From the NCBI GenBank assembly GCA_964647565.1, contig CAZYIM010000003.1, positions 1-64,000 on the forward strand: a stretch of DNA of 64,000 nt. The letters run 5' to 3'. How positions within the stretch are numbered: position 1 is the stretch's first letter; every line of letters starts with the position of its first letter. Under the pieces are notes generated by a model. That model was not told the DNA's origin. It saw only the letters and a program-made list of their open reading frames with translations, and did no database searches. Positions 1 through 64,000 of this stretch are shown here, piece by piece. A program made the position numbers and the translations under genes. This DNA is from an uncultured Methanosarcinales archaeon (GTDB lineage: Archaea > Nanobdellota > Nanobdellia > Woesearchaeales > CAZYIM01).

Positions 1-726
1 AAAAATTAGTCCTAATGTATACTTCCAAAGGTTATCGGAAATCCGTTTAGTGAATTTGAAATCCTCGTACTCAGGATATATCAGTATCTCTTTTTTCTTA
101 TAGCCATTAATAATGAAAAAAGGCCCTTTTTTCCTGACAGTATTCAGGATCAGGAGCATGAATATCCTCTTTTTTATCTTATTATTGTCATCAATGTTTA
201 ATAATGTTTTTGTTTTTTTCAATACAGAATATCCTTCGCTGAACGGATCCTCTGACTTTAATAGCTCTATCAGTTCCAGGTTGCTCGTAGTCTCAGTCTC
301 ATTCATCTCATTTTCAATCTGGTTTTCAGCCTGAGTCTCAAATAAAGAGACTTTTGTAAAAATAACCCTATAACTCTGGTTTACTATGATGTCAAATTGC
401 TCTTCCTCATATAGATCAGAGAACATCTCTAGCTGTTCTTGACTATAATAAGTAGTTTCGTTTGTGTTGAAATTGATGGTCTGGAATCCTACGGTCAGGC
501 TTCCATTATCTTCCAGGAACCACTTGATTTCCCTTGTTGTGACCTGCTCTTTAAAATTTTTTACATCATTCACTAATAGGATGCCTGTAATTACAGCGAT
601 GATAAGTACAATAAAAAAAACAGTGGCTAAGATTCGCAATACTAGTTTGAAAAAGCGCATGATTACTGCCAGAACTAAAATAGCTACAATGACTGCAACT
701 ACAATGAAAACAAAATCCCCGAGCAT
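1..726 (-). CDS. Membrane-anchored hypothetical protein (3' end runs off window)
   Basis: Manual translation from ATG at 726 (MLGDFVFIVVAVIVAILVLAVIMRFF...) is open to position 1, with two N-terminal hydrophobic segments. Absent from the ORF track because no stop lies in the window. Confidence 0.7.
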   Translation of the reverse strand, partial: MLGDFVFIVVAVIVAILVLAVIMRFFKLVLRILATVFFIVLIIAVITGILLVNDVKNFKEQVTTREIKWFLEDNGSLTVGFQTINFNTNETTYYSQEQLEMFSDLYEEEQFDIIVNQSYRVIFTKVSLFETQAENQIENEMNETETTSNLELIELLKSEDPFSEGYSVLKKTKTLLNIDDNNKIKKRIFMLLILNTVRKKGPFFIINGYKKKEILIYPEYEDFKFTKRISDNLWKYTLGLIF

Positions 727-748
727 GATGTTTTAATTACAAGTTGGT

Positions 749-1438
749 TTATAAATCTTTTGAAGACAAAAGAATAGGATCTGAATAGTCTTCTTTTGAA
801 TAGTATCTTTTGGCATGTTCTACGATAAGTGCATGATATTCGTTGAAGAGTTCATGGTCTTGTTCTAGATTGGTGTGGAATAATGTTTGTATCGCATCAT
901 AGCCAGCCTTTTCACCAATCAAACCCAATCTGGAAAAGATGCGTTTGGTGTAGGCATCAACAACAAAGACTGGTTGCTTGAAAGCGTATAGTAGCATGGA
1001 GTCGGCTGTTTCTGGGCCAACACCCCAGATGTTGAGGAGTTCATCTCTTGAAGGCGTCTTGCCCTTTAATTCAAGATAGAATTCTGCAAACAGTTTCAGT
1101 TTCTTGGCTTTTTGGTTGAAATAACCTGCAGGTCTTATGGCATCGCAAAGTTTGGGTACAGGCAGAGTTTGTATTTCTTTTGGATCCAGAGCTTTTAGCT
1201 TTTTTAAGTTCAACAATGCCTTCTCAACATTGGTCCATGCAGTGTTTTGTGTAAGAATAGCGCCGATGCAGATTTCAAACCTTTGCTTGTCTGTATTTGG
1301 CAGATCATAATTGCCAGGATGATAACCCCTAAGAGAGCCAGTTTTTGTTGGATTCCTTCCTTTGAAATCCATAAGCGGCCACCAACCTTGTGGACCGTAA
1401 GCTTTGAGAAGACAATCGTAAATTGTTTTTATTTTCAT
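749..1438 (-). CDS. Endonuclease III-related HhH-GPD DNA glycosylase
   Basis: GPQGWWP, GAILTQNTAWTNV, HhH motif LLNIWGVGPETADSMLLYA and VVDAYTKR. Confidence 0.9.
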   Translation of the reverse strand: MKIKTIYDCLLKAYGPQGWWPLMDFKGRNPTKTGSLRGYHPGNYDLPNTDKQRFEICIGAILTQNTAWTNVEKALLNLKKLKALDPKEIQTLPVPKLCDAIRPAGYFNQKAKKLKLFAEFYLELKGKTPSRDELLNIWGVGPETADSMLLYAFKQPVFVVDAYTKRIFSRLGLIGEKAGYDAIQTLFHTNLEQDHELFNEYHALIVEHAKRYYSKEDYSDPILLSSKDL

Positions 1439-1563
1439 AATTCGGGTTAATTAGTATTAAGTTGATTATATATTTTGTTTTTTTCCACCACACGTTTTTT
1501 TAATGCTCAGATTTCATTTAATCATGATATTGGTTTTAAATAAATTTGTTCCACAACCTTATC

Positions 1564-2922
1564 TTAAATTGATGCGACTCTTTCAAGATTTTTCTTGGTT
1601 TTCTCTAAATCTTTGGGGAACTGCTTCGCGTAGTATAATGCCAGCTTTGCTGAATCTTCTTTATTGATTGTTTCTCCATCAAAATAACCTTTATATTTTG
1701 CATGGTCTAGAATCTTGTCTGACATTGATTTACTGTTTTCAACCATGTCTACGACTGGTTGGATGACTTTCTTGTATTTCTTTGGCATGTTTGCTCTAGA
1801 AAATTTAAGGAACCTCTTAACGTATTCTCTAACTTCTTTTTTTGCATGTCCTTTGTAGATACTCCAGTATTGCAGTTTATTTCTCAGATAGCTATGTGGT
1901 GGAATGTATAATATGCTATTTTCCATCTTAAATGGTTCTTTTATTGCAAAATCTGCTGGCATGACTTCAATGAATTCTCGTTGGATTGTTTTCAGATTGA
2001 ATTTGAACAGGACTGCGATGGCTAGTGATATTGAAAGGAAGTTTGTGTCCATGCTCCGGTGTTCGAGAGTTCCAACTTTGTTTATCTTTACCGGGTTCCA
2101 GCTGATATCAAGAGGGCTTGGGTATATCTTGTTAATGTCTGCTTTCGGATCGGCTTTTCTTGCTAATAATCTCCATCTTTTCCATCTTTTCTGCACTAAT
2201 TCCATCACATCAGTCATTGTGTGCTTGTATGGTTGTAGATTTGCGAACATCTGATGTTTGGTGTAAACTCCATCTTTAAACTTTAGTTTGACTCCGCCTC
2301 TATAGAGCAGGTTTTTCATGTCTTTAGAAACATTTTTTCCATCGAAGAATGGTGAGCTTTGTGCAAATAGGGTCATTGCAGGGTCTGCAGCGATTGAGAA
2401 ATTGTATGAGCTGACGAAGCTTCTTGTGAGTTTGCTGTCAATCATTAGTCGAAGGTTTTTCTTCTTCTCATCGAAAACACCTTTGGGCAATGAGTAGTGA
2501 CAGTGAAATCCTGCTGAGTTGGGTAGCAAATCAAATTTTTCTCCAAATATCTTTTTTTGTAAATTGTATGTCTCTTTTGTCCCATATAGTATTGGAAATT
2601 TTTGTGGGTATGTCCCGAAAGGATATATCATCAATCCCATTTCATCTATAATTTGGTGGACTTTCTCTAGCGAATCTATTAAATGCAGAGCAGGATTATA
2701 GGTTTGCACACTCGGGATTGTTGTTAGTTCAAAGAAGTTGTTTCCACATTCTTGAATTATTGGCACAGTCTCATCTTTTTCCTTGACTGCTTTCAATATA
2801 TCAGGTGATCTGTTCTGTGGATAGCCTTCCTTGTCAATTATGTGACATTCAATTTCAAAACCTAGTTTTGATTTCTTTAATGGTTTTGTACTATGATTCT
2901 TGTTTAAATTTACCAAATCCAA
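1564..2922 (-). CDS. Glutamate-cysteine ligase (GCS2)-like carboxylate-amine ligase
   Basis: LGFEIECHIID, ELTT, GFHCHY, SSPFFDG and GTLEHRSMD match GCS2-family motifs. TTG start with GAGGTGG upstream; start uncertain. Confidence 0.7.
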   Translation of the reverse strand: MDLVNLNKNHSTKPLKKSKLGFEIECHIIDKEGYPQNRSPDILKAVKEKDETVPIIQECGNNFFELTTIPSVQTYNPALHLIDSLEKVHQIIDEMGLMIYPFGTYPQKFPILYGTKETYNLQKKIFGEKFDLLPNSAGFHCHYSLPKGVFDEKKKNLRLMIDSKLTRSFVSSYNFSIAADPAMTLFAQSSPFFDGKNVSKDMKNLLYRGGVKLKFKDGVYTKHQMFANLQPYKHTMTDVMELVQKRWKRWRLLARKADPKADINKIYPSPLDISWNPVKINKVGTLEHRSMDTNFLSISLAIAVLFKFNLKTIQREFIEVMPADFAIKEPFKMENSILYIPPHSYLRNKLQYWSIYKGHAKKEVREYVKRFLKFSRANMPKKYKKVIQPVVDMVENSKSMSDKILDHAKYKGYFDGETINKEDSAKLALYYAKQFPKDLEKTKKNLERVASI

Positions 2923-3140
2923 GTTCTTCCACCTCTATGCCTAGTATGTTGGAAATATCATCTATCAACTTTTTAAGCTCATTTCTTTTCTTCATATAAC
3001 CTTACAGAAAGACGGTCATTTAATAAACTTAGTGATATAATCTGAATCCTTTCCTGACATTTAAACTTTTATTTTATTCTCTCTAGGAAATAGAATTAAC
3101 TCTGCGGACTATTTTTGTGGCTATAGAAGATGTCTTAATC

Positions 3141-3641
3141 CTAACGACTCCTGATTCCTCTCCATATCATATTCCTGGTTATGCGAGTTAGATACTCTCT
3201 ATCAGTCCGTATAGGGTTTTTTGCCCATTCATTCAAATATTCGAACATATGTGTTAGGTTATCTTCAAAACTTTCTGTGTATGGATATGCATACTGAATT
3301 GCTATTAAACCAGGTTTTTGTTTAAGTGATGATTCCATTATTTCTGAGGGATAACTTTTCCAATCCTTCTCACTCCTTGGTCTGATGCCCACTAATTTTA
3401 AATCCCCTCTTGCTAAATTATACCATTGGAACGTTTCATCTATGCCATATTTCCTTAAGGCTTGACCCATAGGCGTTATTCTTGGATCCTGTAAGGGTTT
3501 ACCCAGACTATCTAATTCTGAGCCATTAATAACTTCCTCCAGATTTTCATGCGCATTGATGTCCATGGTTCGGATCTTATAGATATCAATAGGTTTGCCC
3601 TTTAAGCCCAGACATTTATGAACATAAATTAAGTTCCCCAT
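3141..3641 (-). CDS. Bacterial-type sugar transferase (phosphoglycosyl transferase domain)
   Basis: IYKIRTM, DPRITPMGQALRKYGIDE, GDLKLVGIRP, KPGL. Confidence 0.85.
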   Translation of the reverse strand: MGNLIYVHKCLGLKGKPIDIYKIRTMDINAHENLEEVINGSELDSLGKPLQDPRITPMGQALRKYGIDETFQWYNLARGDLKLVGIRPRSEKDWKSYPSEIMESSLKQKPGLIAIQYAYPYTESFEDNLTHMFEYLNEWAKNPIRTDREYLTRITRNMIWRGIRSR

Positions 3642-3691
3642 ATTCTAAAATAGGGGGAACAGTCTTAAATATATAAAGCTATCTTCAGAAA

Positions 3692-4102
3692 TCAGAATAC
3701 ATTCTTTTTTTCAGTCTCTTTTTTCTCTACTTTGAGATTTAGCTCTTTATCGTTGGGGTGGCTTATGATGAATCTATAGCCGCCTGCCTTAGTACCCATA
3801 GTTCGTTGTATATCCTTCTTTATGGTGTTGAGATGGCTCCATGCTGCTTGGTGCGCAAGTTCTTTTTCACCCATTAGTTTTGTTTTACTGAACCTTTCGA
3901 CTTGGATAAGGTCGTCATAGAATGGTGCTGGTGAGTTATTAGGCTTGAAATGGAGCCTATATTGGGCTTCGTCATTTCCAATCACTCCAATATGTTCCTC
4001 TTCGACACGCATGTCGAGCTCTCCGGCTTCTGCTTTTCTCATGATCCTATCTATTGCAAAGCGCTTGTTAGCTGCCTCTGCTTCCATGTGATTGAGACCC
4101 AT
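3692..4102 (-). CDS. Hypothetical protein
   Basis: 136-aa ORF with ATG start, fits between neighbouring minus-strand genes. Confidence 0.6.
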   Translation of the reverse strand: MGLNHMEAEAANKRFAIDRIMRKAEAGELDMRVEEEHIGVIGNDEAQYRLHFKPNNSPAPFYDDLIQVERFSKTKLMGEKELAHQAAWSHLNTIKKDIQRTMGTKAGGYRFIISHPNDKELNLKVEKKETEKKNVF

Positions 4103-4153
4103 ATAGCTAGAGTTAGGACTATTAATTATAAAAAACTTTCTAAGAAAACGAGC

Positions 4154-4531
4154 TTAAATCAATACTGCATTAAGGGTGCCTTCCTGACCTGGTCTTGAGG
4201 TTACCTTGGCTTTTCCCTTGTCTGTCTCGATAATTGAGCCCTTGACTATGATATTTCGCCTGACAAAGTGCCTATTTGAGGGTGTCTCAACCACGCTCTT
4301 GATGCCCACAACCTCGTATTTCTTGGTTTTGGGATCAAGTACATTAGCTTTGTTGGTTGAAAGTAGCCTAGTCTTATGATTACCGCCTCGACTTCTTATG
4401 TTCTGAGTTTTCCTTTCACTTATCTTGGTCAGAGTCGGTTGGGCGCCTTTTGCAGCCTTTCTCTTGGTCAGAGTACTCTTATATCTGCCGCCGGAGGGCT
4501 TTCTTTTTGATCTTGTATGTACTATTACCAT
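4154..4531 (-). CDS. rps8e: 30S ribosomal protein S8e
   Basis: MVIVHTRSKRKPSGGRY...RSRGGN...RRNIIVKGSIIET...VTSRPGQEG; true start taken as the ATG at 4531. Confidence 0.97.
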   Translation of the reverse strand: MVIVHTRSKRKPSGGRYKSTLTKRKAAKGAQPTLTKISERKTQNIRSRGGNHKTRLLSTNKANVLDPKTKKYEVVGIKSVVETPSNRHFVRRNIIVKGSIIETDKGKAKVTSRPGQEGTLNAVLI

Positions 4532-4616
4532 ATCGTCTAGGAAAAATATTTCGTTTAAAAGTGTTTTGGTTTTTGAGGTCGTAGTCTTTTGTTGGTGGAT
4601 ATTTCTCCTGCTACTG

Positions 4617-4702
4617 AAAATTACTATTCCTTCCTGGCACAGACGGACAAATGGGATTTGTCCTACTCGTCTTCGACTCGCCTGGCCAGGAATAGTAATT
4701 TT
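4617..4702 (-). repeat. Dispersed structured intergenic element, copy 1
   Basis: 15-bp outer inverted repeat AAAATTACTATTCCT/AGGAATAGTAATTTT; core on minus strand GGCCAGGCG-hairpin-GAGTAGGAC-hairpin-CGTCTGTGCC. Confidence 0.75.
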
Positions 4703-4843
4703 ATTAACGCTCCATCCTGCCATGAATGCTTATTTTCTTTGTTAATTTATAATTATATTATTTACTATTTTTAATTAATTTTAATAATTAATTAATCATT
4801 TAATTATAACTGCATAAAAAGAATTTCTCGACGAGAAAATAGA

Positions 4844-5008
4844 TTAATCCTCTTTATCAGGATTATCTATCAAAGAATTCAGCTCTTCTTCAATGTCAGG
4901 TCCTTGGATTACTCCCTCTTTTCTCAGAATATTTATCAACGCCTGAAGTTTGAGCTCATTTATCTTGATCTTGCCTTTATTATTGATTATTTCCATCTCT
5001 TGATCCAT
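4844..5008 (-). CDS. Small hypothetical protein (54 aa)
   Basis: Manual translation MDQEMEIINNKGKIKINELKLQALINILRKEGVI...; AAGGTGA Shine-Dalgarno upstream. Confidence 0.6.
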   Translation of the reverse strand: MDQEMEIINNKGKIKINELKLQALINILRKEGVIQGPDIEEELNSLIDNPDKED

Positions 5009-5017
5009 AATATCACC

Positions 5018-5335
5018 TTATTTGCAATAACATTTACAAAGATGGCAGTTTGGTTCTCTGTTGGTAAATTCAACGTGATCAATTGTTCTTTCCAAGCTCT
5101 CGCATTGTCCTCTACATCTGACTTCACACATACCTTGGTCTTGCAAAGGGTGTAGAACACTACCCATAAAAGGGCCACATTTATCTTCGATGTCAAAGGA
5201 TATTGGTTCTGACCCGATTTTGGGAGCTAATATGAAAAATAAAGTAACTGCCACTGCTACAACACTGATTATCAGACCTAAGATTATAAGGTTCTTGGTT
5301 TTCTTGAAACTCTTAACTTTTCTTTTTCTTTCCAT
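5018..5335 (-). CDS. Membrane-anchored Cys-rich small protein
   Basis: Basic N-terminus, one TM helix, then a Cys-rich C-terminus (C...CEVRCRGQC...CHLCKCYCK); start uncertain. Confidence 0.65.
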   Translation of the reverse strand: MERKRKVKSFKKTKNLIILGLIISVVAVAVTLFFILAPKIGSEPISFDIEDKCGPFMGSVLHPLQDQGMCEVRCRGQCESLERTIDHVEFTNREPNCHLCKCYCK

Positions 5336-6473
5336 TCTTTTCCTCCTCTGAACCACGAGACTCTAGGTCCTTGCCTTTACAATCATAATATTGTTCGTTT
5401 AAGTATTTTATGGAAATCATAACCAAAGCAACAACAATTATGAGAACAGCAAAAAACATGATTATGAAAATACTATTTTGGGAGAATCCTAATTCTTTTA
5501 TGTCGTTGAAAGATAGGAATAATGAAAAACCGTATATGAGATAAGCTAATCTGGTCGCAAACTCACCTCCCGTAAGAAGAAACGCAGTTCCTAAAACAAA
5601 GGTGATGGCCAGACCTGCAATTGTGATCATTATGTCTGTCATTTCAGTCTTGTTCTCACAAACCATCTCTGTGTGCGGGTAATCATGAATATCAAACACT
5701 ACGGCCTTTGAATGTTCACACCCGTATGCTTTTGCAGTTAATGCATGTCCGAGTTCATGGACTGCGATGGTGCTAAAAAAAATAAATGCACTTAAGCTTA
5801 CTACATAGAGCAAATATCTGATAAAGAGACCAGTTACAGATCTCTTCTTTTTTTCCTTGAGTTTCCTGACGAAACTAAGACCGCACATTTTGACATCATA
5901 AAAGAAGCACAGAATCATCAGGAACAACAGGGTGTAAGGGATGAATAGTAAAGATTGGGTTGAAGTTATGTTGAAAAAAACAATACCTCCAATTATAATG
6001 GATGTGATAGCGTATGCCAAACCGTACCAACCCGCCTTTTTAAGGCATAGGTTCTTGAAAATTATTAGATCCAGCATGACAGGTATTATGACCAGGTTAG
6101 AAAGAACATAAAGTAATATGAAAAACTTATCAATTCCATAGGGGATTACAATAAAGGACAATAGGAAAAGAAATAGCAGATATAGAATCTGTTTCTTGTT
6201 CTGTATGATATAAATGATGATTAACAATAATGCGCTGGTGAACTCAGCAAAGATCGACATAATTAGCATAAATTCGTTGTGGCTGACAGATTGGAGCTTC
6301 AGGAACCAAAGAAGATTGAGGAAAAAGGATATGGTATAGATGATGCCTATCAATCCGATGGGCTTTTCAATACCGCAGCTCTTTTTGTATTTGGACCAGG
6401 CTACGTATGTATAGAAACATATGAAAGCCACTGCCAAACTTGTGATGCTGTTAAGAAGAAATGTATAATCCAC
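5313..6473 (-). CDS. Polytopic membrane protein with C-terminal M50-like HExxH metalloprotease domain
   Basis: About 7 N-terminal TM helices, then VHELGHALTA and ITIAG followed by further TM helices. Confidence 0.7.
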   Translation of the reverse strand: MDYTFLLNSITSLAVAFICFYTYVAWSKYKKSCGIEKPIGLIGIIYTISFFLNLLWFLKLQSVSHNEFMLIMSIFAEFTSALLLIIIYIIQNKKQILYLLFLFLLSFIVIPYGIDKFFILLYVLSNLVIIPVMLDLIIFKNLCLKKAGWYGLAYAITSIIIGGIVFFNITSTQSLLFIPYTLLFLMILCFFYDVKMCGLSFVRKLKEKKKRSVTGLFIRYLLYVVSLSAFIFFSTIAVHELGHALTAKAYGCEHSKAVVFDIHDYPHTEMVCENKTEMTDIMITIAGLAITFVLGTAFLLTGGEFATRLAYLIYGFSLFLSFNDIKELGFSQNSIFIIMFFAVLIIVVALVMISIKYLNEQYYDCKGKDLESRGSEEEKNGKKKKS

Positions 6474-6660
6474 TTCTTATACCTCTTTTATTGTTATTGC
6501 TCTTTAATACTCTTAATCAAATATTTTTTTCTTTACTATTTAACATTTTTGTTTTTCATTAATGTGTTGGAGGTAATTCTCTTCTGATAATTACATACTA
6601 CGTCACGACTACATAAAGAATACATCAAGCACACAAATATACTATTTTATGTATAAAATC

Positions 6661-6676
6661 GAAAGGTTTAAATATT
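6661..6676 (+). promoter_or_regulatory. Archaeal BRE-TATA promoter of the RHH/surface-protein operon
   Basis: GAAAGG-TTTAAATA about 40 bp upstream of ATG 6714; similar boxes at about 14558, 15836, 18530 and 21178. Confidence 0.6.
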
Positions 6677-6713
6677 AGATATTTCAGATTTTAAAGAATA
6701 CAGTAAGACTACA

Positions 6714-6866
6714 ATGAAAATACATGTATTGAATGTCAGAATTCCCGCAGAGATCAACAACTGGCTAAGTTCTCTCGTTGAAAAAGGTATATACAAAAGT
6801 AGATCTGAAGCAATCCGTGAATTTACTAGAGATTTCCTCAAGGAGAACGTGGGTGAGATTAAGTGA
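6714..6866 (+). CDS. Ribbon-helix-helix (CopG-type) transcription regulator, 50 aa
   Basis: Manual translation MKIHVLNVRIPAEINNWLSSLVEKGIYKSRSEAIRE shows the typical RHH pattern. Confidence 0.85.
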   Translation: MKIHVLNVRIPAEINNWLSSLVEKGIYKSRSEAIREFTRDFLKENVGEIK

Positions 6867-7153
6867 ATGATATCATAGTGTCAATCAGAGTTCCTGAATC
6901 TATACTTCCTAAATTAAAGGATGTTTGTAAAAAAAATCATTTTCTTGACACAAGCGAGCTCATACGGAGCATAATAAGAAAAAAATGGGTAGAGGCTGCC
7001 CATCCTGAACTTTATGAATTAAAGAAATTGAGGTCTGATATTGGTGATGAACTGCATAAACAGGCTACAAGAAAAGCTGAGCAAGAAGTGGTCAAAGAAC
7101 TTGAAAAAATCAGGGCCAGTTTGAAACACGCAGGAGTTAATCATGAGAAATAA
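6863..7153 (+). CDS. Ribbon-helix-helix protein with C-terminal coiled coil
   Basis: IVSIRVPESIL...DTSELIRSIIR; GTGA overlap with the upstream RHH gene. Confidence 0.8.
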   Translation: MNDIIVSIRVPESILPKLKDVCKKNHFLDTSELIRSIIRKKWVEAAHPELYELKKLRSDIGDELHKQATRKAEQEVVKELEKIRASLKHAGVNHEK

Positions 7154-8069
7154 CTACAACAATAAACAGGTATTTATGAAAGCTATAATAGTGTTAAGTT
7201 TAGTTGTACTTCTCTTTTCTTCGAGTCCCCAGCTGATCAGATCAGAAGCCTTGGCAGATATTGGAGAAGGATTTGAAAATGAGAACTATTTGGTCAATAT
7301 TGATGATCTTGTTGAACCTGATACTAAAGGCCAGAATATGCTTGTTGATATTGATAATATTATTGAGCCCGCAGCTGCAAATACTGGCAACGATTCAGAA
7401 ATCGCGATAACCCTTGTGGATCCTGTTGATGGATTTGAGACCAACTCAACCTCGATTTCCTTTAGCTTTACTGCTGAATTCAATGACAGTTTGGCTGTCT
7501 TGTGCAATATATCTGTTGATGCCAGCCTGGTTGAGACCAATATAGCTGTGGAAGATGGACTTGTTGAGGTAGTCGGTCCAAAGGATGTATCGATCGGTCA
7601 GCATAAATGGAATGTGAGCTGCTGGACAGGAGCAATTTTGGGTGAGAGTGAGACCTGGGATTTCGAAATCTTAAACCAGACGCCTATACCTCCAGATCAT
7701 ACATTATATATAATACTGGATGAACCTGAAGATGGTTTCAACACAACAGACAATAATATCACTTTCAATTGGGTAATCCTAACAAATCTTGAGAATATCA
7801 CAGGCTGCAACCTGACAGTTAACAGTGAGATTAAGGCTTCCAACATACTTTCCATTAACAACACGGTAACCTATTATAACCTTACTTTAGATCCTGGCGT
7901 CTATGATTGGAATCTGACTTGTTGGGACGAGCAGGTCATCAACTATAGTGAAACCAGGAGTTTTGAGATCGAGGCTTTGCCTGTTGTTGAATTGAACATA
8001 AGCACTGACAAGACAACATATAACATGGCTGAGCGGTATCGAAATCCTGAATGGCTCATCAAGCTCTGA
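7143..8069 (+). CDS. N-terminal part of a large secreted Ig-like repeat glycoprotein (frame break near 8025)
   Basis: Signal peptide; repeats of the CNxxVD...WNVSCW type with many N-x-S/T sequons; ends in an apparently out-of-frame tail. Confidence 0.7.
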   Translation: MRNNYNNKQVFMKAIIVLSLVVLLFSSSPQLIRSEALADIGEGFENENYLVNIDDLVEPDTKGQNMLVDIDNIIEPAAANTGNDSEIAITLVDPVDGFETNSTSISFSFTAEFNDSLAVLCNISVDASLVETNIAVEDGLVEVVGPKDVSIGQHKWNVSCWTGAILGESETWDFEILNQTPIPPDHTLYIILDEPEDGFNTTDNNITFNWVILTNLENITGCNLTVNSEIKASNILSINNTVTYYNLTLDPGVYDWNLTCWDEQVINYSETRSFEIEALPVVELNISTDKTTYNMAERYRNPEWLIKL

Positions 8070-11000
8070 TGATAGTGCGATTAGTAATTATATCTTTGAT
8101 ATCGACAATACAACAGCTTTTAGCTCATCAAGTATTTTATATGATGGCACTAACAACTTTTCAAGCTTTAATACCAGCAATCAGACGCAGTGTACAGATA
8201 GTGTGATGGCTTGTTATCTAAGACTGAATGTTACAGATGATGACGGCCTTGAGAATTTTACGATAATCACTTTTGGTATTGATAACACAGCGCCTACAAC
8301 AATATTGGACAGGCCGGCCAACCAAACCAACATATCTACAAACACATATATGATTAATGCATCTGTAACAGATTCAGGCTCTGGTGTTGATACTACACGG
8401 TTCTGGTATAGGCCGGATGGTTCATCATCCTGGATATCAATATGTAATGATTCATCTTCGCCATATAACTGCACATGGGATCTTACAGGTCTTACAGACG
8501 GAATAACCTACGAAGTCATGGTAGGTGCCAATGACTCAGAAGGTAATGTTGCAGCCAATAATACTCACTATAATATTACTGTAGACAAATCAGCACCTAA
8601 TATATCTCTAAATGTGCCAATAGACAAATATAATTCAAGCAACAGCTGGGTGCTGTTCAACTTTACTGCAATAGACAAATTCGACAACTCAATGAACTGT
8701 TCGATATATATCAACGGGACCTTCAACCAGTCCAACACATCAACCCAGAACAATACGCCAACAACATTTAACATATCTGGATTTAGCGACCAGTGGTATT
8801 CATGGAACATAACATGTATCGATTATTCAGACAATGTCAACTGGTCAAACACACAGACTTTCAGGGTTGATACAGTCAATCCGAATCTTGTACTGGATGG
8901 ACCAACAAATCAATCAAAGGTAAAGGAGGGCAACTGGATAAACCTCACTGTTAATGACAGTTATGCATTAGATACTGTTTGGTATTCTATAGATGGTGCT
9001 ACCAACCAGACCAGTTTTGTAGGCACTTATGATATTGATACTACAGGCTGGTCAGATGGTTCAACAAGATTACAGGTATGGATCAATGACACATCAGGCA
9101 GAACCAACTACAGCTCATACAACTTTGTTATTGACGGCACAGCCCCTTCAATAGGATTGTATGAACCCCTGCAAGATTATCGAACCACTAATACCTGGAT
9201 ATTCTTCAACTTTACTGCGAATGATAGTATATCGATACCAATGAACTGCACATTGTATATTGTTGGAACTATGAATGCGAGCAATACTAGCACCCTGAAT
9301 AATACTCCAACCACATTTAATATAACTGACTTTAGTGAAGCCATAAGACCCTGGAACGTAACATGTATCGACTCTGTTGGCAACCAGCAATGGTCAGCTA
9401 CTCGGAACTTCACAATTGACTCTACCAAACCTCTTGTCAACAATGTTAACCCTCCAGAAGACTCCCCATATGAGGTGAACGATGCTGTTACAATAACTGC
9501 AAATGTAACTGACAATGTTGCAGTTGATACTGTCTTTGCAAATGTGACATGGAATGTGAGCCAGCAGACAGTTGCTATGACAGATCCTGACAGCGACGGC
9601 ATCTATTCAGGAACCTTCTCAGGCACTACTGAGCTGACAACATATAATGTGACCATAGTTGCCAACGATACGCTTGGATATGTCAACAACTCTGCTAAGA
9701 CCAATTTTACTGTCATCGTTGCACTGACAAATCTGGGCACTCCTAATATGGCAAACCTGACAGACGGCCCCAGTATCTTGACTTTTGGATTTGGAGGTGA
9801 TAACAACAAAAATGTCACCAGCCAGTTGGCCAATGAGGATGGCAGTTGCACCAACTCAACTTGTGCTGACATGGATGAAAGAGCAAACTACCAAGGTGCT
9901 TATCTTGATTCCAATTGGATCAACAGTATTGATGCAGGAAGCACTATCACTGATGCAAGAGTGAGATTAAAATGGGACTATGACAGTGCCAAGGGCGTGC
10001 CTAATCCTGAAGCCTATTTCTATTATAAGAATGCCTCTGGTTGGGTTGCGGTTAGCGGATGCCAGGATTTATCAGTTCCATTGTCAGCATCCTCCTACAT
10101 CTGCAACTTAGGCTCTTACATAGATACAGTTGCGGAGGCTAATAATGCTACTATAAGGATACTTACTAATGATAGTTGGGCAGGTGCTGCTGGAGATGAG
10201 CCCGAAGCCAGAATATGGGTTAATGTCATCAACCTATCTGTTGGATATTATGATTCGCAAAAGCCTGCAGTCAGGGATGTCAATGCAACTCCTTCACCTG
10301 CTAACATTTCTGATACAATCAACATAACAGCCAACATAACTGACAATACTGCAGTCAATAGAAGCCAGGCAAATATATCATATCCCAATGGTACAAGCAC
10401 TCTTTATAATATGAGTGCAAATGGTGACATATGGTATTATGAGTTCTCCAACACGATAGTGGTTGGAACATATAATGTTACTTTTGTTGCATATGATGAA
10501 CAGAACAATCTTAACAATAGCGAGAGCACGAATTTTACTATTAATGATGTTGTTGCACCCAATGTCACTATAAACCTACCAGTCGACACACACAATACCA
10601 CTAATACCAGCATGAGATTCAACTGGACACCGACAGATGACACAGACAGCAGTCTAAATTGCAACCTGACTATTGATGGAGGGATCAATGTTTCGGGCCT
10701 GACAGCAACCAGTGGTTCGTGGAGCAATATTACTGTAGATAACATTACATCAGGAACACACTCATGGAATGTGTCTTGTTGGGATGGCTATGATAACAAG
10801 AATACCAGCTTGACACGGAATTTTACAATTGTGGCAGCGCCCTCTAATCTGAACACAACCATCAGTAACAACGGTAGCAATCTTACTATTTCCTGGCCAG
10901 ACCTAGGATACGCGGATTCATATAACATATATATCACCGAGGATTACGGTGCTGGTTTTGGAAATGCTCCGAATGTGACAGGTGTTTCAACTAACCAATG

Positions 11001-11712
11001 GACTGATGGTAATGCCGACAGTGCAACTGCTAGGTTTTACAAAATTGAAACTGTAAAAGGGGGGGTTAATGAGACCTCGACTGAGATCATGGGCAAATAT
11101 AGCTATACCCTGACTTATAATGGTAATGTCACAGACTGGAACCTGATAAGTGCGCCATTTATACAATCAACCTGGGATCTTGACAATGGCACTAACAATG
11201 GATTCGATCCATTTGTGACATCATCCGGATGTATCCAGACTCTTTGGAGATACCGAAACACATCTGGCTGGCAGGAAACAGATCATGATGGCAGCACCTG
11301 GTCTACAGGTGTTGGCTCAGAGAACTTTACATCACTTCAGGCAGGCGCTGGTTATTGGGCTGAAATAAACAAGAGCTGTACCCTGATCTTTAGCGGAAGA
11401 GTGCCAACAACTGAAATTAATGTGACCCTCTATAAAGGCTGGAATCTTATTAGTTGGTATTCCCCTGTAGCTGTGACCCTGCCAACCAATACAGGGGTAA
11501 CGTATCCTATTGATGTCAATCCAGCTGACTCTGTTGATCATATTGATAGATACATTACTGTTGATGATTCATTCGAGGTTACCAACTATTTTGAGGGCTG
11601 GGGATGGTGGCCGTCTTGGAACAACCAAGCATTTACAACTCTGGAGCCTATGAAGGCATATTACTTTGATGTAAACCAGAACTGCACATGGGATTATGAT
11701 CCTAATACCTGA
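8023..11712 (+). CDS. Large secreted Ig-like/FN3-like repeat surface glycoprotein (C-terminal part)
   Basis: The 8203 ORF frame is open upstream to about 8002 with no signal peptide. Repeated DxTxP / C-x-L-x-I-(N/D)G / WNVxCxD units; C-terminal WNLIS motifs. Confidence 0.8.
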   Translation, partial: TWLSGIEILNGSSSSDDSAISNYIFDIDNTTAFSSSSILYDGTNNFSSFNTSNQTQCTDSVMACYLRLNVTDDDGLENFTIITFGIDNTAPTTILDRPANQTNISTNTYMINASVTDSGSGVDTTRFWYRPDGSSSWISICNDSSSPYNCTWDLTGLTDGITYEVMVGANDSEGNVAANNTHYNITVDKSAPNISLNVPIDKYNSSNSWVLFNFTAIDKFDNSMNCSIYINGTFNQSNTSTQNNTPTTFNISGFSDQWYSWNITCIDYSDNVNWSNTQTFRVDTVNPNLVLDGPTNQSKVKEGNWINLTVNDSYALDTVWYSIDGATNQTSFVGTYDIDTTGWSDGSTRLQVWINDTSGRTNYSSYNFVIDGTAPSIGLYEPLQDYRTTNTWIFFNFTANDSISIPMNCTLYIVGTMNASNTSTLNNTPTTFNITDFSEAIRPWNVTCIDSVGNQQWSATRNFTIDSTKPLVNNVNPPEDSPYEVNDAVTITANVTDNVAVDTVFANVTWNVSQQTVAMTDPDSDGIYSGTFSGTTELTTYNVTIVANDTLGYVNNSAKTNFTVIVALTNLGTPNMANLTDGPSILTFGFGGDNNKNVTSQLANEDGSCTNSTCADMDERANYQGAYLDSNWINSIDAGSTITDARVRLKWDYDSAKGVPNPEAYFYYKNASGWVAVSGCQDLSVPLSASSYICNLGSYIDTVAEANNATIRILTNDSWAGAAGDEPEARIWVNVINLSVGYYDSQKPAVRDVNATPSPANISDTINITANITDNTAVNRSQANISYPNGTSTLYNMSANGDIWYYEFSNTIVVGTYNVTFVAYDEQNNLNNSESTNFTINDVVAPNVTINLPVDTHNTTNTSMRFNWTPTDDTDSSLNCNLTIDGGINVSGLTATSGSWSNITVDNITSGTHSWNVSCWDGYDNKNTSLTRNFTIVAAPSNLNTTISNNGSNLTISWPDLGYADSYNIYITEDYGAGFGNAPNVTGVSTNQWTDGNADSATARFYKIETVKGGVNETSTEIMGKYSYTLTYNGNVTDWNLISAPFIQSTWDLDNGTNNGFDPFVTSSGCIQTLWRYRNTSGWQETDHDGSTWSTGVGSENFTSLQAGAGYWAEINKSCTLIFSGRVPTTEINVTLYKGWNLISWYSPVAVTLPTNTGVTYPIDVNPADSVDHIDRYITVDDSFEVTNYFEGWGWWPSWNNQAFTTLEPMKAYYFDVNQNCTWDYDPNT

Positions 11713-11716
11713 TAAG

Positions 11717-12565
11717 ATGAAAAAACAAAACCTGATTTGGATGATGATCTTTATTTTGATAGTCAGCACTCTATGTGTTGCAGCCATACCTATTCCTAGG
11801 GGCATTGATGGCAGGATATTTGACTTGGAAAGCCTTGAAGAGATCACAGAGCCTGTGCATATCAGCTTTACAGATTTGATGACTGGAGAGTACAAGGAAG
11901 GCATGACCAATCCTGCAAGACCATCCTGGTACTCTGTTGCGTTGAACGGAGAGGATGGGGATCTGGTTATTATCAGGATATGGAATGATCATCATTCAAG
12001 CAATAAGACAGTTACACTTCAGGGCTCAATGCATAATGTGAATCTCCTGCTTAACATGACTCCTGTACCAACACCTATTCCTCCTTCACCTGGAGGGAGT
12101 GGAAGCTCGCGTGGGTATGAAGAAGATGAAGGTAGGATCCGAAGGGAAAAAGAGCAGGCTCTTAAGGAGAAGGCAGGGGACATTGTCAGTTCAGGCCTTG
12201 AAGAACCTCATGTTATTGAGGGTGCAGTCTATTATGCAGACGGCAAGACTTTAATAGATGAAGAGGTTGATGTGATAGTAAGGAACAGCGAGACAGGAGA
12301 AGAGACCATTATAAAAGCAGGAACAGGTCCGCCAGGAGCCTTCTCAGTGGTTGTAGATGGTGAGGAAGGAGATAGGTTAGAGGTTGAGGCAGAGGATAAG
12401 AACCAGTTGGTGATGCTTACAGGCGACTTTATCCAAGTTGATACTATTCTTGGTCGGTACAAAAATATTTTATATGACAGCTTCGGAATCTTATTGATTG
12501 TAGCGGGGTTGTGTGTTATTACACTTTCATTATTCAGATTTATGAAAAAAAGGGGTGAGAAATGA
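11717..12565 (+). CDS. Secreted protein with C-terminal membrane anchor
   Basis: Signal peptide MKKQNLIW..., two related beta-domains (PRGIDGRI / PHVIEGAVY), Pro/Gly linker, C-terminal TM plus basic tail. Confidence 0.75.
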   Translation: MKKQNLIWMMIFILIVSTLCVAAIPIPRGIDGRIFDLESLEEITEPVHISFTDLMTGEYKEGMTNPARPSWYSVALNGEDGDLVIIRIWNDHHSSNKTVTLQGSMHNVNLLLNMTPVPTPIPPSPGGSGSSRGYEEDEGRIRREKEQALKEKAGDIVSSGLEEPHVIEGAVYYADGKTLIDEEVDVIVRNSETGEETIIKAGTGPPGAFSVVVDGEEGDRLEVEAEDKNQLVMLTGDFIQVDTILGRYKNILYDSFGILLIVAGLCVITLSLFRFMKKRGEK

Positions 12566-14334
12566 GCAGAATTAAATTTAGAGTTTGGACATTGATATTT
12601 TTTATGTTCATACTCTTAACACTATGCTCGACTTTAGTTATTGCGCCTCCTGTGCCTCGAAACGTTAAAGGTTATATCCTTTATTCTGGAGGCGGCCAAG
12701 TGCCCAGCAGCTCTGTTGTCAAGATAAACAACCTCAACACATCAACAATATTCACCACCTACACTTCCGGACCAGCACCCAATACAGGCTACTATTCAAC
12801 CACTATCACTGCAAGCAAGGGCGACATCATCGAAGTGTACTCGTGGAATACAACTGCCTGGGGCATTTCAAATGATACAATATCAAAAGGAACAACCTGG
12901 GTCAATGCCACCCTTAACCTTACCAGACCTGGAGAACTGAATGTCTCTAATCCAGATCCTTCTAATCATTCAACTGTTGAGCTTGACAAGACTTTTAATT
13001 TTACTGTAAACCTGACTGCGATTGGCGGACAGGACAGTACTAGTTGCTATGCAACCCTTACCATACAGAACTCAACTGTCTATTATCTTACCAACAATGA
13101 TCCTCACCAAAATGTCGGCGACATAACCCTGAGCAATTCAAAATTGGCTATCTGGAACATTACAGCCAACAATACAGGCAGCTCTAACTTCACCATAAAT
13201 ACTTCGTGCAGTTCAGACGGCAGGAACTTTGGCGGAGTCGAGAATGAGACTGTAACCAACATTACCTCTGAGGACACAGTCGCACCTGTAATCAGTCTAG
13301 AAAGCCCTGATGATGATGACTCATTCTACAACGCCCAGATAACCTTTTATTATAATGTAAGTGATCCTTCGGGGATCTTCAACTGTACGCTTATCATCGA
13401 TGGCAGTGTCAACAAGAGCAATACTACTGTGACAACAGGCACCAGCCAGAATTTCACAGCAACTCTTGCTGTCGGCGACCATAACTGGAGCATCAATTGC
13501 ACCGACGACAGCACCAATCAGAATGTCAATCAGTCAGATATCTATAATATTAGTATAAAAGCATACCAGACTCCGCAGATACTTTCAATGAGCATCACTA
13601 ATCCAATAGACCTATTGTCCGGCTCAACCAAGACAATAACATGCAATGCAAGCATATATGATGCAGACAATGCAACAGATATCGAGATAGTTAATGCAAC
13701 TCTTTTTGCCTCTGGCTACCAGTCTAGAACAGCTGATGACAACAACTATCATTACACCAATGCTACATGTAACTTTACTGCGTCCTCCCAATATCAGCGT
13801 AACTATTCCTGTGCTTTTGATCTTCAGTACTATGCAAATCCAGGAACATGGACCTGCAATATAACAGCTGAAGACTCAAGGAATAATGTGACTTCAAATA
13901 CCACCAACACAACCATTAATAATCTCATAAGCATAGACGTCTCATCATCTGTCATTGATTTCGGGCAATTGGCACCCTCGTCATATTCAACAGAGGATGT
14001 GAATCTCACTCTATATAATATGGGCAACATAGATATCAACATAACTCTGAAAGGATTCGGGGTTAGCGATTCAGACGACCTGGCAATGAATTGTACGAGG
14101 GGCACTATTCCAGTCTGGTTCGAGAGATACTCAACAACGCCGGGAGTGAATCATTCAGACATGACCAACCTTACCAGTAATTCGCAATTGATAATCAACT
14201 ACACATTGCCCCAGAGAATTAATGATACTGCATACGGTCAAGACGCCAACAATACATATTGGAGACTACAAACGCCCTCCAGTATCGGCACCCACTGCAA
14301 TGGAAGTGTTATATTAAATGCGATACTTAGTTAG
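12562..14334 (+). CDS. Secreted Cys-bonded multidomain glycoprotein; C-terminal half paralogous to 20119 and 22848
   Basis: Signal peptide; shared motifs DDNNYHYTNATC, YYAN..WTCN, IDFG, ERY, TYW, CNGSV. Confidence 0.8.
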   Translation: MSRIKFRVWTLIFFMFILLTLCSTLVIAPPVPRNVKGYILYSGGGQVPSSSVVKINNLNTSTIFTTYTSGPAPNTGYYSTTITASKGDIIEVYSWNTTAWGISNDTISKGTTWVNATLNLTRPGELNVSNPDPSNHSTVELDKTFNFTVNLTAIGGQDSTSCYATLTIQNSTVYYLTNNDPHQNVGDITLSNSKLAIWNITANNTGSSNFTINTSCSSDGRNFGGVENETVTNITSEDTVAPVISLESPDDDDSFYNAQITFYYNVSDPSGIFNCTLIIDGSVNKSNTTVTTGTSQNFTATLAVGDHNWSINCTDDSTNQNVNQSDIYNISIKAYQTPQILSMSITNPIDLLSGSTKTITCNASIYDADNATDIEIVNATLFASGYQSRTADDNNYHYTNATCNFTASSQYQRNYSCAFDLQYYANPGTWTCNITAEDSRNNVTSNTTNTTINNLISIDVSSSVIDFGQLAPSSYSTEDVNLTLYNMGNIDINITLKGFGVSDSDDLAMNCTRGTIPVWFERYSTTPGVNHSDMTNLTSNSQLIINYTLPQRINDTAYGQDANNTYWRLQTPSSIGTHCNGSVILNAILS

Positions 14335-14378
14335 AGACAGAGCGTAAAAATTATTGGTTAAAGCTAAAAGAAAAGATA

Positions 14379-14464
14379 CTGCAACAACAATAATGGCGGG
14401 AAAACCAGTTTTCCTGCGGAAAACTTTGGGATGCGACATCCCATTTTCGCCATTGTTGTTGCAG
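14379..14464 (-). repeat. Structured intergenic element (three-way junction), divergent relative of the dispersed family
   Basis: Outer IR CTGCAACAACAAT/ATTGTTGTTGCAG, GGCG/CGCC inner helix with 3-nt bulge, two inner hairpins. Confidence 0.55.
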
Positions 14465-14608
14465 GAATTAAAATATGAACAATTGCTTTACGAAATCAAC
14501 TTACAAAACCAAAGAAATGTGAGTCATTTCTGGGCTTTGAAAATTAAAAATAATTCAAAAGGTTTAAATAAAACAAACAGCAGGGCCTGTTTAGGAGGAA
14601 AGGTTAGC

Positions 14609-15817
14609 GTGGTAAAAAAAACATTTATTGTCTTTCTACTACTTATGATGATTTTTATAGTGCCAACCTTTTCACAGGCGGTCAGTTTGGGAGTCAGTCC
14701 TGGCGCAGTGAGCTTTTTGGATGTCTTGCCAAATGGATATTCCGAGCAGTCAGTTACTGTGAGTACGAACTCGCCTGATGAGGTGCTGGTTCGTTATAGG
14801 GTAAATGGTAATATAAGTAGTTGGATCCGATTTGAACCTAATGCCTCACTTTTTCCTATTACAGCAACAGAACCATACACCTTAACCATGATTGTTGAGC
14901 CGCCTTCAGATATTGCTACTGGTAACTATAGCGGTTCAATCAGTTTTATCACAGAAAGATTTGGAAATATTTCTGGTAGGGCGGGAGGATTGGTCAGGGC
15001 AGCTGTAACTCTCATATCAAATATGGAGATAGTTACTAATGAGATCCCGTTGTGTCATGGAGGGGCATTAAAAGTCAATGATTTAGAGATTGGCGATCCT
15101 CTTGAGATAGAGGCCACAATTGTTAATGATGGTAATGTGAGGGTTCGTCCAGATATCCAATTGAACATTTGGGATTTTTCAGAGACTGAACTTATCATGT
15201 CAGATTCCATTACAATTCCATCTGAAATTAGGCCGACAGTAGAAGAAAAGGTGATTGTCAGGCCCTCAAGTGAGGATTTGCGTATTGGTCAATATTGGGC
15301 AGAGGTAAGAGTTGATGAATGTGATGCGCGGAACTATGTGACTTTTAGTGTAGTTAGGCAGGGTGGTATTGTTGACATCGGCACCTTGACAGAGGTAAAC
15401 AGTAAAACCTGGGCATTTGTGAACGAGACCCTCAGGATAAATGCCTTATTCAGGAATGAAGGGCCGAGGGTTGTGACAGCATCTTTTGTTGGCGACATCA
15501 AGTTGAACAATGAAATTATTCAAATCATCGAAACAAATCCAATAGATGTACCATCAGGTGACAAGGTTGAGATGTTTACCTACTTCACACCCAAGAAACC
15601 AGGTAGATATGTTGCCTCTGGACGCGTAAACTATAATGATAAAGTGACTTTTGAGAAAGGAACGGTTATTAATGTGAATCTTCAGGGTGTTGTGGATAAG
15701 AAAAAAACACCTTGGTTGATACCCTTGTTGTTGTACCTTCTCGTTGTTATTACAATCATTTTCCTATTGAGAAAGCTTATCAAGGAAAGAAAAAAGAGGA
15801 GAAGAAAGATATGGTAA
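14609..15817 (+). CDS. Secreted three-Ig-domain protein with C-terminal membrane anchor
   Basis: GTG start after GGAGG; signal peptide, LGVSPG N-terminal strand, NDGNV motif, C-terminal TM plus KKRRRK. Confidence 0.75.
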   Translation: MVKKTFIVFLLLMMIFIVPTFSQAVSLGVSPGAVSFLDVLPNGYSEQSVTVSTNSPDEVLVRYRVNGNISSWIRFEPNASLFPITATEPYTLTMIVEPPSDIATGNYSGSISFITERFGNISGRAGGLVRAAVTLISNMEIVTNEIPLCHGGALKVNDLEIGDPLEIEATIVNDGNVRVRPDIQLNIWDFSETELIMSDSITIPSEIRPTVEEKVIVRPSSEDLRIGQYWAEVRVDECDARNYVTFSVVRQGGIVDIGTLTEVNSKTWAFVNETLRINALFRNEGPRVVTASFVGDIKLNNEIIQIIETNPIDVPSGDKVEMFTYFTPKKPGRYVASGRVNYNDKVTFEKGTVINVNLQGVVDKKKTPWLIPLLLYLLVVITIIFLLRKLIKERKKRRRKIW

Positions 15818-15876
15818 ATCATTATTCATCTCCGTAAAGTTTAAATATCTGAAGCATTCAAAAATATTAAAAAGGG

Positions 15877-16566
15877 GTGTATGAGTTGGCTGATGAAAAT
15901 TTAACTGGTTCTGATTTCCTATCAGATGTTAAACCTGGCAAGTACTTCTGGCTCGAGAATGGACAGAGTATCAAGAACCTAAAAGAGCTGGTTGGTGCTC
16001 TTGAGGTTATGCATGATGATATCTTCAATACACATGTTGATGCGCACAAGAATGATTTTGCCAGCTGGGTCAAGTATGTGATCAAGGACGAAATGCTCTT
16101 TGAGAAGATGATAGGCATAAAGTCTAAAGAAGGTATGCTTGATGTTTTGGTTAAGCATATCGGCCAGTTGGAGAAGCGGTCAAAAAGAACAAAAACCAAG
16201 ATAAAGCATATTGCTAAGAAGATCAAGACGACTGTTGCGAACAAGGCTGATGCAGTAACAAAAAAAGTTAAGAAATCGGCACAAAAAAAGGAAAAAATAC
16301 CTAGACCTGTTCCTAGACATAGACCTTCATCTATGATTATAGATGCCAAGCTGGATGAGATCCTGACGAGAGAACGTGAGATAGATTTAAAGGAGGAGAA
16401 GATCAGGGATATTGAGGAGAGGATAGAACAGAAGCTTTCTGAGAAAAAGACAGTTGTCAACCAACATGAGCATAAGTTTTTTAACACAGACTTTGTGCAG
16501 GGTCTTTTGATAGGTCTGCTGATCGGCATAATAGGATTTTTGGTTTACATTAGATTTATTGGATAG
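15877..16566 (+). CDS. DUF5752-like domain protein with coiled coil and C-terminal TM
   Basis: FWLENGQSIKNLKEL...FNTHV...NDFASWVKYVI pattern. Confidence 0.65.
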   Translation: MYELADENLTGSDFLSDVKPGKYFWLENGQSIKNLKELVGALEVMHDDIFNTHVDAHKNDFASWVKYVIKDEMLFEKMIGIKSKEGMLDVLVKHIGQLEKRSKRTKTKIKHIAKKIKTTVANKADAVTKKVKKSAQKKEKIPRPVPRHRPSSMIIDAKLDEILTREREIDLKEEKIRDIEERIEQKLSEKKTVVNQHEHKFFNTDFVQGLLIGLLIGIIGFLVYIRFIG

Positions 16567-16649
16567 TGTTATTTATGGGTGGGAAGGTATATACCTTAGA
16601 ATAATAAAATATTTAAAGCACTTAGCTGAATTGACTAGAAGGGAACTAA

Positions 16650-18390
16650 ATGAAAAGAGGGGTATATTTTATATTAATGCTGGTATTGTTTTCTATACTA
16701 GTCAAAGGAGTGGTCGCTGAAACCCCTACACAAGTCCTGGTAAATTCTGAGGATTGGAGAGATGTCTATTCTGTGATGCTTTTTGGCAGCATCAATAAAA
16801 TAACATCCAACTTCCTTGTAAGCGACAAACATGCAGCTCTGATTTTGAACCAGATTGATAAAGATAACCACCTTTGGGTTTTTAATTCCAAGAGAGTGCC
16901 TTTTTTTTATGGGCTTTGAGGGATATGCCGAGAGCAGGGGATATACTGCAGAAGGATTTGAGTATGATGATATAAACCTGCAGATAGGTGAACGGCTTCC
17001 AGATATTACTAAATTCATAATAGTGGACGATTCTTATGGTTACAATGCCATTGCTGTCGCACCCTATGCTATAGTCAGTAACTCTTATGTGCTTTTTGCT
17101 GATCGGACAACTATCAGAAAAGTCACTAATTTTCTTGAAGATAGAAGAGTAGATGAATTGATTCTTTATGGTCATGTTGACAGAGAGGTAAAAACTGCCT
17201 TAGAGGAATATAATCCTGAGATCATCAACAAGGACGGCGACAGATTTGAGAACAATATGGAGATAGTCCGAAGATACCTGGAACTTAATCCTACCAAACA
17301 GGCTGTATTGACTAATGGAGAGTTCATTGAAAAAGAGATCATGTTAGGTAAAGAACCTGTCATCTTCATCGGTAACCTGAATGTTCCAGACAATGTCAGG
17401 GAGTTTATTCATGAAACCGGAATCGAGGTTGGCGTGTTGATAGGTAATGAGCTGGTTGGTGCTGCGACTGTAATTAGGAGAAATGTCGGCATAAGTGTCT
17501 TTGTAAAATTTGCACAGGGCGCTCGAAATCCACAGTCTGCAATATCGCAGGTTGAGGCGCTTGATATGTTCTATCTTCCTTCATACCTCTTGAATCTTGA
17601 GATAATTTCGATTGTATACAATCAAGCCACTAACCAAATTGAGGTAAGGTACAGGAATACAGTCGATCAGGCCATATATTTCAAGGGCACCTTTTCTCTG
17701 AAGACAGCTGATGGTCAGACGATTACATTTGGTGATGTTGATACTGTATTTATCAATGGCCAGGAGATTAAAACGGTGGTCTATGATATTGAGCAGATAT
17801 TAGAGATGGATTCGAACATGACTGCAGATGTCTTTGTTATCTACGGGGAATCTAAGGGTTCGCTTGAAAGGGCTATTGATACTGTTATGTCTGTCTCCAC
17901 TGTCAGGATTTTGGACAATTGTGTGATCAATCTTAACTCACTGGTTTATAATAGTCAGAAAGATTTATTCTATATTGAAGTTGAGAATGTTGGTAAAGTG
18001 GATTGTTATGTTGATGCAGAACTGATTGATATCCTGTTTGCAGGAGAAAGAGTTACATTTGGAATGACAGATGTGTTGAAGGTTTCTCCTGGCAAGAAAA
18101 AGAATCTAAGGATTCATGCAGAGCTTGAAGATGAGGATATTGAAGATAATGAGAAGTGGAGGGTTAGGATATATTATGGTGAGAGAAAGGACAATCTCTT
18201 GAAAGTTATTGAGGCTGAACTTGAAATGACAGTACAGGGAATTGATCTGACGTTCTTCATCCTGTTGTTTGTAGTCATAATACTATTCCTCTTGATCTTG
18301 TGGAAGAGGAAGAAGAAGTGCAAGCATTGCGGTCATAGAAATCCGCGCAAGGCCAAACATTGCAAAAAGTGTCATGCTGAATTGAGCTAA
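16650..18390 (+). pseudogene. Surface protein (cell-wall-binding-2-like repeats, TM, C-terminal Zn ribbon) frameshifted at a T8 tract
   Basis: ORFs 16650-16919 (signal peptide) and 16855-18390 join if one T is removed from T8 at 16901-16908; GDRFENN motif; CKHC...CKKC tail. Confidence 0.7.
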
Positions 18391-18612
18391 TTTTTTTCCT
18401 TAGTTTTCTATTTTTTTCTGGTTATTGCCTTGTTTCTCGTCTATAATTCTTTCTAATTAACTAATTTATTAACTACTGAACTAAATTTTTTTGTATAAGT
18501 TACTTTATTATAGTAATTAAACAATTATCGAAACATTTAAATATAAGTTGCTCTAATGAAACAATCAGGATACAAAAACAGCTACTACATTACATCGGTT
18601 GAGGCGGGTACA

Positions 18613-19224
18613 GTGGAGAGAGAGATATTATTTACAGAGCAAAAGTGGAACATCCTGAAATTTCTTTCAGAGAAAGAATATTCCCCACTTCAGCTAGCTG
18701 AGCTAACCGAGACTTCTATGGCGAATATCAGCCAGCAGTTGAAACTCTTGGATGCTGTTAATCTGGTTCAAAAGAATAAGATACCTAATCGAGATAAGGG
18801 CAAGCCGCGGGCAATGTATTCTCTTGCAAAGGATTTTGCATATCTGGTTGTGGTTTCAAGTGGTTTTGCAGGAAAGGACTTTGTTGATCTGGATGATCAC
18901 AAAAAGATTCTGCTCAGGATCTGGTTGCTCGATGAAAACATTCAATACTATGTTGAAAAAGCCTTCCTGAAGATCGAGCCCTACCTCGGAAAAATCCGCG
19001 TAATTCTTCTGGATGAGACTAATTTAACATTAATGCTATTTGGTGAGAACCTTGGTGAAATTCTGAAATTCTCTCCCCTTAACCTCAGAAAGACCAAGGA
19101 TGATCAAAAAAAGATTACCCTGAAGAGCATCAGGGAATCAGACCTCAAGAAACTCGGGGATTCTGTAGTCATCTACGACCCTGAGAATCTTATCAACAAA
19201 AACAAGTTAGGAGGTGATAGTTAG
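18613..19224 (+). CDS. ArsR-like winged-helix transcription regulator (module copy 1)
   Basis: LFTEQKWNILKFLSEKEYSPLQLAE...SMANISQQLKLL...GKPRAMYSL; GTG start inferred from paralog 21255. Confidence 0.85.
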   Translation: MEREILFTEQKWNILKFLSEKEYSPLQLAELTETSMANISQQLKLLDAVNLVQKNKIPNRDKGKPRAMYSLAKDFAYLVVVSSGFAGKDFVDLDDHKKILLRIWLLDENIQYYVEKAFLKIEPYLGKIRVILLDETNLTLMLFGENLGEILKFSPLNLRKTKDDQKKITLKSIRESDLKKLGDSVVIYDPENLINKNKLGGDS

Positions 19225-19315
19225 GATTCGACTTGTTTTGATTGATAAAAAGTTAGATTCATGTTCCTATATTACGGGAAAACGATTAACGAAAACGAAA
19301 GAGGAGGTAGTTTAA

Positions 19316-20041
19316 ATGAAAGCGAAAGTGTGGCCAATAAGCCTTATAATTTTGGTATTGTGTGTTGGATTGGTTGTAGCGGATCCTACGTCGCCAATCT
19401 CTATAACAGAGGGTGCATCTGGAAGATCTGATCTCTCTGCTGCAGGTGTACAGGTCGATGCATATGCAGGAAACGTGACCGGCCTTGACATCAAGGCAGC
19501 ATCAATAACCCAAGCCTGGGCAGGTTTCTACGGAAACATAACAGGCAATATATTGTTAGATGATGCTTTGAATAATACAATGTATAATTGGTCGATGACT
19601 ACAATTGCAGGTGAAGTATATGCTTCTAATGGTTCTGTAACTGATTGGTCTGGTGTTTATTGTGTTAATGAGACCACAACTAAGAATATTAGTCAGATCG
19701 AGACCTGGCTGAATATAGGTGCGAGTGATGCAGATGGTGTTGATGAAACATTCAACGCAACCTTTGCAGGATCTTTTGGAGTTGGAACTGTGACCATTGA
19801 CGCTACTGATGATTGTCAACAGGCAACCACATTCAAAGATCAGGCCTGGCAAAGCACCGACTTTGTAGAGGTTATCTTATCTGCAGAGCAGAACTATATC
19901 TGGACAGCTATCTTAGAGAATAATGTAGATGGCTTTAAGTCAGGAGTTGACAGCCACGATTTCCAGATATTGGTAGGTGAAGATGGTCATAACGGAGATG
20001 CTTCTGTAACGCCCTACTACTTTTACGTGGAACTAGGATAA
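19316..20041 (+). CDS. Secreted beta-rich protein (module copy 1)
   Basis: Signal peptide, strong GGAGG RBS, YAGNVT...WAGFYGNI...YYFYVEL; paralog of 21933. Confidence 0.8.
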   Translation: MKAKVWPISLIILVLCVGLVVADPTSPISITEGASGRSDLSAAGVQVDAYAGNVTGLDIKAASITQAWAGFYGNITGNILLDDALNNTMYNWSMTTIAGEVYASNGSVTDWSGVYCVNETTTKNISQIETWLNIGASDADGVDETFNATFAGSFGVGTVTIDATDDCQQATTFKDQAWQSTDFVEVILSAEQNYIWTAILENNVDGFKSGVDSHDFQILVGEDGHNGDASVTPYYFYVELG

Positions 20042-20118
20042 AGAAAGAAAATTTTGTTTTTTTGTTTTTTTTTATCTTTAATTTATTTTACAGATTATTT
20101 TGATATAGCGGAGAAAGA

Positions 20119-21051
20119 ATGAAAGAGACATCTTGGATAATAACAATGGGGCTGATGATGGCAGCGATAATCATAGTCTTGACAGGAACATTCACCATCT
20201 CTCCCTATGTTATAGGTGCCAATAATTCTACTGTCACTACTCGTGTAAATGTCAGCAATACTCCGCCGACTCTTTATTCTGTTGAGATATTGGACGCACC
20301 CATTGATCTTACTCCTGGCACAACAACAGAAGTTGTTTGTCATGGAGAGGTTTATGATCAGAATGGCTATGATGACATCACTTATGTGAATGCAACATTG
20401 TTTGATACCACAAATGGATATGCTCATGGAGATGCTGATGATAAGAACTATCATTATACTAATGCTAGCTGTGAGGCATGTACCCAACTAGCAACTGACA
20501 ACGCCTCATGCAACTGTTCTTTTTCAGTAGAGTACTATGCAAACAATGCATCTTGGAGTTGTAATATGACTGTGAAGGATGCTAATTTTACCTCAAATGA
20601 ATCTGCTTCAGGTGTATTTAATCCAGTCTTAGGTTTAAGTACGCCCTCTGAAATTGATTATGGGGATGTTGCAGTGGCTGCAACCTCGGCTGAACAAGAG
20701 GTCAATATCACGAATTATGGGAATATCCAGATGAACCTTTCTGTATGGGGATTTGGAGGGGACAACTTTACCATAGGCAACAATCTCAGCATGATATGTA
20801 CGACAGGTAACATTACTGTGACTAATGAACGTTATGATACAATTCAAGGTGAGAATTTTAATGATATGATTAATCTTAGCAATGAATCTGCTATGGTGTC
20901 AGGATTTATCCTTAATCAAAGGACCAATGATAGCAATATTGAGTATGGCGACGATCTGAATATTACTTATTGGATGTTTCAGGTTCCATATTCTGTATCA
21001 GGCACCTGCAATGGTACTGTTGTCTTTGAAGCATCAGATTCAACACTTTAA
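20119..21051 (+). CDS. Secreted Cys-bonded glycoprotein (module copy 1)
   Basis: Signal/anchor; paralog of 22848 and of the C-terminus of 12562. Confidence 0.8.
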   Translation: MKETSWIITMGLMMAAIIIVLTGTFTISPYVIGANNSTVTTRVNVSNTPPTLYSVEILDAPIDLTPGTTTEVVCHGEVYDQNGYDDITYVNATLFDTTNGYAHGDADDKNYHYTNASCEACTQLATDNASCNCSFSVEYYANNASWSCNMTVKDANFTSNESASGVFNPVLGLSTPSEIDYGDVAVAATSAEQEVNITNYGNIQMNLSVWGFGGDNFTIGNNLSMICTTGNITVTNERYDTIQGENFNDMINLSNESAMVSGFILNQRTNDSNIEYGDDLNITYWMFQVPYSVSGTCNGTVVFEASDSTL

Positions 21052-21254
21052 TTGATTTTTTTCTGATTTTTTTTATTTTGCCCTGTTTCTCGTCTATAAA
21101 ACCTGATAATTAACTAATTAATTATTAAAGTAAAGAACACTCAGTCAAATGTTTATGATAGTAATTAATAGATAATCGAAACATTTAAATATGAGTGATC
21201 GGAATTATATAATCAGGATACAAATTTGGCTACTAAAATCCGAATAGGTGAATA

Positions 21255-21872
21255 ATGGAGAGCGAGATACTATTTACCGAACAGAAGTGGAATATACTTA
21301 AATTTCTTTCAGAGAATGACTATTCTCCTCTGGAGCTTTCAGACATTACAGAGACCTCCCGGGCAAATATTAGCCAGCAGCTCAAGCTGTTGGACGCAGT
21401 CAACCTGATCAAGAAAAAGAAAGTGCCTAACAGGGATAAGGGTAAGCCCAGGGCTATGTATTCTCTTACAAAAGACTTCGCATATCTTATATTAGTTTCC
21501 AATGGTTTTGCAGGAAAAAGCCTAATTGAGCTCGACGACCATAAGAAGATATTGATGAGAATCTGGTTGATGGAAGATCAAGAGCTCCAATACTATATAG
21601 AACAAGCTTATCTTCATGTTGAATCCATCATGAAACACATATCCCTCTTGCTAGTCAAGGGGGAAGGGGAACCGACCATGTTTTTGGTTGGAAAAGGACT
21701 TAAGGAAAAAGGGGGGAAATTCTCCCCCATCCTTATTAAAAAGCCAGAAGGAGGCCAGATGAGGATCAAGTTTGAGATCCTTGATGAAGAGGTCATCAAG
21801 AAAAAGCTGTCCTCCTTTGAGCATTGCTATGTACTTCACGATCCAAATAGAATCATGTTTGGAAAAAACTAA
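21255..21872 (+). CDS. ArsR-like winged-helix transcription regulator (module copy 2)
   Basis: N-terminal wHTH close to that of 18613. Confidence 0.85.
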   Translation: MESEILFTEQKWNILKFLSENDYSPLELSDITETSRANISQQLKLLDAVNLIKKKKVPNRDKGKPRAMYSLTKDFAYLILVSNGFAGKSLIELDDHKKILMRIWLMEDQELQYYIEQAYLHVESIMKHISLLLVKGEGEPTMFLVGKGLKEKGGKFSPILIKKPEGGQMRIKFEILDEEVIKKKLSSFEHCYVLHDPNRIMFGKN

Positions 21873-21932
21873 TTTGATCCTCGCAACGGGGATTGTGTAC
21901 AAGATAGACTACTGAAGTTAAGGGGAGAGAAA

Positions 21933-22667
21933 ATGAAAGCGAAAGCGATAATGAACTTAGTGATAGCTATATTGATAATTGTTGGATTCAGCGCATCTGC
22001 ATTGGCAGCACCTATAAGCCCTGCAAAGATCACGACAGGCGCATCTGGCAGGAGCGATCTGCCTACAGGCGGTCTTCAAGAGACTACATATGCAGGAAAT
22101 GTGACTGGTCTTGATGTAGTATCCACTAAGATAACTGAATCTTGGCAAGGTTACTATGGGAATATCTCAGGATATATCACCTTGGATGACGCTCTTAATA
22201 ATACACTATATAACTGGTCCATAACCTCGCCAAGCGGACAGATCTATGCTTCTAATGGTTCTGTAACCAGTTGGGCAAGTGTTTATTGTGTTAATGAGAG
22301 TACTACAAAAAATATTAGTCAGATCGAGACCTGGCTGAATATAGGTGCGAGTGATGAGGATGGTGTTGATGAGACATTCAATGTGACGTTTGCAGGATCT
22401 TTTACAGTGGGTGCGGTGACCATTAATTCTGCTGATGATTGCCAGCAGGCAACTACGTTTAAGGATGAGGCATATCAAGCAACAGACTTTGTAGAGGTTA
22501 TCCTTTCTGCAGAGCAGAATTACATCTGGACAGCTATCCTGGAGAATGATGTAGACGGCTTCAAGTCAACTGTTGATAATAACGACTTCCAGATGCTTGT
22601 AGGTGAAGACGGCCACAGCGGTGATGTATCTACAACACAATACTTCTTTTACACAGAAGTAAGCTAG
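21933..22667 (+). CDS. Secreted beta-rich protein (module copy 2)
   Basis: Paralog of 19316. Confidence 0.8.
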   Translation: MKAKAIMNLVIAILIIVGFSASALAAPISPAKITTGASGRSDLPTGGLQETTYAGNVTGLDVVSTKITESWQGYYGNISGYITLDDALNNTLYNWSITSPSGQIYASNGSVTSWASVYCVNESTTKNISQIETWLNIGASDEDGVDETFNVTFAGSFTVGAVTINSADDCQQATTFKDEAYQATDFVEVILSAEQNYIWTAILENDVDGFKSTVDNNDFQMLVGEDGHSGDVSTTQYFFYTEVS

Positions 22668-22847
22668 AGAATAAGTTAAAGATTGTTTTATTTTATTTTT
22701 TTATTTTTTTTATTTTTATTTTATTATATAACATGTTCAATTCATAATCATCATATCACACATTTCACGTTCATTTGAGGTTAATTGAGGTTATTGACCA
22801 AAGGTTAATTGAGGCTTAACCTAAGGTTAAGAAAGAGGTAAACTTGT

Positions 22848-23777
22848 ATGAGGAGAGAATTATTTAGCTTAATAGCGATAGCGCTATTCTTTTTTATCAC
22901 AATATTAGTTGGTACCGTCACTATATCTCCGATTGCAATGGGTGCCAATAATTCTACTGTTATATCTAAGGTAAATGTCACAGCTACCCCTCCAACTCTA
23001 TATGCTGTTTCAGTTATAGATTCGCCTATCAACCTGGTTCCTGGCAGCACCCAAGAGGTGATCTGTAGGGGAAGTGTCCTTGACCTGAATGGTTGGGAAG
23101 ATATAAGTTATGTTAATGCCACCTTCTATGATACCAGTAATGGATATAATCATAGCTCGTCTGATGATGATAACTATCACTACACTAATAGTAGCTGTGA
23201 GTCCTGTACGCAGATATCAACCAACAATGCTTCATGTAATTGTTCTTTTGCAGTGCAGTATTTTGCCAATAATGCAACCTGGGAGTGTAATATGACTGTA
23301 CAGGATGGTGATAATTTAGGATCTAACAAATCTGCCCAAGGTGTTATCAATGCTCAACTTGCTATTGGTACGCCTGCTGAGATAGATTATGGTTCTAAGG
23401 CTGCAGGAGAGTTTTCAGATGAAATAGAAACAAATATCACCAACTATGGCAACCTGCCCATGAACTTGACTGTTTACGGTTATGGCGGATCAGATCCTGT
23501 AGCTGGCGACAATCTAAGCATGATCTGTGCAATAGGCAATATTACGCTTACCAATGAGCGTTATCATCCTATCAATGGAACTCCTTTCAATAACATGTTC
23601 AATCTCTCAAATACAAGTACCTCAATTGACGGCTTTAACCTCGCCGTCAGAACCAACGACAGCAATGTCGAATTAGGGGAGGATCTCAACGCCACATATT
23701 GGATGCTTGAGATCCCTCTCTCGGTTTCAGGATTCTGCAATGGAACCGTTGTATTTTCAGCAGTAGATGCGAGTTAA
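22848..23777 (+). CDS. Secreted Cys-bonded glycoprotein (module copy 2)
   Basis: Paralog of 20119. Confidence 0.8.
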   Translation: MRRELFSLIAIALFFFITILVGTVTISPIAMGANNSTVISKVNVTATPPTLYAVSVIDSPINLVPGSTQEVICRGSVLDLNGWEDISYVNATFYDTSNGYNHSSSDDDNYHYTNSSCESCTQISTNNASCNCSFAVQYFANNATWECNMTVQDGDNLGSNKSAQGVINAQLAIGTPAEIDYGSKAAGEFSDEIETNITNYGNLPMNLTVYGYGGSDPVAGDNLSMICAIGNITLTNERYHPINGTPFNNMFNLSNTSTSIDGFNLAVRTNDSNVELGEDLNATYWMLEIPLSVSGFCNGTVVFSAVDAS

Positions 23778-23800
23778 TTAAACAGGACTATATCCTAAGG

Positions 23801-23892
23801 CTAGCCTTGGCGCAGATTCGCTTGGGGAAGGGCCCTTCGGGCTAGCGAATAGGACAGAAGTAGTCTGGCCGTCTGCCGCCAAGGAAGGCTAG
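23801..23892 (+). repeat. Dispersed structured intergenic element, copy 2 (subtype B)
   Basis: CTAGCCTT-GGCGCAGA...TAGGAC-hairpin-GGCCGTCTGCCGCC-AAGG-AAGGCTAG. Confidence 0.7.
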
Positions 23893-23980
23893 ACTTAAGT
23901 TGTATACTTCTCTAATCATTCCCTGCATTTTAACAAACTATATATAGTTGAAATAAAAACACTGCATCTAGGGTGGTAGT

Positions 23981-25315
23981 ATGGAAGATCTTACTGTTAT
24001 GATAGTCGGTTCTGGTGCACGAGAGCATGCTATTTCTGACGCATTTGAGAAGAGTCCTCAGATAAAGAAGCTAATTGTGGCTCCTGGCAATGATTTTATT
24101 GCATATAAACGGCAAAAAGAGGTCATAGTCAATGATGACTGCAAGGCCTGTGATTTGAAGAAGCCTGAGACCTTTGTTGAGCTGGCCAGAAAATATGAAC
24201 CTGATTTAATCGATGTGGCACAGGACGATGCCCTTGCAATGGGTACTGTGGATCTGCTGCAAGAAAATGGCTTTGATGTATTTGGGCCTAGCCAAGCAGC
24301 TGCCAGGATTGAGTGGGACAAGGTCTGGTCGAGGGAATTTATGCTGAAATATGGACTTCCAACACCAGGGTTTAGGCCTTTTACTAAGGAATTTCCTGCT
24401 AAGACATTTGCGCGTACTATATATGATAATGAACCTGACAAACTGATATATGTAAAGGCAGGGGGTTTATGTGCTGGCAAAGGTGCGCTCAAAGCCAAGA
24501 GTCTTGACCAGGCGATTGCAAACATAGATAAGATGGTGGAGTTCGGAGAGGCGGGCAAGAGTTTTGTCATAGAGGACGGCCTGGTAGGAGAAGAATTTTC
24601 CTGTTATATAGTTAGTGACGGCAAGAATTACCATATTTTCAAGTCGGCCCAGGACAATAAGAGGGCTCTTAACTTTGATCAGGGCGAGCAGACAGGCGGA
24701 ATGGGTGTGATATCTCCTGCGATGGTGACCGAGGATCTATGGGATCAGATTGATGATGAGCTGATCGTCAATGTAATAAAGGGTATGATTAAAGAAGGAA
24801 CTCCTTACACAGGCATATTATATGTGGGCGGTATTAAGACAGAGCAAGGTCTTAAGATAATAGAGTATAATGCACGCTGGGGAGACCCTGAATGCCAGGT
24901 TATACTTCCTTCTGTCCAGACTGACTATGTTGACATTGCCTCAGGGTGTATAGATGGTGACCTTGACAAGTTGACTATTACAGAAGACGACAAGGTCCGC
25001 GTATGTGTAATTGGTGCTTCAAAAGGCTATCCTGGGGACTATTCTGAGGTCAAGGGTAAGCAGATCTTTGGCCTTGGTGAGGCTATGGCCCTGGATGGTG
25101 TCAAGGTTTTTGGTGCAGGCATCTCGGTCGAGGACGACAAGTTGTATGCCCAAGGAGGCAGGCTCTTTTCCATCGTCGGAGAGGGGGCAGACATTCTCGA
25201 AGCCAGGCAGCGGGCATATGCGGCCATGGGCTGCGTGCACATAGAAGGCAATAATCTACATTATCGAACAGATATAGGCTGGAGAGATGTAGAGAGGTAT
25301 ATTAATAGTAAATAA
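23981..25315 (+). CDS. purD: Phosphoribosylamine-glycine ligase
   Basis: VGSGAREHA, APGN, AGKG, AQDNKR, TGGMG, EYNARWGDPECQ, GGR, YRTDIG. Confidence 0.96.
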   Translation: MEDLTVMIVGSGAREHAISDAFEKSPQIKKLIVAPGNDFIAYKRQKEVIVNDDCKACDLKKPETFVELARKYEPDLIDVAQDDALAMGTVDLLQENGFDVFGPSQAAARIEWDKVWSREFMLKYGLPTPGFRPFTKEFPAKTFARTIYDNEPDKLIYVKAGGLCAGKGALKAKSLDQAIANIDKMVEFGEAGKSFVIEDGLVGEEFSCYIVSDGKNYHIFKSAQDNKRALNFDQGEQTGGMGVISPAMVTEDLWDQIDDELIVNVIKGMIKEGTPYTGILYVGGIKTEQGLKIIEYNARWGDPECQVILPSVQTDYVDIASGCIDGDLDKLTITEDDKVRVCVIGASKGYPGDYSEVKGKQIFGLGEAMALDGVKVFGAGISVEDDKLYAQGGRLFSIVGEGADILEARQRAYAAMGCVHIEGNNLHYRTDIGWRDVERYINSK

Positions 25316-25331
25316 ATCACTAACTAAATTT

Positions 25332-25471
25332 AAAATATAGCAACAACTAAAAATAAAAACATTTTTGGAGCTTCAAACTCATCCTGAGTTTGAACAACAT
25401 AGGAACAGACGCATTTTGCGGAAGGCAAAATTCTACTCACCTTTGGCTCGCCTGGCAATGTTGCTATATTT
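25332..25471 (-). repeat. Dispersed structured intergenic element, copy 3
   Basis: Outer IR AAATATAGCAACA/TGTTGCTATATTT; minus-strand core GCCAGGCGAG..GAGTAG-hairpin-CGTCTGTTCC plus an extra hairpin. Confidence 0.7.
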
Positions 25472-25602
25472 CAATTTAGCATAAACTTACTGAATTGTGA
25501 ATCAATTCAGAAGTTTATGAAATTGCTGCGCTATTTCATAAACTTTATAAATCACCTTCGAATTCTGCACTATAAATTATTTATTTATTTAGGTGAAAAA
25601 AT

Positions 25603-25875
25603 ATGGAACCAGCAAGACCATTGGATACATTAAACAAGGCTAGAAATCAAAGCGTGATTGTTGAATTGAAGAACGGTAGGCAATATATTGGAAAGCTTAT
25701 CTCTTTTGATATTCATATCAACACTGTTCTTGAAGATGCAGAGGAGAGAGTACCTGAAGTGACTGAGAAAGAGGTCGAAGGCAAGACTGTTACAGAGAGA
25801 AACATGGTGCTCAAGAGGAAACTCGGCTCTGTCTTTATTCGAGGCGATACAATAACTATAATTTCTGCACAGTGA
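25603..25875 (+). CDS. Sm-like (Lsm/SmAP) RNA-binding protein
   Basis: RPLDTL...[24 protein letters not shown]...FIRGD; conserved position upstream of rpl37e. Confidence 0.95.
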
Positions 25876-25885
25876 GGTTTTTTCT

Positions 25886-26050
25886 ATGACTAAGGGAACA
25901 CCTTCTATGGGTAAGAGATCAGGAAAAAAGACTCATATACGTTGTAGAAGGTGCGGCCAGCACACATATCATGCAAGACATAAGGTGTGCGCGAGTTGTG
26001 GATTCGGAAAATCCAGCCGCCAGCGTTCCTTTACCTGGCAGAAGAAATAG
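25886..26050 (+). CDS. rpl37e: 50S ribosomal protein L37e
   Basis: Manual translation [43 protein letters not shown]. Confidence 0.96.
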
Positions 26051-26110
26051 TTATTTACCAATATCTATATAAATGATTTAACATTTATTACGAAATACGC
26101 TATTTCCTTT

Positions 26111-26247
26111 GCGGGGATGCCGGAGTGGCCAATGCCATGTTAATTGGCGGCTAGACGGGACAGGCTTAGGTGTTCGGGATCTTTAAGATCTCGTCGAGGA
26201 CACCTGTTGGCTTAGTGCCTACGTGGGTTCGAATCCTACTCCCCGCA
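26111..26247 (+). tRNA. tRNA-Leu(TAG) with two introns (26133-26154 in D-loop; 26171-26201 at 37/38)
   Basis: Acceptor GCGGGGA/TCCCCGC, anticodon stem ACAGG/CCTGT, long variable arm, GGTTCGAATCC; 84 nt after removing both introns. Confidence 0.9.
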
Positions 26248-26417
26248 TTAGCGAAGAGAATGTTGGGAGGAGGTTCAGGGACCTTTTTTGGTTCCCTATA
26301 TATACTCCCTGCATGAGTTTAGCGATATAAGACGCGATGAGGTTCGGACTACTAACGCAAAGCGTTATGTAGTCCTAACTGATATTTTGTTAAAACTTTT
26401 AACTTGCTTAAAAGTTT

Positions 26418-26577
26418 GCGGGGGTGCCGGAGTGGCCAATGCCATGTTAATTGGCGGCTAGACGGGCTAGACTCAAGGCATTTGAGTGCTGAGTGCCGCT
26501 TTTTAGCGGTTCTATGAAGAACATGTGAGTCATCTAGTGGCTTAGTGCCTACGAGGGTTCGAACCCCTTCCCCCGCA
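26418..26577 (+). tRNA. tRNA-Leu(CAA) with two introns (26440-26461 in D-loop; 26478-26531 at 37/38)
   Basis: Acceptor GCGGGGG/CCCCCGC, anticodon stem CTAGA/TCTAG, perfect BHB (CTCA/TGAG with AGG and TCA bulges); 84 nt mature. Confidence 0.92.
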
Positions 26578-26751
26578 TGAACGTAGTGAATGTGCGGGAA
26601 GGTTCAGGAATTCGTTTTTGAATTCCGCACATCTTCCCCCGCATTTATTATTAAATAAAGCTGTTCTGTGGAATTAGATTATTTAATTGTTATTACTTCG
26701 TGATGATTAAAATAATAAATTTTATATATAAACCTATTATTCTTGAATTGT

Positions 26752-27123
26752 ATGGAAACATCTCTCAAAAAGCTAGTTGATAATTATGAAATAGATGAGG
26801 ATCGTCGGGAATTAATTTTACTTAGAGATGCTAAGAAGAAGCCTGACAGTGTTATGAATTGGCAGATTCATTATGAGATGTCGAAGAATGAATATAATAA
26901 AAAACACTTTCTTCAACAAATGATGAAAACTATAACTAGGAACGGCGATATTTTTTCATATTCTCAAGGAGTAGTACATACTTATATGATGAACAGGCGC
27001 GATCTAACTTCTAAATTACTAACTGAAGCAATAGAAAAACACCCTGTTACAGGAAGAGTTTTGAAATTTATATATTATATACCTTCTTTTGCTTTCCTTA
27101 AAAAACATAAAAAAGAACAATAG
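26752..27123 (+). CDS. Hypothetical protein
   Basis: ORF with ATG at 26752 preceded by a TATA-like TTTATATA. Confidence 0.55.
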   Translation: METSLKKLVDNYEIDEDRRELILLRDAKKKPDSVMNWQIHYEMSKNEYNKKHFLQQMMKTITRNGDIFSYSQGVVHTYMMNRRDLTSKLLTEAIEKHPVTGRVLKFIYYIPSFAFLKKHKKEQ

Positions 27124-27259
27124 AACTGGTCTTCTTATGAGGATTGAGTAAATACTGCGTATTTCCACAATCCCAACAAAAACTTGGGATTTTTGAGGAT
27201 TGCGAAATTACTACATAATTTCCACAATCTATATAAACTCTCGAGCTGATATTGCTCAT

Positions 27260-27751
27260 ATGCTTCGTAAATCGCAGATTAATCAGACATTCATGATCAT
27301 ATTTGTTCTATTTGTCATCGGATTCTTGGTTTTATTGAGCTTTCACTTCTTTGGTACGGTTCGCGACGACAAGAAGGTTGTGGATGCAAGGGTGTTTGAA
27401 AATGACTTCAAGATGGCTGCTGGCAAGGTCCGATACTTGACAGGCACCACTAAGACTATAGAGTTTAATGTGCCAACTGGCTTTTCAAGGCTTTGTTTTA
27501 TCGATTGGAACAGGACTGACTTACCTGATAGTGAAATTCCTCTTATTATTAAGGATATTGCAGAAGGAGAGTATGTTGAAAACAAGGACATATTTCTTAT
27601 TGAGCCTGGCAAGGACTTCATTAGTTTTGGTTCTTCTGATATAAAAAACGATAATTCTAAACGTGTTGCTTGTTACAATATTACAAAAAATCCTTTTTCT
27701 GCTCGTCTTGAGGGAGTTCCAGGAGGTTTTAAGTTTGTCTGGTTGGGCTGA
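27260..27751 (+). CDS. Protein with class III (prepilin-like) signal peptide
   Basis: MLRKSQ followed by a hydrophobic helix (INQTFMIIFVLFVIGFLVLL). Confidence 0.65.
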   Translation: MLRKSQINQTFMIIFVLFVIGFLVLLSFHFFGTVRDDKKVVDARVFENDFKMAAGKVRYLTGTTKTIEFNVPTGFSRLCFIDWNRTDLPDSEIPLIIKDIAEGEYVENKDIFLIEPGKDFISFGSSDIKNDNSKRVACYNITKNPFSARLEGVPGGFKFVWLG

Positions 27752-28074
27752 TTTTTGTTCTCGTCGAGAGATTTTTTCAAAAAATCCAGTTTATTTAAAA
27801 ATAAATGTGTTGTTACTTACATGTTGTGAACGTCTGAAAACTGGTAATTTAGTGTTCTCAGGGTTTAAAGCCATAATCTTCTTTTATGGGGTCTTCTTTC
27901 TGGCGAAAACTTTATAAAAAGAAATTAACTATTTGGGTCTACGTGAGTTGGCTATAGATGTCTGGTATGTGAAGGCATAATTTTATTCATGGTCTATCAT
28001 AGTCCAAAATTATGCAAACTTCATATGCTAGAAGTAATAATAGTCAAAACCAAAAAACACATGGAGGTGTTTAA

Positions 28075-30219
28075 ATGGACGTAAAGAAAACAATTAAGCG
28101 GATCGTTGCTTTAGGAGCAGGGGCTACCATGTTAGGAGCTACTGTAATGGGAGCAATGGCATCGCTAGGCGATTTCCCTGGTAATGTAATTACCGATGGA
28201 GTAGCCAATTTGAAAGTCGTTGTTGGAGAAGCAGCAGCAGTATCCGATGTTCTCGGAGCTATTGACATTGCAGCAGCAATCCAAGCCGACGCAGTGACCG
28301 GAACAGCAGTATCAGTCGGTGGAACCGTAGCAGTTGCAGGCGGTAAGACAGAGGATATTCCTTTGGATACTAACCTGAACGACAACACAGATGGTTTCGG
28401 AGCAACACTCGACCAAGACGATGTAGACAGCATGTTGGACTCTTCAGTAGACATTGATATTAATGATGTGGAAGACACATATGATGTCAGTGATTTGTTG
28501 ACCTTCAACGCTGGAATCAGCGTCGAGACAGGACTGACCTACCAACCTAATGAAGACTGGAAGGACTTGGTTTTCATACCAATAACCAGCAATGCTATCA
28601 ACTACAACTTTGTATTTGATGATGCATTGGTAGCTGGCAACCTACTTTCAGACGCAACATCCAACGACCCAATAACCATTAATTTCCTTGGTAAAAACAT
28701 GGATGTTACTGGAATGGGCACAGCCAATACACAGGTGAAAGTGCAGGTCGGCGAAGAAGTATTCATGCAGGTTGGAGACACAGTTGAGATCAATGGGAAA
28801 ACTATTGAACTCAAGAACGTTGGTTCAGGAACAACAAATCCGCCAGTAATTGTAACTGTTGACGGCGTAAGCCAGACAGTCACAGGCACTGAGACAGTCA
28901 ATGGAATCAAGGTGAACGTAAAGGAGACCTTCTATTCAGACACACTGGCAGAAAGGTCAGCAACCTTAATCATTGGTGAAGAGGCAACCAAAACCTACGG
29001 ACATAATGATGAGTTCATCGGCGAAGACAAGGACGACCCACTGTGGAGATGGATCATTGCAGGTGTCAATGCTACAACTCCAACTTTAGGAATAATGTGG
29101 AACCTGAATGTTGATGACCCAGAAGAAGAGGATAATCCATTAATACAACATCCATTGTATGAAGGAGAGTCTGTATGTCTGCCATACAACTACCTGTGTG
29201 TTGAGTTCCACAGCCTTAAAGTGAGTGACTACAAAGACTACGAGATTGATGTGACAACTAAGGACTTATATCCTGATGCTGCCACAGCTACAGCAACAGT
29301 GACTACAGCACATGTCCTAAGATTCAGGGCAAAAGGCGACAAGAAGAAGGGATTTGCTTTCCAGGGTACAGACACTGGAGAAGTATATCTTTATTCTGAT
29401 GGCTTAGGACTTGACTTGTACTATTGGGATGACAGCAACAGCAAAGCAATTCTTGGAAACCTAAGTACTGCAGGTTACACAGATTGGGTTAACCTAGACT
29501 ATAAGGACAGTTTGATAGGAGTTGACGTATCTTGGGATGCAGCAAATGATCTAGGAAACTTGTCATTTGATGCAGGCGCAGGTCCAGTACAGTTGAAGTA
29601 CTACTTTGAAGAAGACGCTGCTAATGCAGCACAGATCAACTGGCTAGGACACAGTGACTCAGATACAACCTTTGCAAATGATGTCCTGTATGGTACGCGA
29701 GACATCTCAGGCTGGGAAGAAGACACACGAACCCAATATGGTATCGTTGTCAAGGATCCAAGGTCACAAGCCTCTGGAGACAGCCATGAGTTCAGCTTAC
29801 CATCAGACTGGGGCGAGTTCAAAGCAAACGTAATTGTTAAAGGCACGTCCACTACGACAGAAGCCGCATCAGGCGGAATGTCATACAGCGTCAATCCAAT
29901 TGGCGTCGGACTAGGTATCCTTGACAAGGACGTTGGAGCTGCAGATAGCAACCTCATTGTAGTAGGAGGCCCATGTGCAAACACTGTCGCAGCAGACTTA
30001 CTTGGAAACCCATCCCCTTGTGGTAAAGACTTCGAGGCTGGAAAGGCAACCATTAAGTTCTTCGCAGACAGGAATGCAGTCTTAGTTGCTGGATATGAAT
30101 CCATGGAAACACTAGGAGCTGCTTATGTACTTGCTGACTACGACAAATATGCCTTAACAGGTACTGAGGTAGAAGTCATACTTCCCAGCGTGACACCACT
30201 TTCGGTTACTGCAAACTAA
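28075..30219 (+). CDS. S-layer protein (Methanococcus/Thermococcus-type N- and C-terminal domains)
   Basis: KKTIKRIVALGAGATMLGAT, VVVGEAAAVSDVLGAIDIAA, NLIVVGGPCANTVA, VLVAG; GGAGGTG RBS, poly-T terminator. Confidence 0.92.
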   Translation: MDVKKTIKRIVALGAGATMLGATVMGAMASLGDFPGNVITDGVANLKVVVGEAAAVSDVLGAIDIAAAIQADAVTGTAVSVGGTVAVAGGKTEDIPLDTNLNDNTDGFGATLDQDDVDSMLDSSVDIDINDVEDTYDVSDLLTFNAGISVETGLTYQPNEDWKDLVFIPITSNAINYNFVFDDALVAGNLLSDATSNDPITINFLGKNMDVTGMGTANTQVKVQVGEEVFMQVGDTVEINGKTIELKNVGSGTTNPPVIVTVDGVSQTVTGTETVNGIKVNVKETFYSDTLAERSATLIIGEEATKTYGHNDEFIGEDKDDPLWRWIIAGVNATTPTLGIMWNLNVDDPEEEDNPLIQHPLYEGESVCLPYNYLCVEFHSLKVSDYKDYEIDVTTKDLYPDAATATATVTTAHVLRFRAKGDKKKGFAFQGTDTGEVYLYSDGLGLDLYYWDDSNSKAILGNLSTAGYTDWVNLDYKDSLIGVDVSWDAANDLGNLSFDAGAGPVQLKYYFEEDAANAAQINWLGHSDSDTTFANDVLYGTRDISGWEEDTRTQYGIVVKDPRSQASGDSHEFSLPSDWGEFKANVIVKGTSTTTEAASGGMSYSVNPIGVGLGILDKDVGAADSNLIVVGGPCANTVAADLLGNPSPCGKDFEAGKATIKFFADRNAVLVAGYESMETLGAAYVLADYDKYALTGTEVEVILPSVTPLSVTAN

Positions 30220-30362
30220 AAAAAATAAAATTTTTTATTTTTTTTTTTTTTCTCTTTTTTAAAAGAGACACCAGAAATTAACCTTGTTAATTTCTCAGTG
30301 TTTTCCTATTTCTGCGACCCATAATCTAGAGATAGTAATAGATTTTCTAAGATAAAAAGCTA

Positions 30363-30480
30363 AAAATAACAGCACGGCTGGACGAAACTGACCTCGTTCC
30401 TAGACGTAGTCTTGGGTTAAGGTCAGTGGAGTAGGACAGAGCTTGACTCTGGCCGTCCGTGCCATCGCTGCTGTTATTTT
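30363..30480 (+). repeat. Dispersed structured intergenic element, copy 4
   Basis: AAAATAACAGCA/TGCTGTTATTTT outer IR; GGCTGGACG-ACTGACC...GGTCAGT-GGAGTAGGAC-hairpin-GGCCGTCCGTGCC. Confidence 0.75.
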
Positions 30481-30557
30481 AAGCTAGTCATTTAATTTTA
30501 GTTATAGTACTCTGTCTTTCCGTAAACTTTATATACCCTTATCCTCTAAAATGCTTC

Positions 30558-32441
30558 ATGAAAAGAGGCTTGTTGTTGGTGATATTTCTTGTATTTATAC
30601 TCAATTTCAGTCTTATTTCTGCAGATAAGATCTATGAAGGCTGGGTGAATTCAGGGGATACCTTTACAGTTGGCGACAATATATATAGCATTACCTCGAT
30701 ACCTCCCCAGTTTGACAGGATAATCCTAAAAAGGAACGGCAAGGGTTTTCTTATTGATTTTGAAGAATGCAAGAAAACAGACACCTATAACTATTGCTAT
30801 ACTGAGAAGAGCAATGCCTCTGACAAGACGACTATTGACGATATAGGACAATTGCAGTGGGGCTTATATATTACACTTTATGAGTATCATATACTTAATG
30901 TCTCTGTTAATAGAGTACCTACAGATGTAACTATTGATCTGGGTGAGGAAGAACTCATTACTATCACTGCAAATAATCCTAATCCGACTTATGATGGTAA
31001 GATTGTATTTCAGGAAACTCTTCCCTTTCCTCTAAAGCTGCTTTATTTTGAGGATCCTGAAGGTCTTGTGCAGGAGTTGGGTAAGAATACGATTTATTGG
31101 AGCACGACTGTTCCTGCTGGCCAGAGTAAGTCATTCAAGTACAGGTTTGAGGGTGAGGAATACGGTGGCGTTAAGATCCAGCCGGATGTCAAATGGCTTA
31201 TTCAAGGCGTGGAGTATGATATTATTATGAATCCTGTGACATATAATGTGTCCAATCCTTATGTCAATCACTATGGCCTCTCTAAATCAATATCAACAAC
31301 CTCTGCCAACATAAACCAGTTGGTGAAGTTGAGTTTTGGCCTCTCAAATAACAATCCCGAAGCTGAAATGAACTATAAGATTGAGTTTGATATACCCTCT
31401 GAGATCATCTTTGTCACTTCATCTGGCATTACCAAGGGTCTTAACACTAATGAGCCCTATGAGCAGGGCACGATTCCTGTCGGTAGTGGTAGGCTTTTTG
31501 ACGTCTATGTTAAGGCTCAGAATTCGGGTTCTTATACAGTATCATATACTCTAAGAACTGATATGATTGACAAGGAATTTGATCATGAGTACTTTAATTC
31601 TGAGGCCGGCGAATTGAGTTTCACTGTCGAACCCGCAGGCATGACTGGTACCATTACAATGCCTAAGACATCTGTTGTTGCAGGGGATAATTTTCAGTTG
31701 AAGGTCTATTTGAACAACCTGGATCCCAAAAACTCATATCATAACATTTCAGTTGATCTGGTTTCTGATTTCTTCCATGAAAACATTAATCAAGATGGAC
31801 TTTTTTCTCCAGGTAAAGTGTCTGTCCTTGAGAAGGTCTATAAGGCGCCCATTGTTGCTGAGCAGACCAACTTTCTAATCAATCTCAGTGGAAAATACTT
31901 CACTTCCAGTGGAGAGGAACTAAACATCACTGATACTGTTGCTCTTGAAGTACTGCCTATCAATCAGACCATGGTCATCTATCATCGGATCAACAAAGAC
32001 GAGTTGTATACTGGTGAGAATCTCACTGTCAAGGTGTATCTGCAGAATTATATTGAATCTTCCTTCTTCAACATCTCTGTCTGGGACAGTTTTCCAAATA
32101 ATTTTCAGGTTTTGCAGGGGTTGACAGAGGATGTGATCAGCATCCACAGCATGGAGGACAAGGAGGTATACATTTACATGCTTAGAGTGCCTGATGACTA
32201 TAATAAGTCTGAATTTATTATCAGGAGTGAGTTTGACCTGCCATCACCTCATTTTGCTGGTTTTGCAAGCACTAATGTTTCTGTCCTCCAAAGGAATATC
32301 ACTGAGCCGATTGAGAATACGACGACGACTGATGGTTCAGGAGATTACAGGCCGCCGTCAGAAACAGAAGAGGAGAAAGGCTTCTTAACAAAGGTTATTG
32401 AATGGTTCGGAGATTTCTTTAAAACCTTATTTGGTGGGTGA
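30558..32441 (+). CDS. Secreted multi-Ig-domain (DUF11/BatD-like) surface protein
   Basis: Signal peptide; repeated V.VYL.N / G....F.Y Ig units; C-terminal GFLTKVIEWFGDFFKTLFG amphipathic tail. Confidence 0.75.
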   Translation: MKRGLLLVIFLVFILNFSLISADKIYEGWVNSGDTFTVGDNIYSITSIPPQFDRIILKRNGKGFLIDFEECKKTDTYNYCYTEKSNASDKTTIDDIGQLQWGLYITLYEYHILNVSVNRVPTDVTIDLGEEELITITANNPNPTYDGKIVFQETLPFPLKLLYFEDPEGLVQELGKNTIYWSTTVPAGQSKSFKYRFEGEEYGGVKIQPDVKWLIQGVEYDIIMNPVTYNVSNPYVNHYGLSKSISTTSANINQLVKLSFGLSNNNPEAEMNYKIEFDIPSEIIFVTSSGITKGLNTNEPYEQGTIPVGSGRLFDVYVKAQNSGSYTVSYTLRTDMIDKEFDHEYFNSEAGELSFTVEPAGMTGTITMPKTSVVAGDNFQLKVYLNNLDPKNSYHNISVDLVSDFFHENINQDGLFSPGKVSVLEKVYKAPIVAEQTNFLINLSGKYFTSSGEELNITDTVALEVLPINQTMVIYHRINKDELYTGENLTVKVYLQNYIESSFFNISVWDSFPNNFQVLQGLTEDVISIHSMEDKEVYIYMLRVPDDYNKSEFIIRSEFDLPSPHFAGFASTNVSVLQRNITEPIENTTTTDGSGDYRPPSETEEEKGFLTKVIEWFGDFFKTLFGG

Positions 32442-32527
32442 ATTTAACCACCAATCAGTAGTTACAAACCGAAAGATTTATATATTAGCTCTACGTATTG
32501 GATATTACCTGGTTTCTGGAGGAAAAA

Positions 32528-33340
32528 ATGAACAAGATAGACGTACCAAAAGATGCTGCAATTCTATTGCAGATAGTACGACATTACGACAAAGCAGTGC
32601 CTTTGAATGATAAAGGTGAAAAATTAAAATTTATCCCTGGCGGCACAAAAGACCAGATGCTTGAGCTTTCTGAAGATGGAAAACTGGCCGCTTCTATGGC
32701 TACCTCTCGGAATGGTAAACATCCTATTCCAGAAGGTCTAGAATATATCTTTGCTGGAGATTCTGGATTTGTAAGAGCCTGGCAGACAAATGAGAATGGA
32801 CTTTGGGGTGCAGGATATAGTATATTTGATCCTATTGTTCATGTTGAACACGACCCTGAGGTAGGCTTGGCTGGTGCTGACTGGACCAACAAAGAGGCAT
32901 TAGACGTCTGGTCTGCATATTCTGGAAAAGAAAAGATTGCTCAGATGATGGTGCAGTTCTATGAGCAGAGAGAATCAAAAAAAGGAACACTTTTGCCTTC
33001 GATGAAAAGATCTGCTGAAGGAGTCATTGCTCAGACACATTGGGGAATAACTTCTGCAATAAAATCTGGAAAAGAAAAAAGTCTAGTCAGAATTGCAACT
33101 CATGCGCCGACCATTGATGCAGCTGCAGTGACCCTATATGGATCACTTTTTGTTGGAGATGGTCAAGTTGTTGTTGGTGAGCAACCAAATGACTTTGGTA
33201 TGGGGGACATGATCACTGGCTTTGTAGGCAAAAACCAATTACAAGAGAAAAACCCTATTGTCAATTTCAATATAGACGGTAAGGGTGTAAGCTATACCAT
33301 GGATCGTCTCTTTGAGATGGCTGGAACACCTTACATATAA
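32528..33340 (+). CDS. Divergent histidine phosphatase superfamily-like protein
   Basis: LLQIVRH, S..VRAWQT and IATH motifs in histidine-phosphatase order. Confidence 0.55.
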   Translation: MNKIDVPKDAAILLQIVRHYDKAVPLNDKGEKLKFIPGGTKDQMLELSEDGKLAASMATSRNGKHPIPEGLEYIFAGDSGFVRAWQTNENGLWGAGYSIFDPIVHVEHDPEVGLAGADWTNKEALDVWSAYSGKEKIAQMMVQFYEQRESKKGTLLPSMKRSAEGVIAQTHWGITSAIKSGKEKSLVRIATHAPTIDAAAVTLYGSLFVGDGQVVVGEQPNDFGMGDMITGFVGKNQLQEKNPIVNFNIDGKGVSYTMDRLFEMAGTPYI

Positions 33341-33366
33341 TAAGAACACTTATTCTTTTTTATCTT

Positions 33367-34593
33367 TTATATTTTTACTGCCTTGTAGATATTATGCTTT
33401 TCTCTGAGGATCTTAACCTTGACTGTACCTGAATCCTTTTTACAGTCGACAATAGTTATACACCTGTTTTTAGCAACACCTATCCTCTCGTCGTCGTAAG
33501 GGCCTGGGCAGACTATCTCTGCCTTGAGAATTTCACCCTTTCTCATAGGCCGGTCCAGCTTGCTATCCTTCATGATGCCAAAGTCCTCCTCGAGATTCAA
33601 CAGTAACCGTTCGCCTGTTTTTGTTTCATAGTCTTTAAGCAGCTGCATGAACTCATCCCAGCTTCTTTGCTTGGCAGGATTCCTTCCTTTTGCATAGTTG
33701 AGGAAGTTCTGGACACCTAATCTGGGGTAACTCTTGTTTTGTATTTTTCCAGCCAGTTTTATCAGTTTCTCTACCTGATCCTCATTGATGCCTGGTACAA
33801 TGACTGGCGCCAATAGCAGCTCAATATCTGCCCTGACACAAATGTCTATGATTTTTAAGATGTGCTTGAGAGGGTATTTGACACCACATATTTTATCGCA
33901 CAATTCTTGCTCAGTTGCATTGATTGAGAGGTTAATCCTGTCCAGACCAGCTTTTTTCAGCTCATCAATACGCTTTTCAGTCAGAAAAAGCCCGTTTGTG
34001 TCCATAGAAACGATTTTAACGCTTTTTAAGGCCTTTAAATCCTTGACCAGTAAAACCAGGTCTGCATACATAAGGGGCTCTCCTTGAGGTCCTATATGCG
34101 CCTCAACAGGATTATGCTTGGCTGCGGCCAGCTTTTCAAACTCTTGCACAAGATAGTCCTCTTCGACAACATAGTCAGTTTTCTTTCTGGTTTTAGGCCC
34201 TGAATCTACAGAACAGTATATGCAGTTGAGATTACATAGCGTGATTGGCTTAATCTCGATGCAGTTGGTGTCCCTGTCAACAAGGCCAAACTCATTGGTG
34301 CCGACGAGCGGGATAGATGAATTTTGATGGATATAGACTGTCTTGTTACCAGTAACAGAATTTTTCAGCTCTGGAAAATAGCTGTTGAGCAGCAAAGAGA
34401 ACTTGTTCTGAGCTCTTTTTTCAGTAATGTTTGGAAAAAGTATGACATTTTTCTGTTTCTCATCTAATTTGCAGCTCCCAATAGCCTCTAATTCTGCCTT
34501 GGGAATATCAAAATAGAAGTATTTCAAAAAATTAACCCGGATCATATCATCTTTTTTAGAGAACTCAAAATCCCTGAACTCTAATTTAGCCAT
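33367..34593 (-). CDS. Radical SAM protein with C-terminal TRAM-like domain
   Basis: CNLNCIYCSVD, GEPLMY, TNG, GLDRINLS; conserved archaeal architecture. Confidence 0.9.
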   Translation of the reverse strand: MAKLEFRDFEFSKKDDMIRVNFLKYFYFDIPKAELEAIGSCKLDEKQKNVILFPNITEKRAQNKFSLLLNSYFPELKNSVTGNKTVYIHQNSSIPLVGTNEFGLVDRDTNCIEIKPITLCNLNCIYCSVDSGPKTRKKTDYVVEEDYLVQEFEKLAAAKHNPVEAHIGPQGEPLMYADLVLLVKDLKALKSVKIVSMDTNGLFLTEKRIDELKKAGLDRINLSINATEQELCDKICGVKYPLKHILKIIDICVRADIELLLAPVIVPGINEDQVEKLIKLAGKIQNKSYPRLGVQNFLNYAKGRNPAKQRSWDEFMQLLKDYETKTGERLLLNLEEDFGIMKDSKLDRPMRKGEILKAEIVCPGPYDDERIGVAKNRCITIVDCKKDSGTVKVKILREKHNIYKAVKI

Positions 34594-34633
34594 AGGAAAA
34601 GAGAGCAAAGAGCTTTTTTTAAAACTTGTTAAA

Positions 34634-34749
34634 AATCACAATGCGGCCAGGCGTAGCTGACCGCGTCCCTGTACGGAGTGCGGGGTTGAGGTCAGCGGAG
34701 TAGCTCAAAAGCAAAGCTTTTGAGCGTCTGTGCCGTTAGTGTTGTGATT
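34634..34749 (+). repeat. Dispersed structured intergenic element, copy 5
   Basis: AATCACAATGC-GGCCAGGCG-GCTGACC...GGTCAGC-GGAGTA-GCTCAAAAGC/GCTTTTGAGC-GTCTGTGCC-GTTA-GTGTTGTGATT. Confidence 0.8.
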
Positions 34750-34822
34750 GTTTTCTCATTATTTATTTTCTTAACTCTGCCTTTTCAAAAATTATATAAA
34801 CCCTTTTCAAATCTTTTATCGT

Positions 34823-35755
34823 ATGGTTGATGTGAAGATAACTTACGAGACCCTATTTGATCTCCTGCGAAGGGAGCAAAGTCATGCAGAATTACAGATG
34901 CTCGACGAGAACTTTTATAATGATGTGATTAGTTACCTGAAGGAAAAACAGGCGATAATTGAGAACAAAGGTGATCAGTCTGAGTTGTTTGGGGCGTCTG
35001 AAGGTGAGAAGGTCAAGATCCAATTTGAAAATGTCAAGAAGATCATTAAAGAGTTGTACGAGAAGAGAGAGAAGAAGATTCTGCAATTGGCTCTGAATAA
35101 GGTCAGGACTGGCTCAAATATTATAGACACATCAACCCTGCTTAAGGAAGAGCAGAAGATATTTGAAGATACTGCTCTTTTGCTTTCCAGATACAAGAGT
35201 GCTATACTTGAGCGTTTGTTGAGGCTGCAGGAACCAGATCTAAATGGTGTGGCTCTACCTTCTCAGTCATCATCTATGTCGCCAACTGCTTCGCCTGCAG
35301 TGGCAGATTCTCCTGAACCTTTGTCATCTAATCTTGAACCTAAGACTGCTTCTGTCGAGGAGAAAAAAGAGCCTGAAGATGTCACATCTGCTAAACCTGA
35401 AGAAGAAACCGAACAAGACCGTGAGGCTGCAAAAGAGCCTGAGCTGCCTTTAGAACCTGAAGATGAACGGGCAAGTGAACAGGTGAGTGAACAGGTAAAG
35501 ACTGCTACAGAAGAGACTCCTGCTCAGACCGAGGCAAACCCTACAGAAAAAGAGGTGGTTGAGGAAGCTGAAGAAATTTCGGAAGAGGAGTATGCGGAGA
35601 CTAAGATTGTCAGAATCTTGTCGCCGGTGCCCAAGTTTGTAGGTAAGGAAAAAGAGATCTACGGTCCTTTTGAAGAGGATGAAGTGGCCAACCTGCCTGC
35701 AATCATTGCGGATATACTGGTCAAGAAAGGTCGTGCAGAAGAGATGCAGAAATAA
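34823..35755 (+). CDS. DNA replication complex GINS (Gins51-type) protein with long acidic linker
   Basis: ITYETLFDLLRRE...LDENFY...REKKI A-domain; C-terminal B-domain VPKFVG...YGPF...LPAIIADILVKKGRAE. Confidence 0.85.
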   Translation: MVDVKITYETLFDLLRREQSHAELQMLDENFYNDVISYLKEKQAIIENKGDQSELFGASEGEKVKIQFENVKKIIKELYEKREKKILQLALNKVRTGSNIIDTSTLLKEEQKIFEDTALLLSRYKSAILERLLRLQEPDLNGVALPSQSSSMSPTASPAVADSPEPLSSNLEPKTASVEEKKEPEDVTSAKPEEETEQDREAAKEPELPLEPEDERASEQVSEQVKTATEETPAQTEANPTEKEVVEEAEEISEEEYAETKIVRILSPVPKFVGKEKEIYGPFEEDEVANLPAIIADILVKKGRAEEMQK

Positions 35756-35757
35756 TT

Positions 35758-36468
35758 CTATCTACCAACATTTATACTGAAACTATAAGATGCGCAAGGA
35801 CCTTTTCTATTAGCTAGCGGTGGTCCGCCAGAAGCGAATTGCACGTCAGAACAAGGCCCGGTGGAATATTGATTTTTTGGGTCTTTTGGCTTTCCATCAC
35901 AACTAATGACGCAACCGTTGACAGTAGCATCTGAAGACCCACGGTATCCTCCACTATCCCGACCTATGACTATTTGCATATCTACCCATTCTTTATCCCA
36001 AAAGTTTTGGATATTTCTATTCAACCTGCCCATTCCATGATCTCGACAGATCTCTACACCGACATACATATTGTTCCATTCAATTGGAAGCTGTTTGTTG
36101 CCTTTCTCAAATTCCAACCCGTTCTCTTTGGCCAACTGGCTGTCTGCAACATCTGTTGTCTCTTTTAGGTATTCCTGGACTGTGCCGTTGGCTATAAGCT
36201 CTGCTGCATTATAAAGCTTGCATTGGTCTTTGTATGAGGCTCCTGCAACCACGAGTGTGCCTGAGCTTTCTGAGGCTTTTCTTATCTTTTCGACGAGTTC
36301 ATCCATTCTTTCCTTTTTCATGACTCCTTTCTCTGCTAGGGCGAATTCAGGGGTCACGATTAGGTCATATTTGCCCATGTTGTTCAGAATTAATTCTAGG
36401 AATTTGTCGACGTCAGATCCAGTTGGATCTGTGCTCAGTTCAATTGCTAATAGGCTTATGTCCTTCAT
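35758..36468 (-). CDS. Carbon-nitrogen hydrolase (nitrilase superfamily)
   Basis: DLIVTPEF, LYNAA, YLK and GVEICRD give an E-K-C triad. Confidence 0.75.
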   Translation of the reverse strand: MKDISLLAIELSTDPTGSDVDKFLELILNNMGKYDLIVTPEFALAEKGVMKKERMDELVEKIRKASESSGTLVVAGASYKDQCKLYNAAELIANGTVQEYLKETTDVADSQLAKENGLEFEKGNKQLPIEWNNMYVGVEICRDHGMGRLNRNIQNFWDKEWVDMQIVIGRDSGGYRGSSDATVNGCVISCDGKPKDPKNQYSTGPCSDVQFASGGPPLANRKGPCASYSFSINVGR

Positions 36469-36513
36469 AGGTATTTTATTGATTTTCAACTATATAAATG
36501 TTTTGTTTTTTAT

Positions 36514-37403
36514 GGTTGTGTAGAAAAAGTTAAATACCCCAACAGCCGTGAGACTGTGTGGGGAGGGAATCGAGGTACCGATTCCCATGAAAAAGAAAAA
36601 AGAACAACTGAAATATAAACTTTACCAACAATTGCGCCATGTTGGCGCACCAAAATGGTTTCATCATTTTGGCCCAAAGAAATTTAGGTTGTTTGAGTTG
36701 GTTCTGGGTTTGGCTGTTCGTGCACGTTATTGTTTGAGTTATCGTCGTGCAGCCAGGTTTTTGAGCGAGGATTATGACCTTGATTTGCATTGGACAACCT
36801 TGCAGAAAGCTGCTGCAAGATTGCCTGTCAGTCTTTGGCAAGCTGTGCTTGCCAGCCTTGCTCCTGATGAGTGTTTTTCTGGAGCAGTTGACGCTAGTGG
36901 TTTTAACACAACAAATCCGAGCCACCATTATCTTCGTAGGATTAATGGTTCTTTGCCTAGATGTCCTGTAAAGCTGAGTGTTCTTGTCGATACTGACTCA
37001 AGAAAAATTCTTAGCGCAAGGATTCGTGCTAAACCTAGACACGACATACTGGACGTGCCCAGTCTTATCAGACAAAGTCCGGCAAAGCCATGGCAGCTTT
37101 TGATGGACAAAGGTTATGACTCTGAAAAGCTTCATGCTTTTCTCGACGAGAAAAGCATTTGGAGCGTAGCTCCAACCAGAAAAGATTGTAAGCGAGGAAG
37201 ACACAGGCGAGTCTTACGAGACCATTTTCCTAAAGGTGAGTATGGCTACAGAAACATAGTTGAAACCGTGTTTATGCGCCTAAAAAAACTCTTTGGAGGC
37301 TACGTTCGTAGCCATAAGGCTCGCCCCATGCGAGCAGAAATATATATGAGACTAATCATGTACAACATGATTGTCTGGCACACCAGACATTTTCTACACA
37401 ACC
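36514..37403 (+). mobile_element. IS5-family insertion sequence, 890 bp
   Basis: 17-bp TIRs GGTTGTGTAGAAAAAGT / ACATTTTCTACACAACC (1 mismatch); 9-bp direct repeats GTTTTTTAT at 36505-36513 and 37404-37412. Confidence 0.92.
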
Positions 37404-37504
37404 GTTTTTTATCACTGTTGAGTGGCATACTTCACTCCTTAGTATTTAAACATAACCTTTTTAAATACCCAACTTTTCCTAGCGTCTATTATGAAAAAGC
37501 CTAA
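36548..37504 (+). CDS. IS5-family DDE transposase
   Basis: AVDASGF, MDKGYDSE, YGYRNIVETVFMRLK. Confidence 0.92.
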   Translation: MRLCGEGIEVPIPMKKKKEQLKYKLYQQLRHVGAPKWFHHFGPKKFRLFELVLGLAVRARYCLSYRRAARFLSEDYDLDLHWTTLQKAAARLPVSLWQAVLASLAPDECFSGAVDASGFNTTNPSHHYLRRINGSLPRCPVKLSVLVDTDSRKILSARIRAKPRHDILDVPSLIRQSPAKPWQLLMDKGYDSEKLHAFLDEKSIWSVAPTRKDCKRGRHRRVLRDHFPKGEYGYRNIVETVFMRLKKLFGGYVRSHKARPMRAEIYMRLIMYNMIVWHTRHFLHNRFLSLLSGILHSLVFKHNLFKYPTFPSVYYEKA

Positions 37505-37802
37505 GACCATAAAAAGACATTGCCCATTTTGCAAGAAACATACAGAGCATAAGGTAATGCTAGCTAAAAAGAAGGCTAAAAGTAGTGCTCATCCTCTTTC
37601 ATTTGGTTCTAAGAAGAAGACCATGATGAGAGGCGAATGGCGAGGTCATGGCAACCTTGGAAAATACTCTAAGCCGCCTAAACCTAAGATGGTCGGCAAA
37701 AAGCTTTCTAAAAAGACTGATTTTAGGTACACCTGTGCCATCTGTAAAAAAACCCATATGCAGTCGCAAGGCATAAGGGCTAAAAAAGTTGAACTGGTTT
37801 AA
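37491..37802 (+). CDS. rpl44e: 50S ribosomal protein L44e
   Basis: CPFCKKHTEH...KKTDFRYTCAICKK. Confidence 0.93.
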   Translation: MKKPKTIKRHCPFCKKHTEHKVMLAKKKAKSSAHPLSFGSKKKTMMRGEWRGHGNLGKYSKPPKPKMVGKKLSKKTDFRYTCAICKKTHMQSQGIRAKKVELV

Positions 37803-38740
37803 AGCTCACTCTTCTTTTTAAGATAATTCTCAATCCTTATTTTGTGGGCCTCTATTGTGATTATAGATTGATCCAAAGACTTGATATTTGCGTCTTTCAG
37901 ATGTGTTAGAGCCAGATTATAATAATTCAGGCTTTCCTTAAAGTCTTCAATCTTTGGTGCTACCTTGTTATAGATTATGCCCAGGTTCCTGTTTGTCCAG
38001 GACTTGGCCTTCACTTCATTTGATTTTAACTCTCTTTTTGCCTCTATTGGCTTGAAATCATCTAAGAGTTTTTGGTATCCTTGGATGACTATATTGAAAT
38101 CCTGCAGTATTTTTGGTCCATCAAATTGTACCTTATAACTATTATTTGGATGAGCTTTTTGTGTCAGCTTATCATGACAGTTGTTTTGATGGTATCTGAA
38201 CAGCAATTGCTTGGGATATTGTACAACTAGTTGATCCAGATAGACCAGGGAATTTCCATAATCCTTTGCCCTGTAAAATTTGTCTGCGATTTTCCTTCTT
38301 GTAGTCCAAAGCCTGTTCTTAAGACCAAGAGTTTGTGGATTGATAGCTATTGCAGCCTCATAAATCTTCTCAGCCTCTTCAAACAGCTTTCTGTTGTAAA
38401 ATGTATGACCCTTGAACATGATCAGTTTGGGATCATCTTGCTTATACTCGTCTAAAAGTCGTTGGAATGCTTTCTCAGCTTCAGCAAACTTCTCAGCCTT
38501 GTAATGCGTCTGGGCAAGCATCTCTAAAAATGGCACCTCGTAGTCTGCATAGTCGTCAGGATTGGTCTTTATAGCCTGCTCAAGATTCTCGACCTTTTTC
38601 TCATAGGTTGTTGCTGTTTTTGCAGCTTCAAAATAGCCATATGCCACCCGTTTTGGGTCCTGTCCCTGCTGTTGTGCAAAACTCGCAGTACTTAATGTCA
38701 ATATGCTAAATAAGGTAATCAGTCCAGTCTTTAATCTCAT
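37799..38740 (-). CDS. Secreted tetratricopeptide-repeat protein
   Basis: Signal peptide MRLKTGL...ASFA; TPR-like helices (LAQTHYKAEKFAEAEKAFQRLL; GHTFYNRKLFEEAEKIYEAAIAINP). Confidence 0.8.
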   Translation of the reverse strand: MRLKTGLITLFSILTLSTASFAQQQGQDPKRVAYGYFEAAKTATTYEKKVENLEQAIKTNPDDYADYEVPFLEMLAQTHYKAEKFAEAEKAFQRLLDEYKQDDPKLIMFKGHTFYNRKLFEEAEKIYEAAIAINPQTLGLKNRLWTTRRKIADKFYRAKDYGNSLVYLDQLVVQYPKQLLFRYHQNNCHDKLTQKAHPNNSYKVQFDGPKILQDFNIVIQGYQKLLDDFKPIEAKRELKSNEVKAKSWTNRNLGIIYNKVAPKIEDFKESLNYYNLALTHLKDANIKSLDQSIITIEAHKIRIENYLKKKSEL

Positions 38741-38894
38741 GAATACCACCTCCTACTCTCCAAAACTGCATTGTTTATATAAAAATTTTTCATAGTGATA
38801 CTATTGTTGTATATAGATATAAGTTCTCCTAAATTCAACCAATAGTTTTTTAAATCCATTCCTTTTCTCCTCTTTAAAGTTGGAGGTAGATGAT

Positions 38895-39077
38895 ATGCAA
38901 TCAAAAGATCCAGATTCAAAGTTCATAAAGTTAAGATGTTCAAAGTGCAAGAACGAGCAGATCGTATTCGGCAAATCCGCATCAATTGTGAAATGCCTGG
39001 TATGTGAGAAAGTGCTTGCAGAGCCTACTGGCGGCAAGACAAAGGTCAAGGCAAGAGTACTAGAGGTACTGGAATAA
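38895..39077 (+). CDS. rps27e: 30S ribosomal protein S27e
   Basis: SKFIKLRCSKCKNEQIVF...CLVC...LAEPTGGK. Confidence 0.96.
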   Translation: MQSKDPDSKFIKLRCSKCKNEQIVFGKSASIVKCLVCEKVLAEPTGGKTKVKARVLEVLE

Positions 39078-39078
39078 A

Positions 39079-39855
39079 ATGCTTTTTCGTAAAGAGGGTT
39101 TTCCTGAAGAAGATTCCCTGGTATTATGTACAGTAACCAATATACAATATAATTCTGTTTTCGCTAGATTGAATGCTTATGGCAAGCAGGGCATGATCCA
39201 TATATCTGAAGTCAGTCCTGGAAGGATAAGAAACATCAGGGATTTTGTCAAGGAAGGTAAGATCGTAGTTTGTAAGGTCCTGAGGATTAATACTGAGAGA
39301 GGACATATTGATCTTTCTTTGAGAAGGGTCAACGAATCTCAGAGGAGAAACACCCTTAGCGATATGAAACAAGAGATGAAAGCAGAAAAGATCTTAAGTA
39401 TCTTTGCAGAAAAAAATAAACAGCCGGTAGAGGCTTTCTACAAACAAGTCTCTGAGGTCTTACTTGAACATTACGATTATATTTTTCAGGCTTTCGAGGA
39501 TGTAGTTGAGAATAACCAATCTTTGGTAAAGCTTGGCTTGAATAAAGAGATTGGTGAAAAACTTGAGGAACTGGTAAAAGAGAAGATCAAGCCAAAACAG
39601 ATCGAGATTACAGGCGATATAAAAATATCATGTTATGTTGAGGACGGTATCAATGTTGTTAAGGAGGCGCTTCTTGCTGCTGAGGGTGTGGGCAAGAATT
39701 TAACTATTAGATATCTAGGCGCCGGTACTTATAAGGTTGAAGTAATTGATAAGGAATATAAACCTGCCGAGAAGCTCTTGAAGCAGGCCATTGACAAAGC
39801 CCAGGCTATTGTTGAGGCCAAAAAGGGCGTGTTTGAATTTAAACGTACTGATTAA
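39079..39855 (+). CDS. eif2a: Translation initiation factor aIF-2 alpha subunit
   Basis: S1 domain GMIHISEVSPGRIRNIRD...GHIDLSLRRV; conserved synteny. Confidence 0.95.
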   Translation: MLFRKEGFPEEDSLVLCTVTNIQYNSVFARLNAYGKQGMIHISEVSPGRIRNIRDFVKEGKIVVCKVLRINTERGHIDLSLRRVNESQRRNTLSDMKQEMKAEKILSIFAEKNKQPVEAFYKQVSEVLLEHYDYIFQAFEDVVENNQSLVKLGLNKEIGEKLEELVKEKIKPKQIEITGDIKISCYVEDGINVVKEALLAAEGVGKNLTIRYLGAGTYKVEVIDKEYKPAEKLLKQAIDKAQAIVEAKKGVFEFKRTD

Positions 39856-39857
39856 GA

Positions 39858-40028
39858 ATGCTTCATATTTTAAAATGCAAGAAATGTGGCAGTTATGGGC
39901 TTTCTGATAAATGCTCATGCAGTGGGGAAAGGGTCAGTCCTAAGCCTCCAAAGTATAGTCCAGAAGATAAATACGGTAAGTATCGAAGAAAGTATAAGGA
40001 GATGGTCAAGGATGAAGTGGGACTTTAA
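39858..40028 (+). CDS. nop10: H/ACA RNP protein Nop10
   Basis: Manual translation MLHILKCKKCGSYGLSDKCSC...PPKYSPEDKYGKYRR. Confidence 0.92.
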   Translation: MLHILKCKKCGSYGLSDKCSCSGERVSPKPPKYSPEDKYGKYRRKYKEMVKDEVGL

Positions 40029-40785
40029 TCGGATGAAAGCGTTTAATATGACGAACTGCGTACTTATGGAGGGTCTTCCAGGTCTAGGTAATGTAGGCAA
40101 GATTTCAGTTGATTTCTTGATAGATGAGCTAAAGGCTGAAAAAGTCGTCGACATTTTCTCTCACCATCTTCCCAATTCTGTCTTTGTGAATGAGAATAAT
40201 CTTATCGAGCTTCCTAAGATCGAGATCTATATGAAAAAGATCAAGAACCGGAACTATCTTTTCTTGGCAGGTGATGTCCAGCCAATCGAGGAAGTGGCAT
40301 CATATCAGTTTGCAGAGGCATTGCTTGATTTCCTGCAGAACCAGGGTGTCAAAGAGATAGTGACACTTGGAGGTATTGGTCTTGATCATGTACCTAAACA
40401 ACCCAAAATATATGTCACTGGCAACTCAAAGCAGTTCCTGGCCAAGTTCAAGGTCTTGAAAGTGAAGAGTCGGGTTCATGGTATAGTTGGGCCCATAGTC
40501 GGCATATCAGGTATCTTACTTGGGCTTGCAAAAAAAAGGGAGATTAATGCAGCTGCTTTACTTTCTGAAACTTATGCTCATCCGATGTTCATAGGCCTAA
40601 AAGGTGCCAGGGAGATGGTCAAGGTCTTAAACAGGGCATATGATTTTGATATTTCTTTGAAGAATATGAACAAGGACATCAAAAGCTTTGAAAGGAACAT
40701 TAGGGATGAACTTGCTAATAAAAAATCCCCTCCGAGGATGCTTACCAAGTTTAGAAAGCATGATGTCATGAACTATATCGGGTAA
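40012..40785 (+). CDS. PAC2 family (proteasome assembly chaperone) protein
   Basis: EGLPGLGNVGKISVDFLI, GDVQP, IVTLGGIG; follows nop10 as in other archaea. Confidence 0.9.
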   Translation: MKWDFNRMKAFNMTNCVLMEGLPGLGNVGKISVDFLIDELKAEKVVDIFSHHLPNSVFVNENNLIELPKIEIYMKKIKNRNYLFLAGDVQPIEEVASYQFAEALLDFLQNQGVKEIVTLGGIGLDHVPKQPKIYVTGNSKQFLAKFKVLKVKSRVHGIVGPIVGISGILLGLAKKREINAAALLSETYAHPMFIGLKGAREMVKVLNRAYDFDISLKNMNKDIKSFERNIRDELANKKSPPRMLTKFRKHDVMNYIG

Positions 40786-40786
40786 A

Positions 40787-41134
40787 ATGATCATTAACCA
40801 GAGCAAGAATTCTGTTCTCGTGAATAATGAGAGGTTATGTAAAACAATTTTCTCTCATGCCAAGGGCCTGATGTTCTCTAAGAGAATAAAGGATTTCGGC
40901 CTATTTTTTATCATGCCCCGACAGAGGATCCATTCGCTTCATATGTGGTTTGTGTTCTATCCGATTGACATCCTTTTTCTTGACTTGAACAAAAAGGTAG
41001 TTGATCTTAAGTTCAATTTCAGGCCGTTTTCATTCTATACTCCAAGAAAAAAATGCAAATATATTGTTGAGCTCCCTCATGGAACCATACATAGCAGTAG
41101 GACCACTCTTGGTGATGTAATTAGTGTTGAGTAA
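40787..41134 (+). CDS. DUF192 family protein
   Basis: KGLMF, HMWFVFYPIDILFLD, YIVELPHG. Confidence 0.88.
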   Translation: MIINQSKNSVLVNNERLCKTIFSHAKGLMFSKRIKDFGLFFIMPRQRIHSLHMWFVFYPIDILFLDLNKKVVDLKFNFRPFSFYTPRKKCKYIVELPHGTIHSSRTTLGDVISVE

Positions 41135-41182
41135 TGCAATAATTTTTTAAACATCAAGATATATAGTTGATAAAGAGGTGAA

Positions 41183-41683
41183 ATGTTGGCTGAAGAGGTT
41201 ATTGATGATCCTATACAGAAAAAGAAGAGTATCAAGCGGAATGATCTTATCATCACTATAGGTTGGGTTTTGTTCATTCTTTTTTGCACTTATTTTCTAT
41301 TATCGTATTTCAAGGTCATTAAATTCTCTGTATACAAAGAAGACAAATGTTATATCAGTCAGGAGCTAATTTGCTTCAACTATGAAGCTAGCTACAAGGG
41401 TTATGTGAAACTTTATGTTCAAAATTTGGGTGATCAGTCTCTAAGGGATATCAAATACCTGCTTTATTCAGACAGCTGTGTTGAGCTCAACAACGGATCG
41501 ATGCATAAGCTGGATGAGATTGGATCAAGAGCTGTTATAAATGAATCTGAGGCTACTTTCAACTGTACATTTGAGCGTGCCAACTGGTTTGATGCAGATA
41601 TTGTTCTTGAGTATAAACAAGGTGATTCTGACGCTATCCAAACGACCCAGGGCAGAATATCAGTCAAGATAGAAGAAAAATAA
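41183..41683 (+). CDS. Membrane-anchored hypothetical protein
   Basis: GAGGTGA RBS, single TM helix, Cys-containing extracellular domain. Confidence 0.65.
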   Translation: MLAEEVIDDPIQKKKSIKRNDLIITIGWVLFILFCTYFLLSYFKVIKFSVYKEDKCYISQELICFNYEASYKGYVKLYVQNLGDQSLRDIKYLLYSDSCVELNNGSMHKLDEIGSRAVINESEATFNCTFERANWFDADIVLEYKQGDSDAIQTTQGRISVKIEEK

Positions 41684-41927
41684 TTCTATTCTTTTGAAAA
41701 AGTCTTTTTCTGGGGCCAAGCGAGTCGAAATAATAACTGTCTATGAATATAGACTCGGTCGATAATGCTTTTTCTGAAGCAATACGAGCGCCCAATAAAG
41801 TCTTTTTCCAAGTCTTGTCTACCACAAAATTACAAAATTGTTATTCAATTTTGAAGTTGTGACGTGTAAAAACACATCACAAACTTTATATATTACTCTG
41901 CTTCGCTTCTAACCTGGGTGAGTGCGT

Positions 41928-43187
41928 ATGGCTAAAATTATTGCGATCAATGCTAGACAGGTACTAGATTCTCGAGGAAATCCGACTGTTGAGGCAGATG
42001 TCTTTACAGAGAAGTTTGTGGGCAGTGCAATGGTGCCTTCTGGAGCCAGCACCGGTGTCTATGAGGCCCTTGAGCTTCGGGATGGTGGTAAAGTTTTTGG
42101 TGGCAAAGGTGTTTTGAAGGCTGTCAATAATGTCAAGAAGAAGATAGCTCCTAAGCTTGGTAGTATGACTGTTACCAATCAATCAGCTCTGGATAAAGCA
42201 ATGTTGAAACTGGACGGTACCAAGAATAAATCGAAGCTGGGTGCCAATGCAATCCTTGCTGTCAGCCTAGCTGCTGCAAGAGCTGCAGCTGCATCAAAGA
42301 GCAAGTTCCTTTTTGAATACCTGGCTGATATGGTTGGAAATAAGAAGTTCTACATGCCAATACCATTTGCAAATGTCATCAATGGAGGTAAGCATGCAGG
42401 CGGAAAGCTGCCCTTGCAGGAGTTTATGTTGGTTCCTACAGGTGCAAAATCATTTACAGAAGCAACTCAGATGGTGGCAGAGACATATCATATCCTAAAA
42501 GGGGTTATCAAGAAAAAATATGGTCCAAACGCAGTCAATGTTGGTGATGAGGGGGGATTCGCACCACCTATTGATACAGCGGATCAAGCCCTGAGCTTGA
42601 TGTCTAAGGCCATTTCAGAGTCTGGCTATAAGGGAAAGATTAAGATGGCCCTGGATCCTGCTGCCAGCGAGTTCTATGTCAAGGGGAAATATATTGGCAT
42701 GAAACCCGAGAGATTCGTTGATTTCTATGTTGACCTTGTCAAGAAATATCCTATTGTTTCATTGGAGGATCCATTTGATCAGGATGATTTCGAATCTTTT
42801 CAAGAGCTGACAAAAAGGATTGGCAGACGAGTGCAGATCATGGGGGATGACTTGACTGTGACTAATGTTGAAAGGATGAAAAAGTGCATTAAGTTAAAGG
42901 CATGCAACGCTTTGCTGGTCAAGGTAAACCAGATAGGTTCCTTGACAGAGACCATTGACGCTGTCAGGCTTGCCTGTGAGAATGACTGGCATGCTCAAGT
43001 TGCTAACAGGAGTGGAGAGACAGAAGATCCCTTTATCGCGGACCTTGCAGTGGCAATGGGCAACGGCCAGATAAAGCTTGGAGCGCCATGCAGGAGCGAC
43101 AGATGTGCAAAGTATAATCAATTGATAAGAATAGAGGAATACCTAGGCAGAAAAGCAACATATGCCGGCAAGATGATGTTTAGGTGA
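41928..43187 (+). CDS. eno: Enolase
   Basis: [48 protein letters not shown]. Confidence 0.98.
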
Positions 43188-43211
43188 AGTTAGCTAAGAA
43201 AAGAGGTAAAG

Positions 43212-43317
43212 ATAAATCCGCCTTGGCGAAGAGGGGACGAGGGTTGGCTCCGTCGGAGTGTCCCCTAGGACATTTTCGCAGAAAATGGCCGTCTTCAGCC
43301 AAGGAAGGCAGATTTAT
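43212..43317 (+). repeat. Dispersed structured intergenic element, copy 6 (subtype B)
   Basis: ATAAATCCGCCTT-GGCGAAGA-GGGGAC...GTCCCC-TAGGAC-hairpin-GGCCGTCTTCAGCC-AAGG-AAGGCAGATTTAT. Confidence 0.7.
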
Positions 43318-43329
43318 TAAAGTTCAATC

Positions 43330-44151
43330 ATGGACAAGATAACAGACATTAACTTATTGAAAGAGAAAGCAAAACTTCTTCGAAGGGATGTTATTATGCA
43401 GGTCCACGCTGCTAGCTCTGGTCATCCTGGCGGAAGCTTGTCTGCTGCTGATGTGGTGACAGCTCTTTTCTTCAATATAATGAACCATGACCCTCAAAAT
43501 CCTGAGATGTTTGAGAGGGATAGGTTTATTCTTTCAAAAGGGCATTGCTGCCCTATCCTTTATGCTGCCCTGGCAAGGACTGGTTATTTTGATGCTGAAG
43601 AGCTTAAGAGCTTCAGAAGGATAAATTCGAGGCTTCAGGGCCATCCTGCTAAATGCGACCTGCCATTTGTTGAGACTTCTTCAGGGCCGTTAGGCCAGGG
43701 ATTGTCTGTTTCTGTGGGTATTGCATTAGGCCATAGATTGAACAATAATTCTGCCACTGTCTTTTGTATGCTGGGAGATGGAGAGCTTGATGAGGGCCAG
43801 GTCTGGGAGGCAATTTTGACAGCTGCGCATTACAGGCTGGACAATCTGATTGCTATTGTCGATTATAATCGGTTGCAGATAGATGGTTTCAATGAGCAGG
43901 TAAAGAACCTTGAACCACTTGCAGACAAATGGAGGGCTTTTAACTGGAGGGTTATTGATATTGACGGGCATAAAATGGATGAGATCTTGATGGCATTGAA
44001 TGAAGCAAAGCTGCATGACAAGGGGCCTGTTGTGATTATTGCCAGGACCATCAAGGGAAAGGGCGTATCATTTATGGAGAACCAGGCCGAATGGCATGGC
44101 AAGGCTCCGGATGATGATCAGGCAGAACAGGCCTGGAGGGAGCTGGAATGA
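43330..44151 (+). CDS. Transketolase, N-terminal subunit
   Basis: SGHPGGSLS, RDRFILSKGH, LQGHP, GDGELDEG, KGKGVSFME. Confidence 0.96.
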   Translation: MDKITDINLLKEKAKLLRRDVIMQVHAASSGHPGGSLSAADVVTALFFNIMNHDPQNPEMFERDRFILSKGHCCPILYAALARTGYFDAEELKSFRRINSRLQGHPAKCDLPFVETSSGPLGQGLSVSVGIALGHRLNNNSATVFCMLGDGELDEGQVWEAILTAAHYRLDNLIAIVDYNRLQIDGFNEQVKNLEPLADKWRAFNWRVIDIDGHKMDEILMALNEAKLHDKGPVVIIARTIKGKGVSFMENQAEWHGKAPDDDQAEQAWRELE

Positions 44152-45113
44152 TTCGTGAGAATATCTTTGACAATCCAGAGATGAAGTCCACCAGGCAGGC
44201 TTATGGAGATGCTCTTCTTGAGTTAGGTGACAAGAACAAGGATGTTGTTGTGCTCTGTGCGGATCTTACAGGATCCACCAATACCAAGAATTTCAGGGAT
44301 AAATTCCCAGACAGATTCTTTGAGATCGGTATCTCTGAGCAGGACATGATGGGTATTGGAGCTGGCTTGAGTTTCACAGGTAAGGTTCCGTTTGTTTCAA
44401 CCTTTGCTGTCTTTGCGAGTGCAAGGGCCAACGGACAGTTAAGGACATCAGTCTGCTACAATAAGGCCAATGTCAAGATAGGTGCTACGCATGCGGGCAT
44501 CACTGTCGGCAAGGACGGAGCTACGCATCAGGCTCTTGAGGATATTGCAACAGTTCGCGTGCTTCCTAATATTTCAGTTGTAGTTCCTTGTGATTATGAA
44601 GAAGCTAAAAAGGCAGTCTATGGAGCTGTCTGGAATCATGGACCAGTCTATCTGCGATTTGGAAGACCGAATATTCCTATGATCACGACTGAAGACGCGC
44701 CTTTTCAGATCGGAAACGCAGAGGTTTTTAGGGAAGGAACTGATATTACTGTGATTGCGTGCGGTATTATGGTCTATGAAGCGCTTAGGGCTGCTGAAGA
44801 GTTTGTAAAAGAGAATATTTCTGTAAGGGTCATCAACTGCCATACAATCAAGCCTATTGACAAAGAAGCTATAATCAAGGCTGCGCAAGAGACCGGCGCT
44901 ATTGTGACAGCAGAAGAACACCAGATCGATGGTGGTCTTGGAAGCGCTGTTGCAGAAGTGCTGGCTGAAAATCATCCTGTACCGATGAAACGGGTTGGTG
45001 TTTTGGATACTTTTGCTGAATCAGGCAGTGGTGATGAACTCAAAGAAAAATATGGCCTTACCTTCGGCAGGATTATGGAAACTGTCCGAGAAGTTATTGG
45101 TAGAAAAGATTAA
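44148..45113 (+). CDS. Transketolase, C-terminal subunit
   Basis: ADL, GISEQ, DGATHQALED, GPVYLR, IKPID, EEH. Confidence 0.96.
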   Translation: MIRENIFDNPEMKSTRQAYGDALLELGDKNKDVVVLCADLTGSTNTKNFRDKFPDRFFEIGISEQDMMGIGAGLSFTGKVPFVSTFAVFASARANGQLRTSVCYNKANVKIGATHAGITVGKDGATHQALEDIATVRVLPNISVVVPCDYEEAKKAVYGAVWNHGPVYLRFGRPNIPMITTEDAPFQIGNAEVFREGTDITVIACGIMVYEALRAAEEFVKENISVRVINCHTIKPIDKEAIIKAAQETGAIVTAEEHQIDGGLGSAVAEVLAENHPVPMKRVGVLDTFAESGSGDELKEKYGLTFGRIMETVREVIGRKD

Positions 45114-46564
45114 CTATAATAATTATTTCTTCTCCTTTGCCAAAGCGGCCTTACAGGAGTGTTTGGATCTTCCCATTTGTTCCAGGGCCCGAACCTGTTG
45201 GCTAAAGCGCCGAGTCCGCCAAGACCTCCAACCCACATCAAGGTGTAAAGGAAAACCATACCAAGTCTGTACCTCTTTACATTGACACCGCCAGGCCACA
45301 TTCGTTCATATACAGTCTTGGTGTCATTCATTATACTTTTAGCTTCTTTTTCTGCCCATTTTATGGTTTGTTTATCTGGTTTTGGGTTAAGTACAATCTT
45401 TGCGACCAGGCTGTCTGTCCTCGCCATGATATCTGGAACAGTTCTGTTAACATAATTTATATCATTCATGATGTCTGTGACTGAGTTATATACTTTACTA
45501 CCATGTTCGATGATGTCATCTACTGTTTTGCATCCCCTTGGCCTTTTTCTGTCCCTGAAGCATTTTCCCCCGCTTTCCTCGGAGTTGGTATTCTCATGAT
45601 AATAATCTGCATTTTTATGTCTGGTTGGCCTCAGTGGTTTAACATTTGGAAGTATGTCCTTCCATTTTTCTGCAGTTTTAACCAATCGCTTGTAGTTATT
45701 TACAATATTTTCCTGATTTAACATAAATTTCGAGCCAGACAACCAGATAAGCATCCTTTCATACATCTCCTCATATGTCATCTCTTCTTTTCCTGCATGC
45801 TCGATGACTCTCATACCTTCCTTGTTCATTTTAGAAGGTTTTTGCATGAGATATGGGAATGTGAGGTCGGAGTGATTTCTTATCAATCTTTGATGATCTG
45901 AGAGAGCTCGCTCACCCAATATTTTTGAAACCCAGTACCAATGCTTGGTATAGTCGTACTGGCTATCCCAATAACCTGAGACAGTTACATTTCCGTCAGC
46001 ATCTGTGCTGGTTGTAGTTACCCACACATCTTCATATTGGTCATCATGTTCTTCTTTCCACACACTATCATAGAGTTCAATTAAAGGTCTTAGCTCTCGC
46101 ATAGGTTCTGTATAGAAACTAAGTTGCTCCAAAACTAAATCTGACAGTTCATCGATCCTATTTGCTAGTATTCTCGGGCTGTGAGTGTGGAGTTTATCTG
46201 TGTCTCTTTTATGCATATGGATTGCAAATAGTTTGACTAACTCCTTCTGGCTAGAGGCCGAATCGCTGGCTAGACTCCAGGACTCGAAGTATTTATTGCA
46301 ATAATCATAATTAGAGGGAAGATATTCGTTTAGAGGATGAAGGTCCACTCCCCTGATTGCTGCATCTTCTTTCATCTGGGTGATCTCTGAGAATCTGTAC
46401 TCTGTTTTATTGGATCTTAAGGTTTCAGATATGTGGCCTTGGATTGGACCGATTACTAATCCTGCGACTATGGGGACTGCAAGTTCAATCCAGGTATCCC
46501 TGAGCAGCTTCATAGTTCCCCTGTAGAGTTTAGTCAGGAGTTTAGGTTTAGTTTGCTCTTCCAT
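45110..46564 (-). CDS. Hypothetical membrane protein (two terminal TM helices)
   Basis: 484-aa ORF, hydrophobic segments near both termini. Confidence 0.7.
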   Translation of the reverse strand: MEEQTKPKLLTKLYRGTMKLLRDTWIELAVPIVAGLVIGPIQGHISETLRSNKTEYRFSEITQMKEDAAIRGVDLHPLNEYLPSNYDYCNKYFESWSLASDSASSQKELVKLFAIHMHKRDTDKLHTHSPRILANRIDELSDLVLEQLSFYTEPMRELRPLIELYDSVWKEEHDDQYEDVWVTTTSTDADGNVTVSGYWDSQYDYTKHWYWVSKILGERALSDHQRLIRNHSDLTFPYLMQKPSKMNKEGMRVIEHAGKEEMTYEEMYERMLIWLSGSKFMLNQENIVNNYKRLVKTAEKWKDILPNVKPLRPTRHKNADYYHENTNSEESGGKCFRDRKRPRGCKTVDDIIEHGSKVYNSVTDIMNDINYVNRTVPDIMARTDSLVAKIVLNPKPDKQTIKWAEKEAKSIMNDTKTVYERMWPGGVNVKRYRLGMVFLYTLMWVGGLGGLGALANRFGPWNKWEDPNTPVRPLWQRRRNNYYS

Positions 46565-46626
46565 TTAGCAAAAGAAATGTTTTTTTATTTATAAATATTG
46601 CGCGGATTTACTACTTTAGAATGGTC

Positions 46627-47835
46627 TTAATGATGTTTCTTGAGCATTTTCATGTGCTTCTTCACAAAGCTATGGAAAACAATCGGAGAAATAATCATGG
46701 TGGCAATGGTCATAAAGACAATAGCTGTAAAAATATCTGTGGTTATCAGGCCATGTGACCTGGCAATCTCCGCTGCCACTAATTCAATCGCACCTCTGGA
46801 ATTCATGCCCCATGCAAGCAGGTTGCCATGTAGAAAAGAGCCTTTGGCGATAGCATTGCCCAATATAACTCCAATCCATTTGCCAGAGAGGGCCAGGACT
46901 GTAAGTATGATTCCCAGCAGAGGATTTTTTATCAGGCTTGCCAGATCTGTATTCAGACCTATCCATATGAAGAAAAAAAGTGACATAAAACCAAAAGTGA
47001 CAATCTTGATCATATCATCAATCTCCTCTTCCTCCTCAACACCTGCCCTGCCTTTCCGTCTCAGGGTGTATCTGACAAGTGCGCCAGCCACTAAAGCTCC
47101 AATAGCATAGCCTAGCTTGAGATAATCTGTAATTACTGCTATGATCAGCACAAAGATCATCGAAGCTGTAAAAAGATCGTACTTAGTTTGTTCTTTATTG
47201 TCAAAAAGCTTGGTGATGATAGGTATGAGTAAATACTTGATTACAAAGAGGATGATAGTGAAAATCCCGAAATCAAAAAGCAGTTTCAAATAACCAACAT
47301 CACTGATCTTGGAAGATGTGACCAGGACGCTGACTGCAGCTATCAACAAGATCTCAAAGGCGTCTGCAAGAGTGCCAGCCTCAATAATGGTTTTCCCGAG
47401 CCGAGTTTTCAAAAGGTTGTACTCTTCTAGCAGCATGACTGCAACAGCCTCTCCTGTCAAAGCAAGACCTGCTCCCATGATAAAGCACTGTAAGGTTCCA
47501 TATCCTAGGCTCTTGGTCACAAAAAAACCCAGAAAAAATGGGACAATAGCACTTAAGATAGAGATGATCACAATTCTATGGGATGATTTCTTTATATCTT
47601 TGATATCAATTTCCAATCCCACATAAAACAGCAAGAGAATCAGGCCGATGTCTGCCAGAGAGTGGATAAGATCAACAGACGTAATATCAAAAACTTGAGT
47701 ACGAATGACTGGCAGGCCCATTACAAGACCAACTACCAAAGGTCCTAGTACCCTCGGTAATCCAAAAGCAGAAAAGATCTTAATCAGGAGATAACAGGCA
47801 CCCAGACATAACAACAACACGAACAAAGCATCCAT
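46627..47835 (-). CDS. Cation:proton antiporter (CPA2 family)
   Basis: About 12 TM; IGLILLLFYVGLEID, GALVAG, FFIWIG, MNSRGAIELV. Confidence 0.92.
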   Translation of the reverse strand: MDALFVLLLCLGACYLLIKIFSAFGLPRVLGPLVVGLVMGLPVIRTQVFDITSVDLIHSLADIGLILLLFYVGLEIDIKDIKKSSHRIVIISILSAIVPFFLGFFVTKSLGYGTLQCFIMGAGLALTGEAVAVMLLEEYNLLKTRLGKTIIEAGTLADAFEILLIAAVSVLVTSSKISDVGYLKLLFDFGIFTIILFVIKYLLIPIITKLFDNKEQTKYDLFTASMIFVLIIAVITDYLKLGYAIGALVAGALVRYTLRRKGRAGVEEEEEIDDMIKIVTFGFMSLFFFIWIGLNTDLASLIKNPLLGIILTVLALSGKWIGVILGNAIAKGSFLHGNLLAWGMNSRGAIELVAAEIARSHGLITTDIFTAIVFMTIATMIISPIVFHSFVKKHMKMLKKHH

Positions 47836-47903
47836 TCTTGACCTCTTTTTAAGAAACCTTGGTATTAGTTTTATAAAAATGTTTCTAAAGGCAAGTTAAC
47901 TAT

Positions 47904-48027
47904 AAAATAAGCATTCACCCACGGCACAGACGCCCAAAAGCTACACTTTTGTGCTACTCCGCTGACTTGAATCCTCAACTCCGTAGAGGAACCCAGTCAG
48001 CTCCGCCTGGCCGTGAATGCTTATTTT
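47904..48027 (-). repeat. Dispersed structured intergenic element, copy 7
   Basis: 15-bp outer IR AAAATAAGCATTCAC/GTGAATGCTTATTTT; core closely related to copy 5. Confidence 0.8.
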
Positions 48028-48091
48028 TGCACAATATTTTTAAATGTCTGTCCTCTTTTTTCAGACTATAACATAGTTGGGGGCATAATTA

Positions 48092-49591
48092 ATGCGAGAT
48101 TTAGATACATTGGGGCCTATTGACTGGGGTCATGATACTGCTCATCAGAGGACAAAGATCTACGTATGCGAGCTATGTAGTAAAGCATTTTTAACCAGGT
48201 TCCAGCGTAATTACAAGGCTAAGATGCGAAACGTCTTATTTTCTTTTAAAAACTTTACAGATGCCCGGGCCTGTTATCATAAGAGGGATATTAAGGATTT
48301 TGGCAAGAGCCTGATAAATTTGTTGATAGTTAAACCCAGGTTTGCAGTGAAGATACTGAAGATGCTTACCAGATATGGTAGAAAACTGATTAAAGTTGTA
48401 GAAAGCTTTACTCCTGATAAGCTGCCAACAATGTCTAAAAGGAAGATTCTTGAAGCCCTTAATAAGGCAGAGTTGTTGTATATAGAATATATGGGCTGGA
48501 TAATCATTCCTGAGCTGTCTATAGATTATGTTGAGGATCAATTCCATAAAGAGCTAGAAAAGAGGTTTGGGAGTAAAGCCAGGGATTTTTTTGCTATATT
48601 GACTGCAAATGCTTACAGTACATATCTTAATGATGAAGAGAATGAGTTGAGGATCATTCTTGAGATGGTCAAGGACAATGATGAATTAGCGGCTAATCTC
48701 GATGATTTTGGTAAGCTGAGAGCCTCTCTTAAGAAAAATCCCAAACTTTGGTCTTTGATTGAAAAGCACACTAAGAGATTTTTTTGGATAAATTTCAACT
48801 ATGTAGATACCAAACCTCTAAAGGAGGTGGATTTTGTTAAAAAACTGGTTGAACTGGCAAAAGAAAAACCAGTCAAGATCAATCAGATGCTCAGCAGGAA
48901 GGAAAACCTGTTGAAAAAACTAAATCTCAAGAAAAAACACAAACTTTCTGCATTGATATCTGCACTGGAACTGCTTCCAGCTGTACAGGACAGGCGAAAG
49001 GCTTATCTTATACAGTTTGCATATCACATGAACGAGCTTTTCAAGGAGCTGGCGAATAGGACAGGCATTGCAGAGGACCATTTTTGTTCTATGAAATACT
49101 CGGAAATAATAGATGTTGTAAAAACAGGCAAATTCAACTTGAAAAAGCTTGAAAAGCGAAAGAAGCGTTTCATTGCTTTTACCCATGACCAGATGATTGA
49201 TTGGTATAATGGTGAAACTGCAATTAAGGTTGAGAAGAAGATTGCACCTGTAAAGATCAAGAAAAATATTAAAGAATTTCGTGGCAGGATTGCATCTGCT
49301 GGAAAAGCCAAAGGTAGGGTTGCGCTTGTTACATCTGCAACCCAGATAAAAAAAGTCAAGAAAGGCAATATCCTGGTCTCATCCAATACAACTCCTGACT
49401 ATTTACCTGCAATGGAAAAGGCCGCAGCTATTATAACCGAGAAAGGAGGCATTGCAAGCCATGCAGCTGTTGTCAGCAGAGAGTTGGGAGTGCCCTGTGT
49501 AACAGGGATTCTTAACATCACCAATGTCTTGAAGGACGGCGATATTGTGGAGGTCGATGCAGATGAAGGCGTTGTGAGGAAGATAGAATGA
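48092..49591 (+). CDS. Array gene 1: helical domain + phosphohistidine swivel (PEP-utilizer mobile) domain
   Basis: C-terminal TTPDY...TEKGGIASHAAVVSRELGVPCV...GDIVEVDA. Confidence 0.9.
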   Translation: MRDLDTLGPIDWGHDTAHQRTKIYVCELCSKAFLTRFQRNYKAKMRNVLFSFKNFTDARACYHKRDIKDFGKSLINLLIVKPRFAVKILKMLTRYGRKLIKVVESFTPDKLPTMSKRKILEALNKAELLYIEYMGWIIIPELSIDYVEDQFHKELEKRFGSKARDFFAILTANAYSTYLNDEENELRIILEMVKDNDELAANLDDFGKLRASLKKNPKLWSLIEKHTKRFFWINFNYVDTKPLKEVDFVKKLVELAKEKPVKINQMLSRKENLLKKLNLKKKHKLSALISALELLPAVQDRRKAYLIQFAYHMNELFKELANRTGIAEDHFCSMKYSEIIDVVKTGKFNLKKLEKRKKRFIAFTHDQMIDWYNGETAIKVEKKIAPVKIKKNIKEFRGRIASAGKAKGRVALVTSATQIKKVKKGNILVSSNTTPDYLPAMEKAAAIITEKGGIASHAAVVSRELGVPCVTGILNITNVLKDGDIVEVDADEGVVRKIE

Positions 49592-51000
49592 ATTTTTTTA
49601 GCAGGACGAATTGGGATGAATTAGCTCATGAAGAGCGAGGACATGTCTTTCCAACATATTTGTATTGGAGATCTGTTCAGTTAGCCTGCAAAATTATTGA
49701 TTGTTCTCCTGGTTTGTTTGGAGTTTGGTACAAGGATGATGGTTTTAGTTGGATGACAACGAAAGGCGCATTGGCCAATCCCGGCAAGCAGATTTTAGCA
49801 AGATTGGAGAAAGATGAGGCTTTTCTTAACAAAATCGTAGATGCCAATCTTATTGGCGTTCCTAAGATGCTGGCTGCTTCTGAATGGTTTGCGCAGGATT
49901 TGTCAGAAAAAAAGGGGGATGAACTCTACAGGAGATGGCAGGTTTTTTATGCTGATTTCATGGATATGATGCAATACAGTATTTTTGGAACTGTCATGGA
50001 GTTTGAAGAACCCATCCTCAGCGATAAATTGCTTAAGATACTTGTTGAGAAGGTTGGCGGGCAGAAAGCAGGCCAATATTTTTCAGAACTTACCTTGCTT
50101 ACTGAGATTACTGTGGCTCAAAAAGAGCAGCTTGAAATGATGGCTTTGGAAGAAAGGAATCTGGAACAACATTGGAAGAAATATGCCTGGATTGCTTTCA
50201 ACTATGATGGGCCTGGCTGGACTTTTGAAGAGATGAAAAAAAGATTCGCCAAAAGACATGAGTTGAAAGAAGTCGATATGGTTGCCAGGAAAAAGAGACA
50301 GGAGGAGATTGAAGAAAAACTCGGCTTATCAGATCATGAGAAGTACTTGTTCAGGACCCTGAGGACTTTGGGATTTTGGAAGTTCGAGAGAAAGTTAATG
50401 AATGGCAAATCCCACTACATGCTTCAAAACCTGTTTGAGGAAATCGCCAAAAGGCACGACATAAGTTTAGAAGATGCCAAGTCCATACTTCCTTCTGAGA
50501 TGAAGACTGGTTTGGTCGATGAAGTGTTGGATAAGAAAATCCTGAAACTAAGGCGCAGATCATCAATTGCAGTTTACAAAGGCTATGAAACTTATGAACT
50601 GTTTACTGGAAAAGAGGCTTTCCAACTGGAAAAAGATATAGAAGCAAGTCTGAAGGTTGATACGAATGTTTCAGAAATCAGAGGATCAACAGCGTACAAA
50701 GGAACAGCTAAAGGCAGAGTCAGGATTGTGAACACTCCTGCAGACATGGAAGGCTTTGTTGCAGGTGATATATTGGTTTCCAAATCAACATCTCCTGAGA
50801 TAATAACTGCTATGAAAAATGCAGCGGCGATTGTGACAGATTCTGGCGGGATAACCTGCCATGCTGCGATTGTGGCCCGTGAACTTAAAGTGCCCACAAT
50901 CATAGGTACAAAGTTCGCTACCAAGATTTTGCAGCAAGACGAACTTGTTGAGGTCGATGCAGATAAAGGTGTAGTCACGCTTTTGGATAAGAAAAAATGA
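49588..51000 (+). CDS. Array gene 2: helical domain + phosphohistidine swivel domain
   Basis: TDSGGITCHAAIVAREL; ATGA overlap. Confidence 0.9.
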   Translation: MNFFSRTNWDELAHEERGHVFPTYLYWRSVQLACKIIDCSPGLFGVWYKDDGFSWMTTKGALANPGKQILARLEKDEAFLNKIVDANLIGVPKMLAASEWFAQDLSEKKGDELYRRWQVFYADFMDMMQYSIFGTVMEFEEPILSDKLLKILVEKVGGQKAGQYFSELTLLTEITVAQKEQLEMMALEERNLEQHWKKYAWIAFNYDGPGWTFEEMKKRFAKRHELKEVDMVARKKRQEEIEEKLGLSDHEKYLFRTLRTLGFWKFERKLMNGKSHYMLQNLFEEIAKRHDISLEDAKSILPSEMKTGLVDEVLDKKILKLRRRSSIAVYKGYETYELFTGKEAFQLEKDIEASLKVDTNVSEIRGSTAYKGTAKGRVRIVNTPADMEGFVAGDILVSKSTSPEIITAMKNAAAIVTDSGGITCHAAIVARELKVPTIIGTKFATKILQQDELVEVDADKGVVTLLDKKK

Positions 51001-52061
51001 TAGATAAGTCAAAGCATTACCAAAGGATGTTCCAGGGAGGCGGACATTGGTATATCTTAGCAGACATCTTCATAAATAATTACAAGAGCATGGATGTCCT
51101 GGTCACTTTCATTGATAATAGATATACGACCTATTTACCCAAGGCAAATGAGAAAAAGGCACTTGATGATGGTCTCAAACTGTTTTCAAGTCCTAAGCTT
51201 TTCAAAGCATATGCTGATGGCTATATGAAATTCAGACAATTATCAGACAAGTTTTTTCAAGGATTAAAGAAACCAATATCCAGATCAGGACTAAAAAAAG
51301 CAATGGATATTTTCATTAAGAACTTCTATTATTATTCAAGGACAGAGTACTTCTACCTAGATAAGGCATTCCAGAATTCAACCAATAATCCAACCTTGAA
51401 GAATAATCTTAAACAAATGGAGAAAATCAAGTTTGACGGCAGAGCTTTCATGAACAAGATATTTCTTGAAAAAAATGGATATCTGGTCAAAATAAAGAAA
51501 ATATTATCCGCCCAATTTGATATTGAAGGGGATGCGTTCCAGATGTACTCAGTCAATGAGATGTTAAATCTCTTTGACGGTTTCAGATTGAGTGATGCAG
51601 AGATTAAAAATAGAGCGAGAGCTTATTTGATGATGTTCAATAACAATAAAATCGATTATTATGAAGGTGAAACCGCTGAGAAAATGATAAAAGAGTTCAC
51701 GGATGATCAAAATCTTAGCAAATCAGAACTTAAAGGTGTAATTGCTAGTAAGGGCAAAGCTGTTGGCAAGGCCAGGATTATAGAATACAATTTCAACTTT
51801 GAAAAATCCAAAAAGACCATTGACGCAATGAAAAAAGATGAGATCCTGATTGCAGAAGTAACATCGCCAGAATACATGGTTGCATGCCAAAAGGCCGCAG
51901 CAATCGTTACCAACCAGGGTGGTATGCTTTCCCATGCCGCTGTTGTGTCCAGAGAGATGGACATTCCCTGTGTTGTCGGCACTGGCAATGCAACTGCTGT
52001 CTTCAAGACAGGTGACATGGTCGAGGTTGATGCAGATAATGGTGTGGTGAGGAAGATATAA
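50997..52061 (+). CDS. Array gene 3 (short class): helical domain + phosphohistidine swivel domain
   Basis: TNQGGMLSHAAVVSREM; ATGA overlap. Confidence 0.9.
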   Translation: MIDKSKHYQRMFQGGGHWYILADIFINNYKSMDVLVTFIDNRYTTYLPKANEKKALDDGLKLFSSPKLFKAYADGYMKFRQLSDKFFQGLKKPISRSGLKKAMDIFIKNFYYYSRTEYFYLDKAFQNSTNNPTLKNNLKQMEKIKFDGRAFMNKIFLEKNGYLVKIKKILSAQFDIEGDAFQMYSVNEMLNLFDGFRLSDAEIKNRARAYLMMFNNNKIDYYEGETAEKMIKEFTDDQNLSKSELKGVIASKGKAVGKARIIEYNFNFEKSKKTIDAMKKDEILIAEVTSPEYMVACQKAAAIVTNQGGMLSHAAVVSREMDIPCVVGTGNATAVFKTGDMVEVDADNGVVRKI

Positions 52062-53347
52062 TGGAAATGCGCAATAATCCCTCTAAATGGTATTACTGGG
52101 GAAGATGGGTTTCAGTAATGCTTTTCACATCTCAATGGATTGATTTCAAAAAGACAACCACTTTCAAGGAGATGGGATTAGGTTCACTTTCTGGTTCTAT
52201 GAAGCTATTAAACAGCTATTATTATTTATTTAAGGAAGATGTTGAATACGTAAATAAGATCATTATTGAAAAATTTGAAAGGGATCGTAGTTGGTTTGAC
52301 AGGCTCTTCCTATTATTTGATCAACAAACAGTAGAAATGAATGAGTTGGAGAACAAAACTGATCTGAAGCAGTTTATCCTGACCCTGAAGGATTATCTGG
52401 GTGGGGCAGTGCTGATTGCATTCATTGACATCTGCCTGGAAAACTATCTGAATAAAATGTGCGCACAAAAGAAAATTCCTTTATTTCTGATAAATGCTCA
52501 TATAAATATCCCCAGGAACACACCCTTAATGGATTACAAAGATAGACTGAGAAAATTAGACAAAAGCAGGCTGAATGATTATGTAAAGGAATTTGCCTGG
52601 GTTGGAACTCATGGATTCCAGGGCACAAACTTGACAAAAGCCAAGGTTTTAGCTGAGTTAGAGTCCTTAAGTCCAATACAAACGGAAGTTGTTTTGGAAA
52701 TACCTGCCGGATTTGAAGATATAGTTCGGATTACCTCAGAATTGGCATACCATCGTGCAAACATAATAGAGACTGCTGACAAAATTAGCTTTGGCTATTG
52801 GACGCAGCTTAAGAATTTGGGCAAGCAGCATGATTTATCCTTTATTGAGATTGTCTCTCTGACTTCTGATGAACTGGTTAACTTGATTGATAATGGTACT
52901 ATACCGATCCATCTTAGCCAAAGAAAGAAATATTTTGGACTGATCCAGATAAATGGTAAAAAAGAGGTTTTATTAGGAGCGAAACTCAAGATGGAATTGG
53001 ATATTCATGATACTACACTAAAAGTTAACCTGCTGGAGGGTGTTACAGCCTATCCTGGAAAAGTCCAAGGAAAAATAACCACTATGAGGGATGTGAATGA
53101 TTTTGGAAAGATTAAGGAAGGAGACATCCTTGTTGCTCCTGAGACCACTCCTGATTATCTTGTTGTGATGAATAAAGCAAGTGCGATTGTGACAGATAAT
53201 GGAGGATTGACATGTCATGCTGCGATTGTGGCCAGAGAGATGAAAAAACCCTGTGTGATCGGAACTAAAGTTGCCACTCAAGTCTTTAAAGATGGTGATA
53301 TGGTCGAGGTTGATGCAGATAATGGTGTTGTGAGGAAGATAGAATGA
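52061..53347 (+). CDS. Array gene 4: helical domain + phosphohistidine swivel domain
   Basis: TDNGGLTCHAAIVAREM; TAATG overlap. Confidence 0.9.
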   Translation: MEMRNNPSKWYYWGRWVSVMLFTSQWIDFKKTTTFKEMGLGSLSGSMKLLNSYYYLFKEDVEYVNKIIIEKFERDRSWFDRLFLLFDQQTVEMNELENKTDLKQFILTLKDYLGGAVLIAFIDICLENYLNKMCAQKKIPLFLINAHINIPRNTPLMDYKDRLRKLDKSRLNDYVKEFAWVGTHGFQGTNLTKAKVLAELESLSPIQTEVVLEIPAGFEDIVRITSELAYHRANIIETADKISFGYWTQLKNLGKQHDLSFIEIVSLTSDELVNLIDNGTIPIHLSQRKKYFGLIQINGKKEVLLGAKLKMELDIHDTTLKVNLLEGVTAYPGKVQGKITTMRDVNDFGKIKEGDILVAPETTPDYLVVMNKASAIVTDNGGLTCHAAIVAREMKKPCVIGTKVATQVFKDGDMVEVDADNGVVRKIE

Positions 53348-54759
53348 ATAAAGAGAATTGGATGGTAGTGGTATCTTTTAGGACAGAGCTTCTGACAGAA
53401 GCTCTTCTTCATAAGGGTTATAGGGAAGGCATCCCTGAAATGTTTCCCAAACTGCCTTCTTTCAGGAACCGAATGATCATTGATAATGATATCTACATAG
53501 ATCTAAATGAGATCAACAAGTTGAAAGAGTACATCAACCAAGATATATTCAAGAAAGGAAATCATATCTACAATACGATCAAAAACCAAATCCAGATATT
53601 TCTTGATTTTGTTCAAGAGTTGGATATTACAAGCAAAATTCCTACAGAGGAGCTTATAGAAACAATAGAGGACTTTTTACAGTTATATAAATATGCGGTT
53701 GGACCTATAGGACTTCCAACCACAATAGATCTTTTGCTTGATGAAAAAATTGTAGAAATGCTTGAAAAAGAAGGTTTTAATGATGTTGAGCAGAGTTTCA
53801 ATAAAATCGCTATCTCCAAGAAAAGTATTGAGACCAACCAGGAGCATCTTGACTTGCTGGACCTGGCAATAAAATTAAAGGGAATTTCATCAGATTCTGC
53901 TAAATTTATTGGTTTGGTAGAAAAACATTCTAAAAAATATGGTTGGGTGAGGTCTACCTTATTACAGATCCATCCCTATGACTCGCAGAAGATAATTGAT
54001 GAGATTAAATCGATTAAAGATCCTGAAAAGGAAAAAGAGAGGCTTTTGAAGCAGAGGGCAGAACAGGTCAAGTCAGCGAAAGAGATAATTGAGAAAATCA
54101 AATCTTCTGAGGGCAAGGCTCTTGCAAGGTTTTTGCAAAAAGCAGTCTACTACAGGACTGCACGATTGGAATGGTTAAACAAGGCCTGTTATCTTAGTAA
54201 ACCTTTGCTGGATCAAGCTGCTCATATTTTAGGCATAAAATATGATGAATTGATTTATTTGCTGCCTGAAGAGATTATTCAAGGCCTTAAAGCAGGGCAG
54301 CTGGAACTGGACCCTAAAACTATATGTGAACGGATGAAAGGCTATGCCTTTGTTTCTGATAATAATGTAGAAAACATACTTTTCACTGGAAAAGAGCTTG
54401 AGAAATTAAAACAACAGTTTTCAAAGTCTGAAGAAGGCGATATGATCCAAGGTATGGTAACCTGTAAGGGGAAAGTAGAAGGACGCGCCAAGATAATCAA
54501 AGACAGGAGGGATCTTGCTAAGATTGAAGATGGGGACGTTCTAGTAACTCGCTTGACCACACCCGATTTCATAGTAGCCATGAAAAAGGCAGTTGCAATA
54601 GTCACGGATTTAGGCGGTATCACATCTCATGCAGCCATTGTATCCAGAGAACTCGGCAAGCCCTGCATTGTCGGTACAGGTAATGCGACAAAGGTCTTTA
54701 AGGACGGCGATATGGTAGAGATTGATGCCAACAAGGGTATTGTGAGGAAGATTACATGA
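53344..54759 (+). CDS. Array gene 5: helical domain + phosphohistidine swivel domain
   Basis: TDLGGITSHAAIVSREL; ATGA overlap. Confidence 0.9.
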   Translation: MNKENWMVVVSFRTELLTEALLHKGYREGIPEMFPKLPSFRNRMIIDNDIYIDLNEINKLKEYINQDIFKKGNHIYNTIKNQIQIFLDFVQELDITSKIPTEELIETIEDFLQLYKYAVGPIGLPTTIDLLLDEKIVEMLEKEGFNDVEQSFNKIAISKKSIETNQEHLDLLDLAIKLKGISSDSAKFIGLVEKHSKKYGWVRSTLLQIHPYDSQKIIDEIKSIKDPEKEKERLLKQRAEQVKSAKEIIEKIKSSEGKALARFLQKAVYYRTARLEWLNKACYLSKPLLDQAAHILGIKYDELIYLLPEEIIQGLKAGQLELDPKTICERMKGYAFVSDNNVENILFTGKELEKLKQQFSKSEEGDMIQGMVTCKGKVEGRAKIIKDRRDLAKIEDGDVLVTRLTTPDFIVAMKKAVAIVTDLGGITSHAAIVSRELGKPCIVGTGNATKVFKDGDMVEIDANKGIVRKIT

Positions 54760-55871
54760 ATTTGAATAAAGAATCTATAAAACACTATCTAAGACAACAT
54801 AAAATAGATGATTTTCTATTAGAGTTCGAAGCAGAAGGATTAAAATTGTTATTTCAGGAGTTGATGTACGAACATTATTATCCTGAAAAATCCTTGATGA
54901 TTTTTAGAAATAATATTGTTAAATCACTGATACTCAACTCAGTATGGAATAATAAAGGGGAAGAAGGCATTAAAAAATTATCCGATCCTGAGGACACAAC
55001 GTTCAAAGATATTGAGGTAAATATTAAAAAATTGAAAAATGAAATATCTGTTTTAGCAACAAAAACTAATCTTACTAAGAATGATGTAATATCTGCTTTT
55101 GAAATATTTGAGAATGCTGCTCAAGAGTATGCTTTTTTTAACATGGCCCATTTTGAGAAAGCCTACGAATGTTCTGATAAAAATGAGATCCTCTCAAAGA
55201 ACATAGGAATCGTAGAAAATTTAAAAGATAAAGTTAAAGTCGATTTTAATAAAATATTCTTCTTTTCAGATTGTTATTGGACTGATCTTCTAAAGAAAAT
55301 ATGTGGCCAATTCAATATTGATGAAGGGTTGATTGAGTGGCATATGAAAGAAGAGTTATTAGCTCTATTTGAAGGAGAAACAGTTTCATCAAATGAGATT
55401 GAACAAAGAAAAAGAGCTTATGTTTTTTATGAGTTTGAAAATAAAAAATTGTTTATTAAAGGTGACGTTGCAGATAGATTTATCTCTATTCTTGAAAATC
55501 AACAACAGAATGAACGGACTTCTGAAATATTTGGTATGGTTGCGAATGTCGCTTCTGGTCAAGTGATTGGCAGAGTTAAAATTATTAATGTGAACTACGA
55601 TGATCTTACAGAGACTCAAAGAAAAATGAGTGAGATGGATGAAGGGGATATTCTGATCTCTCGCACAACAGATCCTAATCTGCTTAGTGCTTGTAAGAAA
55701 GCAGCCGCCATTGTAACTGATGTGGGAGGTATGCTTTCCCATGCAGCGATTGTCTCAAGAGAGTTAGGGAAACCATGTATTGTCGGAACAAAGATCGCAA
55801 CAAAGGTACTGAAGGATGGTGATCTAGTTGAAGTGGATGCAGACAATGGCGTTGTGAGGAAGATTACATGA
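54756..55871 (+). CDS. Array gene 6 (short class): helical domain + phosphohistidine swivel domain
   Basis: TDVGGMLSHAAIVSREL; ATGA overlap. Confidence 0.9.
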   Translation: MNLNKESIKHYLRQHKIDDFLLEFEAEGLKLLFQELMYEHYYPEKSLMIFRNNIVKSLILNSVWNNKGEEGIKKLSDPEDTTFKDIEVNIKKLKNEISVLATKTNLTKNDVISAFEIFENAAQEYAFFNMAHFEKAYECSDKNEILSKNIGIVENLKDKVKVDFNKIFFFSDCYWTDLLKKICGQFNIDEGLIEWHMKEELLALFEGETVSSNEIEQRKRAYVFYEFENKKLFIKGDVADRFISILENQQQNERTSEIFGMVANVASGQVIGRVKIINVNYDDLTETQRKMSEMDEGDILISRTTDPNLLSACKKAAAIVTDVGGMLSHAAIVSRELGKPCIVGTKIATKVLKDGDLVEVDADNGVVRKIT

Positions 55872-57199
55872 AATTAGAAATTAATCCGTTGGATTATGAA
55901 TTTGTTTTTCAAATGATGAGTCTACCATATTTTCATAATATATTCTTTAACAAAGGTGCATATCGTGATGCAGACTCAATTATCACTTATTATGATAATA
56001 CATGGAAATATTATATTGCTTATAGAGATAGAGATCGTTTGGCTGATATTGGCTTGAATATGCTAGAGCATGGGATGGTTCAATTCAGAAAAAAAATTCA
56101 CAGGATTCTTAATAGTGCTAAAATTTTTTTCCCTGAGATTGAAAAAACAGATTTTTCAAAATTTAGTGATAAAGAATTTATTAAAGAACTTGAGAGATTT
56201 ATTAAACTGTTTCAACAATTAGGAGATATCTTTTCCTACACAGAATACTTTATGTTTTACAAAGCCCAGGAAAAAATACAAAAGCTAGTTTCAAATGAAA
56301 CCCTGATTAGTTCACCCAAGGAAACTGTTCTTTCCCGAGAATTTTATGATAAGTGTAAATTAGCCCTGAACCAGTCTAAAAAAGCTCTTCTGGAGCATGT
56401 GAAGAAATATAGTTATATCAATTATAATGAAGGCGGCAAGACTCTTACTCTTTCAATATTGAAAAAAGAGCTGAAACAAATCAAGAATCCTAATAAAGAG
56501 ATTGATTTGATTGACAAAAAACATAAAGAGATATTATCAAAAAGGGAAAAGAGCGCTCTTGCTGATGCTATAAGAGAGATGTCTGAACTGAAATTCCTGA
56601 TCCGATGCTATATTAACAAAACTGTATTTGGGGAACGATTGATCAATAAATACTTGGCTGAGATTAGCAGAAGGACTGGGGTGGAGAATCCTGAAGAGTA
56701 CCATTATACTGAGACCATTGATTTATTGAGCAAAAAGAAGGTGAAAAAAGCTTCCAGAAAACTCTTTGTTTTGGGAAAATTTAACAATTGGAAACTTATT
56801 GAAAAAAAGCAGGCATTTGTACTGATTAAAGAGTTGGATAAGTTGACTGAAGTAAAGACAACAGAACTCAAAGGTTATGTTGGCAATAAAGGCTATTATG
56901 TGGGTAAGGCAAAGTTATTGCCCATGGATACAAATGTTGACTTGGCAAAAGAAATCGATAAAATGGATAAGGGAGATGTGCTAGTAACAATCTCTACTGG
57001 ACCAGAGATGATCAAGGCATGTCATAAGGCAGGCGCCATTGTAACTGAAGAGGGTGGCGTATGTGCTCATGCTGCGATTGTGAGCAGGGAACTAGGAATC
57101 CCCTCTGTTCTGGCTACTAAAGTCGCGACAAAGGTCTTTAAGGACGGCGATATGGTCGAGGTTGATGCCAATAATGGCATAGTGAGGAAACTGAAATGA
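55868..57199 (+). CDS. Array gene 7: helical domain + phosphohistidine swivel domain
   Basis: TEEGGVCAHAAIVSREL; ATGA overlap. Confidence 0.9.
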   Translation: MKLEINPLDYEFVFQMMSLPYFHNIFFNKGAYRDADSIITYYDNTWKYYIAYRDRDRLADIGLNMLEHGMVQFRKKIHRILNSAKIFFPEIEKTDFSKFSDKEFIKELERFIKLFQQLGDIFSYTEYFMFYKAQEKIQKLVSNETLISSPKETVLSREFYDKCKLALNQSKKALLEHVKKYSYINYNEGGKTLTLSILKKELKQIKNPNKEIDLIDKKHKEILSKREKSALADAIREMSELKFLIRCYINKTVFGERLINKYLAEISRRTGVENPEEYHYTETIDLLSKKKVKKASRKLFVLGKFNNWKLIEKKQAFVLIKELDKLTEVKTTELKGYVGNKGYYVGKAKLLPMDTNVDLAKEIDKMDKGDVLVTISTGPEMIKACHKAGAIVTEEGGVCAHAAIVSRELGIPSVLATKVATKVFKDGDMVEVDANNGIVRKLK

Positions 57200-58701
57200 A
57201 ATTTCATCAAGTGTTGAAAGAGATCGAGAAACATACATGGTGGTCTGAGGATGCACCTGCCACCATCCAGACAGTGGTCACCCTGTTCCATTGTTTCTTG
57301 AGACAGCATGATGTCATCTCTGCGAAACTTCTGACTAAGATGTTTGTTGGTATGAAAGGAGATTTCCTCTATGAGAGGACACCTGAGGATGAAAAGCTCC
57401 GGACATATAAGATATGCTTTAATAGGATGAAAAAGGATCCTGATTTTATAGACAAGTGCAGGACTGATTTCAACAAGAGATTGAAGCAAGTCTTTAGAGA
57501 GGGTGATAAGTTCATAAAAAATAGGACATCTATGACTGATCAAGAGTTGGGGAAATCTTATAAGAAATTCACTTCAGATTATGTAAATAACCTTTCCTTT
57601 GCTGCCACAATTGAGGGTGTTGATATTTTCACTGCATATCATCTTGAAGATGAGGTTAAAAAAGAGATCGGTGTTTCTGATGTAAAAGTCAGGGATATCA
57701 TTAGTACTTTGTCTCTTTTCACAGAGTTAAGCTTTATGGAGAAGGAGAGGCTAAATTTCCTTAGATTCTGTCTGAAACATTTTAAAGATATTAGATCTAA
57801 AAACAAAACATCTGCTTTGATGAGAGATTTGGAGAAGCACTCTGATTTGTTTTCACATAGCCTGAATAATTTCAAGAACATAATTTATCTTGACACCCAA
57901 TTTTTCTTGAAAAAGACCCAGCAAGAGATCAAGCGTGGAAAGACAGAGTTGAAAAAAGAGTATGACAGCCTCCGGACTAAGATAACCAAGCTGAAAATAA
58001 AACAGGAAAAAATCTATGCGCTCTATGACTTTTCAGATGATCTCAAACTCCATTTCAAGATGATAAGGGCTTTGGGTTATAGCGCAGATAACAGGAAATC
58101 TAATCTGATAAAGGCCAACGAATACCTCAAATTCTATTGTGATGAGATATCAAGAAGATTAGGGATTGGTTGGGACGATTTGAAGCTTTATACTTTTACT
58201 GAACTGAGTGACTTTTTGTTGAAAGGATTTCGGCTTACAAAAAACGAACTCAAAAAAAGATCAGATTTGGTTGTGATTGTATTGAATCTGGAAGGGAAAC
58301 GGGATGTTAAAGAGACTATGTTCTATGGAAAACAGGCTGAAGAAATTCTTAGAAGGACTGCTCATCAATCTGACTCAGATGAACTTGAAGGCCAGATTGC
58401 TTCTGCGCCTGTAGAGTCTCTGCGGGGGAGAGTAAAAATAGTCTTGGATGTTTATGAGACCAAATTCAAGAAAGGTGAGATTCTTGTTACGACCATGACC
58501 CGGCCGGAGTTTGTGCCCTTGATGAGAAAGGCCTCTGCGATCATAACAGAGGAAGGAGGATTAACATGTCATGCGGCCATCCTTAGCAGGGAACTGCAAG
58601 TCCCATGCATAATTGGCACCAAGGTGGCGACAAGATTATTGAGAGATGGCGACCTGGTTGAGATGGATATGAAGAAGGGGATTGTCAGAAAGATAAAATG
58701 A
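57196..58701 (+). CDS. Array gene 8: helical domain + phosphohistidine swivel domain
   Basis: TEEGGLTCHAAILSREL; ATGA overlap. Confidence 0.9.
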   Translation: MKFHQVLKEIEKHTWWSEDAPATIQTVVTLFHCFLRQHDVISAKLLTKMFVGMKGDFLYERTPEDEKLRTYKICFNRMKKDPDFIDKCRTDFNKRLKQVFREGDKFIKNRTSMTDQELGKSYKKFTSDYVNNLSFAATIEGVDIFTAYHLEDEVKKEIGVSDVKVRDIISTLSLFTELSFMEKERLNFLRFCLKHFKDIRSKNKTSALMRDLEKHSDLFSHSLNNFKNIIYLDTQFFLKKTQQEIKRGKTELKKEYDSLRTKITKLKIKQEKIYALYDFSDDLKLHFKMIRALGYSADNRKSNLIKANEYLKFYCDEISRRLGIGWDDLKLYTFTELSDFLLKGFRLTKNELKKRSDLVVIVLNLEGKRDVKETMFYGKQAEEILRRTAHQSDSDELEGQIASAPVESLRGRVKIVLDVYETKFKKGEILVTTMTRPEFVPLMRKASAIITEEGGLTCHAAILSRELQVPCIIGTKVATRLLRDGDLVEMDMKKGIVRKIK

Positions 58702-60116
58702 AAAAATCCAAAAATAAATGGTGGCATTGGTTTGAAAGAGGTGCAGTGCCAGTCATCTACTGCAATCTTCGGGACTCGCCTCATGCATATCGAAAAGAGT
58801 TTTTTGATTTTGCAAAAACTTATTTGCGGCATATCTTTATCTGGCATCAGAACAAGACCTGGCTCTATTGGCGGCAGCAGGATCTTGATAATTTTGCAGA
58901 GTTTCTAAAACAGCAAATCTTGGACAATACAGATTTCTTGGAGCAATTGGAAAAATATCACTATGCACATGCAGAAGCATTGATAGATTATTGCAAGGAT
59001 TTTCATAATATGGATTTTTCCAAGAAGACAGACAAGCAGCTGCTTCAATACTTTGAGAAGTTTGAGAAACTCTACAATGAACTTGCACTTTATACCTATA
59101 TTCCTGTTATCGGCACTTTTCCTCTTGAAGGTATCTTAGAGCCTTACCTGAAAAAGAAGCTAAAGAAATCAATGAGTTATGGCGTTTGCTTCTCTTTGCT
59201 AACACATCATGGCCACAAATCCTGGTCGAGAAAAGAAGAGGAGGATCTGTTCGAGATTTCCAAATGTCAAGATGCTGATAAATTGCTTGATGAACATACT
59301 GAGAAGTTTGCATGGTTAAATCTGGGTTATAAGTTCCTTGGAAAGCCATTGACTAAGGAATATTTCAAGGAAAAGCTCGAAAAGATAAAAACTTTAGAGC
59401 CTTTGCCCAAGGATATTGACATTAAGACAGAAAAACTGGTCAAAGAGCTTGATATTGATGAAGATCATCAGCTCCTGTTTAAGGCTTTGGGCAAGATCAT
59501 CTGGCTGAAGGAATACAGGGACGGGATTTACACTTGGTCGCATCATGAATTCAATTTCCTGATAAAAGAGATCCTAAAAAGATTCAATATTCCAAAAGAA
59601 GCAGGTTTCTATATGAAGATCTGCGAATACAAAGATGTGCTCAAAGGGAAAGATTTTGATACTGATTGCATAAAGAAAAGAAAAGCAACATTTGTCTGGC
59701 TTTGGGATGATACGGAATATTACTATGAGGGTGAATCTGCCAATAAGAAACTGGCAGAAGAATTGGATGGCTGGAACCTTGAAGCTGAAGACAGGGATGT
59801 TATACAAGGCTCAGTCGCATCCCCCGGCAAAGTACGCGGAGTTGCTAAGATTGTTGAAAACGAATCACAGTTAAGCAAGGTTGAAAAAGGGGATATCCTG
59901 ATAACCTACATGACCAAGCCCAGCTTTTTGCCTGCAATGGAAAGAGCAGCTGCGATTGTGACCAACGAAGGCGGAGTGACATGCCATGCAGCTATTGTAT
60001 CCCGAGAGATGAAAAAGCCCTGTGTGATCGGAATTAAAGTTGCCACTCAAGTCTTTAAAGATGGTGACATGGTTGAGGTTGATGCAGATAAAGGTGTAGT
60101 TAAGAAAATAAAATGA
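58698..60116 (+). CDS. Array gene 9: helical domain + phosphohistidine swivel domain
   Basis: TNEGGVTCHAAIVSREM; ATGA overlap. Confidence 0.9.
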   Translation: MKKSKNKWWHWFERGAVPVIYCNLRDSPHAYRKEFFDFAKTYLRHIFIWHQNKTWLYWRQQDLDNFAEFLKQQILDNTDFLEQLEKYHYAHAEALIDYCKDFHNMDFSKKTDKQLLQYFEKFEKLYNELALYTYIPVIGTFPLEGILEPYLKKKLKKSMSYGVCFSLLTHHGHKSWSRKEEEDLFEISKCQDADKLLDEHTEKFAWLNLGYKFLGKPLTKEYFKEKLEKIKTLEPLPKDIDIKTEKLVKELDIDEDHQLLFKALGKIIWLKEYRDGIYTWSHHEFNFLIKEILKRFNIPKEAGFYMKICEYKDVLKGKDFDTDCIKKRKATFVWLWDDTEYYYEGESANKKLAEELDGWNLEAEDRDVIQGSVASPGKVRGVAKIVENESQLSKVEKGDILITYMTKPSFLPAMERAAAIVTNEGGVTCHAAIVSREMKKPCVIGIKVATQVFKDGDMVEVDADKGVVKKIK

Positions 60117-61117
60117 AGAAAACAACATTTAAGAAATTTTATACGCGGGAAAGATCCTTGTTCTATTTCTATATCTGGCAGATTGCAGAGCTTAATACTC
60201 CTGAAATGGAGTTCACCCGAATTGTCATTAGGTTCAAGTCCGATGAGCAGCCTAATGTCTGGTATGATCCTAAAGAGTTAGACAGGTATTGTTGTCTTGT
60301 GAAAAAATGGTCGGATGATTTTGATTTCGTTAAAAAAGAGGTTGATAATTATTTAGCCATTACAAAACAATTAGATGAGTATATCCAAGGAATCAGACCA
60401 TTGAAGACTATACAGGATTTAAAAAAACTTAAAGACTTGTATCTTGAGTATTGGCCACGCTTGTCTAATGTCTTTTCGATCCCAGATTTTAGTGAAAATG
60501 ATCAATCCAAACAATATGCTCTTAAGGTTCGCGCAGAGACAGAGAGGTTTTCAGATGAAATCAATGACCTTATTGTCAATTTTGTTATTAAAAGGTTTCC
60601 AGAGCTCAAAGAGTTTGTTAATGTGATACTTCCTGAAGAGATTTTCAATCTTGAAGATGAAGAGTTTAGAAAAAATATGCGGCCAGATCTTATGAAACGC
60701 CGTAACAATACATTCTATTTTTATAATAATAAGATATATTTTGAAGAAGAGTTTAAGAAGCAGGATGTCTGGCTAAAAGAAGAAGAGCCCGAATCGAATG
60801 ATTTTGCAAAAGGAGAAGTTGCTTTCAAGGGAGTTACTACTGGCACAGCCAGGGTTGTAAACCTGCAAAAAGATCTTGAAAAAATCCAAGACGGAGATAT
60901 CCTAATAACCCAGATCACAGCCCCCTGCTTTGTGCCTTTCCTAAAAAAGGTGAAAGCGATTGTTGCAGATGAAGGTGGAATAGCAAGCCATCCAGCAATA
61001 TTAGCAAGAGAGCTAAAGATACCTTGTATTGTTGGCACTAAATATGCTACCAAGATATTCAAAGACAACGATTTGATTGAAGTGAACGCAGATAAAGGAG
61101 TAGTAAGTAGAAAATGA
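60113..61117 (+). CDS. Array gene 10 (short class): helical domain + phosphohistidine swivel domain
   Basis: ADEGGIASHPAILAREL; ATGA overlap. Confidence 0.9.
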   Translation: MKKTTFKKFYTRERSLFYFYIWQIAELNTPEMEFTRIVIRFKSDEQPNVWYDPKELDRYCCLVKKWSDDFDFVKKEVDNYLAITKQLDEYIQGIRPLKTIQDLKKLKDLYLEYWPRLSNVFSIPDFSENDQSKQYALKVRAETERFSDEINDLIVNFVIKRFPELKEFVNVILPEEIFNLEDEEFRKNMRPDLMKRRNNTFYFYNNKIYFEEEFKKQDVWLKEEEPESNDFAKGEVAFKGVTTGTARVVNLQKDLEKIQDGDILITQITAPCFVPFLKKVKAIVADEGGIASHPAILARELKIPCIVGTKYATKIFKDNDLIEVNADKGVVSRK

Positions 61118-62607
61118 AAGAATTCAAAACCATTCGTAAGAGAGTGAATATGCTGAATCCTGGAATCTGGAATCCGTTGAGCCAAACAAGTGATTTTGTT
61201 AAGAAGACACACGGTATTCGAATGAAAACTGTCTATAGTTATTACAAGAATCATAATTTGATCTCCTTTTATGAAACCACTGAACTGGAAAAAGTTTCAG
61301 ATTTTATTTTTAAAAAGATAATAAACAACAAGAGTTATGTCACAATTTGTTATGGGCAGCAGAAAGAAGCAGGTAAAAAGAGTATCGAACTTTACAAGAA
61401 GATTCTAGATATGGATCTGGACAAAAAATCTGTCAAAGAACTGTTAGATATTTATAGGAAAATAAAAGAGAGCTGGCTATATTTTGACGGTTTGAATGTG
61501 CTTCCATGGTTCCAGGGCAGTGATAAGCTTTCAGAACACATTTCTACAATTTTAAGGATTGAGTATAATATTCCTGAGCCAGATATACAATTGTTGTTGA
61601 CTACGCCTGAGAAATCGTTTACAATGGATGAGGAGGCTGGATTCCTAAAGCTGCTCCTGAGAGTAAAAGAAAAGAAGTTGGAACCTCTTTTCAGTAAGGA
61701 GAAGTTAATTAGAACTGATCTGCCTGAAGATATTCTTGAGGGGATAAACGAACTTGCTAAAGCATTCCACTGGGTTCCATTTGACTATGATGGTCCTGCA
61801 GTCTATGATGAGACTCATTATATCAAGCAGATCAGACTACATATTGATGATCCTTTCGATCAAATAACTGTAAAGATTGATCACATAGCTAATTATGAAA
61901 AAGAGATGAACGCAAAGCATTCAGAACTGTTGAAGAGATATTCAGTAAGCCAGCACCTGCAACGATTGTTATCAGACCTCTATCTTCTTACTGTAATGAC
62001 TGATGAAAGAAAGGCTGTTCATTTCAGGCTGCACCTAGTTTTTAGAAATGTTCTAGAATCCCTCAGTACCAAGCTCAGCATCCTATTCCTGGACATCAAG
62101 TATCTTATATATGATGAGATTAAGGAATTCCAAAATGATTCTGCTAGGCTAAAAAAAATCTCTCAGACAAGGCAGGATGAACCATTCCTAGTGTATAAGG
62201 TTGAAGATCATGATATTGAATTTATCCGAGGGAAAAAAATGGAGGATATCCTGCACCGAGCTCTTGACATGGATGACGTTGACTTTGTCAAGGGACAGGT
62301 TGCTTCTATAGGTGTGGGAACGGTTACTGGTACTGCAAGGCTTATCCTTGAGACTGATGATCTTCCCAAGATGAAACAGGGAGATATCCTGATTGCAACC
62401 ATGACAACCCCTAATCTGGTACCTGCAATGAGAAAAGCTGCAGCAATTGTGACAGATGAAGGCGGAGTTACATGCCATGCAGCTATTGTATCAAGAGAAC
62501 TTGGTCTGCCATGCATAATTGGTACTGATAATGCGACTGTATTATTTAAGGATGGCGACCTTGTAGAGGTTGATGCAAAGAAAGGCATCGCGAGGAAACT
62601 GAAATGA
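61114..62607 (+). CDS. Array gene 11: helical domain + phosphohistidine swivel domain
   Basis: TDEGGVTCHAAIVSREL; ATGA overlap. Confidence 0.9.
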   Translation: MKEFKTIRKRVNMLNPGIWNPLSQTSDFVKKTHGIRMKTVYSYYKNHNLISFYETTELEKVSDFIFKKIINNKSYVTICYGQQKEAGKKSIELYKKILDMDLDKKSVKELLDIYRKIKESWLYFDGLNVLPWFQGSDKLSEHISTILRIEYNIPEPDIQLLLTTPEKSFTMDEEAGFLKLLLRVKEKKLEPLFSKEKLIRTDLPEDILEGINELAKAFHWVPFDYDGPAVYDETHYIKQIRLHIDDPFDQITVKIDHIANYEKEMNAKHSELLKRYSVSQHLQRLLSDLYLLTVMTDERKAVHFRLHLVFRNVLESLSTKLSILFLDIKYLIYDEIKEFQNDSARLKKISQTRQDEPFLVYKVEDHDIEFIRGKKMEDILHRALDMDDVDFVKGQVASIGVGTVTGTARLILETDDLPKMKQGDILIATMTTPNLVPAMRKAAAIVTDEGGVTCHAAIVSRELGLPCIIGTDNATVLFKDGDLVEVDAKKGIARKLK

Positions 62608-64000
62608 ACGAGATAAACCATATTTTCAAAAGAAAGATTGTAAAGACAAAAGATTTTTCGGTGTTTGATTTTCCAGAAGGTTCAGATTATAGGATAATTG
62701 TTTCTAGGACAACTTGCTTGATGTTAAGATGTGTTTTTCCTTTTATATTGTGCAGCAGATCAAATTACAAGAAACGGGTCGGATATGAGCATTGTTATAC
62801 AGCTGAATATCCTGACCAGTTGATAGTTTTTGACTTTAACCAGTTGGCAGAAGAAGCAAAGATCCTTGAAGAACTATATAAGAAAGATAAGAATATATTT
62901 ATCAAACTTGCAAACCAATGCGAGAAAGAAAGCAAACCGCTTATGGATTTTTCAAAAAAGATCAAAAAAACAGATTTCTCAAATTTACCTGATGAAGAGC
63001 TGCACATCCTGCTTGGCAAATACTTTGATATGGTTGTCAATTTCGACATATTCCTGCTCATACCTCATGCTGCACAAAAGTATCTTGAAAGTGCTCTCAA
63101 TGAATATCTTGAAGGTTTAGACATTAATGATGATAAACGAAGGGAATATCATGATATTTTTTGCACAGCTTACAAAAATAACTTCGGATTCTTTGAGCAG
63201 AAAGATATACTTGAGATCTCGGTTGAATACAAAAACCATGGATTAACATCTGAGATACAAGAGCGCGTAAAAGAACATGCCTTTGAATTTGGCCATATAG
63301 GTTGCAAATATGGTATTGGCAAGGTCTGGGAATATGATGACATCCTAGAACGAGTTAAATTCCTCTCAAAAGAATATCCTGACAAGAAATTGAATGACCT
63401 GCTAGTCTTTGATGCAGAAGTCGAACAGAAACTAAAACAAGCTCTGACTGAACTGAAACCGCCTGTAAAGATAAAGGAGCTTATAGATATTACCAGGACA
63501 TATATCTATATTAGGACATTGAGAACAGATGTGCTTTCAGGCAGTTACGCCAATATAATTCCAATGCTATTTGAGATTGGTAGGAGGAACAAACTTGATA
63601 ATGAGGAAATAATGTTATGTTTTCCTGATGAGATAATTGAAGGAAGATTTCCTTCGAAAGAAACTATAAAAGAGAGGGAATGTGTTGCTATAAAAGCACT
63701 AGATGGAAAGCTCTATTATATGGAAGGTAAAAATGCAAAAAAAGTGGTTAAGAAGATATTATTCCTACTTGAAAAAAAAGAAGGCAACATCAATACAGAT
63801 CAAGTTGAGGGCAATATAGCAAACAAGGGCAAGATCACTGCAAAAGTAAAGATTCTAGTGGACAACTCTGATCTGGGAAAAGTGAATGAGGGCGATATAA
63901 TTGTGGCTGCAATGACGACTCCGGATTTTGTTCCTGCTATGGAGCGCGCAGCAGGTTTTATAACCAATGAGGGCGGCATAACATGCCACGCAGCCATCAT
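62604..64000 (+). CDS. Array gene 12 (runs off window): helical domain + phosphohistidine swivel domain
   Basis: Manual translation from ATG 62604 (MNEINHIFKRKIV...) is in frame with terminal MTTPDFVPAMERAAGFITNEGGITCHAAI. Confidence 0.88.
   Translation, partial: MNEINHIFKRKIVKTKDFSVFDFPEGSDYRIIVSRTTCLMLRCVFPFILCSRSNYKKRVGYEHCYTAEYPDQLIVFDFNQLAEEAKILEELYKKDKNIFIKLANQCEKESKPLMDFSKKIKKTDFSNLPDEELHILLGKYFDMVVNFDIFLLIPHAAQKYLESALNEYLEGLDINDDKRREYHDIFCTAYKNNFGFFEQKDILEISVEYKNHGLTSEIQERVKEHAFEFGHIGCKYGIGKVWEYDDILERVKFLSKEYPDKKLNDLLVFDAEVEQKLKQALTELKPPVKIKELIDITRTYIYIRTLRTDVLSGSYANIIPMLFEIGRRNKLDNEEIMLCFPDEIIEGRFPSKETIKERECVAIKALDGKLYYMEGKNAKKVVKKILFLLEKKEGNINTDQVEGNIANKGKITAKVKILVDNSDLGKVNEGDIIVAAMTTPDFVPAMERAAGFITNEGGITCHAAI

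Follow-up and report, generated by a model that had tools for sequence, protein, structure and literature searches.

Intergenic islands with a common architecture

In a 64,000-nt stretch of archaeal DNA (the window), seven GC-rich islands are dispersed between unrelated genes. Are these islands copies of an RNA gene, parts of a gene switch, or mobile DNA? A sequence-only reading had grouped them as one structured element with a three-way-junction core. We searched the window with a covariance model (R2) that was built from other copies, with the filters off. All seven islands were recovered in the places and on the strands reported (E 3e-22 to 2e-9), and an eighth, divergent copy was added. 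The coordinates are summarized in Table 1.

Table 1 Copies of the element in the 64-kb window
Feature	Position	Strand	Evidence
Short-type copy	4614..4703	-	R2 85.3 bits, E 3e-22
Orphan 5′ half of another copy	4708..4737	-	Sequence reading; outer-stem motif is an exact match
Eighth copy, divergent	14373..14468	-	R2 30.2 bits, E 8e-6
Variant copy	23793..23902	+	R2 56.4 bits, E 1e-13
Degenerate copy	25332..25473	-	R2 42.3 bits for 25388-25473
Long-type copy	30360..30485	+	R2 75.3 bits
Long-type copy	34629..34756	+	R2 69.8 bits
Variant copy	43209..43322	+	R2 55.9 bits
Long-type copy	47901..48028	-	R2 78.7 bits

The short-type copy is located outside the S8e leader, about 100 nt upstream of the S8e promoter. 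Directly upstream of this intact copy is the orphan half, which consists of the 5′ strand of an outer stem and the start of a core; no 3′ partner for it was found on the contig. The eighth copy has the outer stem, GGCG and two hairpins as in the others, and its junction is shortened. The variant copy between a 309-aa ORF and purD has a medium-sized, G-rich first hairpin. The other variant copy is in the sense orientation, 24 nt after the enolase stop codon and 12 nt before the transketolase start. In the degenerate copy, which is antisense to both flanking genes, GGC and GCC are mismatched and an additional hairpin is present between the core and the 3′ strand of the outer stem. The long-type copy after the S-layer gene possesses a first hairpin of about 40 nt, and a 6-bp direct repeat flanks it on both sides, as at no other copy in the window. 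The long-type copy at 34629 lies where a radical SAM gene and a GINS gene diverge, between their two promoters, and that at 47901 is in the middle of the spacer of two divergent genes, whose starts are 63 and 65 nt away.

The copies are 85-300 nt in length and their parts are arranged as outer stem / GGC / 6-bp stem / hairpin / GAGTAG / hairpin / CGTCTG-T-GCC / 4-5 nt 3′ bulge / outer stem. This is the shared layout described previously, except that only TAG of GAGTAG is kept at 23801 and 43212 and that the copy at 25388 is degenerate. In the outer helix, which usually ends in G/C, the 5′ strand is A-rich and the 3′ strand is T-rich. The first hairpin is expandable and is closed by tandem G.A pairs: among 55 sequences, 41-118 is GA in 46 and 42-117 is AG in 36. 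In the second hairpin, an A.G recurs across copies. About 20 junction nucleotides are near-invariant.

The three-way-junction fold and its strand specificity

In the 55 sequences, 93.9% of 1595 pair cells were paired, as compared with 34-51% in the slid controls. Changes on both sides were observed in 28 of the 30 pairs, and none of 500 shuffles reached the observed values. When 10 copies were aligned by MAFFT, which is blind to the structure, 95% of the pair cells were paired (43-46% with slid partners), and RNAalifold returned the same fold from this alignment. Thus, the three-way-junction fold is strongly supported, and the proposed covariation of the stems around a conserved junction was borne out. 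Overall, 88 G-U/U-G pairs were counted against 14 A-C/C-A pairs; the corresponding numbers were 21 and 4 in the outer stem alone, and 53 and 4 in the 6-bp stem. Because G-U pairs far outnumber A-C pairs, the fold is strand-specific. Covariation and strand specificity together uphold the suggestion that selection acts on a single-stranded structure.

Comparison with known RNA families

The element had not been recognized as an Rfam family from the sequence. In agreement, Rfam 15 gave no match at the gathering score, either on the window or on the copies, three composite copies included. When 14 copies were searched at E ≤ 5, the only matches were mir-1538, at 25 bits where the gathering score is 78, and RT-6 (E 4.7). 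Full-text searching of the literature, part of which was too broad to weigh much, returned no description of the motif.

Several known structures were considered and rejected. The SRP RNA gene of this genome is on a different contig. The RNA shows the UGUAAC junction that is usual for SRP RNA and does not resemble the element, and the SRP model had no match on the copies; an origin from the SRP Alu domain was therefore discarded. The remaining comparisons were made by eye. The motif is not a bulge-helix-bulge splice motif because both bulges are on the same strand. The 5′ junction that looks similar to a hammerhead is a covarying helix. In the case of the K-turn, the three junction nucleotides come after, not before, the G.A pairs.

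Copy number and distribution

Further copies had been expected across the genome and in DPANN relatives, and both were found. In the host genome, the exact core pattern matched 9 times and its reversed control 0 times, a difference well beyond chance. The covariance model gave 31 matches at E ≤ 1, that is, at least 31 copies, among which are composite forms of 220-300 nt. We then sampled 150 other genomes of the same order, with 27 candidates scored per genome: 36 carry the element, with 1 to at least 25 matches each, and 114 do not. A phylum-wide sample of 150 genomes contained 18 carriers, all labelled as the same order. When a loose pattern was scanned against all species genomes, 5 of 80 loci were true copies among the matches listed (121 matching stretches), the rest being mostly chance; the titles of these true copies, again among the matches listed, were Woesearchaeota or Nanoarchaeota, and in one case a MAG labelled as Methanosarcinales. 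One exact-pattern match among viral contigs was not confirmed by the covariance model, and a viral link was therefore rejected. As far as sampled, the family is confined to one DPANN order (Woesearchaeota-type). The element is thus confirmed as an uncatalogued three-armed folded repeat, which is scattered intergenically in many Woesearchaeota (DPANN) archaea.

Gene context and expression

We classified the surroundings of 33 copies. Between co-directional genes, 15 copies are sense and 6 are antisense; 9 are between divergent genes and 3 between convergent genes. The neighbours are unrelated housekeeping genes and share no common gene class. Among the sense copies, 14 of 18 start within 50 nt after the upstream stop codon. 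The TATA boxes of the neighbours sit between the element and the gene, and the element is therefore outside the leaders. AT-rich versions end in a T-run, which the GC-rich versions do not have. By eye, there was no consistent promoter at a fixed distance from the element. Some copies must be co-transcribed within operons, for example the copy between enolase and transketolase. Metatranscriptome contigs from two runs were confined to 29037-30110 in the S-layer gene and did not extend to any of the five elements in 23700-43400; they are uninformative on expression. Cis-regulatory logic is absent.

A riboswitch or leader, or an intrinsic transcription terminator, would account for the proximity of sense copies to upstream stop codons and for the terminal T-run of AT-rich versions. 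The context counts already contradict this idea: the downstream gene class is not shared, the element is outside the leaders, copies between divergent genes outnumber those between convergent genes, and GC-rich versions have no T-run. We consider it scarcely credible.

Turnover and copying of the element

In a congeneric species, the element is missing from the orthologous divergent-promoter spacer, and the single copy detected in that species is at an unrelated locus. Comparison of 15 loci of one genome with 9 loci of another genus in the same family revealed one pair with flanking similarity, in which the position was not shared. Because copies are absent from orthologous positions, the element turns over between related genomes. 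When the radical SAM neighbour protein was used as a metagenome query, only two distant loci (37-42% identity) were obtained, neither with the element.

Signs of recent copying were found in other genomes. In G048, four near-identical copies each lie inside a 182-bp unit, and in all four this unit has terminal inverted repeats of 16-17 bp and perfect 9-bp direct repeats. Similar direct repeats surround 2 further variants of the outer shell. The repeat end is present in 32 copies in G048, against 0 for the reversed control. An autonomous partner of this outer element was not found; its unpaired ends are at contig ends or beside ordinary genes. In G020, two copies are 97% identical over 216 nt, and in G119 copies are located at contig ends. 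The core stays the same in genomes that surround it with different outer shells. In all 10 cases in which neighbouring copies are separated by less than 250 nt, the two are head-to-head. Decay and nesting are also seen, as orphan halves, composites and one degenerate copy. The element is short, non-coding and multi-copy, and has inverted termini as MITEs do: the outer stem forms the termini, usually G/A-run ... T-run/C. Beside the outer stem, a clear direct repeat as a target-site duplication was found in only 1 of 54 copies examined.

Search for a mobilising enzyme

The host assembly has a completeness of 87%, and repeats are often missing from assemblies. In this genome, no Y1_Tnp domain exceeded the cut-off; one weak match (17 bits) was obtained, and the translation of its frame looks hydrophobic by eye. 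TnpB domains and reverse transcriptase are absent from it. The genome has a single DDE_Tnp_1 gene, and the inverted repeats of this gene do not resemble the ends of the element. No multi-copy ORFs were found; of the 2155 ORFs with 150 aa or more, only two pairs reach 70% identity, one of which is FtsZ. A cognate IS was likewise not found. Y1_Tnp was present in 18 of 36 carriers of the order sample and in 37 of 114 element-free genomes. High-copy carriers without Y1_Tnp include G020 (18 copies, 99% complete), G147 (11 copies, 100% complete), G075 and G004. Thus, the HUH/Y1 partner that had been suggested is not supported.

These results bear on the idea of a REP/BIME-type or IS200/IS605-derived (PATE-type) element, which a Y1 HUH transposase (RAYT or TnpA) would move as folded single-stranded DNA. 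GTAG directly before a hairpin, the strand-specific fold, an outer stem without flanking target duplication, and inverted head-to-head pairs that recall BIMEs and REPINs fit this idea. It is already weakened by the lack of Y1_Tnp over the cut-off and of TnpB domains in the host genome, and half of the carriers, several high-copy ones among them, do not have Y1_Tnp. We regard it as very improbable.

Discussion

The islands are probably a family of non-autonomous, MITE-like mobile elements, in which a single-stranded fold is under selection. Among the candidates listed from the sequence, the MITE/REP-like one fits best in view of the turnover, the near-identical copies and, in G048, carriage in an element with inverted repeats and target duplications. 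On the best reading, the element behaves like a small mobile element, not like a fixed RNA gene or a gene switch. It would insert or survive only in free DNA, from a stop codon to the next promoter or between divergent promoters. Copies would be gained and lost fast, could nest or sit head-to-head, and might hitch-hike inside other transposons. We infer that the fold acts in a single strand, more likely as RNA, given that co-transcription is unavoidable for at least some copies. The fold may be retained because spreading of the element depends on it, or because insertions are thereby made harmless to neighbouring transcripts. Since a cut-and-paste DNA element does not obviously need a strand-specific fold with G-U pairs, this reason for keeping the fold is partly inference. 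The missing target duplication at the outer stem and the failure to find a cognate transposase count against this explanation.

Compensatory changes among diverged copies in one genome could alternatively reflect host selection on each copy as an RNA. The element would then be a multi-copy structured RNA that serves the host, as an ncRNA gene or as a cis-acting module such as a protein-binding platform or a stability/processing element, and its mobility would be secondary. The strong strand-specific covariation even within one genome, the near-invariant junction with its tandem G.A and recurrent A.G, the constant core within changing outer shells and the necessary co-transcription of some copies all agree with this explanation. 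Nevertheless, we judge it unlikely, given that no promoter stands consistently at a fixed distance, that divergent promoters flank 9 of 33 copies and another 6 run antisense to both neighbours, that most genomes of the order are without the element, that position is not conserved, and that decayed and orphan copies are present. A self-cleaving ribozyme or RNA-processing signal on a mobile element might cut or insulate read-through transcripts and so make insertions harmless. Ribozyme-bearing mobile elements have precedent, the G048 copies are carried on mobile DNA, and the compact set of invariant junction and bulge nucleotides is similar in number to the cores of small ribozymes; but no Rfam ribozyme family matches the copies even at E ≤ 5 and no cleavage site can be named, so that this explanation seems highly unlikely. 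More speculatively, the three-way junction might be an active RNA module, namely a new self-cleaving or protein-recruiting fold by which an archaeal mobile element would cut itself from host transcripts or insulate itself against them, or else the fold that is recognized in an undescribed system of single-strand transposition with an enzyme outside the known transposase families; we rate this as quite unlikely.

Prokaryotic MITEs with structured interiors include Correia, ERIC/IRU, BOX, RUP and bcr1, and the SM MITEs of Sulfolobus. Like these, the element is small, non-coding, multi-copy and intergenic, with pairing ends that fold back; it shows modular builds, nesting, patchy distribution and variable copy number, and in G048 it is enclosed in a genuine unit that has target duplications and terminal inverted repeats. 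In contrast to these MITEs, compensatory changes maintain its three-way-junction core in many families of the order, the fold is strand-specific with G-U pairs, the outer stem has no target duplication, and no cognate IS is found. GTAG beside a hairpin, inverted pairs, the lack of target duplication and a strand-specific structure are shared with REP/BIME/REPIN sequences and their RAYT and with IS200/IS605 PATEs. However, the element is larger and branched, is not a simple palindrome, and is without Y1 HUH here and in 18 of 36 carriers. Integron attC sites are recognized by the structure of the folded strand, not by sequence; they also have a long stem with extra-helical bases on one strand and a terminal structure of variable size. 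Unlike attC sites, copies of the element do not form same-orientation arrays but occur in both orientations between housekeeping genes, and they have a conserved sequence at the internal junction. IStrons, retrozymes and SINEs such as Alu are mobile elements built around a functional RNA fold. Here too, a non-autonomous mobile element carries, or consists of, a conserved RNA-type fold, and the topology, in which a purine-rich junction joins two hairpins, resembles that of the SRP Alu domain. The differences are that there is no sequence relation to the organism's own SRP RNA, no reverse transcriptase and no match to a ribozyme family.

DPANN genomes are tiny and tightly packed, and many of them hold tens of copies of this folded repeat. 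In annotation, such GC-rich islands are liable to pass as small-RNA genes, riboswitches or terminators; the copies also break assemblies. The covariance model from the present analysis would allow the family to be catalogued. It is unusual that a branched, strand-specific fold is kept by compensatory change across a whole order without a recognisable transposase. The element points either to an undescribed mode of DNA mobility or to an RNA function through which insertions become tolerable.

Copies of the element and their common fold

The sequence-only reading had listed seven GC-rich islands in the window, and all seven were confirmed at their places and strands, by reading the sequence and with R2, the second covariance model of the element (E values from 3e-22 to 2e-9). 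R2 was run over the window with filters off and added an eighth, divergent copy. Further copies, which that reading had proposed to seek, were also present genome-wide. The exact core pattern gave 9 genome matches versus 0 for its reversed control. R1, a covariance model built on 10 MAFFT-aligned short copies, matched the 2.68-Mb genome (87% complete) 31 times at E<=1. In the copies at 23801 and 43212 the junction is reduced to TAG, and the copy at 25388 is degenerate. Rfam gave 0 matches at gathering score on the window, two weak spurious matches at E<=5 on 14 copies, and 0 on three composite copies. Thus, as had been supposed, the element lies outside known Rfam families in all three sets, and the part of the literature seen in our search held no published description of the motif. 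Kinship with SRP RNA was rejected; the SRP RNA of the source genome is located elsewhere and is unrelated. No tRNAs were found in the window.

Coordinates of the element copies and other features (window positions unless a G000 contig is named; G000 C-numbers apparently denote contigs of the source genome)
Feature	Position	Strand	Remark
Element copy	4617-4702	-	
Element copy	23801-23892	+	
Element copy	25332-25471	-	
Element copy	30363-30480	+	
Element copy	34634-34749	+	
Element copy	43212-43317	+	
Element copy	47904-48027	-	
Eighth copy	14373-14468	-	divergent
Extra module	G000 C3:100690-100825		
Extra module	G000 C8:61629-61749		
Extra module	G000 C28:28870-29020		apparently reverse-complemented, on 3' side
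Head-to-head pair	G000 C19:8297-8521		also in relatives G075, G070, G080, G020, G147
DDE_Tnp_1 transposase	36548-37504	+	
Candidate inverted repeat (17 nt), left	36514-36530		
Candidate inverted repeat (17 nt), right	37387-37403		inside the transposase ORF
Putative length-variable region	26132-26532		
Row of 440-500 aa genes	48092-64000		same strand

The layout described from the sequence holds. An outer stem of 12-15 bp with an A-rich 5' strand encloses GGC paired with GCC, a 6-bp stem (CAGGCG/CGTCTG, with one T bulged) and a junction of two hairpins with GAGTAG between them; a bulge of 4-5 nt lies on the 3' strand ahead of the outer-stem closure. A 4-nt bulge often resembles a tandem repeat of the neighbouring four bases and, therefore, two pairing registers are possible for the helix. 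The first hairpin falls into size classes of about 9, 27, 41, 53-65 and 115-170 nt. It is prolonged by two G.A pairs (GA in 46/55 and AG in 36/55 sequences), and an A.G recurs in the second hairpin. Near-invariant among 55 copies, along with these G.A and A.G pairs, are UGGC, GCC, the bulged U, the junction G-A-G-U-A-G and, on the 3' strand of the stem, C-G-U-C, in agreement with the proposed conservation of the junction.

Covariation and strand specificity

The stems had been said to differ between copies while staying complementary. In an alignment of the 55 copies (source genome and 11 other genomes), fitted to the covariance model, 93.9% of 1595 pair cells held standard pairs, versus 34-51% when the pairing partners were slid; both sides had changed in 28 of 30 pairs, and none of 500 shuffles reached the observed values. 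Because this alignment was model-fitted, the count was redone on a structure-blind MAFFT alignment of 10 source-genome copies: 95% of cells were paired versus 43-46% slid, with compensatory changes in 18/30 pairs, and RNAalifold predicted the same three-way junction. G-U/U-G pairs outnumbered A-C/C-A pairs by 88 to 14 overall, by 21 to 4 in the outer stem and by 53 to 4 in the 6-bp stem. Such strand-specific pairing argues that the selected object would be the element strand as RNA or single-stranded DNA, as had been inferred, and not a double-stranded palindrome.

Genomic context

All copies are intergenic. A crude ORF caller was used to assign the context of 33 copies. Between co-directional genes it placed 15 copies in sense and 6 in antisense orientation; divergent gene pairs flank 9 copies and convergent pairs 3. 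The eighth window copy is one additional antisense case. Housekeeping genes with no relation to one another surround the element, in the source genome as well as around 24 copies of relatives, where the 46 ORFs included a single integrase and no recurrent family. Pfam matches in the window (S8e, GINS, LSm and S-layer proteins) mark the source as an archaeon. A typical copy starts 0-30 nt past a stop codon and leaves about 55-78 nt free ahead of the following gene start, and copies in divergent spacers sit in the middle. These positions are the sole dispensable DNA of a compact genome. A leader was ruled out because TATA boxes lie between the element and the downstream gene, as read at S8e and at the radical SAM/GINS pair. 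A few copies, for example that between enolase and transketolase, leave no promoter space and must therefore be co-transcribed with their neighbours.

Distribution among relatives

In line with the suggestion to search DPANN relatives, 150 other genomes from the order were searched with R2, which detected the element in 36 (E<=1e-4), with 1 to 25 matches each; these numbers are lower bounds, with 27 candidates scored per genome. One carrier (G131) is an unpublished genome and was used for the count alone. In a phylum-wide sample, 18/150 genomes matched, and 18/18 were labelled as the same order. Record titles of true matches were Woesearchaeota or Nanoarchaeota, plus one MAG labelled Methanosarcinales. 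Its contig (L133) carries a sense copy that scores 83 bits, has a GC-rich outer stem and is flanked by lysW-like and lysX-like genes (judged by eye from the translation). Either this contig is mis-binned or the family extends beyond DPANN.

Turnover, rearrangement and probable mobility

Two congeneric genomes (G148 and G023) share flanking genes of 69-74% identity. One divergent-promoter spacer holds the element in G148 and lacks it in G023; the one copy detected in G023 is found at an unrelated locus. When 15 loci of one genus were compared with 9 of another from the same family, only one pair had any flanking similarity, and there the positions differ. Two copies in relative G020 are 97% identical over 216 nt, and copies in relative G119 stand at contig starts. 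By sequence, the outer stems belong to a small number of discrete types common to genomes of different families, while inner hairpins differ. Among listed copies less than 250 nt apart, 10/10 pairs are head-to-head, with 5' ends facing at 6-213 nt and partners often of different subtypes; one further pair is partial.

In some copies the 5' side bears an extra module, made of a short conserved stretch and a GC-rich hairpin; the resulting composites are 220-300 nt long, and their similarity begins and stops exactly at the outer stem. The apparently reversed 3' module in C28 is odd for an RNA and compatible with rearrangement at the DNA level. Composites, orphan halves and the degenerate copy of the source genome were counted as evidence of mobility.

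In relative G048, four near-identical copies remain alike past the fold, as far as terminal inverted repeats; perfect direct repeats of 9 bp border these. The genome has 32 occurrences of the repeat end versus 0 for a control, often at contig ends, and other versions of the shell enclose a different interior. In G048 a classical cut-and-paste element carries the fold as cargo. The shell belongs to a separate MITE family (L237-L240, L280-L283) with 16-17 bp inverted repeats starting GGCTTCATCC, and 9-bp target duplications; the genome has about 32 of these ends, and the interiors, 126-259 bp long, are interchangeable. We take its ends to resemble the IS903 group.

Mobilising enzyme and interpretation

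A linked HUH/Y1 transposase, which had been considered, was not borne out. No Y1_Tnp exceeded the cut-off in the source genome, and the frame of one weak match looked hydrophobic by eye. In the order sample, presuming that the same 150 genomes underlie both counts (the same handles recur), Y1_Tnp occurred in 18/36 element carriers versus 37/114 non-carriers, and complete high-copy carriers without it exist. Therefore, the REP/RAYT reading is unsupported. The source genome also had no TnpB domains, reverse transcriptase or multi-copy ORFs. A direct repeat beside the outer stem itself was clear in 1 of 54 copies, so there is no general target duplication. The sole DDE_Tnp_1 match of the assembly lies tightly between a CN-hydrolase gene and the gene for ribosomal L44e and overlaps the start of the latter; its candidate inverted repeats are unlike the element ends.

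Two other features of the window were observed. Metagenome DNA contigs from two runs join 26132 to 26199 (66 nt skipped) or to 26532 (399 nt skipped), which suggests a repeat region of variable length between strains. The long gene row at the end of the window encodes proteins with a PEP-utilizers mobile domain.

The original observation is confirmed overall, and its interpretation as a selected, uncatalogued and possibly MITE-like structure is supported. The fold may possibly be an RNA module that serves the host, a ribozyme or a processing signal. We lean, with some reserve, towards a family of non-autonomous mobile elements with a conserved, strand-specific three-way-junction fold.

Follow-up and report, generated by a model that had tools for sequence, protein, structure and literature searches.

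In the last 16 kb of the 64,000-nucleotide stretch of DNA that we analysed (the window; positions 1 to 64,000 of contig CAZYIM010000003.1, here C3), a marine DPANN-type archaeon carries a row of genes whose products join a variable N-terminal part to a C-terminal phosphohistidine swivel domain. This raises the question of where so many swivel proteins obtain their phosphate and on what they place it. An earlier note on the window had proposed that they are the substrate-specificity subunits of a split dikinase. At the level of sequence and structural models, this proposal is supported by a fold like that of rifampicin phosphotransferase (RPH), by fused orthologues and by co-occurrence with an ATP-grasp protein.

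Layout of the array and its genome context

The ORF list places 12 co-oriented module genes on the + strand at 48092-63998 of the window, encoding proteins of 334-501 aa. At 10 of the 11 junctions between them neighbouring genes overlap by four bases (ATGA), and at the remaining one by a single base. The features of the locus are:

47836-48091, + strand: upstream intergenic region, divergent from a Na+/H+ exchanger gene
47900-48045: GC-rich structured repeat in the upstream intergenic region (repeat copies and fold computed)
about 55 bases before the first ATG of the array: A/T-rich box TTTTTAAAT, read from the printed sequence; a putative promoter, judged from its letters
48092-49591, + strand: module gene 1, 499 aa, long class; N-domain 1-391, swivel 392-499; PF00391 E 1.8e-25
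49588-51000, + strand: module gene 2, 470 aa, long class; swivel 360-466; PF00391 E 2.7e-23
50997-52061, + strand: module gene 3, 354 aa, short class; swivel 242-354; PF00391 E 3e-26; modelled
52061-53347, + strand: module gene 4, 428 aa; swivel 322-428; PF00391 E 1e-28
53344-54759, + strand: module gene 5, 471 aa, long class; N-domain 1-363, swivel 364-470, catalytic His429; PF00391 E 1.4e-26; modelled, and the query for orthologue searches
54756-55871, + strand: module gene 6, 371 aa, short class; swivel 256-370; PF00391 E 3.9e-25
55868-57199, + strand: module gene 7, 443 aa; swivel 331-443; PF00391 E 2.1e-21
57196-58701, + strand: module gene 8, 501 aa, long class; swivel 393-501; PF00391 E 7.4e-25
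58698-60116, + strand: module gene 9, 472 aa, long class; swivel 365-472; PF00391 E 4.6e-26
60113-61117, + strand: module gene 10, 334 aa, short class; swivel 228-333; PF00391 E 4.4e-22
61114-62607, + strand: module gene 11, 497 aa, long class; swivel 388-497; PF00391 E 7.2e-27
62604-64000, + strand: module gene 12, running off the window and ending at C3:64118; 504 aa; swivel 397-504
C3:75751-76638: stand-alone ATP-grasp gene, 295 aa; inside the row, beyond the window
C3:78182-78901, minus strand: TrmB-type regulator, in the row region beyond the window

As the earlier note had expected, the row runs past the window. Eleven further module genes lie at C3:64115-80569, and the whole row (C3:48092-80569) comprises 23 module genes; the minimum of 12 given before holds, but the actual number is far larger. 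The 22 modules and the ATP-grasp encoded between 48092 and C3:78176 are probably produced together through translational coupling. TrmB-type regulators adjoin module genes at two loci, a HAD hydrolase lies within the C33 cluster, and a histidine-phosphatase-family gene adjoins a PPDK_N-like gene.

A Pfam scan detected PF00391 at the C-terminus of all 12 window proteins (E 1e-28 to 2e-21; 2.3e-12 for module 12 as truncated by the window end) and no other family at E <= 0.01. None of the 12 therefore has PPDK_N or PEP-utilizers_C, which agrees with the original observation that the proteins carry the His domain and neither an ATP-grasp nor a PEP barrel; in the suggested comparison of PF00391 with PF01326 and PF02896, PF00391 stood alone in 12/12. 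Aligning the modules shows the GGxx(S/C/A)H motif. Across the genome the catalytic His is kept in 47/47 aligned modules, and the His, GG and RE motifs are conserved in 46-47 of the 47. Of the features of the RPH-type small-molecule dikinase superfamily (RPH, PRK06241-like), the C-terminal swivel with its catalytic His is present, whereas PF01326 within the same chain is absent in 12/12 window proteins.

We counted 53 swivel matches and 47-48 modules in the assembly; the ~48 module genes occupy ~2.3% of the genome. The description of the host as a small-genome archaeon did not stand, as the assembly measures 2.68 Mb at a completeness of 87% compared to 0.5-2.1 Mb for relatives in its order.

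Divergent N-terminal domains and their predicted fold

The N-terminal parts of the window modules had been described as divergent, helical-looking and roughly 230-400 aa long. They span 227-396 aa and are mostly helical in the two available models, and pairwise identity among paralogues is 19-41%, with 43/47 N-domains matching at least one paralogue by BLAST. The closest pair in the row consists of module gene 4 and the gene at C3:74424-75719 (N-domains 39% identical). The N-domains are old, deeply diverged lineages. Modules fall into a long and a short class, with an acceptor range of 334-547 aa. Compared to the full-size long class, the substrate domain of the short class is trimmed by ~120 residues, and a profile-profile comparison gave no alignment of the first ~160 short-class residues with the long class.

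Structural models of one member of each class point to RPH. Residues 1-471 of the AlphaFold model of member 5 (pLDDT 92.4) aligned with residues 325-867 of RPH-Lm (PDB 5FBS/5FBT/5FBU, 5HV1) with Z 21.1 over 418-420 residues and an rmsd of 4.8-5.0, and the N-domain alone still gave Z 12.2-12.3 over 313-316 residues. Among PDB entries, this structure search found the N-domain covered by RPH-Lm alone, which is also unique among solved structures in spanning the whole module, and the domain order is shared. The model of member 3 (short class; pLDDT 87.4) aligned with residues 327-866 of 5fbt at Z 18.5 (303 residues). In both modelled members (2 of the 23 in the row), the fold of the RIF-binding domain directly precedes the swivel, and the predicted folds are neither ATP-grasp nor unrelated, the outcomes against which the earlier note had wanted its idea checked. 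The remaining members connect to these two through the BLAST matches among N-domains. By sequence, member profiles match RPH-Lm over profile positions 164/183-471 (E 5e-33), with an identity of only 15-22%.

The catalytic network of RPH (Arg666/Glu667/Lys670) appears only partly recognisable in the modules. HMMER aligned R271-L275 of member 5 to R666-K670 of RPH, and in most long-class modules a basic helix lines up with Arg666-Lys670. In the profile alignment 10/47 modules, mostly of the short class, have a gap at every compared column. The remaining 37 show R/K at the Arg666 column (271) in 25 cases, D/E at the Glu667 column (272) in 14, R at position 274 in 20 and K/R at the Lys670 column (275) in 21, as far as a sequence alignment can place these residues. 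The curated NCBIfam models RIF_Ptrans_rph and the PRK06241 subfamilies were not reached (e.g., 18-78 bits against a cut-off of 999). RPH acts on rifampin, whereas nothing ties the array modules to rifamycins.

An ATP-grasp protein within the row and in related genomes

RPH carries an ATP-grasp within its one polypeptide chain, whereas the modules have none. The shared stand-alone ATP-grasp that had been predicted to serve them is present inside the row, 12 kb past the window and near the 3' end of the row. Its gene starts 31 bases after one module gene and overlaps the next by one base. The protein is of the PEP-synthase type (PF01326, E 2e-94) and keeps the motifs GGKGANLGE, VRSSATAEDL..SFAGQ and E-W...Q-R, which are invariant among six orthologues. 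There is one such ATP-grasp for 22-23 modules on C3 and for 47-48 in the assembly.

The earlier note had left the donor as either an ATP-grasp or a PEP-dependent protein. A PEP-dependent donor is unlikely, since PF02896 barrels occur in the assembly only twice, within full-length PEP synthase and PPDK (frames of 805 and 884 aa), and the PF02896 search found no free PEP-binding barrel there. Two other PPDK_N-like proteins without swivel, on C20 (664 aa) and C5 (699 aa), could be alternative donors, and further ATP-grasp genes may be missing because the assembly is 87% complete.

In other genomes, ATP-grasp and module occur in one chain. Orthologues of member 5 are 41-47% identical, and 7 of 30 non-self matches of its N-domain are proteins of 541-800 aa with both PF01326 and PF00391. 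In the protein P0005 an ATP-grasp (17-321) comes first and a swivel (718-786) last, with the N-domain between them; over 309 columns this ATP-grasp shares 39% identity with the one in the array. One relative (G008) fuses an ATP-grasp and three modules in a single 1641-aa frame and another (G007) five modules in a 2815-aa frame; in G026 and G039 an ATP-grasp gene lies directly beside a module gene. Two PF01326 matches at E <= 1e-80, representing full-length PEP synthase and an ATP-grasp in a short frame of 296-360 aa (fused in G008), were found in 16/16 expansion genomes examined from the same order (G000 plus 5 and 10 relatives) and in 0/35 sampled relatives without expansion (<=4 PF00391 matches), counts that overstate the support because related genomes are not independent samples. 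The same one-to-many imbalance between ATP-grasp and modules is seen in 15 relatives.

Proposed mechanism and alternative explanations

We consider it likely that the module genes code for acceptor subunits of a split dikinase of the RPH/HpeHI type, in which one donor serves many acceptors. The domain identities and folds, the intact His of all modules, the ATP-grasp in the array, the fused orthologues and the co-occurrence support this. Each module would consist of an RPH-like substrate-binding domain followed by the phosphohistidine swivel, and ATP would be bound by the single 295-aa ATP-grasp protein of the same row. The swivel His of a module would dock on the ATP-grasp and take the beta-phosphate, with release of AMP and Pi; the charged swivel would then return to its own N-domain and hand the phosphate to the ligand held there. 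One ATP-grasp would charge all modules in trans by this dikinase chemistry, the substrates would be small molecules, and the row would be co-transcribed.

The mechanism of RPH is described in PMC4844700, and a 1:1 two-component form of such an enzyme has been published (PMC12167813). As far as that description goes, HpeI is the ATP-grasp and HpeH carries substrate domain and swivel, both are needed, AMP is the product and the His581Q variant is dead; the relatives with an RPH-like domain that it covers (RPH, HpeH, CreH, PpsA) all act on small molecules. According to the published accounts, HpeHI of Rhodococcus, CreHI of Corynebacterium and PpsAB of Thauera/Aromatoleum resemble the array in having a separate PEP-synthase-type ATP-grasp subunit, an acceptor in which an RPH-like substrate domain (so likened in the description) precedes a C-terminal swivel, and genes encoded together, as the ATP-grasp gene lies inside the row. 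They differ in that they are 1:1 pairs acting on phenolic substrates in free-living bacteria, whereas the archaeal array has one ATP-grasp per 22-23 modules in the row and ~48 genome-wide; their acceptors are also larger (~70 kDa; HpeH 71 kDa) than the array's, with its two size classes. PEP synthase and PPDK share parts with the system: array swivels and ATP-grasp score best against PEP synthase models, and these enzymes and the modules have the motif GGxT(S/C)HAAIV(S/A)RE in common. However, these enzymes have a TIM barrel (PF02896), a central swivel and a second substrate domain of a different fold, whereas the modules lack the barrel and carry the swivel at the C-terminus.

The same chemistry might instead be directed at proteins or polymers, making the modules regulatory or surface-modifying kinases. 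Enzymes derived from PPDK/PEPS with non-metabolite targets are on record in the accounts of VadK of M. tuberculosis and glucan water dikinase, TrmB-type regulators stand beside module genes, and the HAD hydrolase and the histidine-phosphatase-family gene fit reversible phosphorylation. We nevertheless regard such acceptors as unlikely, given that the whole N-domain models as the small-molecule-binding domain of RPH, that the characterised relatives, as described, are all small-molecule enzymes, and that Pfam assigned none of the 12 window proteins a domain for binding carbohydrates or interacting with proteins. Quite unlikely, too, is a ligase-type function in biosynthesis or salvage, in which the phosphoryl group activates a substrate for condensation or substitution as in the prodigiosin ligases PigC and RedH, which act via a phosphorylated intermediate. 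The NCBIfam models of these ligases match members, some well into the N-domain (member 1 residues 268-496 to PigC 644-880; member 11 residues 228-493 to PigC 608-879), and phosphatase-type neighbours are compatible with phosphorylated intermediates, but the matches reach ~50-80 bits against curated cut-offs of 1300-1350, RPH-like families score equally well or better, and PigC and RedH are single-chain enzymes.

We find it very improbable that the swivel proteins serve as phosphocarriers in a relay, PEP-dependent or otherwise (such as PTS-like signalling), independently of the neighbouring ATP-grasp. The swivel is common to PTS enzyme I, with weak NCBIfam and PDB matches; these are confined to the swivel, and enzyme I has a PEP-binding C-terminal domain and an HPr-binding helical subdomain, whereas the 12 modules are without PF02896. 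The lack of a free barrel in the assembly also argues against a relay, as does an ATP-grasp that sits inside the row, is fused to modules elsewhere and co-occurs with expansions. Least credible of all, and extremely improbable, is an array that is an assembly artefact or a set of decaying, functionless duplicates. The source runs are shallow (depth ~3-5), short-read contigs end at conserved swivel segments as loose ends, and a 10-N scaffold gap (C3:67035-67044) breaks module gene 15. However, every frame is open with tight ATGA junctions, the catalytic His is intact throughout, the N-domains have diverged, and orthologues of member 5 exist elsewhere. Nor did the array arise from collapsed recent repeats: exact nucleotide identity between members of the 23 genes extends over 33 bases at most. 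Five junctions (1/2, 2/3, 3/4, 4/5 and 11/12) are bridged without differences by short contigs from other runs (four marine/seawater DNA runs of two studies, possibly the source samples).

The earlier note knew of no characterised array of this kind, and our literature searches likewise found none described. A split dikinase in which one ATP-grasp serves many acceptors would be the one-to-many form of the known two-part RPH-type kinases. Since their N-domains are old and deeply diverged, the ~48 modules of this archaeon most likely phosphorylate many different, probably small, molecules.

Extent and integrity of the module row

Twelve co-oriented ORFs of 334-501 aa lie on the plus strand between positions 48092 and 63998, with the last one left open by the end of the window. 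Of their 11 neighbouring pairs, 10 overlap by 4 bases (ATGA) and the remaining pair by 1 base. PF00391 (PEP-utilising enzyme, mobile domain), the swivel, was found at the extreme C-terminus of all 12 window proteins (E 1e-28 to 2e-21; 2.3e-12 for the truncated last gene), and no other Pfam family matched them at E ≤ 0.01, neither the ATP-grasp family PF01326 nor the PEP/pyruvate barrel PF02896. The earlier note had claimed a 12-gene swivel row without either of these domains that continues off the window; the scan bears this out, and the row extends to 23 module genes on contig C3, a module being an N-terminal domain followed by a swivel. The NCBIfam matches of the window proteins were all sub-threshold, the best being the swivel part of PEP synthase. 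In several members, numbered by gene order from 48092, they reach upstream of the swivel into the pre-swivel region of models for rifampin phosphotransferase (RPH)-like proteins (PRK06241, RIF_Ptrans_rph) and PigC/RedH. The motif TD/E-x-GG-x-x-(S/C/A)-H-A-A-I/V-V/L-S/A-R-E is present in all eight aligned long members, and over 47 modules of the genome His429 is kept in all 47, with both the GG pair and R435-E436 present in 46-47. A conserved C-terminal peptide, G-V/I-V-R-K-I, is often coded GGxGTTGTGAGGAAGAT right before the ATGA of the next gene (e.g., 53320-53347, 54735-54759); this GAGG-containing stretch may double as the ribosome-binding site of the downstream gene.

Contig C3 measures 106 kb, the window being its first 64 kb, and the row runs on to 80569. 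The segment C3:48092-78176 holds 22 modules and one other gene with a largest gap of 31 bases. As called, 17 of its 22 junctions are 4-base overlaps; placing the start of gene 21 at the ATG at 74424, which fits the length of its 39%-identical paralogue, would give an eighteenth. One row gene is split by a 10-N scaffold gap at C3:67035-67044. Genome-wide, an HMM built from 11 complete swivel domains found 49 ORFs, and PF00391 gave 53 matches. The end of the row and the modules elsewhere are as follows.

Module genes beyond the contiguous part of the row
C3:78182-78901 (L001:14182-14901), minus strand: TrmB-type regulator, PF01978 E 3.6e-16, separating off the last module
C3:78956-80569: last row module, beyond the TrmB-type regulator gene
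Contig C30: cluster of four modules in three genes
Contig C33: cluster of four modules
Contigs C36, C8, C6 and C51: clusters of two modules each
Elsewhere in the genome: nine singleton modules

In total, the assembly contains 47 modules in 45 genes, two of which encode two-module proteins (995 and 999 aa), plus the gapped module gene. Together the module genes span 62,577 bases (62.6 kb), i.e., 2.3% of the 2.68-Mb assembly. At 87% completeness and 1.85% contamination, this assembly is larger than each of the approximately 340 sampled relatives (0.5-2.1 Mb); either its genome is unusually large for the order, or more than one population sits in the bin.

All module frames are open, and no two row genes share an exact DNA match longer than 33 bases, a length reached where the conserved KDGDMVEVDA is encoded. 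Two studies supplied four marine/seawater DNA runs that contain 60-77% of the sampled words. Their short contigs show no differences to the stretch and bridge junctions 1/2, 2/3, 3/4, 4/5, and 11/12, but the runs may be the source samples and thus do not independently confirm the full gene order. Loose contig ends lie where conserved swivel segments are encoded, as short-read graphs would lead one to expect. In one run, X1, a contig apparently joins position 64000 to 60049. This joint raised the possibility of recent gene conversion between the swivel-coding ends, which we rejected since the longest exact inter-gene match is so short; for the same reason we read the joint as an alignment ambiguity and not as a rearrangement.

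Just upstream of the array, at 47900-48045, lies a GC-rich, strongly folding element with terminal inverted repeats (minimum free energy -49.8 and -58.8 kcal/mol on the two strands). BLASTN detected eight more partial copies elsewhere in the assembly, among them one at C3:34644-34736 (83% identity) and others on C61, C4, and C24, and the element probably belongs to a structured repeat family.

Several other genes lie near modules. TrmB-family winged-helix regulators, three genes in total, are immediate neighbours of module genes at two loci, the second comprising L004:5816-6574 (plus strand) and L004:6575-7330 (minus strand); they may regulate the modules in response to ligands. A HAD-family hydrolase gene lies between two C33 module genes (L003:5192-5791, minus strand) and a histidine-phosphatase-family gene (L006:2451-3032, minus strand) adjoins a gene on C5 for a 699-aa protein with an ATP-grasp-like domain, so that phosphatases recur near the system. 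About 1 kb from the C30 cluster, a 691-aa protein (L002:10703-12778, minus strand) has a weak match to APH-type phosphotransferases (PF01636 E 5e-6), and a single unassigned 231-aa ORF (L002:10011-10706) lies between the two.

Fold and divergence of the N-terminal domains

The N-domains of 43 of the 47 modules match at least one paralogue (BLASTP, E ≤ 1e-3), typically at 19-30% identity, and the closest pairs are 39-41% identical. The N-domains thus make up one old family. In Listeria RPH, residues 1-314 are described as the ATP-grasp and 767-865 as the swivel, with the rifampin (RIF)-binding domain between them (PMC4844700). A profile of eight members matched Listeria RPH chains over profile positions 220-470 (E 4e-29), well upstream of the swivel, and a profile of 31 sequences did so over positions 164/183-471 (E 5e-33).

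Structure prediction agrees with the profiles. The AlphaFold2 model of member 5, built on a 31-row alignment, has a mean pLDDT of 92.4 and a pTM of 0.86, and its top Foldseek matches were Listeria RPH (E 3e-16, TM 0.57-0.59). Using VIA-align, residues 1-471 superimposed on RPH residues 325-867 with Z 21.1 (418-420 residues, rmsd 4.8-5.0). The N-domain alone (1-360) matched residues 325-744/751 of G527Y mutant structures of RPH with Z 12.2-12.3 over 313-316 residues, and the other strong matches of this model covered the swivel only. Some modules form a shorter class, and in profile-profile comparison only the last ~80 N-domain residues and the swivel align between the short and long classes, which raised the suspicion of a different N-domain in the short class. 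The model of the short-class member 3 (pLDDT 87.4) argues against this, as it matches residues 327-866 of the RPH structure 5fbt with Z 18.5 over 303 residues. With two of the 23 row members (3 and 5) modelled and both matching the RPH substrate region in the AlphaFold/Foldseek check that the earlier note had proposed, we read the short class as a predicted trimmed RPH-type domain.

The phosphate-handling network of RPH is reported to comprise Arg666, Glu667, and Lys670 (PMC4844700). In the HMMER alignment, R271-L275 of member 5 stands opposite RPH R666-K670. All the columns compared are gapped in 10 of the 47 modules, mostly of the short class; among the remaining 37, column 271 is R/K in 25, column 272 D/E in 14, column 274 R in 20, and column 275 K/R in 21. 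These residues are no more than suggestive of an RPH-type network in the long class. Across the whole N-domain, only E310 (42 modules) and R330 (40) are kept in at least 40 of the 47.

A candidate shared ATP-grasp partner

PF01326 (PPDK_N, ATP-grasp) occurs at five places in the assembly.

ATP-grasp proteins in the assembly
Contig C42: PEP synthase with PF01326, 805 aa
Contig C23: PPDK with PF01326, 884 aa
L005:4245-6239 (C20), minus strand: divergent PPDK_N-like protein, 664 aa, PF01326 E 3e-32
L006:3004-5103 (C5), minus strand: divergent PPDK_N-like protein, 699 aa, PF01326 E 7e-12
C3:75751-76638: stand-alone ATP-grasp gene, 295 aa, PF01326 E 2e-94, twenty-second gene of the row

The C20 and C5 proteins have a long uncharacterised C-terminal part without a swivel domain, and proteins like them are common in relatives with or without the module expansion. 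The earlier note had predicted a stand-alone ATP-grasp beyond the window, and it was found inside the row itself. Its gene starts 31 bases after the preceding module gene and overlaps the next by 1 base. The scores of the protein against the N-terminal regions of PEP synthase (E 9e-102) and of RPH-like families (1e-96 to 1e-81) are about equal, and it retains the motifs shared without change by six orthologues. PF02896 was found nowhere in the assembly outside the two long enzymes, nor was a stand-alone PEP-binding donor; a PEP-dependent donor is therefore not apparent.

Fusions in other genomes link the two parts. Among 8000 scored candidates, the member 5 N-domain had 30 non-self matches at E ≤ 1e-3 (31-47% identity), seven of which, 541-800 aa long, carry both PF01326 and PF00391. 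An eighth, P0031 (370 aa), runs from an ATP-grasp into the opening residues of a member 5-type N-domain. In the orthologous protein P0005, the order is ATP-grasp (17-321), N-domain, swivel (718-786), and its ATP-grasp is 39% identical to that of the row (E 2e-68). The related genome G008 encodes an ATP-grasp and three modules in a single 1641-aa frame (L023:1100-6025, minus strand), and G007 five swivel modules in a single 2815-aa frame (L020:4320-12767, minus strand). An ATP-grasp gene abuts a module gene in G026 and G039 and lies about 1 kb from one in G036.

The ATP-grasp also follows the expansion across genomes. PF00391 matches number 0-4 in 35 of 40 same-order relatives and 6, 12, 17, 21, and 27 in the other five. 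The present assembly and each of these five have two PF01326 matches at E ≤ 1e-80, i.e., a full-length PEP synthase and one ATP-grasp in a 296-341-aa frame (fused in G008), whereas none of the 35 has a second such match. Ten further genomes, picked from a wider sample solely for high swivel counts, each have one extra ATP-grasp in a 304-360-aa frame (E 8.5e-80 to 4e-111), in G243 on the same contig as several modules. The extra ATP-grasp is thus present in 16 of 16 expansion genomes and in 0 of 35 without expansion, a pattern and not a statistic because related genomes are not independent. Position, fusions, and co-occurrence strongly suggest that the modules are charged in trans by the ATP-grasp of the row, in support of the split dikinase with a shared partner that had been proposed from the window.

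It was only in 2025 that biochemical work established two-part RPH-type dikinases, as 1:1 pairs in phenolic catabolism (PMC12167813). In that study, the ATP-grasp HpeI has the ATP-grasp of RPH as its nearest structural homologue, and HpeH was modelled as RIF-binding-like plus swivel. Both proteins are needed, the main product is AMP, and the H581Q variant is inactive; HpeH alone transfers phosphate between substrates, and a stable HpeH-HpeI complex was not seen. CreHI and PpsAB are named there as homologues (PMC12167813). The present locus has the same parts, a separate ATP-grasp and substrate/swivel acceptors, but the ratio is one ATP-grasp to 23 modules in the row and about one to 48 in the genome. 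Module size and host also differ. Unlike single-chain RPH, the modules have no ATP-grasp in cis, and they reached no curated model; unlike PEP synthase and PPDK, they have no PEP/pyruvate barrel. In the main texts searched, we found no description of such arrays, although supplements could list such genes, and no dikinase or PEP synthase terms in the DPANN/Woesearchaeota comparative papers searched. One paper goes no further than counting rph-like genes among resistance-gene matches in CPR genomes.

Age, spread and proposed role of the repertoire

For 27 of the 47 modules, the best N-domain BLAST match among 51 modules from five relatives, which are part of those relatives' modules, outscores the best among the 46 paralogues. 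Member 5 has orthologues at 41-47% identity and is at most 27% identical to its own paralogues. It follows that the repertoire is old and did not arise by a recent local amplification. When 1.84 billion cluster representatives were searched with phmmer, the member 5 N-domain matched 567 proteins at E ≤ 1e-3, of which 117 passed 1e-10 and 17 passed 1e-30. Among the 150 matches listed, most are 440-510 aa long and match from near residue 1, i.e., have the split form, and a few are 750-2218 aa long. In genome contigs, this N-domain gave 249 pattern matches, of which tblastn confirmed none.

At least 10 swivel matches, with up to 18 scored per genome, occur in 22 of 300 sampled genomes of the phylum, all 22 labelled as the same order; these tallies include two genomes that are unpublished (1 and 4 matches). 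None of the 68 same-class genomes listed with a match has more than three. First-look swivel candidates number up to 42 in a relative (G299) vs. 56 in the present assembly. The one-to-many layout thus recurs patchily in the order. One member 5 orthologue, P0015, carries the source name 'Patescibacteria group bacterium', and bacterial and archaeal members are mixed among the Atlas neighbours, which are leads only. The P0-type ribosomal protein of the present genome (Ribosomal_L10 plus RL10P_insert) marks the organism as an archaeon.

The identity of the parts, i.e., ATP-grasp, RPH-like N-domain, and swivel, is well supported. More tentatively, and with somewhat less than even confidence, we propose that the single ATP-grasp charges about 48 interchangeable acceptor modules, forming a combinatorial kinome for metabolite capture or detoxification. 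Every module would represent an old lineage, specific for its own small molecules; such lineages would be shared and exchanged between ultra-small archaea and bacteria, and the giant multi-module proteins of relatives would be a fused form of the same machine. Such a kinome would let host-dependent cells trap or disarm many compounds from their hosts or neighbours.

The locus offers a clean way in for experiments: a single small ATP-grasp protein should charge all modules, and this would make mass spectrometry substrate screens practical. The layout would also illustrate how nature engineers enzymes from modules, pairing one shared subunit for energy coupling with exchangeable subunits for specificity. 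In organisms thought to live off others, some 48 different ATP-driven phosphotransferases would form one of the largest enzyme families. The system can be tested directly, and for the biology of ultra-small archaea and bacteria its interest is high.
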